A stretch of 42,938 nt of DNA from the NCBI GenBank assembly GCA_964497635.1, contig CAZCDB010000003.1, positions 2,582-45,519 on the forward strand, written 5' to 3'. Every line of letters starts with the position of its first letter. Within the stretch, counting starts at the first letter, position 1. A program made the translations under genes and the position numbers. The notes under the pieces were generated by a model that was not told where the DNA came from, searched no databases, and worked only from the letters and a program-made list of their open reading frames with translations. The stretch is from an uncultured Planctomycetia bacterium. Lineage in GTDB: Bacteria > Omnitrophota > Gorgyraeia > 2-02-FULL-51-18. This document shows, piece by piece, positions 1-42,938 of this stretch.

Positions 1-2003
1 GTCACTGCCGTCTCACTCAGGATATTACCGGTAATCCTGTCACGTATGACGATCATGTCTTTGGGTGTTGGTGCGAACGATGGCCCGTGCCCCGCCTGAA
101 AAGGCACCACATAAGGTCGAACATAAACATCGATGGAGCCGTTGGTCAGCTTGAAAGTTTCGCCGGAAAAAATGTGATTGCCATTGGAGTCTGTTGGGAT
201 TCTGTTTCGTGCCGCCGCAAATGCGTCCCGCACCGCTTGATGGTTAGCTTTTTTTACGGCATCCATTTCTTTTGCGATGGCATCATTAAGCATGGTGATA
301 GCCGCATCGATCGCCGAGACATATTCACTTGTCCCTGCCGCAAAATGATTGACTTCGGAATAACTTGTCCGGGTCACATAACCTGAAACAGTGTTGAGGG
401 TGATCGGAAATGCGTAAGGACCGTTCCCGACTAGCTTCACACTAAAAAGATGATCCCCATACTCCGAGGAAACCGTAGAATTGGTCACATAAAACGGCCC
501 GTGTCCCGACACATAATAGGGCTCGGAAGTATAAGTAACCGTTGAAACTTCAAAACGTTTATTTATGAAAGCCCTGATGGCATCCATGCCATTTTTTAAG
601 TTGTTAAGAATCGTCTGATTGGGGGATGTTTTACGGCTTTCACGGTCATAAGTATATTGAAGTTCCCGCAGGTCCGCGTTATCTCCTCCGCCAAGAGCCA
701 GAAACTCGCCAGGTTCTTTTTGTTCGCTGATCGAAGTAACCGTTAAACGGGCGGTGAAAGGATTTATACGAGAGGCCGTTATCACCCTAAAACCCATGGG
801 TTTTGATCCGTCATAGGTGGTTTTGTAATAACCAAGATAATCGTCCACAATAACCGTAGTTTTAGATTCGGAAATATTAACACTGGCTTGGCTAAAAATC
901 CCCGATTGGCTGGCTGCGGCAGTCCGAGCTTCCATAAAAACATTCCCCGCTTCAAAGGTCCGAAGTTCGGCCGCTGTGTAATCCAGGCGAAGTTTGTCAG
1001 TGGTATTGAGGGAACTTCTTGAGGCTGTGATCATATTAAGGATTGTCTGCATGGGGACGGCGATCAAACCCGAAGGGGTCATGACCGTCAAGTCTCCGCC
1101 AGCCGACGTACTTCCACCCGTCCGATCCAATTGATAAGATCCTTTAAATGCGCCGGTAGCCGTCACAATACGGTTGATCGTGATATTCTCCTTGTCTACC
1201 GTAAGCGTTGTAGTGATTCCGTCTTTTTGTATCGAAATAGAAAAATCAGGGATATTTTTGGTAATTTCGTCGAGCTGGGCCCGGACTTTGACTTTCTGCG
1301 AATTTTCATTCAAGCCAGCTTCAGATGCAAAAAGATTTTGCAGGCGCTGATGAACGGTTATCGCGGGAGCGGCGTATTTAGCGACAGCATTATATTTAGC
1401 GGTGGCAAGTTCTGCGGCGATAACATTCAATTTTTGGTCATTAGCCTGCGATAAAGCGCTAGCGGCTTCAACATCAGAGATCATTTGATCCAAGGCATCG
1501 TACCAGGATTGTGTTTCTGGCTGATAGGTTTCACTTATATGAATGGGTGCTTGATAATATCCATCAGCCGTTGTTTTGCCGGTTTCATCCTGAGAAAAAT
1601 AGATTATTCGAGTGCTTGGTTTAAAAGTGTATCTCTGTTTGAACGGGTACGTTCCTCCGGAACTTGAGTGCCCTTTGGTTTTGAGAATTGCGATCTCATC
1701 GGATTGATAGACATTTTTTGAAATTTGGACCTGAAAATCCCCGAGAACTACCTGAACGATGGAATCCGCAGGAGTTGACACATTTTGGGCTTGAACCGAC
1801 TGATTTAAGTGGTCTATATTCGCCTGCGCCGCGTTTTCAGCACTCTGTAAATTGGCGGCGGATACACCTGGTGCGGGCTGGACGGTGGTGTTGCTTGTCG
1901 GGATCATGGGATCTGCCAAGGCTACGGATGGCATGATCTGAGCGGAGAGCACAGATACTATTAAAAGTATTTTGAGTGCGCGATTATTTTTTTTGTAACC
2001 CAT
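1..2003 (-). CDS. Large secreted hypothetical protein, partial (at least 667 aa, runs off the left edge)
   Basis: Manual translation from ATG (cat 2001-2003, preceded by AGGA on the minus strand) gives MGYKKNNRALKILLIVSVLSAQIMPSVALADPMIPTSNTT... with no stop down to base 1. Signal-peptide-like N-terminus ending ALA-D. Missing from the ORF track because it has no stop codon in the window. Confidence 0.85.
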   Translation of the reverse strand, partial: MGYKKNNRALKILLIVSVLSAQIMPSVALADPMIPTSNTTVQPAPGVSAANLQSAENAAQANIDHLNQSVQAQNVSTPADSIVQVVLGDFQVQISKNVYQSDEIAILKTKGHSSSGGTYPFKQRYTFKPSTRIIYFSQDETGKTTADGYYQAPIHISETYQPETQSWYDALDQMISDVEAASALSQANDQKLNVIAAELATAKYNAVAKYAAPAITVHQRLQNLFASEAGLNENSQKVKVRAQLDEITKNIPDFSISIQKDGITTTLTVDKENITINRIVTATGAFKGSYQLDRTGGSTSAGGDLTVMTPSGLIAVPMQTILNMITASRSSLNTTDKLRLDYTAAELRTFEAGNVFMEARTAAASQSGIFSQASVNISESKTTVIVDDYLGYYKTTYDGSKPMGFRVITASRINPFTARLTVTSISEQKEPGEFLALGGGDNADLRELQYTYDRESRKTSPNQTILNNLKNGMDAIRAFINKRFEVSTVTYTSEPYYVSGHGPFYVTNSTVSSEYGDHLFSVKLVGNGPYAFPITLNTVSGYVTRTSYSEVNHFAAGTSEYVSAIDAAITMLNDAIAKEMDAVKKANHQAVRDAFAAARNRIPTDSNGNHIFSGETFKLTNGSIDVYVRPYVVPFQAGHGPSFAPTPKDMIVIRDRITGNILSETAV

Positions 2004-2325
2004 TTCCTAAGCCCTCAGTAATCTGTTAGAGAATCTATTTTGTTCGCCATCAAGCGAAATCTCATCTAGTGCTCTAACCTTACACCAGAAAAATTTGAGT
2101 TTCAATGGGAATTAAGAAAAAAAATTATAAAGTTCTTCAAAATATAATATTGCCTTAATATACCAACTTAAATTTGCCTGACTTTTTAAATGAACCATAA
2201 TTTTAATTTTTGATTAATCCTGGAAAGAAATTTTATATGAATTTTGGCCAAATTTATTGAATAATCTTTAGAAAGAATTTTATATTCTAGGGAAAGAGAT
2301 TCAGGGCGTTTACCAGCAAGATTTG

Positions 2326-2334
2326 TGATAGAAT
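2326..2334 (+). promoter_or_regulatory. Extended -10 promoter (TGA-TAGAAT), probable leaderless start of the 2342 gene
   Basis: TGnTAGAAT ends 7 nt before ATG 2342, with no Shine-Dalgarno in between. Confidence 0.6.
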
Positions 2335-2341
2335 TTACAGC

Positions 2342-3112
2342 ATGACTGAAATTTCAAAAGAAGAAAAAACAAAGGTAGCTGCCTGGGAAGCCAAGCGATT
2401 TGAGCTGTGGATCCTGTTTCTTCATTTTCTGGCGATGACGGTGCTGGGGTTGGCGCTTTTTCCGATGATCTATTTCTTTTATGTGGTGTGGAAGGCGATG
2501 AGCATCTATGCGGTGTGGATGAAGATCCTTGTGTTCTCATTTTCGATCGCGTTTGGATACTTTCTTTTTGGGGCAACGTTGATTGTGCTTTGTGTGGCGA
2601 CCAAAAATCTTTTTCGATTCAAAATCGCCCCAGGACTCTTTTCAATTCACTCAAAAGAGGCCCTTAGCTGGATGGGGTACAACAGCATGATTTTGATCGC
2701 CAACAGTGCGTTTCTGGATGTGTTTCGGCTCTCGCCTTTTCAGATCTGGTTTTATCGTCTCATGGGGGCTAAAGTGGGCGAGAGAGTCAATGTGAATACC
2801 GCGGGATTGGCAGACCTCTCTATGCTTGAGATTGGGAATGATGTGCTCATCGGCGGTGGTGTGGCGCTGATCTGTCATGCTTCCGAGAGGGGATTCTTAA
2901 GGCTTTCTCCGACGAAGATTGGCAACAACGTCTCGATTGGACTTGGCTCGGTGATCATGCCGGATGTTGAAATTGGCGATGGAGCCTCCATTAGCCCTTG
3001 CAGTCTTTTGCCCAAAGGGACTCGCATCCCCGCACGAGGCATCTGGGGAGGCAATCCGGTGAAGGATTTGCGGGCCGAAAGGCGGGAGGCACTCAAGAAT
3101 GAACAAAATTAA
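2342..3112 (+). CDS. Membrane-anchored hexapeptide-repeat (left-handed beta-helix) acyltransferase
   Basis: N-terminal hydrophobic helices, then YRLMGAKVGERV, LEIGNDVLIGGG, TKIGNNVSIGLGSVIMPDVEIGDGASI and a terminal WGGNP. Confidence 0.8.
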   Translation: MTEISKEEKTKVAAWEAKRFELWILFLHFLAMTVLGLALFPMIYFFYVVWKAMSIYAVWMKILVFSFSIAFGYFLFGATLIVLCVATKNLFRFKIAPGLFSIHSKEALSWMGYNSMILIANSAFLDVFRLSPFQIWFYRLMGAKVGERVNVNTAGLADLSMLEIGNDVLIGGGVALICHASERGFLRLSPTKIGNNVSIGLGSVIMPDVEIGDGASISPCSLLPKGTRIPARGIWGGNPVKDLRAERREALKNEQN

Positions 3113-3611
3113 AACAGTGGCTATTTTTTTGCTTCCACTTATTTTTTTAGGAGCTCAAATGAAAACACAGGAAAAAATCAAGATCTACAATGCTACTACC
3201 GGCAAGACAGAGCTTGTGGAAAAGGTGGTCAAGACGGACGAAGAGTGGAAAAAAATCCTCACGCCGAAGCAATTTGATGTCACCCGACGAAAAGGTACCG
3301 AGGCACCGTTTAGCCAGAAGTGTGCCATCCCTCCATCAGGAGAGGGGATTTATCAGTGTGTGGGCTGCGGGACGGATTTATTTGCTTATGGGAAAAAATT
3401 TGAGTCCGGGACGGGCTGGCCGAGCTTTTTTGACCCCATTTCTTCTTTGAATGTCGAAGAAGAGGAAGATAATACCTTTGGAATGCGACGCGTGGAAGTG
3501 TTGTGCGCGCGCTGTGGAGCTCATTTGGGGCATGTTTTTGACGATGGACCTCCGCCCACAGGGAAGCGTTACTGTATTAATACGGTCGCGCTGAAGCTGG
3601 TATCCTCCTAA
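3099..3611 (+). CDS. msrB: Peptide-methionine (R)-S-oxide reductase, with a signal-like N-terminus
   Basis: EWKKILT, GTEAPF, CVGCG, KFESGTGWPSF, CARCGAHLGHVFDDGP and RYCIN motifs. Confidence 0.95.
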   Translation: MNKIKTVAIFLLPLIFLGAQMKTQEKIKIYNATTGKTELVEKVVKTDEEWKKILTPKQFDVTRRKGTEAPFSQKCAIPPSGEGIYQCVGCGTDLFAYGKKFESGTGWPSFFDPISSLNVEEEEDNTFGMRRVEVLCARCGAHLGHVFDDGPPPTGKRYCINTVALKLVSS

Positions 3612-3721
3612 ACCCTCTCCCAAGCTCATTTTGAAAGTACTTCTCTTTTAGAGGGGTTTGTGATAGAAATATGGGGTCACAATTGAAAGATAATGAACTT
3701 TTTAACCAAGGGAGAAACAAC

Positions 3722-3979
3722 GTGGCAGCAAAAAAAGCAAACGCAGCATTCATGAAACCCCTCCAACCCAGCGAAGCTCTTTCTAAAGTCGTTGGATCCA
3801 AGGCTCTTCCCCGTACCCAGGTGGTAAAGAAACTTTGGGAATACATCAAGAAGAATGACCTGCAGGATAAGAAGAACAAGAGAAACATCAATGCCGACGC
3901 CAACTTGAAGCCGATTTTCGGCAAGGCGCAGGTCTCGATGTTTGAAATGACCAAGCTCGTTTCCAAGCACCTGAAATAA
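3722..3979 (+). CDS. Stand-alone SWIB/MDM2-domain protein
   Basis: AAFMKPLQPSEALSKVVG...PRTQVVKKLWEYIKKNDLQD...INADANLKPIFG...VSMFEMTKLVSKHL. GTG 3722 follows GGAG (3711-3714) and is preferred over the track's ATG 3671. Confidence 0.9.
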   Translation: MAAKKANAAFMKPLQPSEALSKVVGSKALPRTQVVKKLWEYIKKNDLQDKKNKRNINADANLKPIFGKAQVSMFEMTKLVSKHLK

Positions 3980-3992
3980 AAGAACCAAAACT

Positions 3993-4030
3993 AACCCCGC
4001 CCACCCACAAGGTGAGCGGGGTTTTTTATT
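3993..4030. terminator. Rho-independent terminator between convergent genes, probably bidirectional
   Basis: Stem AACCCCGCCCACC (3993-4005) / GGTGAGCGGGGTT (4011-4023) with one mismatch that becomes a G-U pair on the minus strand, 5-nt loop, followed by a T tract on the plus strand. Confidence 0.85.
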
Positions 4031-4032
4031 GT

Positions 4033-7000
4033 TTACCCAGTTTTTCCGTTTTGAAAAATGTATGTCGTTGGTTGTGGAGATGGCGAAGAAATAGGGTCCG
4101 AAGACGGTGATGGATTGGGTTGTGTCGTGGTTGGTGTGTTGGGTTTGGAAGTTGTGGTTACCTGAACTGTTGGTTCTGATGTTGGTGTTGTTCCGGGTTT
4201 TGGCGTTACCGTTGTAGGATTTCCAGATGACGTTGTATTGGATACAGGATTTCCCGATGATGGTGCTGCTGCAAGCTCTGATTTTGCTTTTGCTGCTTTT
4301 TCTGCTTTCGCTGCCTTTGCCGCTTCTTTCTCTGCTTGAGCTAACATCGCAACAACCTCTCTTCGATGTCTTTCTCTCTCATCCGCCTGTTTTTTGAATG
4401 CTGCAGGTCCAATTTCAAACATCTCTTGTGCATATTGACTATAGGCCATTTGCCTGTTATCCGGGTCATCGCGGACCTGACGACCAATCTCCTCAACGGT
4501 TTTAGATCTGATAGCAAGAATTGAATTCTTTAACTGTTCTTCATCAGTTAAAGAAGGGTTCAGTGACCTTATGGCCCGATTAAGGGCTTTTTGCGTAATA
4601 TCGGTAAGGTCGAGCTCTTTCACTTGGTTGACACCTTGAAGACCGCCCGGCCGCTTTTGGTTAGGAGTACTTTTCAGATAGTTGTTAAATGCAATCCTTT
4701 GTTTTTCAAAAATTTTTCTCTCCTCATTTACAATTCTTGTAACCTCTTCTACAAGCTTTGCGATCATTACTAGTCTTTTTTGCATATCAGCAGCTTCTTT
4801 AGCATCAATAGCTGCTTGTTTGGCGGCTTCGGTGGCAGCTTTTTGAGCGGCTTCCTCGGCAGCTCTTTGAGCAGCCTCATCCACAGCTTTTTTGGCGGCA
4901 GCTTTCTGGGCGGCTTCTAAGATAACAGCGGCTTTTGCTTCAGGAGTGGTAGCATCGTTGGCCGTTTGTGATTTTCCCTTGGCTGCCTCTGCTTTTGAAA
5001 CGGCTTCGGCTGAGTCTTTCGTCAGCTGACTGGCTATAGTCCTAGCATAATCCGCGTCAGCTTTTGCGCGATCAGCAGCCAGCACTACGCGGGCGGTCTC
5101 AACAGCTAAGTCACCCGCGTAGATCCTGGCGTTGTTATACGCCGTTTGTGTTTTATTATATTCGTCTTTCAATGAATCAATAGTTGTCTTTGAATTTTTA
5201 TTCTTAACAGCCAGGTCATAAGCAGCTTTGGCTATGTCGTATTTTTTCAGCGCTTCATTTTTGTTCGCGTCGGCTGACAGTTGTTTAGCTTTGGCGGCCT
5301 CGACCTCGGCTTGGGAAGTTTCGCTCAAAACAAGCAGGCGAGCCGCTTCTTGGGATGCCTGGTTGGCCTTTTCTCTGGCGAGGTCCGCTTCGGTTTTTAA
5401 TTGATGGTACTGCTCTTCTGCTTTGACGGCTAAAGAAGCATCGATTTTTTCTTTTGTTTCGTCAATGATTCGCTGGGCCTCTTCCAGCTTTTTAGCCTCT
5501 CTAGCCGCAGCTTCTTTGGCGGTTTTGGCTGCCTGAATGGCTTCGGTGGCGTCTTTATGTTTCTGTATTTTGGTAGAATCGGCTCGTTCGGAAGATATCT
5601 TGGCAAGGACCAAGGCATCATTTGTTGTCCTCTTGATCGCCTCGGCGGCGTTTGCGGCAGCTTTTAAAGCGTCCATCTTTGTTTTGCTAGCATCCAGAGC
5701 AAGGCGTTTGTCATTCAGCTCTTTCTGAAGCTTCGTGTTGGCCGTCACCTTAGCGTTAGCGGCATCCAACGCGGCCTTATTAGCCGATGTGCTTGCCGCG
5801 TCATAAGTCTTTTTTGCTTTAAAAAATGCGGATGCGAGAGCATCCCCATCAGTCTCAGCTTTCTTGATTCTGGTGTCCAATCGATTGCTTGCAGGATCTT
5901 CTTTTTTAACCATAGCGTCGTAATCTGCCTTAGCTTTTGCCGCGTCCATCTGAGCTTTCTCAGCGGCGATCCTGGCGTTCACGGCGGCGATCTCAGCGTC
6001 AACGTAAATGGCTGCCGCATCGGCTGCCGCATCGGCTGCTTCCTCAGCGGTCTTGGAAGCGGTTTCTTTTATATTTTCCAATTCAGTACTTCTTTTCTCT
6101 GCCTCAAATGAGGCTTTTTCGGCATTTGCGGTTTCCAGGGTCCGTTGGTGAATGGCAAGATTTGATTCTGCTTTCTTAAGGTCTTCTTCCATTTTGGCAC
6201 GCTGTTTTTCCGACTCAACCGCTTGGTCTCTGAGAGGAACTTCTTTTTTAAGAACGCTGTTGAGTTGTGGTATTAGCTCCTCATACACCTTTTTTTCATT
6301 GGTTTCTATTTGTTTCTTAGCTCGAAATATGTCGATCTCGTCTTGCAGGAGTCTATGTGCGCGCTCAAGCCTAGCGGCGTACTCCGCCTGTGTGATTTTT
6401 CCTGATTTTATTTTTGCTCTCATCTCCTTAGGTGATTCTTTAGGGCCGAACAAAATTGATGTTTTGGTTGCATCTCCTGTATCAGGGTCCATTTCGTTTA
6501 AGGCGGCGCTTTCTTCCTTGGTAATATACTCAAGTTTAGCCTTGTCTATATAATCCAAGCCCTTTTTTGGATCTGGCACAATGATAGGATTTACAATCTT
6601 CTTTGGGTCTATCTCGTTGAATTCTTTTGAAAGAAGCCGATTTTCTTCTTCGTGTCGTTTTATGTCCGCTTCCAAGTTTTGGTTTTGTTGGATAAGACGT
6701 TCTCGTTCTGCCTTAAGCTCAGTTTCCTTATCCATAAGCTCATTCAATTGTGCCTGGGGGCTTTGCAGGCTATCCATAGCCTTAATGACTTCTAGCTCCT
6801 CTTTTAGTCGGGCGATCTGATTCGACTCATACTCCATTTCTGCTTCTGCTTTTTTTATTTTTTGCTCGATGACGAGCTCCGCTCTTTTAGACGAATCCCG
6901 TTCACCTGCCAGCGCAAGCTCATTCTTTACGGATTCAATTTTTTCTTTTGCGGCAACGACAGCGTCGGTTGCATTTTCAATTGATTCTCTGGTTTCAAAG

Positions 7001-9222
7001 TGTTTTTTGGCGGATGCCTCAAGTGAGGCATCGGCTTCAGTCAAAGCTTTTTTAGCGGCATCCAACGCTTTTTTAAATTCACCGGAGCCTATGGCTGCAA
7101 GCGAAGATTGTTCGACAGTGGATCTCTCAATAACTCCTTTATCAAAGACGGCTCCGCTATCTATTTTGGCAGCCTTATCTTTTTTTAGCTGTTGTTCGTA
7201 TTTTTCTTTGATGGAATAAGGCACTAGTATTGAGCTGATCTTTTTCCCGGGATCGGCATAATCTGTTGCAAAGTTTTTATTTTTTTTGCCTAAAACATTA
7301 TTTAGGTCTGACTGGAGATTTTTTGACCCACCTGGCACTGGCGGGATTTCAGCAAGAGTGGCACCATGAGAATTTTTAAAAACAAATTTCCCAGAGGAGT
7401 CGACCAAGACGACCACTTTATCACCGGATTTAAGCGGGGGATACTTCTCCGGATGAAGCGCCATATCGTCGGCTATTTTTTTGAATGCTTCCATCGATTT
7501 TCTAAACTCCGAACCCCATTTCTGAGCGTAATCTTCGCTATAAGTAGCTACACCTTCTTGGATGGCCTGGGAAAAAGCCAAGGACCCTACCAATAAGCTT
7601 GTATTTTTAGATTGTGTCTCGGCCTCAGTTTTTTTGGTGGAGTCAGGAACAAAGAAGTGTGTTCCAAGGACCTTATTCTTTGGGTTGGTAGGATCCGTAT
7701 ATTGATAGGTGTTACCGTCTAAAAAAGGCACGTATGTTTCAGATGTTAAGGGTTGTTTTGATATCGCAAGCCTAGCCTGAGCGGTGGCAGTGCTGGCTTC
7801 TTCAAAGTTTTTATTAGCGGTTTCGAATGCTGCTTGTGCTTCATCAAATTTCTTTTTTGCTGCAAGCATTTCTTGATCGTTTTTGAGAACGGAACTCTGC
7901 AGCTCCTTCAGCTTGGCTTCGGCAGCCTCAAGATCCCTTTGTGCTTGTATTTTTTCAGCTTCTAATCTTTCTTTGGAGGGATCGATCCCTAGATCTCTCA
8001 GGCTCTCCACAAGAGGTGGGTTGGGTTGCTCAGCAACTGAAGTGGGCACGGTCGAATCCGCGGGAGGCGTGTTCACGATCATTTTAAGAAAAGCTTCAGC
8101 CAAGGTACCAGCCAGTTGGTTTGGACTATCGGAATTCAGCCAGGCGCCGGTTTCTGCCATGGCCCAGAGAGGAAACTGTGTGAGCCAGTCATTGGCACTG
8201 ATCGGGTTTTCGGTTTCTTCAGGGGTTACCGCCGCTGGGATTTCGGTGGGTTCCGTGGCTTGAGTTTTCATAAGATCTAAGATCTTGCTATAGACCTTTT
8301 CTGCCAACTCCTTAGCTGATCCGATGAAGCTTTTCATTTCTTCCACCGATTCTTTAAAAAGAGCCCTATTTTTGGGGCTAAACACGGTGGTTGGATCGGG
8401 GAGCACCGCTGCTTCTATAATTTTTTTGATGGGAGTGCCGGTGATTGATATTTGAGCAGGTATTTTATCAAGCGCAATAAATTCTCGATTAGGACCGTAA
8501 GTCGAGATCTTATGGTCTTTATTATCCATACTGAGAGTTTCCCCGTTCTCGTCATTAAAAGTGATTGCACCCTCTGTGATGGTACACGTTATTTTGGCGT
8601 TGCCTGAAGCGTCAAAATTTATTCCCCAGAGTTTTGGAAATTTTGTAATGCTGCTGGCAATACCCTCTAAATTTATGAGTGCTTTTTGCACAGCCGGTAG
8701 CTCTAAGTATTCTTCTCTTATTAATTTTTCCCGCTCTTTACTGGCAGCATTTTTTTCTTCTTTAGAAGTGGCCGGATCATGTATTTTACGAGCCAGATCG
8801 TCAATTAATTTCATACGATCTTTTACGGACTTGCGATAGGCTTCCAGCACGCGCTTTTTCAGCGCTTCGACAAATTGATCATTTTCAGGCGCGCCACTTT
8901 CTTTGACAGTCAGCACAATTTTCATATCCTTATTTGCCGGCGCCGTTTGGGGTGCTTGGGATTTTGGATTGTTATTCATAACTTCCTCTATATCGTTTTG
9001 GTGCTGAACAGCACTCTGGGGGCTGGCGGGACTCCCTATAGGGATTGTCGTTCGATTGGTTTCGGACGTAGTTTGATCCTGCGCCCAAGCCATGCTTATG
9101 ACGGAAAGAATTTGGGGAGGCATCGCCAGTTGTGCACAGAGGATTACGAGCAATGATTTCTTGAGGATGTTTAGCATTCTAGCACCAACCTTTCGATTCT
9201 TGCGCCGGTTTATCATAAACAT
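4033..9222 (-). CDS. Large secreted Ala/Lys/Glu-rich coiled-coil protein with Pro/Thr/Ser-rich C-terminal tail
   Basis: 1729-aa ORF with signal-like KKSLLVILCAQLAMPPQILSVISMAWAQD, long heptad-type A/E/K-rich tracts and a TTPTSEPT/PSPSSDP tail. The true start may be ATG 9177. Confidence 0.8.
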   Translation of the reverse strand: MFMINRRKNRKVGARMLNILKKSLLVILCAQLAMPPQILSVISMAWAQDQTTSETNRTTIPIGSPASPQSAVQHQNDIEEVMNNNPKSQAPQTAPANKDMKIVLTVKESGAPENDQFVEALKKRVLEAYRKSVKDRMKLIDDLARKIHDPATSKEEKNAASKEREKLIREEYLELPAVQKALINLEGIASSITKFPKLWGINFDASGNAKITCTITEGAITFNDENGETLSMDNKDHKISTYGPNREFIALDKIPAQISITGTPIKKIIEAAVLPDPTTVFSPKNRALFKESVEEMKSFIGSAKELAEKVYSKILDLMKTQATEPTEIPAAVTPEETENPISANDWLTQFPLWAMAETGAWLNSDSPNQLAGTLAEAFLKMIVNTPPADSTVPTSVAEQPNPPLVESLRDLGIDPSKERLEAEKIQAQRDLEAAEAKLKELQSSVLKNDQEMLAAKKKFDEAQAAFETANKNFEEASTATAQARLAISKQPLTSETYVPFLDGNTYQYTDPTNPKNKVLGTHFFVPDSTKKTEAETQSKNTSLLVGSLAFSQAIQEGVATYSEDYAQKWGSEFRKSMEAFKKIADDMALHPEKYPPLKSGDKVVVLVDSSGKFVFKNSHGATLAEIPPVPGGSKNLQSDLNNVLGKKNKNFATDYADPGKKISSILVPYSIKEKYEQQLKKDKAAKIDSGAVFDKGVIERSTVEQSSLAAIGSGEFKKALDAAKKALTEADASLEASAKKHFETRESIENATDAVVAAKEKIESVKNELALAGERDSSKRAELVIEQKIKKAEAEMEYESNQIARLKEELEVIKAMDSLQSPQAQLNELMDKETELKAERERLIQQNQNLEADIKRHEEENRLLSKEFNEIDPKKIVNPIIVPDPKKGLDYIDKAKLEYITKEESAALNEMDPDTGDATKTSILFGPKESPKEMRAKIKSGKITQAEYAARLERAHRLLQDEIDIFRAKKQIETNEKKVYEELIPQLNSVLKKEVPLRDQAVESEKQRAKMEEDLKKAESNLAIHQRTLETANAEKASFEAEKRSTELENIKETASKTAEEAADAAADAAAIYVDAEIAAVNARIAAEKAQMDAAKAKADYDAMVKKEDPASNRLDTRIKKAETDGDALASAFFKAKKTYDAASTSANKAALDAANAKVTANTKLQKELNDKRLALDASKTKMDALKAAANAAEAIKRTTNDALVLAKISSERADSTKIQKHKDATEAIQAAKTAKEAAAREAKKLEEAQRIIDETKEKIDASLAVKAEEQYHQLKTEADLAREKANQASQEAARLLVLSETSQAEVEAAKAKQLSADANKNEALKKYDIAKAAYDLAVKNKNSKTTIDSLKDEYNKTQTAYNNARIYAGDLAVETARVVLAADRAKADADYARTIASQLTKDSAEAVSKAEAAKGKSQTANDATTPEAKAAVILEAAQKAAAKKAVDEAAQRAAEEAAQKAATEAAKQAAIDAKEAADMQKRLVMIAKLVEEVTRIVNEERKIFEKQRIAFNNYLKSTPNQKRPGGLQGVNQVKELDLTDITQKALNRAIRSLNPSLTDEEQLKNSILAIRSKTVEEIGRQVRDDPDNRQMAYSQYAQEMFEIGPAAFKKQADERERHRREVVAMLAQAEKEAAKAAKAEKAAKAKSELAAAPSSGNPVSNTTSSGNPTTVTPKPGTTPTSEPTVQVTTTSKPNTPTTTQPNPSPSSDPISSPSPQPTTYIFQNGKTG

Positions 9223-9431
9223 CTAAATTATTAAAAGATTTTAATTAGTTGGCAAAAAAAATGGGATCTGCCCAATCCCGCACTCACTTCTTTGCTGCTA
9301 TCATCTTCATTTACAATTCAAATGTTACGCTACCCAAATATATTTTTCAATAGACAGGTTATGCATTCAGTAGTACAAAATTAAGCGATAGTTGACTCAT
9401 TAGGTGATAATACAATTCTGAAGTGGCTGTT

Positions 9432-9803
9432 CTAAAGAAGTTCTTTGGGGATTGGAAGGCGTCCGGCGTAGCCAGACTCTGGGTCGTGGTAGTGCGCGAT
9501 TTTGCTTTCATCGCTTCTCCAGCATAGAAGGACTTCTTGTCCGTGGATTTTGGAGGGGAAATCGACGAGCCCTTCGACAAAATTCCAGTCGCGGTAAGAA
9601 CAGCCTAGAGACTCTAGCTCATCAAAGAGCTCGTCCAAATGGTCCATGAGTCGGTTGATCTCCGGGTCCTCTTCAGGCTTCTCGAGTGAAACCGAGAGAG
9701 CTCGGATGGCTTGGCCCTCTTTTAAAATATCCGAGACGATTTTGCGGACGAGCGGAAGCATACGATTGGCTTCTGCTGGGGTGAAATACCTAATTTCAGA
9801 CAC
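9432..9803 (-). CDS. DUF2203 family protein
   Basis: RYFTPAEANRMLPLVR...GLVDFP...EVLLCWR..E..IAHYH..ESGYAGRLPI pattern. Its GTG start overlaps the upstream TAG stop (TAGTG). Confidence 0.85.
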   Translation of the reverse strand: MSEIRYFTPAEANRMLPLVRKIVSDILKEGQAIRALSVSLEKPEEDPEINRLMDHLDELFDELESLGCSYRDWNFVEGLVDFPSKIHGQEVLLCWRSDESKIAHYHDPESGYAGRLPIPKELL

Positions 9804-10447
9804 TATTTTTGGTAATCCTCAAGTAGTTCTAGGAGCTCATCAAGTTTTTTTAGGATTTTGGGGGGTACTTCAAGGGTCGAGACGTCTGCTTTATAGTTTT
9901 TGAGGTAGAGGGTGAGTTTTTTAAGGGAGGTATTTTTGTCTTCGGCGGGAGAGGGACTATTTTTGGGACCGGATTTGAGGATGTACTTCATTTTTTTCTT
10001 AATCTCGGCCTCTTCTTTTACATCTTCCAAGATATCTTGACGAAGATCTTCGTACTGGTCCTCAGAGACACGCTCATTTTGATGGGCCAAGCGCAGGGTG
10101 TTGACGGCTTCATAGCTTGGGATGCGGTCAGGCTTTCTTTCCTGTAGAGTCTCGGGACGGACAAATTCAGGCTCTTCTTTTTCCAAGAAGGAGTAAGATT
10201 TAAGCAGTTTTAAAGCAGTGTTTTGCCGGATGCCGATTTCTTTGGCGCAGTAGGTTTCAAAGGTCTGGTACTCCCAGTCCCGATAAAGCTTATCCTTATA
10301 AACCGTAAAAAGAAATTGCCCCAGCTCAATCCAGGAGCTCTTGAAGCTCTTGGCCGCGTCGAGGACTTTAAAACGAAAGCTTCCCGGCTCCAGTCCATCC
10401 ATCCGGTCTTCAAGATTCTGTATCGATTTTGGTTTCTGCGCACTCAT
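9803..10447 (-). CDS. Conserved hypothetical protein (FKSSWIELG / LYRDWEY..FETYC motifs)
   Basis: Coding-like ORF translationally coupled to the DUF2203 gene. ATG 10447 chosen because an extended -10 lies 8 nt upstream. Confidence 0.75.
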   Translation of the reverse strand: MSAQKPKSIQNLEDRMDGLEPGSFRFKVLDAAKSFKSSWIELGQFLFTVYKDKLYRDWEYQTFETYCAKEIGIRQNTALKLLKSYSFLEKEEPEFVRPETLQERKPDRIPSYEAVNTLRLAHQNERVSEDQYEDLRQDILEDVKEEAEIKKKMKYILKSGPKNSPSPAEDKNTSLKKLTLYLKNYKADVSTLEVPPKILKKLDELLELLEDYQK

Positions 10448-10455
10448 GGGGAAAC

Positions 10456-10464
10456 ATTGTATCA
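10456..10464 (-). promoter_or_regulatory. Extended -10 promoter (TGA-TACAAT), probable leaderless
   Basis: Minus strand reads TGATACAAT-gtttcccc-ATG. The TGA part lies in the left arm of the adjacent palindromic element. Confidence 0.6.
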
Positions 10465-10628
10465 CGTCAAGTAACTTAAAACCCTTTTCAGGCCGACGTT
10501 TATTTGCCCCTCCGAGGCAAATAAACTCTACGGAAATTCGCGCTCGTCCCCGTCTACTACGACGGGGACTCCATGGCCGCGCTCTTTACCGAGGCGTCCT
10601 GAAAAGGGTTTTAAGTTGGTTGACGTGA
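10462..10628. repeat. Palindromic element A (MITE/REP-like or structured RNA), 167 bp
   Basis: 31-bp inverted repeats 10462-10492 / 10598-10628 (29/31 match). Internal perfect hairpins 10498-10526 (11-bp stem) and 10546-10569 (9-bp stem). Confidence 0.8.
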
Positions 10629-10657
10629 CACTTAAGCGCGATAATTGCAGGCTTATA

Positions 10658-10852
10658 GGCCAGAACCACCCTTTTATTTTTCGGAGTGAAGGTATGCGAG
10701 GCTTAAGCTGCCCATTCAAATCGATAATAGAAGTTCAGTCAGCAAAGCCTGGAGGGTTTAGGTAAGTCCAAAGCCCAGTAGAAGCCGAGCGAAGGTCTTC
10801 CGAATGAGGAAGACCGGCCGGAACGTAGAAAAATGAAAGGGTGGTTCAGGCC
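10658..10852. repeat. Palindromic element B, 195 bp
   Basis: 25-bp inverted repeats GGCCAGAACCACCCTTTTATTTTTC (10658-10682) / GAAAAATGAAAGGGTGGTTCAGGCC (10828-10852), 23/25 match. Internal hairpin GGTCTTCC-N6-GGAAGACC at 10794-10815. Confidence 0.75.
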
Positions 10853-10931
10853 AACACCCAGAAGAATTAGCAGGGTTTCTAGCGGGGTGACGTTCACAAT
10901 GGTGTCTGTGGTAAAATGATCAGCATTCCAT

Positions 10932-11939
10932 ATGAAAATCGCTGCGTTTGATATTGGGACCAATTCCATTCACATGAAGGTGGTTGAGATCTATCCTGAT
11001 CTTTCTTTTGAGGTGTTGGATCATCAGAAAGACATGACCCGGATTGGGGATGGGAGTTTTAAATCTAAAAAACTTTCCAAGAGCGGTATGAAGCGTGCGC
11101 TCAAAATCATCAGTCAGTTTTCAAAAGTCGCGCGGGAGGAAAAGGTCCAAAAAGTCATCGCAGTGGCCACCAGCGCCGTGCGTGACGCTAAGAATTCAAA
11201 AGCTTTTCTCAAAAACGTTTACCGTAAGACCGGGATCCGAGTTCAGATTATTAGCGGCAGGGAAGAAGGAAGACTTATTTTTCTGGGGAGCACCTCCAAT
11301 CGGGAGCCATTAAAAGAAAAGACGATGGTGATTGATATCGGTGGGGGAAGCGCCGAGTTTGTTTTAGGAAACGGTCGAAAAATTGATCTGAACGAGAGTT
11401 TCCCCTTGGGAGTGGCACGTCTGAAGGATCGTTTTTTTAAAAAAGATCCACCCTCGAAAGAAAATCTAAAAAATCTTGAGGAGTCGGCGGAGATAAAACT
11501 AGAAGAAGTTTTAAATTTTTCGGAAGGAAAAAAATTTTCGCTGGTCGGTACTGGTGGCACGATGATCAATCTTGCTTCCATGATTTATGAAAAAAAGCAG
11601 GGACGACCTTTAAGACTTCACGGGTATTACCGGCTTGAAAAAAAGGACCTAGCAAAGCTCCACGGTCGCTTGGTTCGGATGAATGCCAAGCGTATTCGCA
11701 AACTTCCTGGTTTGGATAAAAAAAGAGCGGATTTGATCCTGGCGGGGAGTACGTTGGTGACGACGCTTTTGAGATTGCTTAAAAAAGATCATATCTTAAT
11801 TTCAGACAAGGGGATACGAGAAGGAATGATCCTTGATTTTATCCTCAAGAAGAGTTCTAATTCCCTTCGTCAGAAGTCAAGCCTGAAGGTGCAGTGGTTT
11901 GGACAGAAACCCTTTTTTAGTGGTAAAATAATCCGTTGA
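10932..11939 (+). CDS. ppx: Ppx/GppA family exopolyphosphatase (short form, no C-terminal HD domain)
   Basis: IAAFDIGTNSIH, VATSAVRDAKN, ISGREEGRL, IDIGGGSAE, PLGVARL, GTGGT, RADLILAG and GIREG motifs. Confidence 0.92.
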   Translation: MKIAAFDIGTNSIHMKVVEIYPDLSFEVLDHQKDMTRIGDGSFKSKKLSKSGMKRALKIISQFSKVAREEKVQKVIAVATSAVRDAKNSKAFLKNVYRKTGIRVQIISGREEGRLIFLGSTSNREPLKEKTMVIDIGGGSAEFVLGNGRKIDLNESFPLGVARLKDRFFKKDPPSKENLKNLEESAEIKLEEVLNFSEGKKFSLVGTGGTMINLASMIYEKKQGRPLRLHGYYRLEKKDLAKLHGRLVRMNAKRIRKLPGLDKKRADLILAGSTLVTTLLRLLKKDHILISDKGIREGMILDFILKKSSNSLRQKSSLKVQWFGQKPFFSGKIIR

Positions 11940-12032
11940 AAAAGCCTCATCTGCGTCGTTGCTCAGTCGTTCGCTTGTGCGACGCTATTCCCTCTTCGCG
12001 CCTAGCATATGAGTCTTTTTCAACAAATTATT
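11927..12032. repeat. Palindromic element C, 106 bp, overlapping the ppx stop codon
   Basis: AATAATCCGTTGAAAAAGCCTCATCTGC (11927-11954) versus GCATATGAGTCTTTTTCAACAAATTATT (12005-12032), 24/28 complementary. Inner GCGTCG/CGACGC stem. Confidence 0.7.
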
Positions 12033-12056
12033 AGTATGACCTTATAAGGATAAAAG

Positions 12057-12785
12057 ATGGCACTCTTTGAGAAGAAACATAGTTACCCGGGCAAGCTTTT
12101 TATTGTCGAGGGGGTGGATGGATCCGGTAAGAGCACGCAGATAGCACTTCTAAAAAAGTGGCTTGAGTCTGAGGGGTATTCAGTTTTTTTTACCGAATGG
12201 AACAGCTCTGATCTTGTCAAAGAGACTACTCGTGAGGGAAAAAAGAAAAATATTCTCACGCCGACTACTTTCAGTCTTCTGCATGCCACCGATTTTGCGG
12301 ATCGCCTCAACTATCAGATCATTCCACCCCTCAAAGCGGGGATGATTGTCTTGGCGGATCGCTACGCCTATACGGCTTTTGCCCGTGATGCCGTTCGGGG
12401 CGTGAGTCCTCAGTGGATCCGGAATCTTTACAGTTTTGCGGTGAAGCCTGATATCAGTTTTTATTTTGACGTGCCGATTCAGATGGCTTGCGAGCGGATC
12501 TTGTCCAATCGTTCTCAGATCAAGTTTCACGAGGCGGGGATGGATTTAGAGCTTTCCAAGGACACCAAAGAGTCGTTTAAAATTTTTCAGTCCAAAATCA
12601 TGGATGAGTACAAAAAAATGATTGAAGAATTTTCTCTGACCTCCATTGATGCCACCCAAGAGATTCATGATCAGCAGGAAATCGTACGTGAGAAGGTGAA
12701 AGAGAATTTGAAAGGATATCTTAAAAAAAGGACGATTTATGCCCGAAAACCCAAAGTATTTTGGCGAAAATTTAGCCTATCTTAA
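12057..12785 (+). CDS. tmk: Thymidylate kinase-like protein 1
   Basis: FIVEGVDGSGKSTQ P-loop, IVLADRY, VKPDISFYFDV. Confidence 0.8.
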   Translation: MALFEKKHSYPGKLFIVEGVDGSGKSTQIALLKKWLESEGYSVFFTEWNSSDLVKETTREGKKKNILTPTTFSLLHATDFADRLNYQIIPPLKAGMIVLADRYAYTAFARDAVRGVSPQWIRNLYSFAVKPDISFYFDVPIQMACERILSNRSQIKFHEAGMDLELSKDTKESFKIFQSKIMDEYKKMIEEFSLTSIDATQEIHDQQEIVREKVKENLKGYLKKRTIYARKPKVFWRKFSLS

Positions 12786-13452
12786 GCCTTCCCAGATCAA
12801 GGGTAAGTTGATCGCGATCGAGGGCACGGATGGGACGGGCCGCTCGACTCAAGTGGCGCTTTTAAAAAACTGGCTCGAAGTCCAAGGGTACGCCGTGCTT
12901 GAGACCGGGTGGGCGCGCTCCAACCTCATGCAAAAATCCATTGAGCTAGCCAAAAGCGGCAACATCATGGACCGGATGACATTCACTCTTTTGTACGCGA
13001 CAGATTTTGCCGACCGTTTTGAAAATCAGATCATGCCAGCGCTTAAATCAGGACATATCGTTTTGACGGACCGCTACATTTTCACCGCTTTTGTTCGGGA
13101 CGCGGTGCGTGAGCCTGATCAGCAGTGGATCCGCAATCTTTTTGGTTTTGCCATCATTCCTCATCTGGTGATTTATCTTAAAATCAAGGTGGAGGATTTG
13201 ATTCCGCGTGTGATTGAGACGGGTGGGATGAATTATTGGGAAGCCGGCATGGACTTACATATGGGCCAGGATTTATTTGATAGTTTTGCCAACTACCAAT
13301 CCGCTTTGATTAAAGAGTATGACAAGCTGGCCAAAGAATTTAGCTTTGAGGTCGTGGAGGCAGAAAAAAGCGTTGAAGAAATCCATGACAAAATCAAAGA
13401 AAGAGTCAAAGATATCCTAAGCTCTTCTAAAAAGACCAAGCATGCCCCCTAA
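12739..13452 (+). CDS. Thymidylate kinase-like protein 2 (P-loop Lys replaced by Arg)
   Basis: LIAIEGTDGTGRSTQ, IVLTDRY; clear paralog of the preceding ORF (shared ATDFADR and EAGMDL). Confidence 0.8.
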   Translation: MPENPKYFGENLAYLKPSQIKGKLIAIEGTDGTGRSTQVALLKNWLEVQGYAVLETGWARSNLMQKSIELAKSGNIMDRMTFTLLYATDFADRFENQIMPALKSGHIVLTDRYIFTAFVRDAVREPDQQWIRNLFGFAIIPHLVIYLKIKVEDLIPRVIETGGMNYWEAGMDLHMGQDLFDSFANYQSALIKEYDKLAKEFSFEVVEAEKSVEEIHDKIKERVKDILSSSKKTKHAP

Positions 13453-14137
13453 ATCCTGTATCCTGGTCATCGATGATGAAAAGGATATCGTTAAGCTTCT
13501 CCAATACAATCTCGAAAAAGAAGGTTATCAAGTGTTGTCCGCACTCTCTGGCGAAGAAGGTTTGGAGGCCGCTCGAAATAAAAAACCGGATCTGATTCTT
13601 TTAGATCTAATGCTTCCCGGAGTTGACGGTCTTGAGGTGTGCCGACTTTTAAAGACGGATCCCAAGACCCGCTTGATTCCTGTCATGATGCTCACAGCCA
13701 AGGGGAGCGAGATTGATCAGGTGGTTGGACTGGAGCTTGGAGCTTCTGATTATGTTCCCAAGCCCTTCAGCGTGAAAGTGGTTCTAGCCCGAGTCAAAAA
13801 TCTTCTTCGCGCTAAAGCAAGCCCGCAAGAAGCCACAACTCCTCTATTAAAAGCAGGAGGGATTTTGCTAGATCGTGAGAGGCACCGGGTGACTCTTCAG
13901 GGAAAACCGATTGAGCTGACAAAGCTTGAGTTTAAGATCCTAGCGTTTTTGATGGAGAACCGAGGGAAATTGTACTCTCGTGATAAAATTTTGGATGGAG
14001 TTTGGCAGGGAGAGGCTTTTGTTGTGGATCGTTCGGTGGATGCGCATATCAAAAGCCTCCGGCATAAACTTGGGAAATCTCGAGAGGTTTTGGAGACAGT
14101 CAGAGGCGAAGGTTATCGTTTTTCGGAGAAAGATTGA
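13442..14137 (+). CDS. phoB: OmpR/PhoB-family response regulator
   Basis: Receiver domain (ILVIDDE, PDLILLDLMLP, MLTAK, GASDYVPKPF) plus winged helix (LTKLEF, DRSVDAHIKSLR, ETVRGEGY). Confidence 0.85.
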   Translation: MPPKSCILVIDDEKDIVKLLQYNLEKEGYQVLSALSGEEGLEAARNKKPDLILLDLMLPGVDGLEVCRLLKTDPKTRLIPVMMLTAKGSEIDQVVGLELGASDYVPKPFSVKVVLARVKNLLRAKASPQEATTPLLKAGGILLDRERHRVTLQGKPIELTKLEFKILAFLMENRGKLYSRDKILDGVWQGEAFVVDRSVDAHIKSLRHKLGKSREVLETVRGEGYRFSEKD

Positions 14138-15180
14138 TGGGACTGGGTGGGGCAGAATCTCGGGATATGATCTTGGCGACGCTAGCAAGCATGGCGGAGG
14201 GAGTCCTGATGATGGACGCCAAGGGCAAAGCGCTTCTGGTCAACGAGGCATTACTCCAAACGCTTAAGCTCAAGAAAGAACAGACAGCCAAGGCCTATTA
14301 TTGGGAAATATTTCGTGACTCTGAAGTCAATCAGATGATCGAAAATGTTTTGGAAAAAAAGAAGGTGATTCAGAAAGAGCACTCAATCTTATTGTCGGAT
14401 AAAACTTTTGAGATTCAGGTTTCACCGGTGATGGGAGGAGAGGAGTTTCTTGGGGCGGTGGCGGTTTTTCACGATGTCACACGGCTTAAAAAACTAGAGA
14501 AAATGCGCACGGAGTTTGTGGCCAATGTATCGCATGAGCTTAAAACCCCTCTCACCGCTATCCTGGGATTTGTTGAGACCTTAAAAGATGGGGCGGTGGA
14601 CGATCCGGCTTGCCGCATTGGTTTTTTGACGACGATTGAGGAGCATGCTAAGAACTTGCGAGAATTGGTTGAGGATCAACTTTTTCTATCCTCGATTGAG
14701 TCGGGCAAAAGCCTCCTAAGAATCCAGTCTTGTGACTTGGATAAGATCCTCGAGCGAGCGGTGAGCTATCTTCAGTTTAAGATTTCAGAGAAGAAAATCA
14801 TTTTTGAAAAAGAAATCATTCCCCAACCCTTTTTAATCTCCGTGGATCCTGCCTTATTTGAAAGAGTTCTCATCAATCTTTTGGATAATGCCGTCAAATA
14901 CAGCCACTCCGGCGGAAAGATTGGGGTCCGGGCGTACAGGGAAATGGATAGTATTTGCATTGAGATCCAGGATCAAGGGATTGGGATTTCGGAGTCGGAT
15001 CAGAGGAGAATTTTTGAGAGGTTTTATCGGGTTGATAAAAGTCGCTCTCGTGACAGTGGGGGCGCGGGGCTGGGTCTTGCGATTACCAAGCATATTATCG
15101 AGAGCCATGGAGGTGTGGTGGAGGTTGAAAGTGTTCTCCAAAAAGGCTCGAAGTTTACCCTCCGCCTGCAGTATAATTAA
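14134..15180 (+). CDS. phoR: PhoR-like histidine kinase (PAS-HisKA-HATPase), no transmembrane segments
   Basis: EFVANVSHELKTPLT, NLLDNAVKYS, DQGIGI, IFERFYRVDKSRSR and GGAGLGLAI motifs. Confidence 0.85.
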   Translation: MMGLGGAESRDMILATLASMAEGVLMMDAKGKALLVNEALLQTLKLKKEQTAKAYYWEIFRDSEVNQMIENVLEKKKVIQKEHSILLSDKTFEIQVSPVMGGEEFLGAVAVFHDVTRLKKLEKMRTEFVANVSHELKTPLTAILGFVETLKDGAVDDPACRIGFLTTIEEHAKNLRELVEDQLFLSSIESGKSLLRIQSCDLDKILERAVSYLQFKISEKKIIFEKEIIPQPFLISVDPALFERVLINLLDNAVKYSHSGGKIGVRAYREMDSICIEIQDQGIGISESDQRRIFERFYRVDKSRSRDSGGAGLGLAITKHIIESHGGVVEVESVLQKGSKFTLRLQYN

Positions 15181-15183
15181 AAG

Positions 15184-15861
15184 ATGACCAAAGAGTCGCT
15201 CAAAGATCATGGGTTAGTGCTTGTCAGCGGAGGCGTTGAAAGCTCAGTTCTTCTAGCGGAAGCTCTCTCGCGCTATAGCAAAGTCACCCCGCTTTATATT
15301 CGCAATCATCTGCGTTGGGAAGAGGCAGAACTTTTTTGGCTCAAGTCTTTTCATCGCGGTCTCCGCTCCCCGAAGCTCGAACCAATCAAGATCGTGGATC
15401 TTCCCATGCGGGATACTTATGATCGCCACTGGAGCATCACCGGGATCAAAGTGCCCGGCCCCAAATCTAAAGATGAGTCGATGTATCTGCCGGGAAGAAA
15501 TATTTTATTTTTATCCAAAGCAGCTTGCGTGGCGGCTCTTTGTGGAGTCTCGGTGATCGAGATTGGGGTACTCAAAGGCAATCCGTTTAAAGACAGCTCC
15601 AAAGCTTTCTTGAGTAAGATGGAAGATGTATTGTCACTGGGCCTAGACGAGCCGATTGAGATCCGGGCTCCTTTTCAAAAAATAAAAAAAGAAGAAGTTT
15701 TAATTCTTGGAAAAAATCTGCCACTGGAGCTTACTTTTTCCTGCGTCAATCCCAAGGGATTTGAGCACTGTGGGGATTGCAATAAATGTACGGAGAGAAA
15801 AAAAGCTTTCTTCGCTGCCGGGATTTTTGACAAAACTCGGTACAAAAAATCTGGGGTCTGA
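15184..15861 (+). CDS. queC: 7-cyano-7-deazaguanine synthase-like PP-loop ATPase
   Basis: LVSGGVESS PP-loop, YLPGRNILFLS, TFSC-x8-HCGDCNKC Zn site. Confidence 0.75.
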   Translation: MTKESLKDHGLVLVSGGVESSVLLAEALSRYSKVTPLYIRNHLRWEEAELFWLKSFHRGLRSPKLEPIKIVDLPMRDTYDRHWSITGIKVPGPKSKDESMYLPGRNILFLSKAACVAALCGVSVIEIGVLKGNPFKDSSKAFLSKMEDVLSLGLDEPIEIRAPFQKIKKEEVLILGKNLPLELTFSCVNPKGFEHCGDCNKCTERKKAFFAAGIFDKTRYKKSGV

Positions 15862-16809
15862 TTGAAAATTTTAGTTTTTGGGGCTGGTGGCGTGGGGAGT
15901 GTTCTGGGTGGATTTTTGGCGCGGACGGGTCATGAAGTCTCGCTTTTGGGACGTCCCTGGCATCTGGATGTAGTCCGTAAAAATGGCCTCTCGATTACCG
16001 GGATCTGGGGAGAATACCGGATCAAAGCGTTTGATCTCTACACGGAGGTGGCACAAATAAAAGCGGCTGGCGCCACTTTTGATCTTATCCTTCTGACAGT
16101 AAAATCTTACGATACCTTGCGTGCGGTTGAAGAAATTCAAACACTTCTTCAAGAAAATACGATGGTACTCTCTCTTCAAAATGGTTTGGGAAACATCGAA
16201 GCCATGCTGTCCAAAATTCCTAAGGATCAACTGCTTGCTGGGCGGGTCATTTTTGGAGTGGATACGCTCCCTGGGACTGTTCGTGTGACGGTCAACGCCG
16301 ACTCGGTATACATCGGTCCGATTCCGGATGGCAGCCCAAAATTAAGCGCTGAGCGCATGGCCGTCATCCTCAATACTGCCAAAATTCCCTCCGAGCCTGT
16401 CAAAAATATTTTACCCAAGCTTTGGTCGAAGGTGATTTATAACTCCAGCCTTAATGCAATCTGCGCGTTGGGCCAGATGCCTTATGGGAAAATCTTGGAG
16501 CAGGAAAAAACACGTCAGCAAATGCAGGCGATTGTGCGGGAGTGTTATGCCGTGGCTCGGGCAGAAAACTTGTTGTTAGAACCTGCCACTGCCGAAGAAT
16601 ACATCGAGCTTCTCGAAAATAAATTGATTCCCAAAACAGCCACTCACTTTCCATCGATGCTTCAGGATTTAAAGCGTGGGAAAAAAACAGAAATTGACTC
16701 TCTCAATGGTGCGATTGTGCAGCTAGGTTTGCAGAAAGGGGTATCGACACCTGTTAATTTTGAAATTACCAATCGTATTTATTCACACAACACTTCTCCC
16801 TCGAATTAA
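15862..16809 (+). CDS. panE: 2-dehydropantoate 2-reductase
   Basis: MKILVFGAGGVGS, VKSYD, LQNGLGN, WSKVIYN, SMLQDL and EIDSLNG motifs; TTG start immediately after the queC stop. Confidence 0.92.
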   Translation: MKILVFGAGGVGSVLGGFLARTGHEVSLLGRPWHLDVVRKNGLSITGIWGEYRIKAFDLYTEVAQIKAAGATFDLILLTVKSYDTLRAVEEIQTLLQENTMVLSLQNGLGNIEAMLSKIPKDQLLAGRVIFGVDTLPGTVRVTVNADSVYIGPIPDGSPKLSAERMAVILNTAKIPSEPVKNILPKLWSKVIYNSSLNAICALGQMPYGKILEQEKTRQQMQAIVRECYAVARAENLLLEPATAEEYIELLENKLIPKTATHFPSMLQDLKRGKKTEIDSLNGAIVQLGLQKGVSTPVNFEITNRIYSHNTSPSN

Positions 16810-16887
16810 GTTTTTTTAAGCAAAAATCATTTTGAACGATTCCTGCTATATTTCTTAAGCTTTAACTCACCATATTTTAGCCCTCTA

Positions 16888-16916
16888 TTGAAGTGCTGCA
16901 AGTCATCCCGTATACT
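16888..16916 (+). promoter_or_regulatory. sigma70-type promoter
   Basis: TTGAAG-N17-TATACT upstream of the 16989 gene. Confidence 0.6.
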
Positions 16917-16988
16917 TCGCGGCGTATCGCCTCTTTTTTATTTTCTATTTATTTTCATGCAAGTTTAAATTTTATTGAAGGGTAAATT

Positions 16989-19064
16989 TTGAAAAAAAGA
17001 AAATATTTTTTGCCCATGGCAATGGGTTTATTCATTGTTTCTTTCGGAGTTTATCAGGGCGCAAGCGCCAATCCCGTATGGGTTGGCAATCTGGTGGTAA
17101 TCAGCGATCTACCAAGACCCACAAGAATTTTTGAACCCGTCACACAGCTTTTAGAAAAAACAGTTTCGATTCCAAAAGAAGGTCAATTTTTTCAGCGGCC
17201 TCGAGAAAATCTCACCATTCTTCAAGAAAGGCCAATTGCTCCCCAAGAAATAAAGTCCCCGCAAGGTCCCGGCATTCAATTTTTCCCGAGGCCTATTTCA
17301 AAAAATCTGTCCAATTCGGCGACTCAAAAGGTTCCTCGAATTATCAAAGAGATCGAGCACAAGTTTGACCGTGAGAAATACGAAGCGTTTAAAGTTTTCT
17401 CTGAAGATGAGAGTGGTAAGAAAGTCCCAAAATCGGACAAAGCGGTAGTTCTTCATATCCAAACAGAGCTTGGAAAGTACCAACAAGCGCTTGTAAGGGC
17501 GGCTCAAAAAGCAGAAGTTCGTCGCCTGCATCTTGTTCGGTATTTGCTCAGAGAATCTCAGGGATTTCACCTCACTCCCAAGACAATTCCCTATGTTCGG
17601 ACCGTTTTTTCATCTTTTTTAAACGTGATCAGTCCCTGGGTGGGCCCTGCGTCTCTGGATTGTACTTCGCGTGTTTTATCGGATCAGAACCGATTTTCTG
17701 TAAATCCTGAAAATCTTCGTAACACCCGCACTTTTCTTGAAAATAATCTGACCGAGGGAGGACTTCCTCTTTCTTACCAGTGTGAGACGGACTATTGGAA
17801 ACAGTTGAAATCTCCCATGGACCGAGTGGACTCTGTCCTTGAGCGTGTGATCGTCAAATACAGTGTCAATATTTACGACTCTGCCGTATGGCAGATCGCC
17901 TTATCTGTTTTTGAATCCGACCGCTCTTCCAAGCTTGTCGACGCGCACACCCAGAGAATGATCTCCGGTACCTCCGGAAGACTTCAGGACATCCGCGCCT
18001 ATGGGCCCGATTTTAAGTACGGTGAAAAGCGAAAAGTTTTAAAACGTGATAACGCTTTTTTCTTTCGCATCATCGCGGATGAATATATTCAAGAAGATCC
18101 TCTGGGTGAAAATGAGCTGGAGGGATATCCCAATTTTAAAACGGTTCACCATGAAGATTGGAAACCGATTACCGGAGAGCAGGCGTGGGCGGCGATCATT
18201 GGCCCTATTCAAGTGGCCTATGAAAAATACGGTGAGGACATTCCTTTGAAATGTCCTGAGATGCGTCTAGCGATGAGCATTCTTCCGGCACTCGAAGCAA
18301 TGGAGAGTCGATCCGGAGCGATTTACCACGCGCCGGCCGGGACTCATGGAAAAAATCCTCATGACATCTCTAATGAAAATAATTTTTCGATGTACGCAGC
18401 ACTGAGGATGCTGTATCAATCTCTAGAAAAAAAAGATCCCTTTAACGCCGAAAGGGTCCGTAAATTGCTCCGCGTACAGGAACGTTATTTTAGAAAATAC
18501 GCTTATGACCAGGAGAGTGGTATTTTTTATCAGGGAGGGTTTTATGTTGAGGGAGAGTTTATCCCCACTCGGATTTTTGCCGTGGACTGTCAGACTTGGG
18601 GCATCGCTTCTCTTGGGGTTGAAAAAGTAGATGCCATGTTTGGTGAGGGAACCTCTTACAAGATTTGGAAAAACACGGTACAACGCGCTGGATACTTTGA
18701 TGAATTTGGAAGTCTCATGGGGGTAGGATTTACCGATGACCATCGCATTCTGTCTGTGGAGTGGACTTGCGGAGCCATTTTGGCTACCCGGAAAATGGCA
18801 GAGGCTTACCGAGATACTCATCCGGACTGGGCTCGTGAATGCGCTCTGGATGCCGTTTCGATGCGTCATGGAGTTGAAGAGGTAAAGACCCATCCTACCG
18901 AAGACTCTACCGCTTATCTTTATGCCAACAATCGTTATTTTATCCCGTTTGGTTGGTGGGCCAACCCCATCCCAAGTCTTGTTTCATCGGCTTGGATTAT
19001 TTTAATCGATTTGGATTATGACCCGTTTATCTTAGGTGGCGGACCTTCTTTCGTGCGCTCTTAA
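16989..19064 (+). CDS. Secreted protein, paralog 1; possible (alpha/alpha)6 glycosidase-like fold
   Basis: Signal peptide ending ASA. The C-terminal ~440 aa share long motifs with the next ORF (IYD.AVWQIAL, HHEDWKPITGEQAWAAIIGP, ENNFS.YAAL, DCQTW, SVEWTCGAIL, RYFIPFGWWANPIPSL). The fold assignment is inference. Confidence 0.8.
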   Translation: MKKRKYFLPMAMGLFIVSFGVYQGASANPVWVGNLVVISDLPRPTRIFEPVTQLLEKTVSIPKEGQFFQRPRENLTILQERPIAPQEIKSPQGPGIQFFPRPISKNLSNSATQKVPRIIKEIEHKFDREKYEAFKVFSEDESGKKVPKSDKAVVLHIQTELGKYQQALVRAAQKAEVRRLHLVRYLLRESQGFHLTPKTIPYVRTVFSSFLNVISPWVGPASLDCTSRVLSDQNRFSVNPENLRNTRTFLENNLTEGGLPLSYQCETDYWKQLKSPMDRVDSVLERVIVKYSVNIYDSAVWQIALSVFESDRSSKLVDAHTQRMISGTSGRLQDIRAYGPDFKYGEKRKVLKRDNAFFFRIIADEYIQEDPLGENELEGYPNFKTVHHEDWKPITGEQAWAAIIGPIQVAYEKYGEDIPLKCPEMRLAMSILPALEAMESRSGAIYHAPAGTHGKNPHDISNENNFSMYAALRMLYQSLEKKDPFNAERVRKLLRVQERYFRKYAYDQESGIFYQGGFYVEGEFIPTRIFAVDCQTWGIASLGVEKVDAMFGEGTSYKIWKNTVQRAGYFDEFGSLMGVGFTDDHRILSVEWTCGAILATRKMAEAYRDTHPDWARECALDAVSMRHGVEEVKTHPTEDSTAYLYANNRYFIPFGWWANPIPSLVSSAWIILIDLDYDPFILGGGPSFVRS

Positions 19065-19074
19065 AAGGTGGATG

Positions 19075-19103
19075 TTGAAATGAGTTTGGCAATTTCGTAT
19101 CAT
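19075..19103 (+). promoter_or_regulatory. sigma70-type promoter, probable leaderless
   Basis: TTGAAA-N17-TATCAT ending 7 nt before ATG 19111. Confidence 0.6.
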
Positions 19104-19110
19104 TGAAGCC

Positions 19111-20769
19111 ATGCCAAACAGAAGCTTAAAAGTTTTTTTTGTTTTTTCATTAATTTTATTCATTTTTTCTTGTGTGTCCTCCGAGGCTTACGAGTATTCC
19201 AGATCCAAAAGATACCTTAATCAGAAACGTTATCAGCTTTTTTCATCGTATGCGGCGGTGATGGGGGATATTGGGCAGGTCATTCCCGGCCATAGCGAAG
19301 CGAAGCGTTTTGAAAGAAACATGCGGCTTTACGAGAGAAAATTTTCAAGAATTTTGACGCGACGGATGCAGTCTCCCCCTAAAAATGTGGCCTGGGCAGC
19401 TCCCTCCTTAAAAATTGATAAAAATCAGACGGAAGCCATCCGAAATTTTCTAATCCACAATGTTTCGGGTACACGCATGCCTCTCTCATTCTACGCGACC
19501 AGAGATTATTGGAAAAACTTGAATGAAAGTGTCAGTTTGGTGGAGACGGTTTTGGAGCGGACTCTGGTAACCAACAGTCTCAATATCTACGATGGGGCTG
19601 TCTGGCAAATTGCTCTTGCGGCTTACCCATCCGCTCAAAGTTTAGCTCTGGTTGATCTTCATACAGAGCGGCTTGCCAGTGGAAAAGCGGGAGATATTTA
19701 TGATCTCAAGGCTTACGGCCCCTCTTTTCGCTATGGAGACAGTGAAATGATGATGGACCGTGATGGAAGTTATTTTTTCCGTATGATCTCTGATCAATAT
19801 CTTCAAGAAGATCCCTTAGGTAAGAATGAAGTCCACGGGTTTCCCAATAACGACCGAGTGCATCACGAAGATTGGAAGCCAATTACCGGCGAGCAGGCCT
19901 GGGCGGCAATCATCGGGCCTTTGCAGGTGGCTTATTTGAAATATGGTGATGAGATTCCGATGGATTGTCCAGAAATGAACCTGGCTTTATCTTCGATTGA
20001 AGCCTTGGGTTTGATGCAAGGTCCTCTAGGGGCTTTGTATCACGCGCCAAGAGGGACTTTTGGCGTGCATCCAGGACTTATTTCGACGGAAAATAATTTC
20101 TCGGTTTACGCCGCACTAAAGATGCTAAAACCTATTCTAGAAAAAAATAATTTGCCGGAAGCCGAGGTGGTTTCAAAAATACTTGAAGGCCTCGAGAAGT
20201 TTTTTATTCATCATGCTTATGACAAAAAAAGTCATGCGTTTCTTGCGGCCGGATTTTATGTCGAGGGCCGCTGGGTTCCTTCTCGTCTTTTTGCTTCGGA
20301 TTGCCAAACTTGGGCGATCTTGGCTCTGGGACCGGATTGGATTGATACCCATTTAGGGGCAGGGGAAGCTTACCGAATGTGGCAGACCTTGATCCGTCTT
20401 TCTGGTCGGCGTGACAAGAATGGGTTTTTGGAAGGAATCGGATTTACTTCGGATCAGGCGGTGACTAGCGTCGAGTGGACTTGCGGTGCGATTTTGGCGG
20501 GACGCCTCTTAGAACGTTTTTATCAAAAATCTCATCCGGATTGGGCGGCTTCTGTTCATGAGGAGATCACCCAGATGAGGGCGGGGATTGAAAAATACAA
20601 AGAAGTTTTGCCCAAAAATAAAGGGTTGGCTTATTGGTATTCCAGTGATCGTTATTTTATCCCTTTTGGTTGGTGGGCCAATCCCATCCCGAGTCTTTGT
20701 GCCTCCTCTTGGGTTATTTTGGTGGATGTGGATTTTAATCCCTTCATTCTTGGGGGTGGTTCTAGGTAA
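19111..20769 (+). CDS. Secreted protein, paralog 2; possible (alpha/alpha)6 glycosidase-like fold
   Basis: Signal-like N-terminus (VFFVFSLILFIFSCVSSEA); motifs shared with 16989-19064. Confidence 0.8.
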   Translation: MPNRSLKVFFVFSLILFIFSCVSSEAYEYSRSKRYLNQKRYQLFSSYAAVMGDIGQVIPGHSEAKRFERNMRLYERKFSRILTRRMQSPPKNVAWAAPSLKIDKNQTEAIRNFLIHNVSGTRMPLSFYATRDYWKNLNESVSLVETVLERTLVTNSLNIYDGAVWQIALAAYPSAQSLALVDLHTERLASGKAGDIYDLKAYGPSFRYGDSEMMMDRDGSYFFRMISDQYLQEDPLGKNEVHGFPNNDRVHHEDWKPITGEQAWAAIIGPLQVAYLKYGDEIPMDCPEMNLALSSIEALGLMQGPLGALYHAPRGTFGVHPGLISTENNFSVYAALKMLKPILEKNNLPEAEVVSKILEGLEKFFIHHAYDKKSHAFLAAGFYVEGRWVPSRLFASDCQTWAILALGPDWIDTHLGAGEAYRMWQTLIRLSGRRDKNGFLEGIGFTSDQAVTSVEWTCGAILAGRLLERFYQKSHPDWAASVHEEITQMRAGIEKYKEVLPKNKGLAYWYSSDRYFIPFGWWANPIPSLCASSWVILVDVDFNPFILGGGSR

Positions 20770-20790
20770 TTTGTTAGTAGTATCAATTAT

Positions 20791-20819
20791 TTGAATATTG
20801 ACCCTTTGTCAGGCATAAT
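20791..20819 (+). promoter_or_regulatory. sigma70-type promoter for the giant gene
   Basis: TTGAAT-N17-CATAAT; GGAG at 20878-20881 precedes TTG 20887. Confidence 0.5.
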
Positions 20820-20886
20820 TTCCCAAACGGATAGACCCTTCGGCTACTCGACTGCTCACTTTGTTTAAACTTTAAACGGAGAGACT

Positions 20887-23800
20887 TTGTTCAATTTTTT
20901 CAGTCTTATTGTTAGATATACTCCAAGTAAGAGATTTTATCTCAAGCTGATCTCTTTGGGATTGGTATTTACTTTTCTAGGCCAAGAGCTCCTCATGGCG
21001 GCCCCGGATGGGTTTGGTGTGCGTCTTGCGGCTCCTTTTGACAATTTTCAATTACCCGATTCCGTAGCCCTTATTCGTGAAAAATTTTCTGCGCCCGGTG
21101 CGGATCGGTCCATCGTTCTTATCCAAGACGCGCATACCAATGAATCGGCGCAGCTCAATATCGCAAAAGCCATCGATCATATTTTAGTCAAAGAGCAGAA
21201 AATAAAGCATGTATTTTTGGAGGCGGGGACGGGCAATGACTCACTTTCATATCTCAGGCGGTTTTCTTCTATTGAAAAAAGAGAAAAAGTCGCACGGTCG
21301 TTTTTGCGGCGGGGGTTGATTCAGGGGCCGGATTATTTAGATCTGACTTCGGATAAAGCTTTTTCTTTGTGGGGTGTCGAAAATAAAAAACTTTATTGGG
21401 AAGGGTTGGCGCTTTATCGCGACCTCAAGAAAGATAGAGAGCTTCTCGTGGCTGGAGTGGACAGACTCAAACGCGCCAAAAAGACTCTTGCTACGCGTCT
21501 TTGGAGTCCTGCCTTACAGAAAATGGACTCAGGCCGAGAGAGTTTTCTTCGAGGGGAGCTTGGAGCGGCGGATTATTTTGACGCTCTGGTCATGGAAGCT
21601 CGCAAGCTGGGTGTGCCTCTGGAAGTATTTCCGCATTTATCCAAACTTACCGCTCTAAAAAATCAGGAGAAAGAAATCGATTTTAAAAAAGCGTCTTTTG
21701 AAGAAGCAGCACTGGTGGCGTCTTTGCCTGAGTCTGAGCGCACGTCTCTTTTGGCGGTAGCTGCGAAGCTTCGCCAAAAAGATGCTCAAAATCATCGCGA
21801 AGTCCAAGATGCGTTTTATTCTCTTCTCAAGGAAAAAATCAAGAACCCACTTTTTTATGTGCACCTTTCTAAATACATTGAGTATCTCGTAAATTCAAGG
21901 GGTTTTGACGCTGAGGTTGTACTGAAGGAGCGGGAAGATCTTGAAAAAATTGTGTTTGGTCAATTGGCGGGCTCAAGGGACTCGAGGCGTTTGCTTGAGG
22001 CCGCTCGTGCGGTAGAAATTTTGGAGAGACTTTGGCAGCTTGAGATTAGCAAGGAAGATTTTGAGGCCATTCAAAAGAATCCGGGGGCACACAGTTTTCT
22101 AAACCTCGCCGGATTTTTTAATTTGAAACTGATTGAGCTGGGTTCTCACACCGAGGATACGGTACTGTGGGATGAAAAATTTGGCACGGATTATGACAAG
22201 GCGATTAAATTTTATTCGCTAACCCTGGAGCGTGACGAAGCCTTTGTCGAAAACATGCTCAAAAAAATGGACAGAGCAGGCGAGAAAAAAGCGATCCTCG
22301 TCACCGGCGGTTTCCATACGGAGCATTTGAAAGACCTTTTACGCGCTCGCGGCATTTCCTACGCAGTGGTGATCCCCAGAATTTTGCAGGAAACGAATAA
22401 AGAAAAATACGAAAGTCTGCTTTTGGGGCAGATAAAGAAAAACTCATCTAAGATAAAAAATTCAGCCAAAGCGGATGCATGGGCGATCATTCCTCCAGCG
22501 GAAAATAGGCAAATAAGAATCCAGCTTAGTGAGGGGGTTGGGCGGGGATTGGCAGCGGCGCGGTTGGCATCGGCAAAGTTGGGCGGCAAGCACCGAGTAA
22601 GCTATGACGAAACTTTAAAAAAAGATAAGCTTGGAAAAAAATTAAGGGAAATATTCGATAGATCAAGAGTAAAACAAAAGTTTTTTTTAGAACAGATTGA
22701 TCTGGCATTGTCAGTGAAGGGCCATAGTGACGTTAGGATTGGTTCAATTACCTCCCTTCATACTAATTTTTTTGGCGGGATGGCAAGTTATAAGACTTTA
22801 GAACGGGTTGTAAGTGTTGCTGAAAGAATCAACTGGAGCCAGTTGTCAAAGAAAATAGAGGGAAGCGAGCGCCCGGTACGCCGTCCGACTGTAGCAGAAA
22901 GCATTGAAAGTCTTACGGCAGTTCAGAAAAGAGAGTTGATTGAAAAAAGGAAACAAAGTCCGAATGGTCAATTATTGATCAAAGAAGTCGCTCATGTGTT
23001 GGGGGTTACTTCAAGGGCTCTCGGGATCTTTTTTAAAAAAAATCCTTCAGTCCACAAAGCATTTCTTGAGGCGAACCCAATCGCTGCACGGTTGGCACAG
23101 CAGTTCAAGCTGGATATCAATCCCGGGAAATCTTTTTGGTTTCATGACCGAAGATCGGGCAAGGTTTTCCAGGTGCGGCTTGAGTCGATCGATACTATTC
23201 ATCGCCAGATTCAGTTACAGGTGTCGGAAAATGACAAGCCCATCGATGATTGGGGAGGTATTGAAGCTAAAACTTATGAAAGTGAAACTTCTCACAAAAT
23301 ATTTCCCGGGGTCGATGATATTTCAATTGTATTTGGGGATACTCTCACCAATTCACGAGTCGGGTTATTTTTCCCCCATTTCCCGTTTACTGTAAACTTG
23401 CGCCGCAGGAATACCGAAGATCAGCCCGCTTCCATCACTGCTTTTATGGCCGAGACCCGAAGACAGCAGGTTTTGGATGCTTGGGAAAAGTATTTGAAAG
23501 GTGTTGAAGATTATTATCTGTCGGATTCTCCACCAGCCGCTAATGAAGTTTCCACAGCGCTTGAAAAGTGGATCAATAATTCTTTCCGGTCGCCGGACGC
23601 GGCAGTGGAGCCTGATCCGGAAGCGATCGTGTCTTCTATGCGTCAAGCTTTGACAGAGAGGACACGACTCTCAAGGGAAAATATCGACAATGAGATCCAA
23701 GATGCTCGTCTGATCATGATAGAGATAACGAAGCCTATTTCCGAGAAGGAGATAGCTGTCAGTAGTGTCGGGAGATCGGAGGGTAGATTTGAGCTGGTGA

Positions 23801-26800
23801 ATGGAGTTTTGGGTCAACAAAAATTGGCATTAAGAGCGGCGCTGAAAGCTTATTTTGAATCTCGTGGTTTACCCACCGAAGATGCCGATGCCGTGGCCAA
23901 TACGCTGGTCCGGATGACTCCTGATGGGATCAAGCTTTTGATTCGGTGGGGTATTTTGAGTGGCATTCCTGATGAGCAGTCTCTGGAGAATGAGAATTTA
24001 TTTAATAAAATTAAACCACTAATCACTGTTTATGACCAAAAATATCCGGATAAAAAAGAGCTTTTGCTCAAGTATCTGCTTCCCGAGTCAATCCTTGAAT
24101 TGATGGCCCAACACGGTCTTGACCGCGAACGTTTTTTTAGGATTTTAAAGCTTCATCCATCTCCAATTATTGTCCTTCTGCGCCTGATCGATGAACATCC
24201 TCGTGTCGATTTAGGAGTGATCGAGAAGAAAGTAATACAACTTCGCCCCAAAACCCCTATCAGCGAGCAAAATTTATGGCGTATTATCGCTTTGGTGGGC
24301 ACAGAGGAAGCGGCTGCCTGGATTTTGAAAAAAACAAAGGATGTTTCGGCGTTATCTACTTCTATTTCTCTGGATAGAGCGTGGGATAAAGTCATCCGAG
24401 AGGAAGAATTACAAGGTGCGAGGCTAGCAGATGCTTCAACACCGGCTATCTCTCAACTTCATCCGACGATCGGAGACATAGGCCTCTTTGCCGATCGTTT
24501 TCCGATTTTTTCACGTGACAAACATGGGCTCATAAAGTCTGTTCAACGTCTTGCGATGTTACTGCGTAGCTGGATCCGAGAAGCAACAGAATATCTGGAG
24601 CATGGAACGCTTTATTATTACATGATCGAGGGAGTGCCGCACTATAAGGTGACCGGCTTAGGCAGAGACCAAATTGTACAATATTTGCATTACTTTTCTG
24701 GATTAGTGGAAGACTGGGTTAAAAAGGGGATTGTGGACTCGACGGAAGCCTCCATCCTTTCCGTTCAGGTTATGGACCTTTTCTCGTCCTTATTAAAGGG
24801 AAATTTTGATTCCACACAGTCTCATGTTGCAGACGAAGAGGCTAGGGCTGTTATCCGAGTAGCTGAGAACCTCTTGAGGTTTCCTATCAGCAGAATCGGC
24901 TGGGATAAAGAATTCGATAAAACTCCATTTTGGTTAGAAGGACTCTTAAAGGGTTTTCCTGAGAATGCCGCTTTTTATTTAGGCCTCCCAATTTTGCCTG
25001 CACAGGAAAATGCCGAGCGACTATCCAGCGACTATGCTCAATTTGAGGATAGTGACCATCCTGTTTTTATAACCAGCTATGAAAGCCCTGGTGAGCTTAA
25101 GTCACAGAGGATTGTTTATGTGAATCCGGCTTTTCTGAAGATGGTAGGTGGTGAAAAAAAGGATTGGATTGGCAAAAACTATTTTGAAAAAAATCAGAGA
25201 GAACTCGCCGAGAAATACACGCGTGATGACAAGAATGCCATGAACATGGGCCCCGGCCAATTTTTTCATGAAACAGAAACGAATCGAAGTGGGCAGAACC
25301 GGCAGAAACCTGTGACCGTCGAAACAGTCAAGCTCCCGTTTTATAATTATCGAGGCAAGTGGGTGGGTGTGCTTGCGATGTTTGATGTGATCCAAGGAGA
25401 GCAAAGTTCATACGAAATGAATCCCTCCTTACAGAGGACCTTGATAAGGGTACTGCGCCAGCAGCAACAGCTTGGGGTTGGCAGACAGCCAAGGCTGGCG
25501 CGGCTTGGGATTTTGGAGCCGATCAATAAGCCTGCTATTGGGGTCGGAGTTTTGGCTTTCTTGGCTGCTTTGACAGTCTCCTCGCTGATTCCTGCTTTAC
25601 TGATCGGATTTCTCTCAGCTTTAGCCATGGTCGGGATTCAGTCTGCAGTCCTATTAAATGAAGTCAAGGACACCACTTTGGAATTTGTTTTAAGAAATCA
25701 GATACTTTATCAGCGGCAAACTAGGATCGCGAATACGGATATCCAACAGCATTTTGCGGCACGTGTGAAGTCCGCTTTAGATTTCCTTTTGAATCTGACG
25801 CCCCCTACTCTTGAAACTCGTTTACTGGGAAAATTATCAGCACCTTCAATGGGTTGGAAAAATTTCCCAGAATTTCTCTCTGAAAATAGAGCTGCAGTTG
25901 AGCGCGCCGTGGTCCGGCGGGGTTTGAGGCATTTGAAGGCGGCGGCGACAGCCCCGTCGTATGACGGGGCGAGGTTGGCGATGGCCGACAAGCTTAAGAA
26001 TGAACTTTTGGAAGAAGTCTCTGACATCAATCGGACTGAGTATTTTGAGCTCGAGGGGTATCACATTCTTTTGTCATTTGGTAATAAAGGAAAGATCAAC
26101 GGGATTGCTGTTGGGAGGGAAGATCAGGAATCGATCCATGCCATGGAAGAGGATGAGGGCAGGGGCCGTGTTGCTGAAGTCACTTCCTTGGCGGGAGGTG
26201 TGCTCATCACGACCTACACGGATCAGAAAAAAACAGAGGTTGCCGAAAGGTGGCATGTCGGAATGGTAACAATTGAGGGCCAACCACGATACAGAATAGC
26301 CACTATGGAGCTGCAAGGAGAAGCTTTGCTTGCGGGTCGTGGAGTCGCCTTTGACGATTGGCGCGTGGATGAAGAGGGAAATCCGGCGGCGAGGTTGGCG
26401 GCTACTGTCAAAGACATCCCCCTGTCTACCCGAGGTTCTGGGAGGGAGAAACAACTTTTTCTGGAGGCGATGGTTCGTCACTCGGATCGTGTGGTGGTGA
26501 GTGATCCGAAGTCGCTGTATACAGTCTCCAAGTTTGGGGACGAGAAAGCTCCCAAGGATCCAAATAATTCGAAGGATCTCAGCAATTCGGAGCTTGCCAG
26601 TTTTTTAAGAGCCAAGGCCAATTTGGAAGAAATTTTTAAAACCATCCCTGAGCTATTCCCTGAGGCTCAATATCCGGGTTTGAGCGAAGAGATCAGGCAA
26701 TCTATGGCTGTCGTGGCGGTCATGACGGATACTTATCTTCTGGCTCCGATCTCTTTGAGTCCGTCGTACCGGTGGGGTCGTTGGAGAAATAGTCGTTCAA

Positions 26801-29800
26801 GACCTATTCTGTACGCCTCCTTCAAGGATCTATCTTCCATACGTTCACAGCGTGATCGAATAGGCCACCAAACATCCCAAGATATTATTTTGGCGGCTTA
26901 CGCGGTTGTGCATGGATGGTATTGGTACAAAACCTACAAGCAAAACCAAAGTATCCCTGCCGACAAACTTTCTGAATTATTGGCTAATTTCGAGAAGCAA
27001 TGGGATTTAAAAGAAGAGCCCTATCTGAGTTTTCGTTACAAGGCTAAAACCGCATGGCATCTTTTTTGGGACCGGTTTGCCTTGGCGCGCCACCGGAGAG
27101 AGCGCAGAAAAGATTTTGAATTTTACCGGGAGCATTTGAATATTCATGATGAAACGGTCCGCCAGATATTGGTGGATGCCGGGCAGACGGGTCCTGTGAT
27201 TGACCGGACGACAACCGAGAGTGAAGAAACGCGGTCTCATCGCAATGCTTTCACGCCGGTGTTTGAGCGTCTGAGAAATTTTGCAGAGGAGGCCATGGCC
27301 CTGGGAGATTTTGAACAAGCTCTTCTTATCGCCAAAGAAGCCAAGCGTTTTCTGCTTCACATCAATATTGTCGACAGCGGACAGCTGCCGATCGAAGTTT
27401 TTATCCGATACTTGAAGCTGTTGTTTCGCACGGGGCATTATCAGGAATTTTTAAAATCTATCCAAGAGTTCAAAGACGGTTTTATTTCGATCGATGAACA
27501 GCGTATTCAGGTCCCCAGCCAAGAAAAGGGATGGTTTACGAAGCTGTTGCAAATTTTTGAGCCTTGGTTTGAGGGGATCGTGCTGAGAAGTTTACAAATC
27601 ATGAAGGATTCTCCCGATAAACAAAACCTGAATCAGTTTGCTGATTTGGCCAGATGGCATTTAAGGGAAATTAAGTCGGAGGTTCAAAGGCTCGACGCGA
27701 CTGCGGCGCGGTTGGCGGAAGCTCCTGCAATTAGTATGTTTGAGGATTTTCCTGACACTAAGGATTTTGTTTCTCCGATCGAATACGGCAAAAAAGTCAG
27801 CGGGACTTTTATGCCGTTTCACCACATGAGGCACTTGCGGGATTGGGGGATTGGCAATTTTGAGTCGGCGATCAAGATGGCGGGGGTATTCAAAAAATTG
27901 GGCTTAAAGATCATGCAAATATTGCCCTTGATTTGGTCGGATGCTTTTAATTCCCCTTATTCGGAAGCCAGCTCTCGTGCGATTGATTTGCGCTATATCA
28001 GTGTGCCGATGCTGGTGGATCAGCTGACTCAAGAATTTGGCGAGAAAATCGAATTTTCAAAATATAAAGAATTTTTAGCTAAAAATAAAAGTCAGATTGA
28101 AGCGGTTCGCACAGGCGATGTGATCAATCACGAAGAAGTGATCCGCCTCAATAAAGAAGCGCTGGAGGCCATTTGGGAAAATCTAAGCCATTCTCCTGAG
28201 TTTGAGAATAGCAAAACTTTCGAGGCTTTTAAGACATTTAAATCAGAAAATGACGACTGGTTAGAGGATCACATGCTGTATCTTCTTTTGAAAGAAGAGA
28301 ATATGGCCAGAGACCCCTACAACGGCTGGGATTGGAGGACTTGGGTCGACGCCAGTGGCAATGAAGCAGAGTCGCTGAAGATTCGTCAGAGAGACCCGGC
28401 AAAAATTGACGCACTCAAAAAAGATCCCCGATACAGTTCCCGCATCGCATTGTATTCCTATATCCAGTTTGTGGCGTATTCCCAGTACGACAAGTTTGTC
28501 GCCGAAGCCAAGAAGCAGGGTGTGGATGTGGCCGTGGATGTGCCATTTGCGCGGGGAGGAGCGGACATCTGGATGAATCCAGAAATTTTTGGCCTCAGAA
28601 AAGAAAATGGCTACCAGAGGCCGTTCACGCACGGCTCTCTGCCTGAGGAAACGTACAACATTGGCCAATACTGGCAGTTTTTTGCCTATGATTGGAAGCA
28701 ACCAGGAACATTGAAGTACATGCTCAAGCTTTTTGAGCATTACCAGAAAATGGCCCCCTACATCCGCATTGACCACGCGTTGGGGTTTTATATGCCGTAT
28801 TTATTCATGGAGGATGGTAAGGGTGAGTTTACGCTCCAAAAGCTAGGAATTTTTGAGGATGTCTCAAGGATTGTGCAAGCTGCTAAAGCTGAAATCGCCC
28901 GAAATGTTAGCAGGACGGATGAGATAAAAGAGAGAGCCGCCAGAGAAGTCACCACAATTTTTATCCGTGCTCTAAAAAATTCGGAGCAGGTCAAAGCCAA
29001 TCCTCTCGTGGAGCGCCTGGTAAATTTGGCCTATCCCAACGATACAGAAGCGCTGAGCGAATACGCGATGATGTACGTGGCTCGTGAAGCTAAGAAGACA
29101 AATGAAGAATATGAAACTTTAGGGGATCCGTGGGTGCGCGTCAATGATGTGGTGGAGGCCAAAGTTTTTGACGAGGGCGATAAAAGACGGCCGGTTTGGA
29201 ACTATATCCGCCTCACGAAGCATGAATTTGGTAAAAAAGATCCAAATGACCGCAATCCCAACGAGAAAGAAAGACGCGATTATAAGAATGGCATGATCGA
29301 GTATCTTTTTGGCAGCGAGGAGCCAAAACCTGAAGATAATTTACGAGTTGCCTCTTACGACAAGGGTCCGGGTGAAGAATTTTTATCGCCTCTTCTGAAG
29401 CTTGCCAGGCAAAAAGGTACGACGGTTATTTCCGAAGCGCTTGCACGCTTTATACCGGACGGGCTTGAGAAGCCGCATTTAAGCGCCTATGACTATGTTT
29501 GCTCCATGTGGGGCAAAGAAAAAGAGGGTGCTGATAAGAATATCCACAATCCGCGCGCTCACCAGCCTTATGCTTTTAGGACTTACAGCCTGCATGACAC
29601 CAAAGCTTTGCGCGGAGACTGGAAAGAAGCGACAAAAGAGAAAAAGACCCAAATCCTGAATGATCTGGGTATTTCCCCCACGGAGGAGAATTTGTCTGAG
29701 TTGACTCCCCAAGTTCACAAAGCACTTTTGAAACTGAGTTTTGATTCCGATTCTTTGATGGTTGTGATCGGCTGGCTCGACATTTTGGGATACGATGACG

Positions 29801-32800
29801 ACAGAAAATTGAATAAGCCAGGAGAGACCGGTCATTGGAAAAACCGCCTTCTTGTCAGTGCGGAGATGCTAGACGCGGTTTTGGATGGGAAAACAGAGGT
29901 CGGTGGTGAGCCCATCTCCGAAGACGTCAGGACTGCCGTGAATGATCTGCGCGAGTTGACTGCCGAAAGAGAAGCAAGCTCTCAACGCGAGCTTTCAGAA
30001 AAAATAGAAAGGACCCTTATCCGTCATAGTCCGGATATGGACAACCACCGCATTGAAGTTGAGCAATTTCGTGATGGGTCCAACACCCAGATAGAACCCT
30101 TTTTAATCGAGAGCTATGTTTCAAGCACAGCGGAAAATGTATCAGTCAAAATACGTTATCGGGACAACGCGGGACAGATCCAGGAAAATGAATTTTCGAT
30201 GGTCCAAGACACCCAAGCTTCCACTCCCGAGGGAATCTCAAGGTATTCGATCGCACTAAAAGCCGGCCAAGTAGGGGAGTTTGAGTTTCAGATAGAGGCG
30301 AAGGATGAAAGTGGAAGCACCATTTCTTCTGAAAAAGGTTATTTATATGCGGTAGCCCATAAAGAGGGTCTCAACCCCACTTCAGGGGATTATTTCATGA
30401 AAAAGAGAGAGTATTCTTCCTTGAGTGTGGCCGCGGCACGGTTGGCGGAGAAATCCACCAGTCTTTATCAGCGAGTGGCTGAAGCCCTCCGTCTTGAGGG
30501 AATTCATCGTATTATCAATCACCCTGGCACTACTCACACCACCGATGTTTTAAATCAAGTTTTTCGGGAAAGAGAAAATCTTGTTTGGAGTAAGCTGTTA
30601 ACCTTTTTAGAACAACAACGCCTAGAAAAAGGAGCGGATGGAATTTATTTTTCACCCTATTTTTCAGTGCGGACGCTTCGAGAAGTCCTGAAAGAGAATG
30701 CTACTAATCCATCGGGAGTTTCTTTTCATCGAGGAACAGCTGGCACGACCCTTGATTTCAAGCTTTCCGCAAGGAATCCTAGAGAAATCGTCTATCTTGG
30801 GCTAGAGGCCGCAGAAAGTGCCGGAATTGAGATGAACGTCAATAGAGCTAGTGCTCTTAGGGTCAAAATCCGGGAAGGGACATCCCTCATGGCTGTTTAT
30901 GAGCCCGGTGAAAATCAGCTCGTGCTGGCAAGGCGTTTGGATGATCTTCTGAGATCCAACAAAAAAGAGGAGCGTGAGCGGGCGTTGCAGATTGCCAAGC
31001 GGGACATCTTGCTTGGGTTTGCCAGAGAGTTTACACGACAAAACAAATATGGGGCCGCCAGAGATCTTGTGGAACATAATATTTCGTATCCACCGCAGGA
31101 TGATCCAGTGGTTTATGAGCGTCTATCAAAGCAGTTTATGGAAGACATTGTCACGGGGGACGATTCTTTAATTTTTGTTACTTTTTTAAGAGCATTGATT
31201 CAATTAAGTCAGCAGTTTGCTCTTTTGAGACCCGCCATTTCTTGGTTTCAAAACTGGGTTTTTCAGCGTCTGACAAGTAATGCCATCACTGCTTCGGATC
31301 TAAAAAGGGCGGCTGATCATCTTGCAATATCTCTTGAAGATTACCCCTACGGATATATCGCGCTGCGAGGGCTTGCAGGATACATTCGTGATGGGTATGT
31401 TTCTGGCCAGCCGGATCTAGATATGGAAAGGGTATGGGCGCCTTGGGATCTTCTAGCTACTTTCGAGGAAGTTTATCGCTCAAGTCAAAAACGGAGCGCG
31501 AAGGTGGAATATTGGTTGCATCGAGTGAAATCATCATGGCAAGCTCGCTGGAAAAAACACCTAGAAACTTTACACTATGATCAGTTTTATGGGGTGGATG
31601 TCCAAAAACAGAATGGTCTAGAAGCTTTGTCGCCTAAAGCGACGCCGCTGGGCGTGGAATTTAATCTATCCAATCATCATCTGGAAAAGACGATTGATCA
31701 AGAAGTCAACCGTTTAAAAGCTAACGGTCATGAGGATTTAGACAAGCTGAGTCGTATCTTGGGAAGTAAAAAAGATACGAGATCAATCGTCAAGGCATTG
31801 GTCAGATCTGCCCGTAAACAGCCTGAGACGGTTTCTATTGCTGGAAATTTTCTCGAAAATAAACCCTTTGGAATGTCTCATATTCATGTGGGTCCACACT
31901 CACGAATGGTAGGGGACTTGGAGCAGGGCTGGAAAACCCGGCGCCAGGGTGTTTATTCAAAGGGTGAAGGCTGGATTTGGACGGTTGCTTTTGAAGTGCC
32001 CCCCTCTGCTTTTAAGGAACCCAAACATATCCAATACAAATATGTCATCCATTTAACCCGCGGAGAAGAAACTTATGATTTTTGGCTTCCAGATCCCTCA
32101 GTACAAGAACACACCACGGATGGGTATCACAGTTCAGTGATTAAAGTGAGTCCTAAAAAAGAGGAGATCAAGCGTATGACGCGCAGAGATCCCAGCCCCG
32201 GTGTTGTTTCTCTACAGCTAAATCTCGCTCTTGAGGCACCCTCGCCCAAAAGTTTAGCCCAGACGAAATTTAAAAATCCGGTGCAATGGCTTACCGCTAA
32301 CCTGCAATCTCCAAGATTTAGTCGGTATAGACGTATTCAGCTGGCCACAACGCTGACACTGGGGACTGCTCCATGGCTTTCGGGTTATGCACCAGCGGCC
32401 TATACTTCGGATCTAGGACAGTCGGAGGATTTTCGGGCTCTTGAAAAACGGGCAAGGGAGCTGGGTGTCGAGTTGGTTTATGATTTTGTTGCTGGCCACA
32501 CAGATCCTTATCGTCATCCGTTACCTCTATCCTCTTATTCTTACGCGGATCTTGGTGGGGGGATCGCCGGGACCCTCAGTATTTGGTCACATCATATTGA
32601 TGATCAAAACCCTCAGTCAGTAGCGCAGCTATTATGGTGGCTTAAGGCGGTCGGTATTCCCTCGACGAGGGCGGATGTTGGTGGAAGTATTTCTCAGTGG
32701 CTTCACTTGGAAAGGCGCCGGCAGGAGCCTGATGCCACCGCCATTGTGGAATGGGGTGACACGGCTGTTCAGGACCCATTTACTGAGCTTTACTTTAAGG

Positions 32801-35800
32801 ATATTTTTGAAGCTCTTGAAAGAACGAGTGCATCTGTACCATTCAATCAAATGTTACAACTTCTAGAGGATAAGCTCGCAGGCCTTGATGCCGACAAGCG
32901 GCTTTTGATGATTTGGAATAATCATGACGAGAGTCAATATCAGGGGGGGGTGGGTGCTTTTGTAAAAGGGCTAGACAAAGGCACTGCGGAGAAAAAACTC
33001 ATGGCTTTGTATACAGCTTACATAATTCTTCACTTGACCCATCTAAACCGGACAAGCGTCTTGGAATATTCTCCGGACCGGTTTGGATTTACAGGTCATG
33101 ATGTTTTTATGTTTGGTGAATATGGAAGGCGAGAAAGACCTAAGTGGAAAAAGAATAGAAATATTGATTTTATACGCTTACACAACAAGTTATTGGCGGT
33201 GGCAAACGCTGTGGCCCAAGAGAAAACACCGGCGGAAAGAGTCGGGACCAATAATTCCTACGTGGGCGCCGCGATCACGACAATCAACGACAAACGACAA
33301 CTTATTTTAACTAACGTTTCCGGAAGCCATCAGAGGGGAAATATATGGATCGATGGAAAGGCTTCCGACTTCGATCTTCCGGCTTATGGGGTGTCTATTC
33401 AGGATTTGCGGAGTTTGACGGCTGCACGGCTGGCCTACAAGGATGAAGTGAGAGCCTACGCTGATCAGGCGGACAATGTCGTGAGTGACCTTTTACAAAA
33501 AGCACCTGATCTGGCAGTGATCCAAAACCATGTCACAAGACTTGTTTATCCTGCCGCCGGAAACGACGTGAAGACCGTGGTTTCTTTGATGAAGGTTTTC
33601 CCCAAGGTCAACCATCTATATGTCATCGATACAGCCTATCAAGGCCCGCCGGCTATGAATGGCCGGACATGGAAAGACTATTGGGAAGAGCGGATAAGGG
33701 AAGCCGCCAGGGAAAATGGAGTCACTCCCGATCCAAATCTTGTTGTATCTGTTATCAGCCGGGATTATCACTTTCTTAATCACCGGGATATTCCTGTGCT
33801 TCCCGCAGGTCAGCATACGGTCGTGATCGAAAGCAGATGGCCTCATGGCATTCATTTTATGGAGCAAATTTTCAAACAGAATCGCGAGGGTGACGTGGTG
33901 ATCGCCTTTAAGCCGCCGCATACGGTTCGCGAATATTTAAACCCGCAAAGCCTGGCTCCCGATTCTGTTCAGGGTCTCAGTTTGCCTTATTTGTATGAAT
34001 CGAGAAGATATTGGATCGCGACCACCCTCCGGTCGATTTCGGAAAAATCAGCCCAGCTTCAAAGAGCCGCTGCCCGCCTCGCCAAGTCCTCGCTGCTGGA
34101 TCAAAAAGTGAGCCAGATGATTGCGGGGATTCGCGGGATGGATGGACATCTTTTGGAGCTGACGCAAATCGTCCAAAAAGAAATGAAGGCGGGTCTTAAA
34201 GGGAAAAAAAGTTCCCTACCCATGATTCCTAGCTCGGTCCCGGTGCCGGATCTTGCGGCGCTTGTCGGCCAACGTGTGGTGTACGCAGATCTGGGAGGAT
34301 CGACGATTCACATTGGAGCGATCGAGATAGGTAACGGTGGCAATATCAAAGTATTGTGGCATGAGGATATTAAGCTTGGCGACAACATCTCCATCGGTGG
34401 GCGAAAACTTTTTGATTATATTGCCCAAGAAATTGCCACTTCCATCAAGCGACATCAAAAACAAGGCTCAAAAGATATCACCAAGATGAGCTTTACTTTT
34501 TCATTTTCTCACCAAGACGGGAAAATTTTACCGGAAGCCCACGGAACCAAAGGATTTGATTTTAAAAATGTCGTGGGAAGAAATGTCAAAAATCTAGTCA
34601 ATCGGCGACTCAAAAAATTGGGCGTCGGCGGACTCCGTGTCGTCGTCGTGGCCAACGACACGGAAGGAGCCATGATCCTCGGAAATCTGACTCTTCCCCG
34701 GGTTATTTTTTCAGTCATCGCGGGGACAGGGTTTAATACGGCGGTGTGGATTGATGGAACACTGTACAACATGGAATCCGGTGGTCTGGTAATTCCGAAA
34801 GAGTGGCTAACGCCTCATGATCTCCCGCTTGTCAAACGCGGTGCCGAGGAGCTGATCGCAGGAAAATTTTTAGGAGAGCAGTTGCGCGTGAGGCTTCTGG
34901 ACTTGGCAAAAAATGATAATCTTTTTTCAGGACGTATTTCAAAAAAATTAACGATTGAAGAAGGCATTTCTTCTAAAAACGTTTCTAGGATTTACCTTGC
35001 TCGGAGTGATAAAAAAGTTCAGAGTATTTTGTACGGACTGGGAATCCGACAGGTAAGTCCGAGAGATATTCAAGCAGTCCGGCAAATCGCCGCCGCTTTA
35101 TTTGAGCGCTCTTACAAAGTCAACGCCGCCATCATCGCCGGCGGCTTTTCGTTGGAGCCTATAAAAACTAAATCTCCACAAATCGCCGCGGACGGAGCGC
35201 TCTGGAATATCCCAGCCTATCTTCAGGGCGCTCAGCGACAGCTTCGCAGTCTTGCGCAAAAACTAGATATAAGCGGAGAACCAAAGATTCATCAAGTCCA
35301 AAACGCCTCCGGTGTCGGCGTGGGCGCAATCGCGGCAGTGGTGACCCAAGCCCCGACGGGAGCGCGGTTGGCGACTTCACCGGCGACTCCCATCACTTAT
35401 GGAAGAGATCTCGCCTCTATTTTGGCCAATCAACTAGGGGAGCCTAAATTTTTTCCCTTGGCCAGATTGGGAAGTAATTCTCAAATTCACGTCGAAGTCG
35501 TTTTTAAGATATCCGATGCTGAATCCAAAAGACTGAGTCTTACATTAATGAATGGAGCGACTGTAAATCATCCAGATCCTTCTAAAAACGCACGGGATTT
35601 TTTCACAAGAAAATTGGATATTTCCGAAAGTGATTTTGATCAACTCGAATTTATCCTGACGGTTGATCGAGTCAGTCAAATACTTACCATCGAGCCGAAA
35701 GAGCCCAAAAAAATTGGGGCGAGGTTGGCTCTTCGGCGCGGCCTTTCAGGCTTTGCTCAGGACTTCTCGGAAGGACAGCTTAACGCATTGAAGGTTTTCA

Positions 35801-36648
35801 TCTGGGAGGCGGCTAAAGCTAAAGAATTTCACGGCGAGTTTCCCGTGGAAGTGGATCCTAATACCGATGCGGCGTTGCTTCGTGTGACCAAAAATTCTTC
35901 GGGAGTGGCCGAGCTTTGGGTGCGGGGTGGGACAGAACCTCTTTTGACTGTTTCGCGGCAGGAATATTTGGGTTTGAAACATCAATTAAAATCTTCCGTG
36001 AGCTTTAGTGGTTTGAAAGACCTTGCGGCCGGTGTTAACGCGCAGGTAGATTTCTTTTTGAATCAAGTGGATCCTCATATCGATCACGATAAGCCCGTTG
36101 CCCTTGAGCTTGATACCAAATATTTGGACTCCGTTTCTGAGAGTTATCTAGAGGCATTCATTCTTCATCTGGAAACAGAAGCCGAAAAAGTATATGGAAA
36201 AAATGTTTATTTTCTGCCGATAGGCAAGAGCGCTTCCCAGTGGATTCAAAGAGCGCCTAAAATATTTTCTACAGAGCCTCCTCAAGGTTTGTCCGAAATC
36301 CGCCGCGTGAAAGTTGTGCCGCCCGCTCAAGCCAATGACTTGTCCAAGCGTGATCTACCCCTATTACCTCTTGGAGAGGGTGATCTACCGCTGTTTAGTT
36401 TCATCCGCCTGGCCATCTATGAAGGCCGTCTACCAGATATTACGAATCGTCCTGAGGCATTTGACAACGCCTATGCGACACTGGCCGGAGGCCATCCGGA
36501 ATCAAGTATTTTAACCTTAATCCTTTCAGGTAAAGCAGATGCCGAGACAGCCGCTCAACACGCTGTCCGTGCCCTCCTGCGCGTAGATGTCAATCTAGCC
36601 ATTCGTTTCGTTGACCATATGAGGCGTATGCTCGCCCAATCCGCTTAA
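20887..36648 (+). CDS. Giant modular polyprotein-like protein (5253 aa) with [A/G]ARLA-delimited cargo domains
   Basis: Uninterrupted 15.8-kb ORF with recognisable PAS, GH77, GH13, methyltransferase-like and hexokinase domains, separated by 11 exact [A/G]ARLA motifs. Confidence 0.95.
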   Translation: MFNFFSLIVRYTPSKRFYLKLISLGLVFTFLGQELLMAAPDGFGVRLAAPFDNFQLPDSVALIREKFSAPGADRSIVLIQDAHTNESAQLNIAKAIDHILVKEQKIKHVFLEAGTGNDSLSYLRRFSSIEKREKVARSFLRRGLIQGPDYLDLTSDKAFSLWGVENKKLYWEGLALYRDLKKDRELLVAGVDRLKRAKKTLATRLWSPALQKMDSGRESFLRGELGAADYFDALVMEARKLGVPLEVFPHLSKLTALKNQEKEIDFKKASFEEAALVASLPESERTSLLAVAAKLRQKDAQNHREVQDAFYSLLKEKIKNPLFYVHLSKYIEYLVNSRGFDAEVVLKEREDLEKIVFGQLAGSRDSRRLLEAARAVEILERLWQLEISKEDFEAIQKNPGAHSFLNLAGFFNLKLIELGSHTEDTVLWDEKFGTDYDKAIKFYSLTLERDEAFVENMLKKMDRAGEKKAILVTGGFHTEHLKDLLRARGISYAVVIPRILQETNKEKYESLLLGQIKKNSSKIKNSAKADAWAIIPPAENRQIRIQLSEGVGRGLAAARLASAKLGGKHRVSYDETLKKDKLGKKLREIFDRSRVKQKFFLEQIDLALSVKGHSDVRIGSITSLHTNFFGGMASYKTLERVVSVAERINWSQLSKKIEGSERPVRRPTVAESIESLTAVQKRELIEKRKQSPNGQLLIKEVAHVLGVTSRALGIFFKKNPSVHKAFLEANPIAARLAQQFKLDINPGKSFWFHDRRSGKVFQVRLESIDTIHRQIQLQVSENDKPIDDWGGIEAKTYESETSHKIFPGVDDISIVFGDTLTNSRVGLFFPHFPFTVNLRRRNTEDQPASITAFMAETRRQQVLDAWEKYLKGVEDYYLSDSPPAANEVSTALEKWINNSFRSPDAAVEPDPEAIVSSMRQALTERTRLSRENIDNEIQDARLIMIEITKPISEKEIAVSSVGRSEGRFELVNGVLGQQKLALRAALKAYFESRGLPTEDADAVANTLVRMTPDGIKLLIRWGILSGIPDEQSLENENLFNKIKPLITVYDQKYPDKKELLLKYLLPESILELMAQHGLDRERFFRILKLHPSPIIVLLRLIDEHPRVDLGVIEKKVIQLRPKTPISEQNLWRIIALVGTEEAAAWILKKTKDVSALSTSISLDRAWDKVIREEELQGARLADASTPAISQLHPTIGDIGLFADRFPIFSRDKHGLIKSVQRLAMLLRSWIREATEYLEHGTLYYYMIEGVPHYKVTGLGRDQIVQYLHYFSGLVEDWVKKGIVDSTEASILSVQVMDLFSSLLKGNFDSTQSHVADEEARAVIRVAENLLRFPISRIGWDKEFDKTPFWLEGLLKGFPENAAFYLGLPILPAQENAERLSSDYAQFEDSDHPVFITSYESPGELKSQRIVYVNPAFLKMVGGEKKDWIGKNYFEKNQRELAEKYTRDDKNAMNMGPGQFFHETETNRSGQNRQKPVTVETVKLPFYNYRGKWVGVLAMFDVIQGEQSSYEMNPSLQRTLIRVLRQQQQLGVGRQPRLARLGILEPINKPAIGVGVLAFLAALTVSSLIPALLIGFLSALAMVGIQSAVLLNEVKDTTLEFVLRNQILYQRQTRIANTDIQQHFAARVKSALDFLLNLTPPTLETRLLGKLSAPSMGWKNFPEFLSENRAAVERAVVRRGLRHLKAAATAPSYDGARLAMADKLKNELLEEVSDINRTEYFELEGYHILLSFGNKGKINGIAVGREDQESIHAMEEDEGRGRVAEVTSLAGGVLITTYTDQKKTEVAERWHVGMVTIEGQPRYRIATMELQGEALLAGRGVAFDDWRVDEEGNPAARLAATVKDIPLSTRGSGREKQLFLEAMVRHSDRVVVSDPKSLYTVSKFGDEKAPKDPNNSKDLSNSELASFLRAKANLEEIFKTIPELFPEAQYPGLSEEIRQSMAVVAVMTDTYLLAPISLSPSYRWGRWRNSRSRPILYASFKDLSSIRSQRDRIGHQTSQDIILAAYAVVHGWYWYKTYKQNQSIPADKLSELLANFEKQWDLKEEPYLSFRYKAKTAWHLFWDRFALARHRRERRKDFEFYREHLNIHDETVRQILVDAGQTGPVIDRTTTESEETRSHRNAFTPVFERLRNFAEEAMALGDFEQALLIAKEAKRFLLHINIVDSGQLPIEVFIRYLKLLFRTGHYQEFLKSIQEFKDGFISIDEQRIQVPSQEKGWFTKLLQIFEPWFEGIVLRSLQIMKDSPDKQNLNQFADLARWHLREIKSEVQRLDATAARLAEAPAISMFEDFPDTKDFVSPIEYGKKVSGTFMPFHHMRHLRDWGIGNFESAIKMAGVFKKLGLKIMQILPLIWSDAFNSPYSEASSRAIDLRYISVPMLVDQLTQEFGEKIEFSKYKEFLAKNKSQIEAVRTGDVINHEEVIRLNKEALEAIWENLSHSPEFENSKTFEAFKTFKSENDDWLEDHMLYLLLKEENMARDPYNGWDWRTWVDASGNEAESLKIRQRDPAKIDALKKDPRYSSRIALYSYIQFVAYSQYDKFVAEAKKQGVDVAVDVPFARGGADIWMNPEIFGLRKENGYQRPFTHGSLPEETYNIGQYWQFFAYDWKQPGTLKYMLKLFEHYQKMAPYIRIDHALGFYMPYLFMEDGKGEFTLQKLGIFEDVSRIVQAAKAEIARNVSRTDEIKERAAREVTTIFIRALKNSEQVKANPLVERLVNLAYPNDTEALSEYAMMYVAREAKKTNEEYETLGDPWVRVNDVVEAKVFDEGDKRRPVWNYIRLTKHEFGKKDPNDRNPNEKERRDYKNGMIEYLFGSEEPKPEDNLRVASYDKGPGEEFLSPLLKLARQKGTTVISEALARFIPDGLEKPHLSAYDYVCSMWGKEKEGADKNIHNPRAHQPYAFRTYSLHDTKALRGDWKEATKEKKTQILNDLGISPTEENLSELTPQVHKALLKLSFDSDSLMVVIGWLDILGYDDDRKLNKPGETGHWKNRLLVSAEMLDAVLDGKTEVGGEPISEDVRTAVNDLRELTAEREASSQRELSEKIERTLIRHSPDMDNHRIEVEQFRDGSNTQIEPFLIESYVSSTAENVSVKIRYRDNAGQIQENEFSMVQDTQASTPEGISRYSIALKAGQVGEFEFQIEAKDESGSTISSEKGYLYAVAHKEGLNPTSGDYFMKKREYSSLSVAAARLAEKSTSLYQRVAEALRLEGIHRIINHPGTTHTTDVLNQVFRERENLVWSKLLTFLEQQRLEKGADGIYFSPYFSVRTLREVLKENATNPSGVSFHRGTAGTTLDFKLSARNPREIVYLGLEAAESAGIEMNVNRASALRVKIREGTSLMAVYEPGENQLVLARRLDDLLRSNKKEERERALQIAKRDILLGFAREFTRQNKYGAARDLVEHNISYPPQDDPVVYERLSKQFMEDIVTGDDSLIFVTFLRALIQLSQQFALLRPAISWFQNWVFQRLTSNAITASDLKRAADHLAISLEDYPYGYIALRGLAGYIRDGYVSGQPDLDMERVWAPWDLLATFEEVYRSSQKRSAKVEYWLHRVKSSWQARWKKHLETLHYDQFYGVDVQKQNGLEALSPKATPLGVEFNLSNHHLEKTIDQEVNRLKANGHEDLDKLSRILGSKKDTRSIVKALVRSARKQPETVSIAGNFLENKPFGMSHIHVGPHSRMVGDLEQGWKTRRQGVYSKGEGWIWTVAFEVPPSAFKEPKHIQYKYVIHLTRGEETYDFWLPDPSVQEHTTDGYHSSVIKVSPKKEEIKRMTRRDPSPGVVSLQLNLALEAPSPKSLAQTKFKNPVQWLTANLQSPRFSRYRRIQLATTLTLGTAPWLSGYAPAAYTSDLGQSEDFRALEKRARELGVELVYDFVAGHTDPYRHPLPLSSYSYADLGGGIAGTLSIWSHHIDDQNPQSVAQLLWWLKAVGIPSTRADVGGSISQWLHLERRRQEPDATAIVEWGDTAVQDPFTELYFKDIFEALERTSASVPFNQMLQLLEDKLAGLDADKRLLMIWNNHDESQYQGGVGAFVKGLDKGTAEKKLMALYTAYIILHLTHLNRTSVLEYSPDRFGFTGHDVFMFGEYGRRERPKWKKNRNIDFIRLHNKLLAVANAVAQEKTPAERVGTNNSYVGAAITTINDKRQLILTNVSGSHQRGNIWIDGKASDFDLPAYGVSIQDLRSLTAARLAYKDEVRAYADQADNVVSDLLQKAPDLAVIQNHVTRLVYPAAGNDVKTVVSLMKVFPKVNHLYVIDTAYQGPPAMNGRTWKDYWEERIREAARENGVTPDPNLVVSVISRDYHFLNHRDIPVLPAGQHTVVIESRWPHGIHFMEQIFKQNREGDVVIAFKPPHTVREYLNPQSLAPDSVQGLSLPYLYESRRYWIATTLRSISEKSAQLQRAAARLAKSSLLDQKVSQMIAGIRGMDGHLLELTQIVQKEMKAGLKGKKSSLPMIPSSVPVPDLAALVGQRVVYADLGGSTIHIGAIEIGNGGNIKVLWHEDIKLGDNISIGGRKLFDYIAQEIATSIKRHQKQGSKDITKMSFTFSFSHQDGKILPEAHGTKGFDFKNVVGRNVKNLVNRRLKKLGVGGLRVVVVANDTEGAMILGNLTLPRVIFSVIAGTGFNTAVWIDGTLYNMESGGLVIPKEWLTPHDLPLVKRGAEELIAGKFLGEQLRVRLLDLAKNDNLFSGRISKKLTIEEGISSKNVSRIYLARSDKKVQSILYGLGIRQVSPRDIQAVRQIAAALFERSYKVNAAIIAGGFSLEPIKTKSPQIAADGALWNIPAYLQGAQRQLRSLAQKLDISGEPKIHQVQNASGVGVGAIAAVVTQAPTGARLATSPATPITYGRDLASILANQLGEPKFFPLARLGSNSQIHVEVVFKISDAESKRLSLTLMNGATVNHPDPSKNARDFFTRKLDISESDFDQLEFILTVDRVSQILTIEPKEPKKIGARLALRRGLSGFAQDFSEGQLNALKVFIWEAAKAKEFHGEFPVEVDPNTDAALLRVTKNSSGVAELWVRGGTEPLLTVSRQEYLGLKHQLKSSVSFSGLKDLAAGVNAQVDFFLNQVDPHIDHDKPVALELDTKYLDSVSESYLEAFILHLETEAEKVYGKNVYFLPIGKSASQWIQRAPKIFSTEPPQGLSEIRRVKVVPPAQANDLSKRDLPLLPLGEGDLPLFSFIRLAIYEGRLPDITNRPEAFDNAYATLAGGHPESSILTLILSGKADAETAAQHAVRALLRVDVNLAIRFVDHMRRMLAQSA
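21100..22400 (+). other. Giant protein N-terminal domain, TraB/TIKI/EreA-ChaN-like with helical insertion
   Basis: IVLIQDAH (H83), VFLEAG (E112), LWGVE, ERDEAFVENML (R449), AILVTGGFH (H477); the order matches the H...E...R-D/N...GxxH pattern of that superfamily. Recognised by eye only. Confidence 0.55.
25051..25392 (+). other. PAS domain within the giant protein, followed by a hydrophobic hairpin (25531-25656)
   Basis: HPVFIT...RIVYVNPAFLKMVG...DWIGKN...YTRDD...VETVKLPFYNYRGKWVGVLAMF. Confidence 0.8.
27718..30432 (+). other. GH77 4-alpha-glucanotransferase (MalQ-like) module plus C-terminal beta-sandwich-like region
   Basis: WGIGNF, MQILPL, SPYS, WLEDHMLY, GADIW, GQYW, IRIDHALGF (D2629), ISEAL (E2850), SLHDT (D2904), LNKPG...HWKNR. 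Confidence 0.9.
31860..33420 (+). other. CBM-like domain plus GH13 alpha-amylase-family domain
   Basis: WIWTV...QYKYVI...WLPDP; LGQSEDFRALEKRARELGVELVYDFVAGHT (region I), TRADVG (D3930), IVEWG (E3955), WNNHDE (D4014); C-terminal beta domain LILTNVSG...FDLPAYGVSI. Confidence 0.8.
33436..34068 (+). other. Class I SAM-dependent methyltransferase-like module
   Basis: RLVYPAAGND (motif I-like) followed by HLYVID (acidic residue at the end of strand 2); 211-aa module. Confidence 0.45.
34084..35358 (+). other. Hexokinase module (Hexokinase_1/2 type)
   Basis: SSLPMIPSSV, YADLGGST, LFDYIA, SFTFSF, TKGFD..NVVGRNV, VANDT, IAGTGFN, YNMESG, EELIAGKFLGE, AADGAL. Confidence 0.92.
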
Positions 36649-36651
36649 TTT

Positions 36652-36660
36652 TGATATAAT
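36652..36660 (+). promoter_or_regulatory. Extended -10 promoter (TGA-TATAAT), probable leaderless ilvD transcript
   Basis: Perfect TGnTATAAT 8 nt before ATG 36669, no Shine-Dalgarno. Confidence 0.7.
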
Positions 36661-36668
36661 CCCCAGCT

Positions 36669-38354
36669 ATGACAGCAAACCCACTGAATAGCAGAAGTTC
36701 TGAAATTACCGCCGGGGACTATCGTGCGCCCAATCGGGCGATGCTTCGTGCGGTGGGTTTTAAGGACGCGGATTTTGAGAAATCCATCATTGGGATTGCC
36801 AGCGCTTGGAGCAATCTCACCCCTTGCAACATGCACATTGACCAGCTGGCCCGCAAAGCGGACGAAGGGGTTCGCTCAGGCGGCGGCGTGCCGTTGACTT
36901 TCGGGACGATCACAGTTTCCGACGGAATTTCCATGGGAACGCAAGGGATGAAATATTCCCTGGTGAGTCGTGAGGTGATCGCGGACTCGATTGAAGTGGT
37001 TTCCTCGGCTCAGCGCTTTGATGGGCTTGTCGCCATCGGGGGTTGTGATAAAAATATGCCCGGCGCTCTCATGGCGATCGCGCGCATGAATATCCCCAGC
37101 GTTTTTGTCTACGGCGGCACGATCAAGCCCGGAAATTTTGAAGGCAAGGACATCGACATCGTCAGCATTTTTGAAGCGGTGGGTTCTTACAGTGCGGGGA
37201 AGATTACCAAGGATCAATTTAAAGGCGTGGAGTGCAACGCCTGTCCCGGGGCCGGCTCTTGCGGCGGGATGTACACGGCCAATACGATGGCCTCCGCGAT
37301 CGAGGCACTGGGAATGAGTCTGCCTTTTAGTTCCTCCGCGGATGCCGAAAGTGACCAAAAAAGAAAAGATACTCACGAAGCGGGCAAGGCCGTCCTTGAG
37401 CTTGTCAAAAAACAAATTCTTCCACGGTCGATTTTGACCAAAAAAGCTTTTGAAAATGCGATCACGGTGGTGATGGCCCTCGGCGGCTCGACCAATGCGG
37501 TGCTTCACTTGATGGCGATCGCCAATGAAGCGCGCGTGAAGCTTGTGCTCGATGATTTTAACCGCATCTCTAAAAAAGTCCCCCACCTGGCGAATCTTAA
37601 GCCCAGCGGTAAATATGTGATGAGTGATTTAAACAAAGTTGGCGGAATTCCAGGGGTCATGAAAATGCTTTTGGATGCCAAACTCATTCACGGGGATGCG
37701 ATGACCGTCACCGGAAAAACAGTGGCTGAGAATTTGAAAGATGTAAAACCAGTTTCCAACACTGAAATTGTGAAACCTCTTTCCAATCCTCTATACCCAA
37801 CGGGTCCTATGGTTGTTCTGCGTGGCAACTTGGCTCCCGAGGGGGCTGTCGCCAAGATCGGGGGTCTTAAAGTTTTTACACACCGTGGCCCCGCCCGCGT
37901 CTACAACTCCGAAGAAGAAACCTTGAAAGCGATTTTATCTAAAAAAATAAAACCTAACGATGTGATCGTTGTACGCTACGAAGGCCCCAAAGGCGGCCCC
38001 GGCATGCGCGAGATGCTGGCGGTCACCAGCGCCATCATCGGCGCGGGACTCGGAGACTCTGTAGCGCTTATCACGGACGGGCGATTCTCGGGCGGGACTC
38101 ACGGGTTTGTCGTGGGGCATGTGGCGCCGGAAGCGGCGGTGCGTGGACCCTTGGCAGCGCTCCAAAACGGGGATATCATCGAAATTGATGCCAAAAAGCT
38201 CTCGATTCGCGTCGAGCTTTCCGACAAAGAAATCAAAGCACGCCTTAAAAAACTAAAACCCTATTTTCCAAAAATTCGCACTGGGGTCTTGGCCAAATAT
38301 TCCCGTCTTGTTTCTTCTGCTGCCACCGGGGCGATCACCACGCATGACCTCTAA
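36669..38354 (+). CDS. ilvD: Dihydroxy-acid dehydratase
   Basis: [50 protein letters not shown] and TDGRFSGG motifs. Confidence 0.97.
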
Positions 38355-38961
38355 CCCCACCGGACTCCATTACGTCGTCGTGGACGTTGAAACCCAAAAG
38401 GGTTTTGGCGAGGTGGATCGAAAAAAACTTCATTTGTTAAAAGTCTCCGTCGCCTGTCTTTACGACTCCAAAACGGATAAGTATCTGGCTTTTGAAGAAA
38501 AAGAAATGCTCAAATTTGAGGACTATTTAAAAAAAGCAGACCTTATCATCGGTTTTAATATTCTAGGGTTTGATATGGAGGTTTTGGCTCCGTACCTAAT
38601 CACTCCCATCAAAAATTTCCCCGTACTGGATCTTTTGGATGAGTTTGAAAAAGCGCGCGGCCATCGCATCAGCCTTCAGAGCGTCGCGCAGGCAACCTTG
38701 GGCGAGTCCAAATCTGGCAGCGGCTTGGACGCCATCAAGTATTTTAATGAAGGACGTATGGATGAGCTTAAAAAGTACTGCATCGATGATGTGCGTATCA
38801 CCAAAGAGCTTTACGAATATGGTTTAAAGCACGGCAAAATATTTTTTGTCTCCAATCGAGATTATCAAAAGTATGAAGTCCCGATCAACTGGGCCAACGC
38901 GGTAAACGAGATTAAATCCCAGAAGAAAACCGAAAGCGCTTTTCCGACGAGTCTTTTCTGA
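38344..38961 (+). CDS. RNase H-like (YprB/DEDD-type) domain protein
   Basis: [31 protein letters not shown] and YCIDDVRIT motifs; ATG 38344 overlaps the end of ilvD. Confidence 0.8.
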
Positions 38962-39278
38962 TGAGCTTTTATATTCGTATCTGGCAGGCCTGCGACGTAA
39001 ACGAAATTACCAAATGTCTTCTGATTGTCGGGGATGTGACCGCGGACTGCTCGGGTTGTCGGGAGCTTGGGATTGATTATACTCATGCACAAAATTGCCC
39101 TCAGTGCGGGGTGAAGTTTCGCTTTATTACTTCACGCAATACCGGGCGTTTGGATAAAAATCGCGGTGGCACGGTCAAGCGGATTAAAGAGCGTCGCCCT
39201 GATCTTACCTTTGTTGATTATGAGGACTACAAGGAAATTACAGGCAAACAGCAGGCGAGAGATTTTTTCTCATCTTAA
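38961..39278 (+). CDS. Small zinc-ribbon protein
   Basis: CSGC-x11-CPQC; its start overlaps the previous stop (TGATG). Confidence 0.7.
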   Translation: MSFYIRIWQACDVNEITKCLLIVGDVTADCSGCRELGIDYTHAQNCPQCGVKFRFITSRNTGRLDKNRGGTVKRIKERRPDLTFVDYEDYKEITGKQQARDFFSS

Positions 39279-39294
39279 AAAAAGAGGAGTCGTG

Positions 39295-39615
39295 ATGAAA
39301 AAGATAGCGGTTTTGATGTTAGGTTTTATTTTGGCAAGTTCTTTGTCTTGGGCCCAGAGCAGTCCTGACGCCCAGCGCCGGGCTCATCGTGAGGCAATGA
39401 AGGCTGTGAAGGCGGCCCAAAGAGAAGCCCGAAAAAATGCCCCCGCAGTGCCTGCCAATAAAGAGCCCGGCTTTTGGGCTCGAGAAGGAGAGCGCTCAGG
39501 CTTGGGGAGCATGAAAAATCCGACAGGTTTCTTAAGAAATTTAAACCCAATGCCGTTTTTTAAGACTCAGCAAGAGCAGTACAACGCTCGTAAGAACCAA
39601 GGCCAGACGACATAA
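39295..39615 (+). CDS. Small secreted hypothetical protein
   Basis: AGAGGAG ribosome site, then MKKIAVLMLGFILASSLSWA signal peptide; the track's 39166 start is probably too long. Confidence 0.75.
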   Translation: MKKIAVLMLGFILASSLSWAQSSPDAQRRAHREAMKAVKAAQREARKNAPAVPANKEPGFWAREGERSGLGSMKNPTGFLRNLNPMPFFKTQQEQYNARKNQGQTT

Positions 39616-39623
39616 ATTCTCTC

Positions 39624-40235
39624 ATGAAGATTGTTCGGCAAGTTACCATCTCCATTTTTTTCTTGATGGGGATGGTAACGACAGGCCGTGCGGAAGATAC
39701 CCCCTTGATCGACATCCAAAAAGAAAATCCAAAAATTTCAGTAGAGATCCGCTACAAAACCAAGGACAATTTTGTCGGAGAGCCTTTGTATCCTGAGACT
39801 GCCCGTGTTTTTTTAAGAAAAGAAGCTGCCCAAGCCCTCTTCAAAGTTCAAAAAGCCCTGGAGGCTAAAAAGCTAGGTCTTAAAATCTACGACGGCTATC
39901 GTCCGCTTTCTGTTCAGAAAAAGATGTGGGCCAAAGTTCCTGTAGAGGGTTATGTGGCCAATCCCGCCAAGGGTTCCAACCACAACCGTGGTATGGCGGT
40001 TGATTTGACGCTGGTGGACGACCAGGGCAAAGAGCTTCCCATGCCATCCGGCTATGATGAGTTTTCTGAGCGCGCTCATCGGGATTATCAGGGTGGCACA
40101 GAAGAGCAGAGGAAAAATCGCAAGCTTCTCCAAGACGCCATGGAGGCCGAAGGTTTCCACGGTATTTCAACCGAGTGGTGGCATTTTGATTATCTAAATG
40201 CCAAAGATTATCCCGTCCTTGATTATTCATTTTAA
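39624..40235 (+). CDS. ddpX: D-Ala-D-Ala dipeptidase (peptidase M15D, VanX/DdpX family), exported
   Basis: YDGYRP, SNHNRGMAVD (SxHxxGxAxD) and EWWHF motifs. Confidence 0.92.
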   Translation: MKIVRQVTISIFFLMGMVTTGRAEDTPLIDIQKENPKISVEIRYKTKDNFVGEPLYPETARVFLRKEAAQALFKVQKALEAKKLGLKIYDGYRPLSVQKKMWAKVPVEGYVANPAKGSNHNRGMAVDLTLVDDQGKELPMPSGYDEFSERAHRDYQGGTEEQRKNRKLLQDAMEAEGFHGISTEWWHFDYLNAKDYPVLDYSF

Positions 40236-40926
40236 GTCGTTTAAAAAATGGGGGGCACAGGCGGGGATTACCACTAGGGATTTTCCTCTGAAGCTTAAAA
40301 AAACAACAGATCTTGATTTGCCCGCCAAGCAAAAACAATTTTCGAAACTTATCCAAAAAGAAAATTGTGCCTATCTTCATCAGGTTCACGAAGCAAAAGT
40401 GGCTGTGATTGATTCAAAAAAGTATTTTCAGAAAAAAGGTTTCCATCGATTTTCAAAAACAGATGGAGCGATCACCAATATTCCGGGGCTAACTCTTCTT
40501 TGTATGACAGCAGACTGTCTCTCTATCTTTTTAGCGGCCCCGGGTTGGGTAGGGGTGGTGCATGCCGGATGGCGGGGAACCCAGAAAAAAATAGTAGAGA
40601 TCGCCGTGAAGCGCTTGCTTCAAAAATCGGGTTGCAAGCCCTCTCAAATCCACGTGCTTTTTGGACCCTCGATCTGTGGGAAGCATTACGAAGTGGGGGA
40701 AGAGTTTAAGAAATATTTCTTGCCCCCAGCACTGACTTATCAAAAAGGGAAGTACACTTTGGATCTTGTAAAAGAAAATAAGACCCAGCTTCGCGGATGC
40801 AGGATTCCTTCAAAAAACATTTTCCAATGTAGTTATTGCACAATCTCAAATGGAAGGCTTTTTTACTCTTTTCGCAAAGAAAAAGACTCTGCAGGCCGGA
40901 TGGTTTCTTTTATTACCCTGAATTAA
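40198..40926 (+). CDS. pgeF: PgeF/YfiH family protein
   Basis: QVH, TADCL, VHAGWRGT, GPSIC..HYEVG, CT...FYSFR motifs. Confidence 0.9.
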   Translation: MPKIIPSLIIHFKSFKKWGAQAGITTRDFPLKLKKTTDLDLPAKQKQFSKLIQKENCAYLHQVHEAKVAVIDSKKYFQKKGFHRFSKTDGAITNIPGLTLLCMTADCLSIFLAAPGWVGVVHAGWRGTQKKIVEIAVKRLLQKSGCKPSQIHVLFGPSICGKHYEVGEEFKKYFLPPALTYQKGKYTLDLVKENKTQLRGCRIPSKNIFQCSYCTISNGRLFYSFRKEKDSAGRMVSFITLN

Positions 40927-40929
40927 CAG

Positions 40930-41997
40930 TTAATTTTTTTCAGAGAAGATTTCTTCTTGATAGATCTTAATCAAGATGAAGAAGAGCGAGAGAACTGCCG
41001 GGGCCAGAAAAATCCCTGAAATTCCATACACTTGCAAACCTCCAAGGATTCCCAGGAAAAGTAGGATGTAAGGAAGTTTTGTTTTTTCTCCGATGAGGAT
41101 AGGTTTTAAGACATTGTCCACAAGGCTGATCACAAAGACTCCCAAACACAAAAGAATAATCGCAGAGCGATGCTGACCGATGATGGCAAGGTAAACTACA
41201 AAAGGCACCCACACCATAGCGGCTCCAAAGACCGGGACAAGCGCCGCTAAGAAGGTAACTCCTGCAAAGAACAGGGGCAGGGGCAGACCCAAGGCCCAGT
41301 AAATGGCGCCGGCGATCCCTGCCTGAGCGACCGCGGTCACGATCTGCCCGCGAAACACCGCCGAGAAGGTATCGCTAATCTGTGAAAAAATGATTTTCTT
41401 GATGTGTTCTTTTAAAGGAGTGATGCGATAGATGAAGCGGTAAATTTTATCCCCGTCCTTGAAGAAGAAAAACACAAGAAAGGTCATGAGAAAGAAGTTG
41501 ATGATCGCGGCAAAAAAACTCTTGGTGGCAAAGAGAGCCTGTTTGAAAGAAACGCGTCCGATAATCTCAGCAAAACCAACAAAGACACTCTTTAAGTTTT
41601 CGCGAATAAATTCTATCTGAAAAAGCTCAGAACTTTCCACTCTTTGGACCCATGGGTGAGACTTGATCTGTTCCACCAGTTTTTCAACGCCACCGACCTT
41701 GACCCAATTGAGTACCCAAACATAGGCACTTAGAACTTCACGGAGAAGATTGGTCAGGATCAGGACGATCAGAGGAACGAAAACGAGAAAAATAACCAAC
41801 GTTGCCAAAAAAGCTGCAATATCTCGCCGGTTTTTACAGACGGAGAGGATACGCTCAAAAAATGGATAAAACCCAAACGCAATTGTCGCTGCCCAGAAAA
41901 TCGGATGGATAAAAGGAGATAAAATGAGTAGCGTGCTATAAAGGATGAAAAGCAGAAGCGCCGCAAAGAAAAAGGAAATAATATTTTCGCGTGTCAT
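40930..41997 (-). CDS. AI-2E family transporter
   Basis: Multiple TM helices; FFFFKDG, LVPVFGA, DNVLKP, GILGGL..YG..GIFLAP motifs. Confidence 0.9.
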   Translation of the reverse strand: MTRENIISFFFAALLLFILYSTLLILSPFIHPIFWAATIAFGFYPFFERILSVCKNRRDIAAFLATLVIFLVFVPLIVLILTNLLREVLSAYVWVLNWVKVGGVEKLVEQIKSHPWVQRVESSELFQIEFIRENLKSVFVGFAEIIGRVSFKQALFATKSFFAAIINFFLMTFLVFFFFKDGDKIYRFIYRITPLKEHIKKIIFSQISDTFSAVFRGQIVTAVAQAGIAGAIYWALGLPLPLFFAGVTFLAALVPVFGAAMVWVPFVVYLAIIGQHRSAIILLCLGVFVISLVDNVLKPILIGEKTKLPYILLFLGILGGLQVYGISGIFLAPAVLSLFFILIKIYQEEIFSEKN

Positions 41998-42004
41998 GCC
42001 CGAA

Positions 42005-42013
42005 ATTATAGCA
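42005..42013 (-). promoter_or_regulatory. Extended -10 promoter (TGC-TATAAT), probable leaderless
   Basis: Minus strand reads TGCTATAAT-ttcgggc-ATG(41997). Confidence 0.7.
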
Positions 42014-42033
42014 CAACTATCGTCCGGTTGTCG

Positions 42034-42062
42034 TTGACAACCTCAAGCCTTAAGTCTAAGCT
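42034..42062 (+). promoter_or_regulatory. sigma70-type promoter for lemA
   Basis: TTGACA-N17-TAAGCT, with an AGGGGG ribosome site before ATG 42095. Confidence 0.65.
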
Positions 42063-42094
42063 AGAAACTCAACTTTTTAATAGGGGGTTTTATC

Positions 42095-42688
42095 ATGAAA
42101 ACAGGGATGAAGGTATTGCTAGTGATCTTGGGGATTATTTTATTAAGCGGGATGTTTTTTGCAGGGGCCTACAATAGCTTGGTAAGGCTGGATGAGGGGG
42201 TGAGTCAAGCGTGGTCTCAGGTGGAAAATGTTTATCAAAGACGAGTGGACCTGATCCCTAATTTGGTCGAAACCGTAAAGGGTTATGCGGCTCATGAAAA
42301 GTCGACCTTGATGGCGATTACCGAGGCGCGTGCCAAAGTAGGTAGTACAAGTCTCTCCCCAGAGATGCTCTCAGACCCGCAGAAATTTCAGGCTTTCCAA
42401 CAGTCTCAAGGAGCTTTAAGCTCAGCGCTGAGCCGGCTTTTGGTGGTGGCTGAAAAATATCCGGATTTGAAAGCCGATCAAAATTTTCTGGCACTTCAAG
42501 CTCAGATTGAAGGCACTGAAAATCGAATCTCGGTCGAGAGAGGGCGTTTTAATCAAGCAGCTCAGGCACTGAACACCAAACTTCGCTCTTTCCCTACCAA
42601 TGTGATTGGCGGGATGTTTGGGTTTAAAGCCAAAGAATATTTCAAATCAGATGCAGGAGCGGAGAAAGCTCCGAAGGTACAGTTTTAG
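42095..42688 (+). CDS. lemA: LemA family protein
   Basis: YNSLV, WSQVENVYQRRVDLIPNLVETVKGYA, YPDLKADQNF and EGTENRI motifs. Confidence 0.95.
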   Translation: MKTGMKVLLVILGIILLSGMFFAGAYNSLVRLDEGVSQAWSQVENVYQRRVDLIPNLVETVKGYAAHEKSTLMAITEARAKVGSTSLSPEMLSDPQKFQAFQQSQGALSSALSRLLVVAEKYPDLKADQNFLALQAQIEGTENRISVERGRFNQAAQALNTKLRSFPTNVIGGMFGFKAKEYFKSDAGAEKAPKVQF

Positions 42689-42809
42689 TGTTTTCGGCGG
42701 GTCCTGTCGCTGCGGTCTCCCATCGCGTCCTCGTCCCGTCCTTCGGCGGGACTGCGGGTCGACGGGAGCCCTCCTCCGCGCCACCCGCCGAGCGCAAAAA
42801 TAAAACTGT
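42679..42809. repeat. Palindromic element D, 131 bp, GC-rich
   Basis: ACAGTTTTA/TAAAACTGT (42679-42687 / 42801-42809) and TCGGCGGGT/ACCCGCCGA (42694-42702 / 42783-42791); inner GTCCCG...CGGGAC hairpin with a cUUCGg loop (42733-42752). Confidence 0.75.
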
Positions 42810-42828
42810 CCCTATCGTTTTTGCGAGA

Positions 42829-42938
42829 ATGGTGGGGATCTTTATTTTTCTTTTTTCACCCTCTGTATTTGCCCTCGAAATTCCTGAAAAGCCTCAGAAG
42901 TATGTTAATGATTATATCGGGATGCTTTCGTCGCCGAC
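42829..42938 (+). CDS. TPM-domain (YgcG-like) protein, N-terminal fragment
   Basis: MVGIFIFLFSPSVFALEIPEKPQKYVNDYIGMLS; VND motif and the usual position downstream of lemA. The start may be as early as GTG 42688. Confidence 0.75.
   Translation, partial: MVGIFIFLFSPSVFALEIPEKPQKYVNDYIGMLSSP

Follow-up and report, generated by a model that had tools for sequence, protein, structure and literature searches.

Closest described systems

Viral polyproteins (picornavirus 3C and flavivirus NS3 sites) supply many proteins from one ORF, with a short junction site, an in-chain protease and co-variation of the two. MARTX toxins are large exported carriers of exchangeable effector modules, in which an in-chain protease cuts short inter-domain sites; the MARTX cysteine protease domain (CPD) cleaves after Leu. 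Surface precursors that yield several functional pieces by cutting at repeated short sites are known from Porphyromonas (gingipains RgpA/Kgp/HagA) and from Mycoplasma hyopneumoniae (P97/P102 adhesins; cleavage at S/T-X-F|X-D/E).

The giant genes of Omnitrophota are recognised as puzzling. Their products were described as 'Archaeovorins' (West-Roberts et al. 2023 preprint) and, in a 2026 preprint (10.64898/2026.06.07.730766), as 'multi-enzyme metabolic clusters'. Cleavage was already suspected in the 2023 preprint, C39 or S8 domains being proposed for it, and missing cleavage points kept the giants from being split for analysis; the terms 'cleav', 'motif', 'linker' and 'polyprotein' are absent from the passages found of the 2026 preprint. 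The roles of the giants are called poorly understood in a later survey and in a Nature Microbiology study. The published giants and the family described here have in common a length of thousands of residues, an N-terminal signal/TM segment and unrelated enzyme domains, glycolytic ones included.

A repeated pentapeptide in a giant ORF

The window, i.e., the whole stretch of DNA analysed (42,938 nucleotides), holds one giant ORF in which [AG]ARLA occurs eleven times:

20887..36648, + strand: giant ORF, 5,253 aa, TTG start, complete at both ends
22555..22569, + strand: motif 1, AARLA (aa 557), directly C-terminal to the N-terminal domain (N-domain)
23083..23097, + strand: motif 2, AARLA (aa 733)
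24415..24429, + strand: motif 3, GARLA (aa 1177)
25966..25980, + strand: motif 4, GARLA (aa 1694)
26386..26400, + strand: motif 5, AARLA (aa 1834)
27703..27717, + strand: motif 6, AARLA (aa 2273)
30433..30447, + strand: motif 7, AARLA (aa 3183)
33421..33435, + strand: motif 8, AARLA (aa 4179)
34069..34083, + strand: motif 9, AARLA (aa 4395)
35359..35373, + strand: motif 10, GARLA (aa 4825)
35716..35730, + strand: motif 11, GARLA (aa 4944)
25486..25500, + strand: QPRLA (aa 1534-1538), probable decayed site, aligned to AARLA of the same-genus homologue L109

Count and positions are exactly those of the original prediction, and its module lengths (171, 439, 512, 135, 434, 905, 991, 211, 425, 114 and 305 aa) are consistent with them; every ARLA in the ORF is preceded by A or G. 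Expected from the residue composition of the ORF: 0.037 copies; 2,000 shuffles of the ORF: mean 0.041, maximum 2; the earlier estimate of far below one copy by chance was thus sound. These numbers leave a negligible probability to chance, low-complexity composition or an assembly artefact as source of the pattern, the same architecture being present, moreover, in hundreds of other assemblies. An assembly chimera was ruled out: separate contigs (from 3/4 runs, all of one sample, possibly the source sample) cover 21517-37000 unbroken and cross all 11 sites.

Genome-wide distribution and level of selection

Scanning of the 1.46-Mb genome, proposed earlier as a check, revealed the enrichment looked for: 83 of the 89 copies of [AG]ARLA lie within giant ORFs (83 in 62,841 aa vs 6 in the 758,676 aa of the remaining six-frame ORFs). 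There are 22 giant ORFs (12.9% of the DNA), 19 of them with the motif; the variant [AG]ARLS shows enrichment too, with 9 copies in giant ORFs and 4 elsewhere. In a logo of 87 genome-wide copies more than 0.5 bit was found at the five motif positions only; flanking positions are almost information-free, as the earlier description of the flanks as unrelated had implied. Bulky hydrophobics are depleted within 5-10 aa of the motif (0.22-0.24 vs 0.32) and P/S/G/T are enriched in its flanks (0.31 vs 0.23), the same composition being found around 77 copies of this genome and 1,061 homologous copies. Judged by flank composition and domain envelopes, the motifs sit in short hydrophilic linkers.

Selection acts on the peptide and not on the DNA, because one-mismatch DNA variants are mostly synonymous (33 of 38 in-frame 11-mers one mismatch off the consensus still encode ARLA; chance rate for ARLA-preserving single-base changes about 27%, by our own count of possible changes), because the 15-nt element at 0-1 mismatch is almost confined to frame 0 of the coding strand (0 on the opposite strand, 2 in other frames), and because all six Arg and all six Leu codons are used at the motif. 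The opposite reading, in which the pentapeptide is a by-product of a DNA or RNA element, the 15-nt consensus GCN-GCR-CGG-TTG-GCN acting as a cassette-shuffling recombination junction or as an RNA processing/internal initiation signal, draws on the codon bias at the motif (CGG 46/83 vs 14% background; TTG 55/83 vs 24% background), which recurs in other mid-GC genomes, on the frequent coding of Leu/Met at position 4 by NTG, and on the movement of cassettes from one paralogue to another, the breaks falling at the motif. Some nucleotide-level constraint at the motif remains unexplained. However, 18 of the 83 Leu codons are not NTG, other clades have unrelated peptides (RSE[A]R and GFGA among them) without a start-like codon, and Rfam gave no match in the window; together with the synonymy and the restriction to one frame this makes a nucleic-acid element quite improbable.

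Cargo modules

25105..25392, + strand: PAS domain (aa 1407-1502), within module 3 (PAS_4, E 4e-08)
25522..25656, + strand: hydrophobic stretch (about aa 1546-1590), module 3, probably a two-helix hairpin (hydropathy scan)
27841..29853, + strand: GH77 4-alpha-glucanotransferase domain (aa 2319-2989), divergent second copy
30448..33420, + strand: 991-aa module (aa 3188-4178), no family assigned by Pfam and PDB sequence searches
34135..35340, + strand: hexokinase (aa 4417-4818; Hexokinase_1 and Hexokinase_2)
35731..36645, + strand: conserved C-terminal module (aa 4949-5253), ends ...RRMLAQSA

The ORF is, like the published class, tiled by unrelated families (PAS, GH77, hexokinase). None of 12 Pfam envelopes is interrupted by a motif (57 motifs, 31,480 aa scanned; 5.2 expected, P about 0.004), which agrees with the earlier claim for recognisable domains. 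For hexokinase, aldose epimerase, HATPase_c and a GlgA-like enzyme, a domain border lies 3-23 aa away from a motif; the median length of internal modules is 477 aa. GH77 (PF02446, 198.1 bits, cut-off 25; the match spans 671 aa for 452 profile positions) had been placed just after aa 2277 and starts 41 aa past the motif at 2273. A canonical GH77 copy of 548 aa is present on contig C49. The hexokinase (PF00349 and PF03727: 86.4 and 69.6 bits, cut-offs 24.3 and 24), said to fill aa 4400-4824, indeed lies between motifs 9 and 10; it is the only hexokinase found in the genome (85.6% complete), and the cassette is motif-bounded in two other giant proteins too. The GH13 claim was not borne out at curated thresholds (Alpha-amylase match of 13.2 bits vs cut-off 22, E 0.054, 32 residues), and no sequence relatives of the 991-aa module were found in the PDB. 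Family C-termini: AA or SA in 133/187 proteins.

Homologous giant proteins carry many enzyme Pfams, mainly of central metabolism, including glutamate dehydrogenase, GAPDH and class I aldolase. These three function as homo-oligomers, so that permanent tethering in one chain is hard to reconcile with such cargo.

Cassette turnover

In the orthologue of a same-genus genome (G047) the N-domain (59% identical), GH77 and the C-terminal module (41% identical) are retained; the modules between them are different and fewer, and the hexokinase of that genome is carried by another paralogue. Motif 6 was aligned to GARLA at the start of the G047 GH77 module, the sequence upstream being unrelated; motif 7 was aligned to an AARLA of G047, where similarity stops; motif 10 was aligned to AARLA of the G047 paralogue L108. 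The comparison of orthologues for cargo change at the motifs, suggested earlier, thus gave different cargo, motifs aligned at module edges and similarity ending there. For the ends of 162 cargo HSPs, the median distance to a motif is 37 and 26 aa (215 and 192 aa for random placement). It speaks against the processing-site reading that only 13 of 59 relaxed-motif matches inside cargo alignments were aligned to a motif of the partner.

N-terminal domain

20920..22554, + strand: conserved N-terminal domain (N-domain), ~520 aa (~aa 12-556), from profile/alignment comparisons
20947..21003, + strand: hydrophobic segment (aa 21-39), K/R before, ends ...QELLMAAP, from a hydropathy scan only

The segment at aa 21-39 is signal-like, a predicted signal peptide or signal anchor; its ending (Q-[DE]-h-x-aromatic-A-A) recurs in alignments of paralogues and homologues. 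With the stretch at about aa 1546-1590 it gives, by hydropathy scan, the N-terminal signal/TM helices of the published class. Of the earlier 'exported carrier', the signal-like helix fits an exported and an anchored protein alike.

The N-domain is common to all giant ORFs with an intact start in the genome and is the sole piece shared by the paralogues (29-38% identity), the ORF being one of at least 8 giant proteins with this domain. Near-invariant residues: D81-x-H83, E112, R449-D450, G474-G475-x-H477 (223 sequences: D81 219, H83 221, E112 222, R449 223, H477 223); an unannotated insertion of ~330 aa lies between E112 and R449. No Pfam or NCBIfam match was obtained for the N-domain of the ORF even at E <= 10, and no sequence relatives were found in the PDB; in Pfam scans of the ORF this TIKI-like domain, which the original prediction had overlooked, is the only hydrolase-like candidate.

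The MARTX effector RRSP is described as a site-specific TIKI-family endopeptidase with a 2His/2Glu+Arg set: E3900-x-H3902, E3930 (+28), R4001, H4030 (+29) (PMC6254334). By pattern comparison only, the N-domain has the same residue order and local spacing (E112 at +29, H477 at +28 from the preceding residue of the set), its first acidic residue being Asp where RRSP, as given there, has Glu. In hhalign against 120 TraB proteins R-D...GG-x-H was aligned to R-N...G-x-G-H; P improved from 0.034 to 9.4e-4 with deeper alignments, the probability being 22% at best and the match covering the C-terminal block only, while the N-terminal H...E block gave no alignment to TraB. ChaN ('Tiki superfamily') was matched by 2 of 23 N-domain members (E 0.037) and DUF5694 likewise by 2 of 23 (E 0.0018). 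The order [DE]-x-H...E...R...H is shared with the TIKI/TraB/ChaN/erythromycin-esterase superfamily, to which the N-domain adds its ~330-aa insertion; every profile match being below the significance threshold, it is put forward as a candidate TIKI-superfamily hydrolase.

Family spread and clade-specific motifs

N-domain homologues comprise 9,179 representative proteins at E <= 1e-3 (5,338 at <= 1e-30); the match starts within the first 45 residues in all 150 among the matches listed, as it does in the ORF. The nearest are labelled Candidatus Omnitrophota or Omnitrophica, and some are auto-labelled Planctomycetia, Eisenbacteria or Elusimicrobia; of 151 genomes taken from the same phylum, 117 encode the domain. 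It stands at the start of thousands of giant proteins, most of which carry the label Omnitrophota.

Other clades are punctuated by GTRL[SA], GAR[MA]A, RSE[LMVAI]R, GFGA or [AQ]SLG. One variant is common to the paralogues of a genome, position 4 being Met or Ala in sister genomes; in genome CAYJVC, AR[MA]A is retained to either side of the deepest split among N-domains (quick tree). The variant therefore tracks the genome and not the N-domain lineage, which implies a recogniser that acts on all paralogues of the cell; such co-variation of motif and genome would be typical of a protease and its substrate. In 92 of 98 related proteins the first motif lies between residues 500 and 750 (median residue 589), and the first 500 aa of these 98 proteins hold 3 motifs vs 132 if uniform. 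A clade-specific repeated motif with its first copy right after the N-domain, as in the ORF, is common but not universal in the family: no enriched motif was detected in 17 N-domain proteins of one clade (C-termini ...SL or ...AL).

Processing site, scaffold or toxin

Of the original prediction, the peptide signal at the borders of a modular carrier stands, borne out genome-wide and family-wide, by the linkers, by the intact envelopes and by G047: the pentapeptide is very probably a functional peptide signal at module borders. That it is a cleavage site, i.e., a bacterial polyprotein processing site, is favoured by a small measure only; a repeated short site at the borders of autonomous modules, as in known polyproteins, is what the ORF has. 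From N to C, the precursor would consist of a signal-like helix, the ~520-aa TIKI-like enzyme domain, unrelated and mostly enzyme-sized cassettes and the conserved C-terminal module, with [AG]ARLA in a short hydrophilic linker at each junction. It would be made first as a single exported or membrane-anchored chain and then cut at each pentapeptide into separate proteins, the only hexokinase detected in the genome being one product; ARL/A as scissile bond is a guess. The best candidate for the recogniser would be the N-domain, in cis and in trans, and its identification as the protease is tentative. A separate protease might act in its place: the genome encodes two S8 subtilisins at other loci, and no C39 was found in it. 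The signal-like N-terminus would put ATP-dependent enzymes, hexokinase among them, outside the cytoplasm, unless the topology is different or the cargo acts in another cell.

The same arrangement might be left uncut, as an intact membrane-tethered multi-enzyme string in which the pentapeptide serves as a signal for docking or hand-over, for instance to a chaperone, to a module-by-module export machinery or for binding by the N-domain. Peptide conservation and linker position fit any recognition motif equally well, published work presents these proteins as membrane-anchored giants (10.64898/2026.06.07.730766), and the clade without a detectable motif suggests that the motif may be dispensable for basic function. 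Such a scaffold is nevertheless considered unlikely in view of the near-invariant, family-wide hydrolase-type residue set of the N-domain, the site directly after this domain, the modules sized like free-standing enzymes and the genome-specific motif switching, none of which is decisive. Much less probable, and hardly credible in its strict form, is a MARTX-type toxin, in which a cysteine protease domain, activated by inositol phosphate and cutting after Leu, would free the effectors in a eukaryotic cell. The site does have Leu followed by a small residue, also in the enriched [AG]ARLS, and the protein is modular with exchangeable cargo; against this, the ORF contains neither Peptidase_C80 nor RTX repeats (E <= 0.01), sister genomes have Met or Ala at position 4, the cargo is mainly central-metabolism enzymes and the sample is a freshwater metagenome. 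In the genome no C80 match was found, the control for the same search being equally empty. Where MARTX has glycine-rich RTX regions at both ends, the ORF has the N-domain and a different C-terminal module. The earlier MARTX analogy is therefore kept as a functional likeness (a large carrier, exported in MARTX, with exchangeable modules and short inter-domain sites) and given up as regards C80 and RTX; in the present family the putative protease is a TIKI-like domain at the N-terminus, the pentapeptide is invariant, the cargo is metabolic and there are at least 8 paralogues per genome.

The putative processing-site system differs from viral polyproteins in that it belongs to a cellular organism, has a signal-like N-terminus and shuffles cargo between paralogous carriers. 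Gingipains and P97/P102 contain few adhesin or protease domains and have no conserved TIKI-like head domain or genome-specific pentapeptide, whereas the ORF family carries at least 10 unrelated enzymes.

Significance

No description of the punctuation motif was found in the literature searched; as far as this search goes, the shared N-domain, the clade-specific motif and the cassette exchange at the motif are described here for the first time. Head domain and genome-specific motif would divide thousands of giants into units of module size that can be annotated and submitted to structure prediction, and the punctuation rule would make the cleavage hypothesis directly testable. The N-domain may define a candidate family of proteases whose five-residue specificity is programmable ([AG]ARLA, GARMA, RSE[LMV]R, GFGA, [AQ]SLG).

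Should cleavage prove real, no broader use of polyproteins in a cellular organism would be known to us, and it would have a bearing on the delivery or display of enzymes by ultra-small epibiotic bacteria. A combined reading, doubtful as a whole, would have Omnitrophota make exported polyproteins in which the N-domain, a TIKI-type protease at the head, cuts in cis and in trans at the genome-specific pentapeptide and frees at least 10 enzymes per chain; cassettes would be exchanged freely between chains at the pentapeptide sites, and the freed enzymes would work beyond the cytoplasm of the producer, either on its surface or within a host or prey cell, rewiring carbohydrate and energy metabolism. 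Were it true, a sizeable share of Omnitrophota coding capacity would be devoted to exported polyproteins, the family would represent the polyprotein strategy of viruses in cellular form, and a rule would be at hand for cutting the giants in silico into working parts.

The open reading frame and its modules

The single open frame predicted on the forward strand was confirmed, and within it the count of eleven [AG]ARLA copies, at precisely the residues originally predicted, and the module lengths that agree with these positions. The parts of the open reading frame (ORF) used below are:

20887-36648 (+): ORF, 5,253 aa
aa 1407-1502: PAS domain (Pfam)
25486-25500, aa 1534-1538: QPRLA, aligned to an intact AARLA in locus L109 of a genome of the same genus (G047)
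aa 2319-2989: GH77 (Pfam match)
aa 4417-4818: hexokinase (Pfam match)
22555-35730: span of the 11 [AG]ARLA sites
36610-36645: C-terminal end of the ORF

A or G precedes every ARLA of the protein. The motif stands far above chance, as had been estimated: 0.037 copies were predicted from composition against 11 present, and shuffles of the ORF (n = 2,000) gave a mean of 0.041 copies and a maximum of 2. The assignments to GH77 and hexokinase were borne out by Pfam; that of aa 3188-4178 to GH13 was not confirmed, its sole basis being a 32-residue Alpha-amylase match of 13.2 bits against a cut-off of 22. This 991-aa module had no PDB relative by sequence search, and the unannotated cargo modules gave no match in PDB or Pfam searches at the thresholds used.

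The window may derive from a freshwater sample with four DNA runs, and separate assemblies of three of these gave contigs that run without a joint over all 11 sites. An origin of the ORF by chimeric joining at repeats is thereby excluded. At 21417-21546, inside the conserved N-terminal domain of about 520 aa (N-domain), contigs of all four runs broke or carried a 130-base piece of half depth, which has the look of a bubble caused by strain variation rather than of a junction made at a motif.

Occurrence of the motif in the genome

The genome of the window (G000; 1.457 Mb, 102 contigs, 85.6% complete) was scanned in six frames (ORFs ≥ 80 aa), and the expected enrichment was found: 89 copies of [AG]ARLA in 25 ORFs, 83 of them in 22 giant ORFs (62,841 aa) versus 6 in the remaining 758,676 aa. 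The giant ORFs, most of which are truncated by contig ends, make up 12.9% of the genome DNA; 19 of the 22 carry the motif. [AG]ARLS was likewise enriched (giants 9, elsewhere 4). The logo of 87 [AG]ARLA copies confined the information to the five motif positions. When 105 motif-cut pieces were compared all against all by BLAST, the N-terminal pieces joined, together with four small two-member clusters and nothing else; the N-domain is common to all giant ORFs with an intact start, and the cargo pieces are mutually unrelated. Profile search of the genome gave 8 N-domains. The motif is a feature of a protein class, not of this single ORF.

Position of the motif relative to domains

That the motifs interrupt no recognisable domain was upheld on 31,480 aa (this ORF and eight paralogous pieces): 0 of 57 motifs fell inside 12 Pfam envelopes, 5.2 being expected (P about 0.004). 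Median length of internal modules was 477 aa. Hexokinase nearly fills its module, starting 17 aa past one motif and ending 6 aa before the next, and so does an aldose 1-epimerase (23 aa and 3 aa from the flanking motifs); a HATPase_c domain ends 4 aa upstream of a motif and a starch-synthase-like enzyme starts 10 aa downstream of one. The 5-10 aa around motifs hold fewer bulky hydrophobics and more P, S, G and T, both at 77 sites here and at 1,061 sites in 98 related proteins. As read from the sequence, the motif linkers are short.

The 98 related proteins were selected by motif count, so that overall motif enrichment among them is not independent evidence. Their first 500 residues held 3 motif matches versus 132 under uniform placement; the first site beyond residue 500 had a median position of 589 and stood before residue 750 in 92 of the 98.

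Cargo turnover between relatives

The clearest test, a comparison with the orthologue in G047 (2,676 aa; N-domain 59% identical), agreed with the original prediction of cargo gain and loss at the motifs: cargo differs, and motifs are aligned at each shared module edge (AT|AARLA / AD|GARLA; A|AARLA / V|AARLA; PT|GARLA / DS|AARLA, window ORF / G047). The orthologue shares with the window ORF its GH77 module, at 49% identity, and its C-terminal module, at 41%; it has two unrelated modules in place of five, and is without the 991-aa, 211-aa and hexokinase modules. In G047 the hexokinase and the small module that follows are in another paralogue (50% identical). At the first site G047 has AARLG. 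The 5-15 residues past each shared motif are rich in indels, and at the GH77 edges similarity ends at the motif. The AARLA of L109 stands at the end of a homologous PAS-containing segment; QPRLA, being aligned to it, is probably a decayed site and looks like one whose loss fused two modules.

In two other giant proteins (P0018 and P0015) motifs flank the hexokinase cassette at the same positions, and its neighbours are unrelated. For 162 cargo alignments among the 98 proteins, the median distance from an end to the closest motif was 37 and 26 aa; random placement (n = 200) gave 215 and 192 aa. Of the relaxed-pattern matches inside alignments, 13 of 59 were aligned to a motif in the partner, which weighs against the simple picture; several of the unaligned matches, among the examples examined, are located within the conserved C-terminal module and could be fortuitous.

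The N-domain family

With a profile of six paralogues, 9,179 representative proteins were matched at E ≤ 1e-3 and 5,338 at E ≤ 1e-30 among 1.84 billion; the domain started within the first 45 residues in all 150 of the matches listed. Proteins of 2,889-9,193 aa included 83 homologues, labelled by source mostly as Candidatus Omnitrophota or Omnitrophica. Enzymes predominate in the precomputed Pfam lists of the giant homologues, with accessions that we take to be hexokinase, aldolases, PGK, GAPDH, PEPCK, isocitrate lyase and malate synthase, and presumably also glutamate dehydrogenase, adenylate kinase, kinases and methyltransferases. Stretches encoding the N-domain number 565 in representative genomes, often with several per genome. 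It was found in 117 of 151 genomes sampled from the phylum of the window (92 of 124 high-quality ones), mostly with at least 8 scored matches per genome and in open frames of up to 14,309 aa.

A stand-alone N-domain of about 520-620 aa is the sole version in some genomes of the phylum, and its cargo-free state suggests that the domain is an autonomous enzyme. Single proteins of this kind were seen at G113:C3:46403-47833, G127:C3:128857-130323 and similar loci. A 'compact' N-domain in locus L002 (G000:C24:1186-15870, 4,895 aa) was discarded as unreliable owing to a run of N (scaffold gap) at residues ~104-137; N-domain-like ends flank this run, and the locus has one [AG]ARLA only.

Relationship of the N-domain

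Even at E ≤ 10, neither Pfam nor NCBIfam gave the N-domain a match, and profile search of the PDB returned spurious coiled-coil matches and no sequence relative. Among 223 N-domains the near-invariant residues are D81 (219), H83 (221), E112 (222), R449 (223) and H477 (223); the GG preceding H477 is conserved too. In the part of PMC6254334 consulted, TIKI-family enzymes have a set of 2His/2Glu with a conserved Arg; the set includes H85 and E113 in Bcr135, and is E3900, H3902, E3930, R4001 and H4030 in the Ras-cutting endopeptidase RRSP, a MARTX effector. The N-domain shares order and local spacing with RRSP, its own pattern being D-x-H followed by E at +29, and R followed by H at +28.

Profile comparison with TraB/GumN aligned R449-D450...GG-x-H477 to an invariant R-N...G-x-G-H, with P of 0.034 (small alignments) and of 9.4e-4 at a probability of 22% (223 versus 120 sequences). 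By hhalign, the N-terminal block taken alone was not aligned to TraB, and the N-domain against a single TraB sequence matched at the signal peptide and nowhere else. Of 23 members scanned singly, two matched ChaN ('Tiki superfamily'; E ≥ 0.037) and two DUF5694 (E ≥ 0.0018). Profile search for mid-length proteins gave 28, none with a bridging Pfam annotation; PF01963 was not found in G000 and was present in a single genome among 151 sampled from the phylum. The case for a TIKI-superfamily relative is suggestive, not established.

Motif variants between lineages

Punctuation motifs in close relatives and in other giant homologues (P-numbers)
[AG]ARLA: close relatives
GTRL[SA]: P0003
GSRLA: P0016
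GAR[MA]A: P0008, P0019
RSE[LMVAI]R: P0064, P0075, P0078, P0081 and others
[AG][AQ]SLG: P0057, P0060
GFGA: P0053, P0056

The quite dissimilar motifs RSE[LMVAI]R, [AG][AQ]SLG and GFGA belong to distant clades of the N-domain family. Copies of the variant motifs follow one another at intervals of about 100-1,500 aa. The first copy usually stands just past the N-domain (residues 454-710 in 7 of 8 proteins inspected); in P0056, where the N-domain match covers 38% of the query, it is at residue 2531. Paralogues of one genome share one variant: GARMA at three CAZBAY loci, GAR[AM]A at three CAYJVC loci, ARLA at four CAMDWQ loci. In a quick tree of 34 N-domains (SH-aLRT support only) the deepest, fully supported split has paralogues of one genome on both sides; CAYJVC carries AR[MA]A on both sides, beside ARLA-using neighbours, and the motif therefore tracks the genome and not the N-domain lineage. 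Motif discovery in 17 family members ending in ...SL or ...AL gave no enriched motif, and this motif-free clade counts against the generality of the punctuation.

Topology and protein ends

By hydropathy scan the protein has, after basic residues, an N-terminal helix at aa 21-39; a single further hydrophobic stretch, about 45 aa long, lies internally. With the helix oriented by the positive-inside rule, the N-domain and most cargo would lie outside the cytoplasm, a location that suits ATP-using enzymes poorly unless their site of action is another cell or the topology differs. No other hexokinase than that of the ORF was found in the genome; a canonical stand-alone copy of GH77 is also present.

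The C-terminal module is conserved in 28 of 187 family proteins (quick two-round search). C-termini of these proteins (n = 187; P0003-P0225) are AA or SA in 133 and SL or AL in 19, and a motif-like pentamer lies within the last 25 residues in 29, the commonest distance from the end being 8 residues. A cut after [AG]A, giving module ends like ...[AS]A, was considered and dropped as evidence for the scissile bond, since the same termini occur in the RSE-type clade, whose motif has no A before it.

Neighbouring genes

4033-9222 (-): ORF, 1,729 aa, signal-like start, no Pfam match, no [AG]ARLA
9803-10465 (-): ORF, 220 aa, no Pfam family
12057-13452 (+): two adjoining, overlapping thymidylate-kinase-family genes, 242 and 237 aa
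16989-19064 and 19111-20769 (+): tandem ORFs directly upstream of the giant gene, 691 and 552 aa

The region 4033-9222 has a strong AT skew (about -0.3), and its ORF is a large protein of another kind than the motif family. Homologues of 9803-10465 (58-75% identical) lie 4-8 kb upstream of the N-domain in seven related giant-gene loci (L050, L052, L069, L075, L076, L082, L094); this ORF may be a partner gene or a case of conserved synteny. The tandem ORFs, 53% identical to each other over 440 aa, are paralogues; both have signal-like N-termini and neither has a Pfam family. They were rejected as partner genes, not being found beside other giant genes. Other neighbours of the giant gene are housekeeping genes.

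Processing site or other signal

Constraint at the motif acts on the peptide. An 11-base consensus occurred 22 times, 20 of these in giant ORFs and in frame 0, with no occurrence at ≤ 1 mismatch on the opposite strand; in-frame one-mismatch variants still encoded ARLA in 33 of 38 cases versus ~27% by chance (our own count of possible single-base changes), and all six codons are used for the motif Arg and all six for the motif Leu. Codon choice is nevertheless skewed (CGG 46/83 versus 14% background, TTG 55/83 versus 24%, GCG or GCA predominant at the second Ala), with comparable trends in several other mid-GC genomes. A role of the motif at the nucleic-acid level would explain this skew but leaves the synonymous-variant excess and the frame specificity unaccounted for, and is regarded as improbable; Rfam search of the window gave no match.

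A short invariant peptide signal in exposed linkers between enzyme-sized modules would mark endoproteolytic sites, and we lean, by a modest measure, towards the motif being such a predicted processing site. No cleavage product was seen. The main rival, an uncut scaffold on which the motif is a docking or export hand-over signal, is a good deal less likely; processing fits better because the site always directly follows a conserved hydrolase-like head domain and is excluded from that domain, because the paralogues of a genome switch the signal together, and because it stands, short and invariant, in exposed inter-module linkers. A strict MARTX mechanism, after the analogy first proposed, is disfavoured to the point of being hardly credible.

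For the giant genes of Omnitrophota, the part consulted of a 2023 preprint (West-Roberts et al.) suggests that C39 or S8 domains carry out the cleavage, and notes a lack of information on cleavage points. No C39 peptidase was found in G000; two S8 subtilisins are encoded elsewhere in this genome (contigs C2 and C25) and are other protease candidates. In the part consulted of a 2026 preprint (10.64898/2026.06.07.730766) 'multi-enzyme metabolic' giants are described, and text search of that part found none of 'cleav', 'polyprotein', 'motif' and 'linker'. In a Nature Microbiology paper of 2023 'cleav' does not occur, and the roles of the giants are described as poorly understood. Full-text search (supplements outside its scope) for the motif strings, or for Omnitrophota with Tiki, TraB or polyprotein, had no relevant result. 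Within this literature, supplements apart, the head domain, the punctuation rule and the clade-specific variants appear to be undescribed.

Whatever its nature, the reader of the motif would serve every paralogue in a cell. If the TIKI assignment is true, the head of every chain would be related to enzymes known for site-specific endoproteolysis.

What the first reader, a model, noticed from the sequence alone, without database searches (positions are those of the whole stretch)
27718..35358. Glycogen/maltodextrin-to-glucose-6-phosphate pathway encoded as cargo in one polypeptide
Seen: GH77 (D2629/E2850/D2904), CBM plus GH13 (D3930/E3955/D4014) and hexokinase (DLGG, NDT, GTG) all retain the expected catalytic residues. 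Established: GH13 enzymes act on alpha-glucans, GH77 disproportionation releases glucose, and hexokinase phosphorylates it using ATP. This hexokinase family is mainly eukaryotic and patchy in bacteria. Inference: a coherent kit for mobilising storage glucan, needing an ATP-containing compartment such as a host or prey cytoplasm.
Basis: partly seen in the sequence, partly recalled or inferred. Interest (0 to 1): 0.72.

Follow-up and report, generated by a model that had tools for sequence, protein, structure and literature searches.

The report
Glycogen-digesting cassettes in giant exported protein
A 5,253-residue protein of an uncultured Omnitrophota bacterium carries an amylomaltase, a divergent amylase-family enzyme and a hexokinase as swappable cassettes that would together turn glycogen into glucose-6-phosphate, likely outside the cell's own cytoplasm, although this exact trio is not kept even in the sister species.

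Summary
GH77, GH13 and hexokinase modules with the stated residues lie in one 5,253-aa ORF. GH13 needed a profile and a fold to confirm. The CBM is unproven, and an unrelated 211-aa cassette separates GH13 from hexokinase.

The ORF is an Omnitrophota multi-enzyme giant: signal peptide, conserved head and tail, and cargo separated by [AG]ARLA motifs. This scan has found that family, its motifs and its lack of cysteine before, on other genomes.

The trio is not conserved. The syntenic orthologue in a same-genus genome keeps only GH77, and its hexokinase sits in another giant. None of 300 other genomes has all three cargo lineages. The theme does recur: in 6 of 12 other chains with this GH77 lineage, a different glucan enzyme or sugar kinase shares the chain (modest enrichment, P about 0.001-0.1).

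The genome encodes separate MalQ, phosphorylase and ROK glucokinase, so the cargo is extra. The signal peptide and a 30-fold cysteine depletion point to export. Action inside prey is untested, and no UhpT/UhpC-type transporter was found. Verdict: a new variant of a known kind, first reading partly supported.

The parts
20887..36648 (+). Giant ORF, 5,253 aa, member of the Omnitrophota head-cargo-tail multi-enzyme family; 11 [AG]ARLA motifs; 1 cysteine
   Evidence: contigs span it
20887..21003 (+). Sec-type signal-like N-terminus (basic n-region, hydrophobic aa 21-39); cleavage site not predicted by a tool
   Evidence: sequence and hydropathy scan
21004..22554 (+). Conserved head domain shared by the giant paralogues; fold unassigned here
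   Evidence: paralogues in G000 and G047; no PDB profile hit; one weak ChaN/Tiki hit E 0.015 in 1 of 13 members
25522..25659 (+). 46-aa hydrophobic stretch, probably a two-helix membrane hairpin; the only transmembrane-like segment after the signal
27703..27717 (+). AARLA junction motif opening the GH77 cassette
27718..30432 (+). GH77 4-alpha-glucanotransferase cassette of a giant-resident lineage. Triad D2629/E2850/D2904, about 220 aa between nucleophile and acid/base, plus a C-terminal beta-rich domain (29947-30420) of unassigned family
30433..30447 (+). AARLA junction motif
30448..31806 (+). Unannotated region; its last roughly 190 aa are conserved in front of the GH13 homologues
31807..32166 (+). 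Putative carbohydrate-binding beta domain (CBM48-like by eye only; unproven)
   Evidence: (E 1.3)
32185..33414 (+). GH13 catalytic (beta/alpha)8 barrel plus domain C, triad D3930/E3955/D4014; subfamily unassigned; homologues found only in long proteins
33421..33435 (+). AARLA junction motif
33436..34068 (+). Separate 211-aa cassette of unknown function, matched in long ORFs of 7 other genomes; no link to glucans found
34069..34083 (+). AARLA junction motif opening the hexokinase cassette
34084..35358 (+). Hexokinase cassette (DLGGST, FTFSF, TKGF, NDT, GTGFN, NxE, DG motifs; no cysteine), in a long-branch clade made only of long proteins
35359..35373 (+). GARLA junction motif closing the hexokinase cassette
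35731..36648 (+). Conserved tail domain (41% identical in the syntenic orthologue)

Best explanation
The region holds three enzyme cassettes (GH77, GH13, hexokinase) inside one signal-peptide-bearing Omnitrophota giant protein; the chain is likely exported and likely cut at its [AG]ARLA motifs, and the freed enzymes would break glycogen-type glucan from prey or host cell contents into glucose and, where ATP is present, glucose-6-phosphate. Shown: the ORF, the cassettes, the invariant catalytic residues, the motifs, the cysteine loss, the separate housekeeping copies, and cassette exchange between paralogous giants. From established chemistry: GH13 enzymes act on alpha-glucans, MalQ-type GH77 disproportionates maltodextrins and frees glucose, and hexokinase needs ATP. 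Inferred: export, cleavage, activity, and the prey-derived substrate and ATP. The kit is not an inherited operon-like unit. Cassettes are shuffled quickly between giants, and selection appears to bring glucan enzymes and sugar kinases together repeatedly from different lineages.
For: Catalytic triads are invariant across cargo copies only 22-53% identical to this one. Hexokinase motifs align with human hexokinase-2. Signal-like N-terminus; the syntenic orthologue carries GH77 with no clear membrane segment before it. Cysteine is 0.028% in 20 G000 giants, against 1.03% in soluble non-signal proteins and 0.41% in signal-bearing ones. Cargo hexokinases have 0.16% against 1.4% in stand-alone ones of the same phylum. 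Housekeeping MalQ, phosphorylase and ROK glucokinase are encoded separately. [AG]ARLA occurs 84 times in giants against 0.41 expected, and 4 times in 389k aa of other ORFs. With motifs masked, all 8 ends of the GH77 and hexokinase blocks shared with G047 lie within 25 aa of a motif. Partners of cargo GH77 elsewhere: ROK (G073), GT5 (G165), another GH13 (G228), debranching enzyme plus phosphorylase (G187), hexokinase plus PGI (G046), GlgE (G242); also hexokinase in P0127. Cargo GH13 lies next to a phosphorylase in G239. Precedent in the same superphylum: Chlamydia secretes glycogen enzymes including MalQ (PMC4829429, passages).
Against: No cleavage, export or activity has been shown. The trio occurs in 0 of 300 other genomes. 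Six of 12 other cargo-GH77 chains show no partner in the part scanned. The clustering test is post hoc, rests on a two-genome background, and falls to P about 0.1 if partners occur once per 10,000 aa. Only 2 of 23 other hexokinase-bearing chains carry an alpha-glucan enzyme, while 11 of 23 carry some sugar or sugar-phosphate enzyme. No UhpT/UhpC-family transporter was found in G000 (86% complete) or five relatives, so the cell has no evident way to take up glucose-6-phosphate. If the stretch at aa 1546-1591 crosses the membrane once rather than twice, the cassettes would face the cytoplasm. Some cargo GH13 and GH77 copies elsewhere keep 10-12 cysteines. No protease or delivery route was identified.
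Confidence: 0.4

Rival explanations
1. The chain is a polyprotein substitute for an operon. It is cut in the producer's cytoplasm, or the cassettes face inward past a single membrane pass, and the enzymes work on the cell's own glycogen with its own ATP.
For: Hexokinase needs ATP. No hexose-phosphate importer was found. Other cargo is typically cytoplasmic: PAS, DnaJ, HATPase, response regulator, PPDK. The 2026 preprint keeps an inner-membrane, cytoplasm-facing reading open for nearly half of long proteins.
Against: A full stand-alone cytoplasmic set exists. Cargo has lost cysteine far below cytoplasmic levels. The orthologue has no clear membrane segment between signal and GH77.
Confidence: 0.2
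2. The chain stays whole, or stays associated, as a surface or periplasmic multi-enzyme complex that digests environmental or necromass starch and glycogen for import as glucose or maltodextrin. The hexokinase is a passenger or a glucose-binding module.
For: Signal peptide plus a membrane hairpin. Putative glucan-binding beta domains on both GH13 and GH77 (both non-significant). West-Roberts et al. suggest extracellular pre-processing of sugars before import.
Against: The cargo hexokinase clade keeps both ATP-site and sugar-site motifs. The strict motif at every joint has no clear role in an uncut chain. Kinases, PGI, PGM and FBPase recur as cargo.
Confidence: 0.2
3. The adjacency is chance. 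Giants are fast-shuffling cassette arrays rich in sugar enzymes, and the trio has no joint function.
For: Only 10.3% of G000 internal cargo residues have a homologue in the 23 G047 giants fetched. The orthologue lacks GH13 and hexokinase. An unrelated cassette sits between GH13 and hexokinase. Sugar metabolism is one of the two largest cargo classes in print.
Against: Four partners within 1,000 aa of 11 cargo GH77 modules against 0.45-0.97 expected, and 7 against 1.05-2.29 chain-wide. The partners come from different enzyme families in different bacterial families.
Confidence: 0.2

Closest known systems
Omnitrophota multi-enzyme giant proteins ('Archaeovorins', West-Roberts et al., bioRxiv 10.1101/2023.11.21.568195; 'multi-enzyme metabolic clusters', bioRxiv 10.64898/2026.06.07.730766)
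   Same: Same phylum. Signal peptide plus membrane segments, many unrelated domains, and sugar-metabolism cargo (GT5, PGM, FBPase, PPDK, ROK; one giant with 9 hexokinase copies) predicted to lie outside the cytoplasm.
   Different: This one is 5,253 aa, under those papers' 10,000-aa threshold. In the parts read, they describe no junction motif (one states that cleavage points are unknown), no GH77 or GH13 glucan kit, and no cassette exchange between paralogues.
Chlamydia trachomatis secreted glycogen enzymes (GlgA, GlgB, GlgX, GlgP, MalQ, PGM) with UhpC uptake (PMC4829429, PMC9251005)
   Same: A host-associated PVC bacterium places glycogen enzymes, including MalQ, outside its cytoplasm to yield glucose-6-phosphate.
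   Different: Chlamydia uses separate proteins with type III signals, lacks hexokinase, goes through phosphorylase and PGM, and imports with UhpC. Here the enzymes are cassettes in one Sec-signal chain, and no UhpC-family gene was found.
E. coli-type maltodextrin pathway (MalQ, MalP, amylase-family enzymes, glucokinase)
   Same: Same overall chemistry: glucan to maltodextrin to glucose to glucose-6-phosphate.
   Different: That pathway is cytoplasmic and uses separate genes. G000 has its own version (MalQ, phosphorylase, ROK). The cargo GH77 scores far below MalQ cut-offs (109 bits against 206 for TIGR00217) and has a long insertion and an extra C-terminal domain.
MARTX toxins (PMC2900308)
   Same: Very large secreted chain with conserved ends and interchangeable central cargo. 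MARTX is released by cuts at small-Leu-small sites, which [AG]AR-L-[AS] only partly resembles.
   Different: No RTX/MARTX repeats or C80 peptidase among the Pfam hits. The cargo is metabolic. There is a Sec-type signal. No cleavage is shown.

Membership tests
GH77 4-alpha-glucanotransferase | Match to the family model over its cut-off | tested here: met
   PF02446 199.8 bits, cut-off 25; all 13 PDB hits are 4-alpha-glucanotransferases
GH77 4-alpha-glucanotransferase | Asp/Glu/Asp catalytic triad | tested here: met
   Invariant in 10 of 10 cargo copies. The nucleophile and HD motifs align with solved enzymes. The Glu is assigned by invariance and motif, since the insertion breaks the pairwise alignment.
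GH77 4-alpha-glucanotransferase | Disproportionation activity | not testable with these tools
   Needs an assay
Housekeeping MalQ equivalog (TIGR00217 / PRK14508) | Score over the equivalog cut-off | tested here: not met
   108.9 against 205.65, and 170.7 against 556. The stand-alone C49 copy scores 201.7 and 502.3, much closer but also under
GH13 alpha-amylase family | (beta/alpha)8 barrel plus C-terminal beta domain | tested here: met
   AF2 model, Z 26.5 to 4gkl over residues 88-496; the top rows are GH13-fold proteins
GH13 alpha-amylase family | Conserved regions I-IV with Asp/Glu/Asp triad | tested here: met
   D-x-V-x-x-H-T, R-x-D, E and H-D are invariant in 6 of 6; triad invariant in 8 of 8
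GH13 alpha-amylase family | Pfam PF00128 cut-off on the single sequence | tested here: not met
   13.3 bits against 22; one homologue passes with 28.4
A named GH13 subfamily (amylase, debranching, branching, GlgE) | Clear best match or specificity motifs | tested here: inconclusive
   At most 18% identity to any listed structure; amylases, branching enzymes and GlgE score alike
CBM48 or related starch-binding module | Profile or fold match | tested here: inconclusive
   E 1.3 to phosphoglucan phosphatase DSP4; no Pfam hit; pLDDT under 50
Hexokinase (PF00349 + PF03727) | Both domains over cut-off with sugar and ATP motifs | tested here: met
   90.5 and 75.4 bits; motifs aligned to hexokinase-2. 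DLGGT is DLGGS here and in the listed clade members
Hexokinase (PF00349 + PF03727) | ATP-dependent glucose phosphorylation | not testable with these tools
   Needs an assay; sugar specificity unknown
Omnitrophota multi-enzyme giant proteins | Omnitrophota host | tested here: met
   The same-genus record is titled Candidatus Omnitrophica; homologues are named Omnitrophota
Omnitrophota multi-enzyme giant proteins | Signal peptide or membrane helices plus many unrelated catalytic domains | tested here: met
   (hydropathy scan, not a dedicated predictor)
Archaeovorins in the strict sense | Length of 30,000 aa or more, many membrane helices, SecA-DEAD domain | tested here: not met
   5,253 aa, one hydrophobic hairpin, no SecA hit
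MARTX toxins | Terminal repeats and C80 cysteine peptidase domain | tested here: not met
   No such Pfam hit in the chain, which has a single cysteine. The genome search for PF11713 found none in 13 genomes, but its control was silent
Chlamydia-type glycogen scavenging | UhpC/UhpT hexose-phosphate transporter | tested here: not met
   Best 31.6 bits against a cut-off of 407.75 in G000; 0 of 5 relatives over the cut-off; G000 is 86% complete

The most novel reading that the evidence does not exclude
Omnitrophota build prey-metabolism kits as exported polyproteins. Cassettes are shuffled between paralogous giants at a short motif, selection assembles glycogen-mobilising enzymes and sugar kinases in one chain, and after delivery and motif-specific cleavage the enzymes drain the prey's glycogen using the prey's ATP. 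This would be a polyprotein-based parallel to chlamydial secretion of glycogen enzymes.
Probability: 0.2. Interest if true: 0.85.

Novelty: new variant of a known kind. Interest (0 to 1): 0.5.

Why it matters
What Omnitrophota giant proteins do, and whether they are cut, is an open question in print. This protein is short enough to work with and has three motif-bounded, assayable enzymes, with a natural control: a syntenic orthologue that keeps only GH77. It also yields two enzyme lineages seen so far only in long proteins, an unassigned GH13 group and an insertion-bearing GH77. The comparison shows direct cassette exchange between paralogues, and suggests cargo is grouped by pathway rather than at random. 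If the enzymes act on prey contents, it would be a new way for a small epibiont to feed.

Tried and rejected
Assembly artefact: rejected. Contigs from 3 of 4 runs span the region without gaps or joints at the motifs. All four runs are one sample, possibly the source, and contigs drop rare variants. No RNA holder was listed.

Conserved three-enzyme unit: rejected.

Eukaryotic origin of the hexokinase: not supported. Its nearest relatives are all long proteins. In a FastTree tree of 133 rows (the first 50 of 104 short database rows kept) it sits in a 10-row long-branch clade of long proteins, apart from the stand-alone Omnitrophota genes. The tree is midpoint-rooted and most rows have no taxon, so no donor is claimed. 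The slower tree run did not finish.

A single-sequence fold of the GH13 region failed (pLDDT 35).

Stand-alone relatives of the GH13: none among 7,996 candidates of 259-895 aa. This is weak evidence of absence.

The GH77 C-terminal domain, the head domain, the 211-aa cassette and the two upstream paralogues had no significant PDB profile hit.

ATP/ADP translocase and C80 peptidase: none found, but both controls were silent.

A pure DNA site as the motif: rejected. GCRCGGTTGGC occurs in giants only in the coding frame, and 40 different spellings encode the 93 motifs, so the peptide is under selection.

An apparent PolA-GlgA fusion on C2 is an N-gap artefact.

The Atlas look-up with homologue P0154 gave alpha-amylase clusters at 0.82, a lead only.

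Literature searches listed no paper on this motif or on GH77/GH13 kits in Omnitrophota giants. The bioRxiv supplements were not seen and may list such domains.


Full report
SETTING. The finding lies within one ORF, window 20887-36648 (+), 5,253 aa. The genome (G000) has 1.46 Mb in 102 contigs and is 85.6% complete. A same-genus record is titled Candidatus Omnitrophica, and homologues carry Omnitrophota names. Single contigs in three of four runs (one sample, possibly the source) span 21517-38017 at even depth without gaps, so the fusion is real.

OBSERVATION. Pfam finds GH77 (E 1e-58) and both hexokinase domains (1.6e-25, 5.8e-21), but no GH13. I confirmed GH13 another way. Five homologues were found in 300 other genomes. 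Their alignment keeps regions I-IV and the triad invariant. The profile hits 242 PDB sequences, and the 60 listed are all alpha-amylase-family. An 8-sequence AF2 model (pLDDT 70) matches 4gkl at Z 26.5, rmsd 3.9, 336 aligned. Identity to listed structures is at most 18%, so the subfamily and reaction are open. The GH77 triad is invariant in 10 of 10 cargo copies at 25-53% identity, with about 220 aa between nucleophile and acid/base and an extra C-terminal beta-rich domain. The hexokinase keeps the motifs that align with human hexokinase-2; their functional roles are recalled, not tested. The CBM is unproven (E 1.3; none). The enzymes are not contiguous: a separate 211-aa cassette, matched in long ORFs of 7 other genomes, lies between GH13 and hexokinase.

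ARCHITECTURE. The chain has 11 [AG]ARLA motifs, and the finding's limits are two of them. The motif occurs 84 times in 20 giant ORFs against 0.41 expected, and 4 times in 389k aa of other ORFs (the giant set was defined by carrying a motif and being at least 990 aa). Motif-bounded segments hold whole enzymes. This scan has already noted the family, its motifs and its cysteine loss on other genomes. In print, Omnitrophota giants with sugar-metabolism cargo are known (West-Roberts preprint: part 1 of 8, passages and section 8; 2026 preprint: passages, part 3 of 9 and section 21; PMC10066038: passages).

IS THE TRIO CONSERVED? No. The same-genus genome G047 has a syntenic orthologue between panE and ilvD, where most listed neighbours are 65-94% identical. 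It is 2,676 aa and shares only the head (59%), GH77 (51%) and tail (41%). G047's hexokinase (50%) sits in a different giant at another locus. With motifs masked, all 8 ends of the shared GH77 and hexokinase blocks fall within 25 aa of a motif (chance about 0.09 each; the ends are not independent, and linkers are natural alignment ends). Only 10.3% of 38,427 internal cargo residues of G000 have a homologue in the 23 G047 giants fetched. Across 300 other genomes, cargo hexokinase is in 18, this GH77 lineage in 11 (78 weaker matches were not listed, and weaker matches in other giants were not followed), and this GH13 in 5. None has all three.

IS THE THEME RECURRENT? Partly. Of 11 other genomes with this GH77, six have a glucan enzyme or sugar kinase in the same chain: ROK directly before it (G073, partial Pfam match), GT5 directly before it (G165), another GH13 directly before it (G228), a debranching enzyme and a phosphorylase after it (G187), hexokinase with PGI and FBPase (G046), and GlgE 2,500 aa upstream (G242). 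G047, G134, G052, G186 and G138 show none in the parts scanned. A twelfth chain, L146, shows none and is not in the statistics. P0127 has hexokinase directly before this GH77. One of seven GH13 homologues abuts a phosphorylase. Within 1,000 aa of the 11 GH77 modules there are 4 partners against 0.45-0.97 expected (P 0.001-0.017), or 1.75 expected under a generous background (P 0.10). The test is post hoc, hand-tallied, and its background comes from two genomes. Of 23 other hexokinase chains, 11 carry some sugar or sugar-phosphate enzyme but only 2 an alpha-glucan enzyme.

REDUNDANCY. G000 encodes stand-alone MalQ, a ROK glucokinase over the TIGR00744 cut-off, glucan phosphorylase, and GT5, PGM, PGI, PFK and transaldolase homologues. 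The cargo is therefore extra. Hexokinase is native to the phylum: 33 of 301 genomes, with 17 stand-alone genes and 19 in long ORFs. This copy falls in a long-branch clade of long proteins.

COMPARTMENT. The chain starts with a signal-like sequence and has one 46-aa hydrophobic stretch (aa 1546-1591), probably a hairpin. The orthologue has no clear membrane segment before GH77. Cysteine is 0.028% in G000 giants, 0.41% in signal-bearing soluble proteins and 1.03% in the rest (crude hydropathy classes). Cargo hexokinases have 0.16% against 1.4% in stand-alone ones (P 2e-21, kin not independent), and no other residue is depleted comparably. Low cysteine is typical of type V secreted proteins (PMC8151025, passage). 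Two T2SS-F/PilC genes are present. Against a simple scavenging model, no UhpT/UhpC-family transporter was found in G000 or five relatives. Chlamydia, which secretes GlgA, GlgB, GlgX, GlgP and MalQ signals and imports glucose-6-phosphate, has one (PMC4829429, passages; PMC9251005, abstract).

MECHANISM. Most likely the chain is exported and cut at the motifs, and the enzymes act on glycogen-type glucan from prey or host contents. GH13 would make maltodextrins, GH77 would free glucose, and hexokinase would phosphorylate it where prey ATP is present (confidence 0.4). Export is inferred from composition and signal. Cleavage, activity and site of action are untested, and no protease or delivery route was found. 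Rivals are cytoplasmic use, an uncut surface complex, and chance adjacency (0.2 each). MARTX toxins offer an analogy for conserved ends with released cargo (PMC2900308, passages), but membership fails.

VERDICT. But this is a transient arrangement in a shuffling cassette array, not a conserved pathway polypeptide, and the prey-cytoplasm step is a hypothesis. New variant of a known kind; interest 0.5.

Noticed in passing
window 22555-35730 and other giants of G000 and G047: The junction motif has a strong synonymous bias toward GCR CGG TTG GC (CGG 51 of 93 against 15-27% in context controls; TTG 58 of 93; repeated in G047). In R-S-E-x-R motifs of other genomes, 96 of 100 serines are TCN. This suggests motif copies are inherited as DNA with the cassettes, or serve as short crossover points, as well as being selected as peptides.
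   Followed up: partly
window 16989-19064 and 19111-20769: Two 53%-identical signal-peptide paralogues with no Pfam, NCBIfam or PDB profile hit, directly upstream of the giant and absent from the syntenic G047 locus. The family is in 30 of 301 genomes, both stand-alone and as cargo in giants.
   Followed up: partly
L006:9302-16879 (G000 C4) and L102:7818-15368 (G047 C1): Giants with 70%-identical heads both carry an FBPase followed later by a transaldolase, but the FBPases match different Pfam families (GlpX against FBPase_3). This may be functional replacement within a locus.
   Followed up: no
window 33436-34068: Cassette family with h-h-Y-P-A-x-G-x-D and I-D-K-x-P-G motifs that look like a SAM-binding Rossmann fold by eye (recalled pattern); no database hit. 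It is bounded by junction-like motifs in G035 too.
   Followed up: partly
L007:11297-14752 (G000 C18): Another giant carries a GT5 glycogen-synthase module directly followed by a weak nucleotidyltransferase-like module, a possible glycogen-synthesis pair.
   Followed up: no
window 19500-24850 versus 25000-36600: Strain-level base differences in the laid contigs cluster upstream, in the head and near the PAS module; only two are listed in the enzyme cassettes (12 rows not shown).
   Followed up: no
G000 C2:34698-38834: An apparent PolA-glycogen synthase fusion is an artefact of an N gap.
   Followed up: yes
window 3-2003 and 4033-9222 (minus strand): Two further large signal-peptide ORFs (667 aa, open at the window end, and a 1,729-aa Ala/Lys/Glu-rich protein) with no Pfam hit and no junction motif.
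   Followed up: no
window 12057-13452: Tandem pair of thymidylate-kinase genes, conserved in G047.
   Followed up: no
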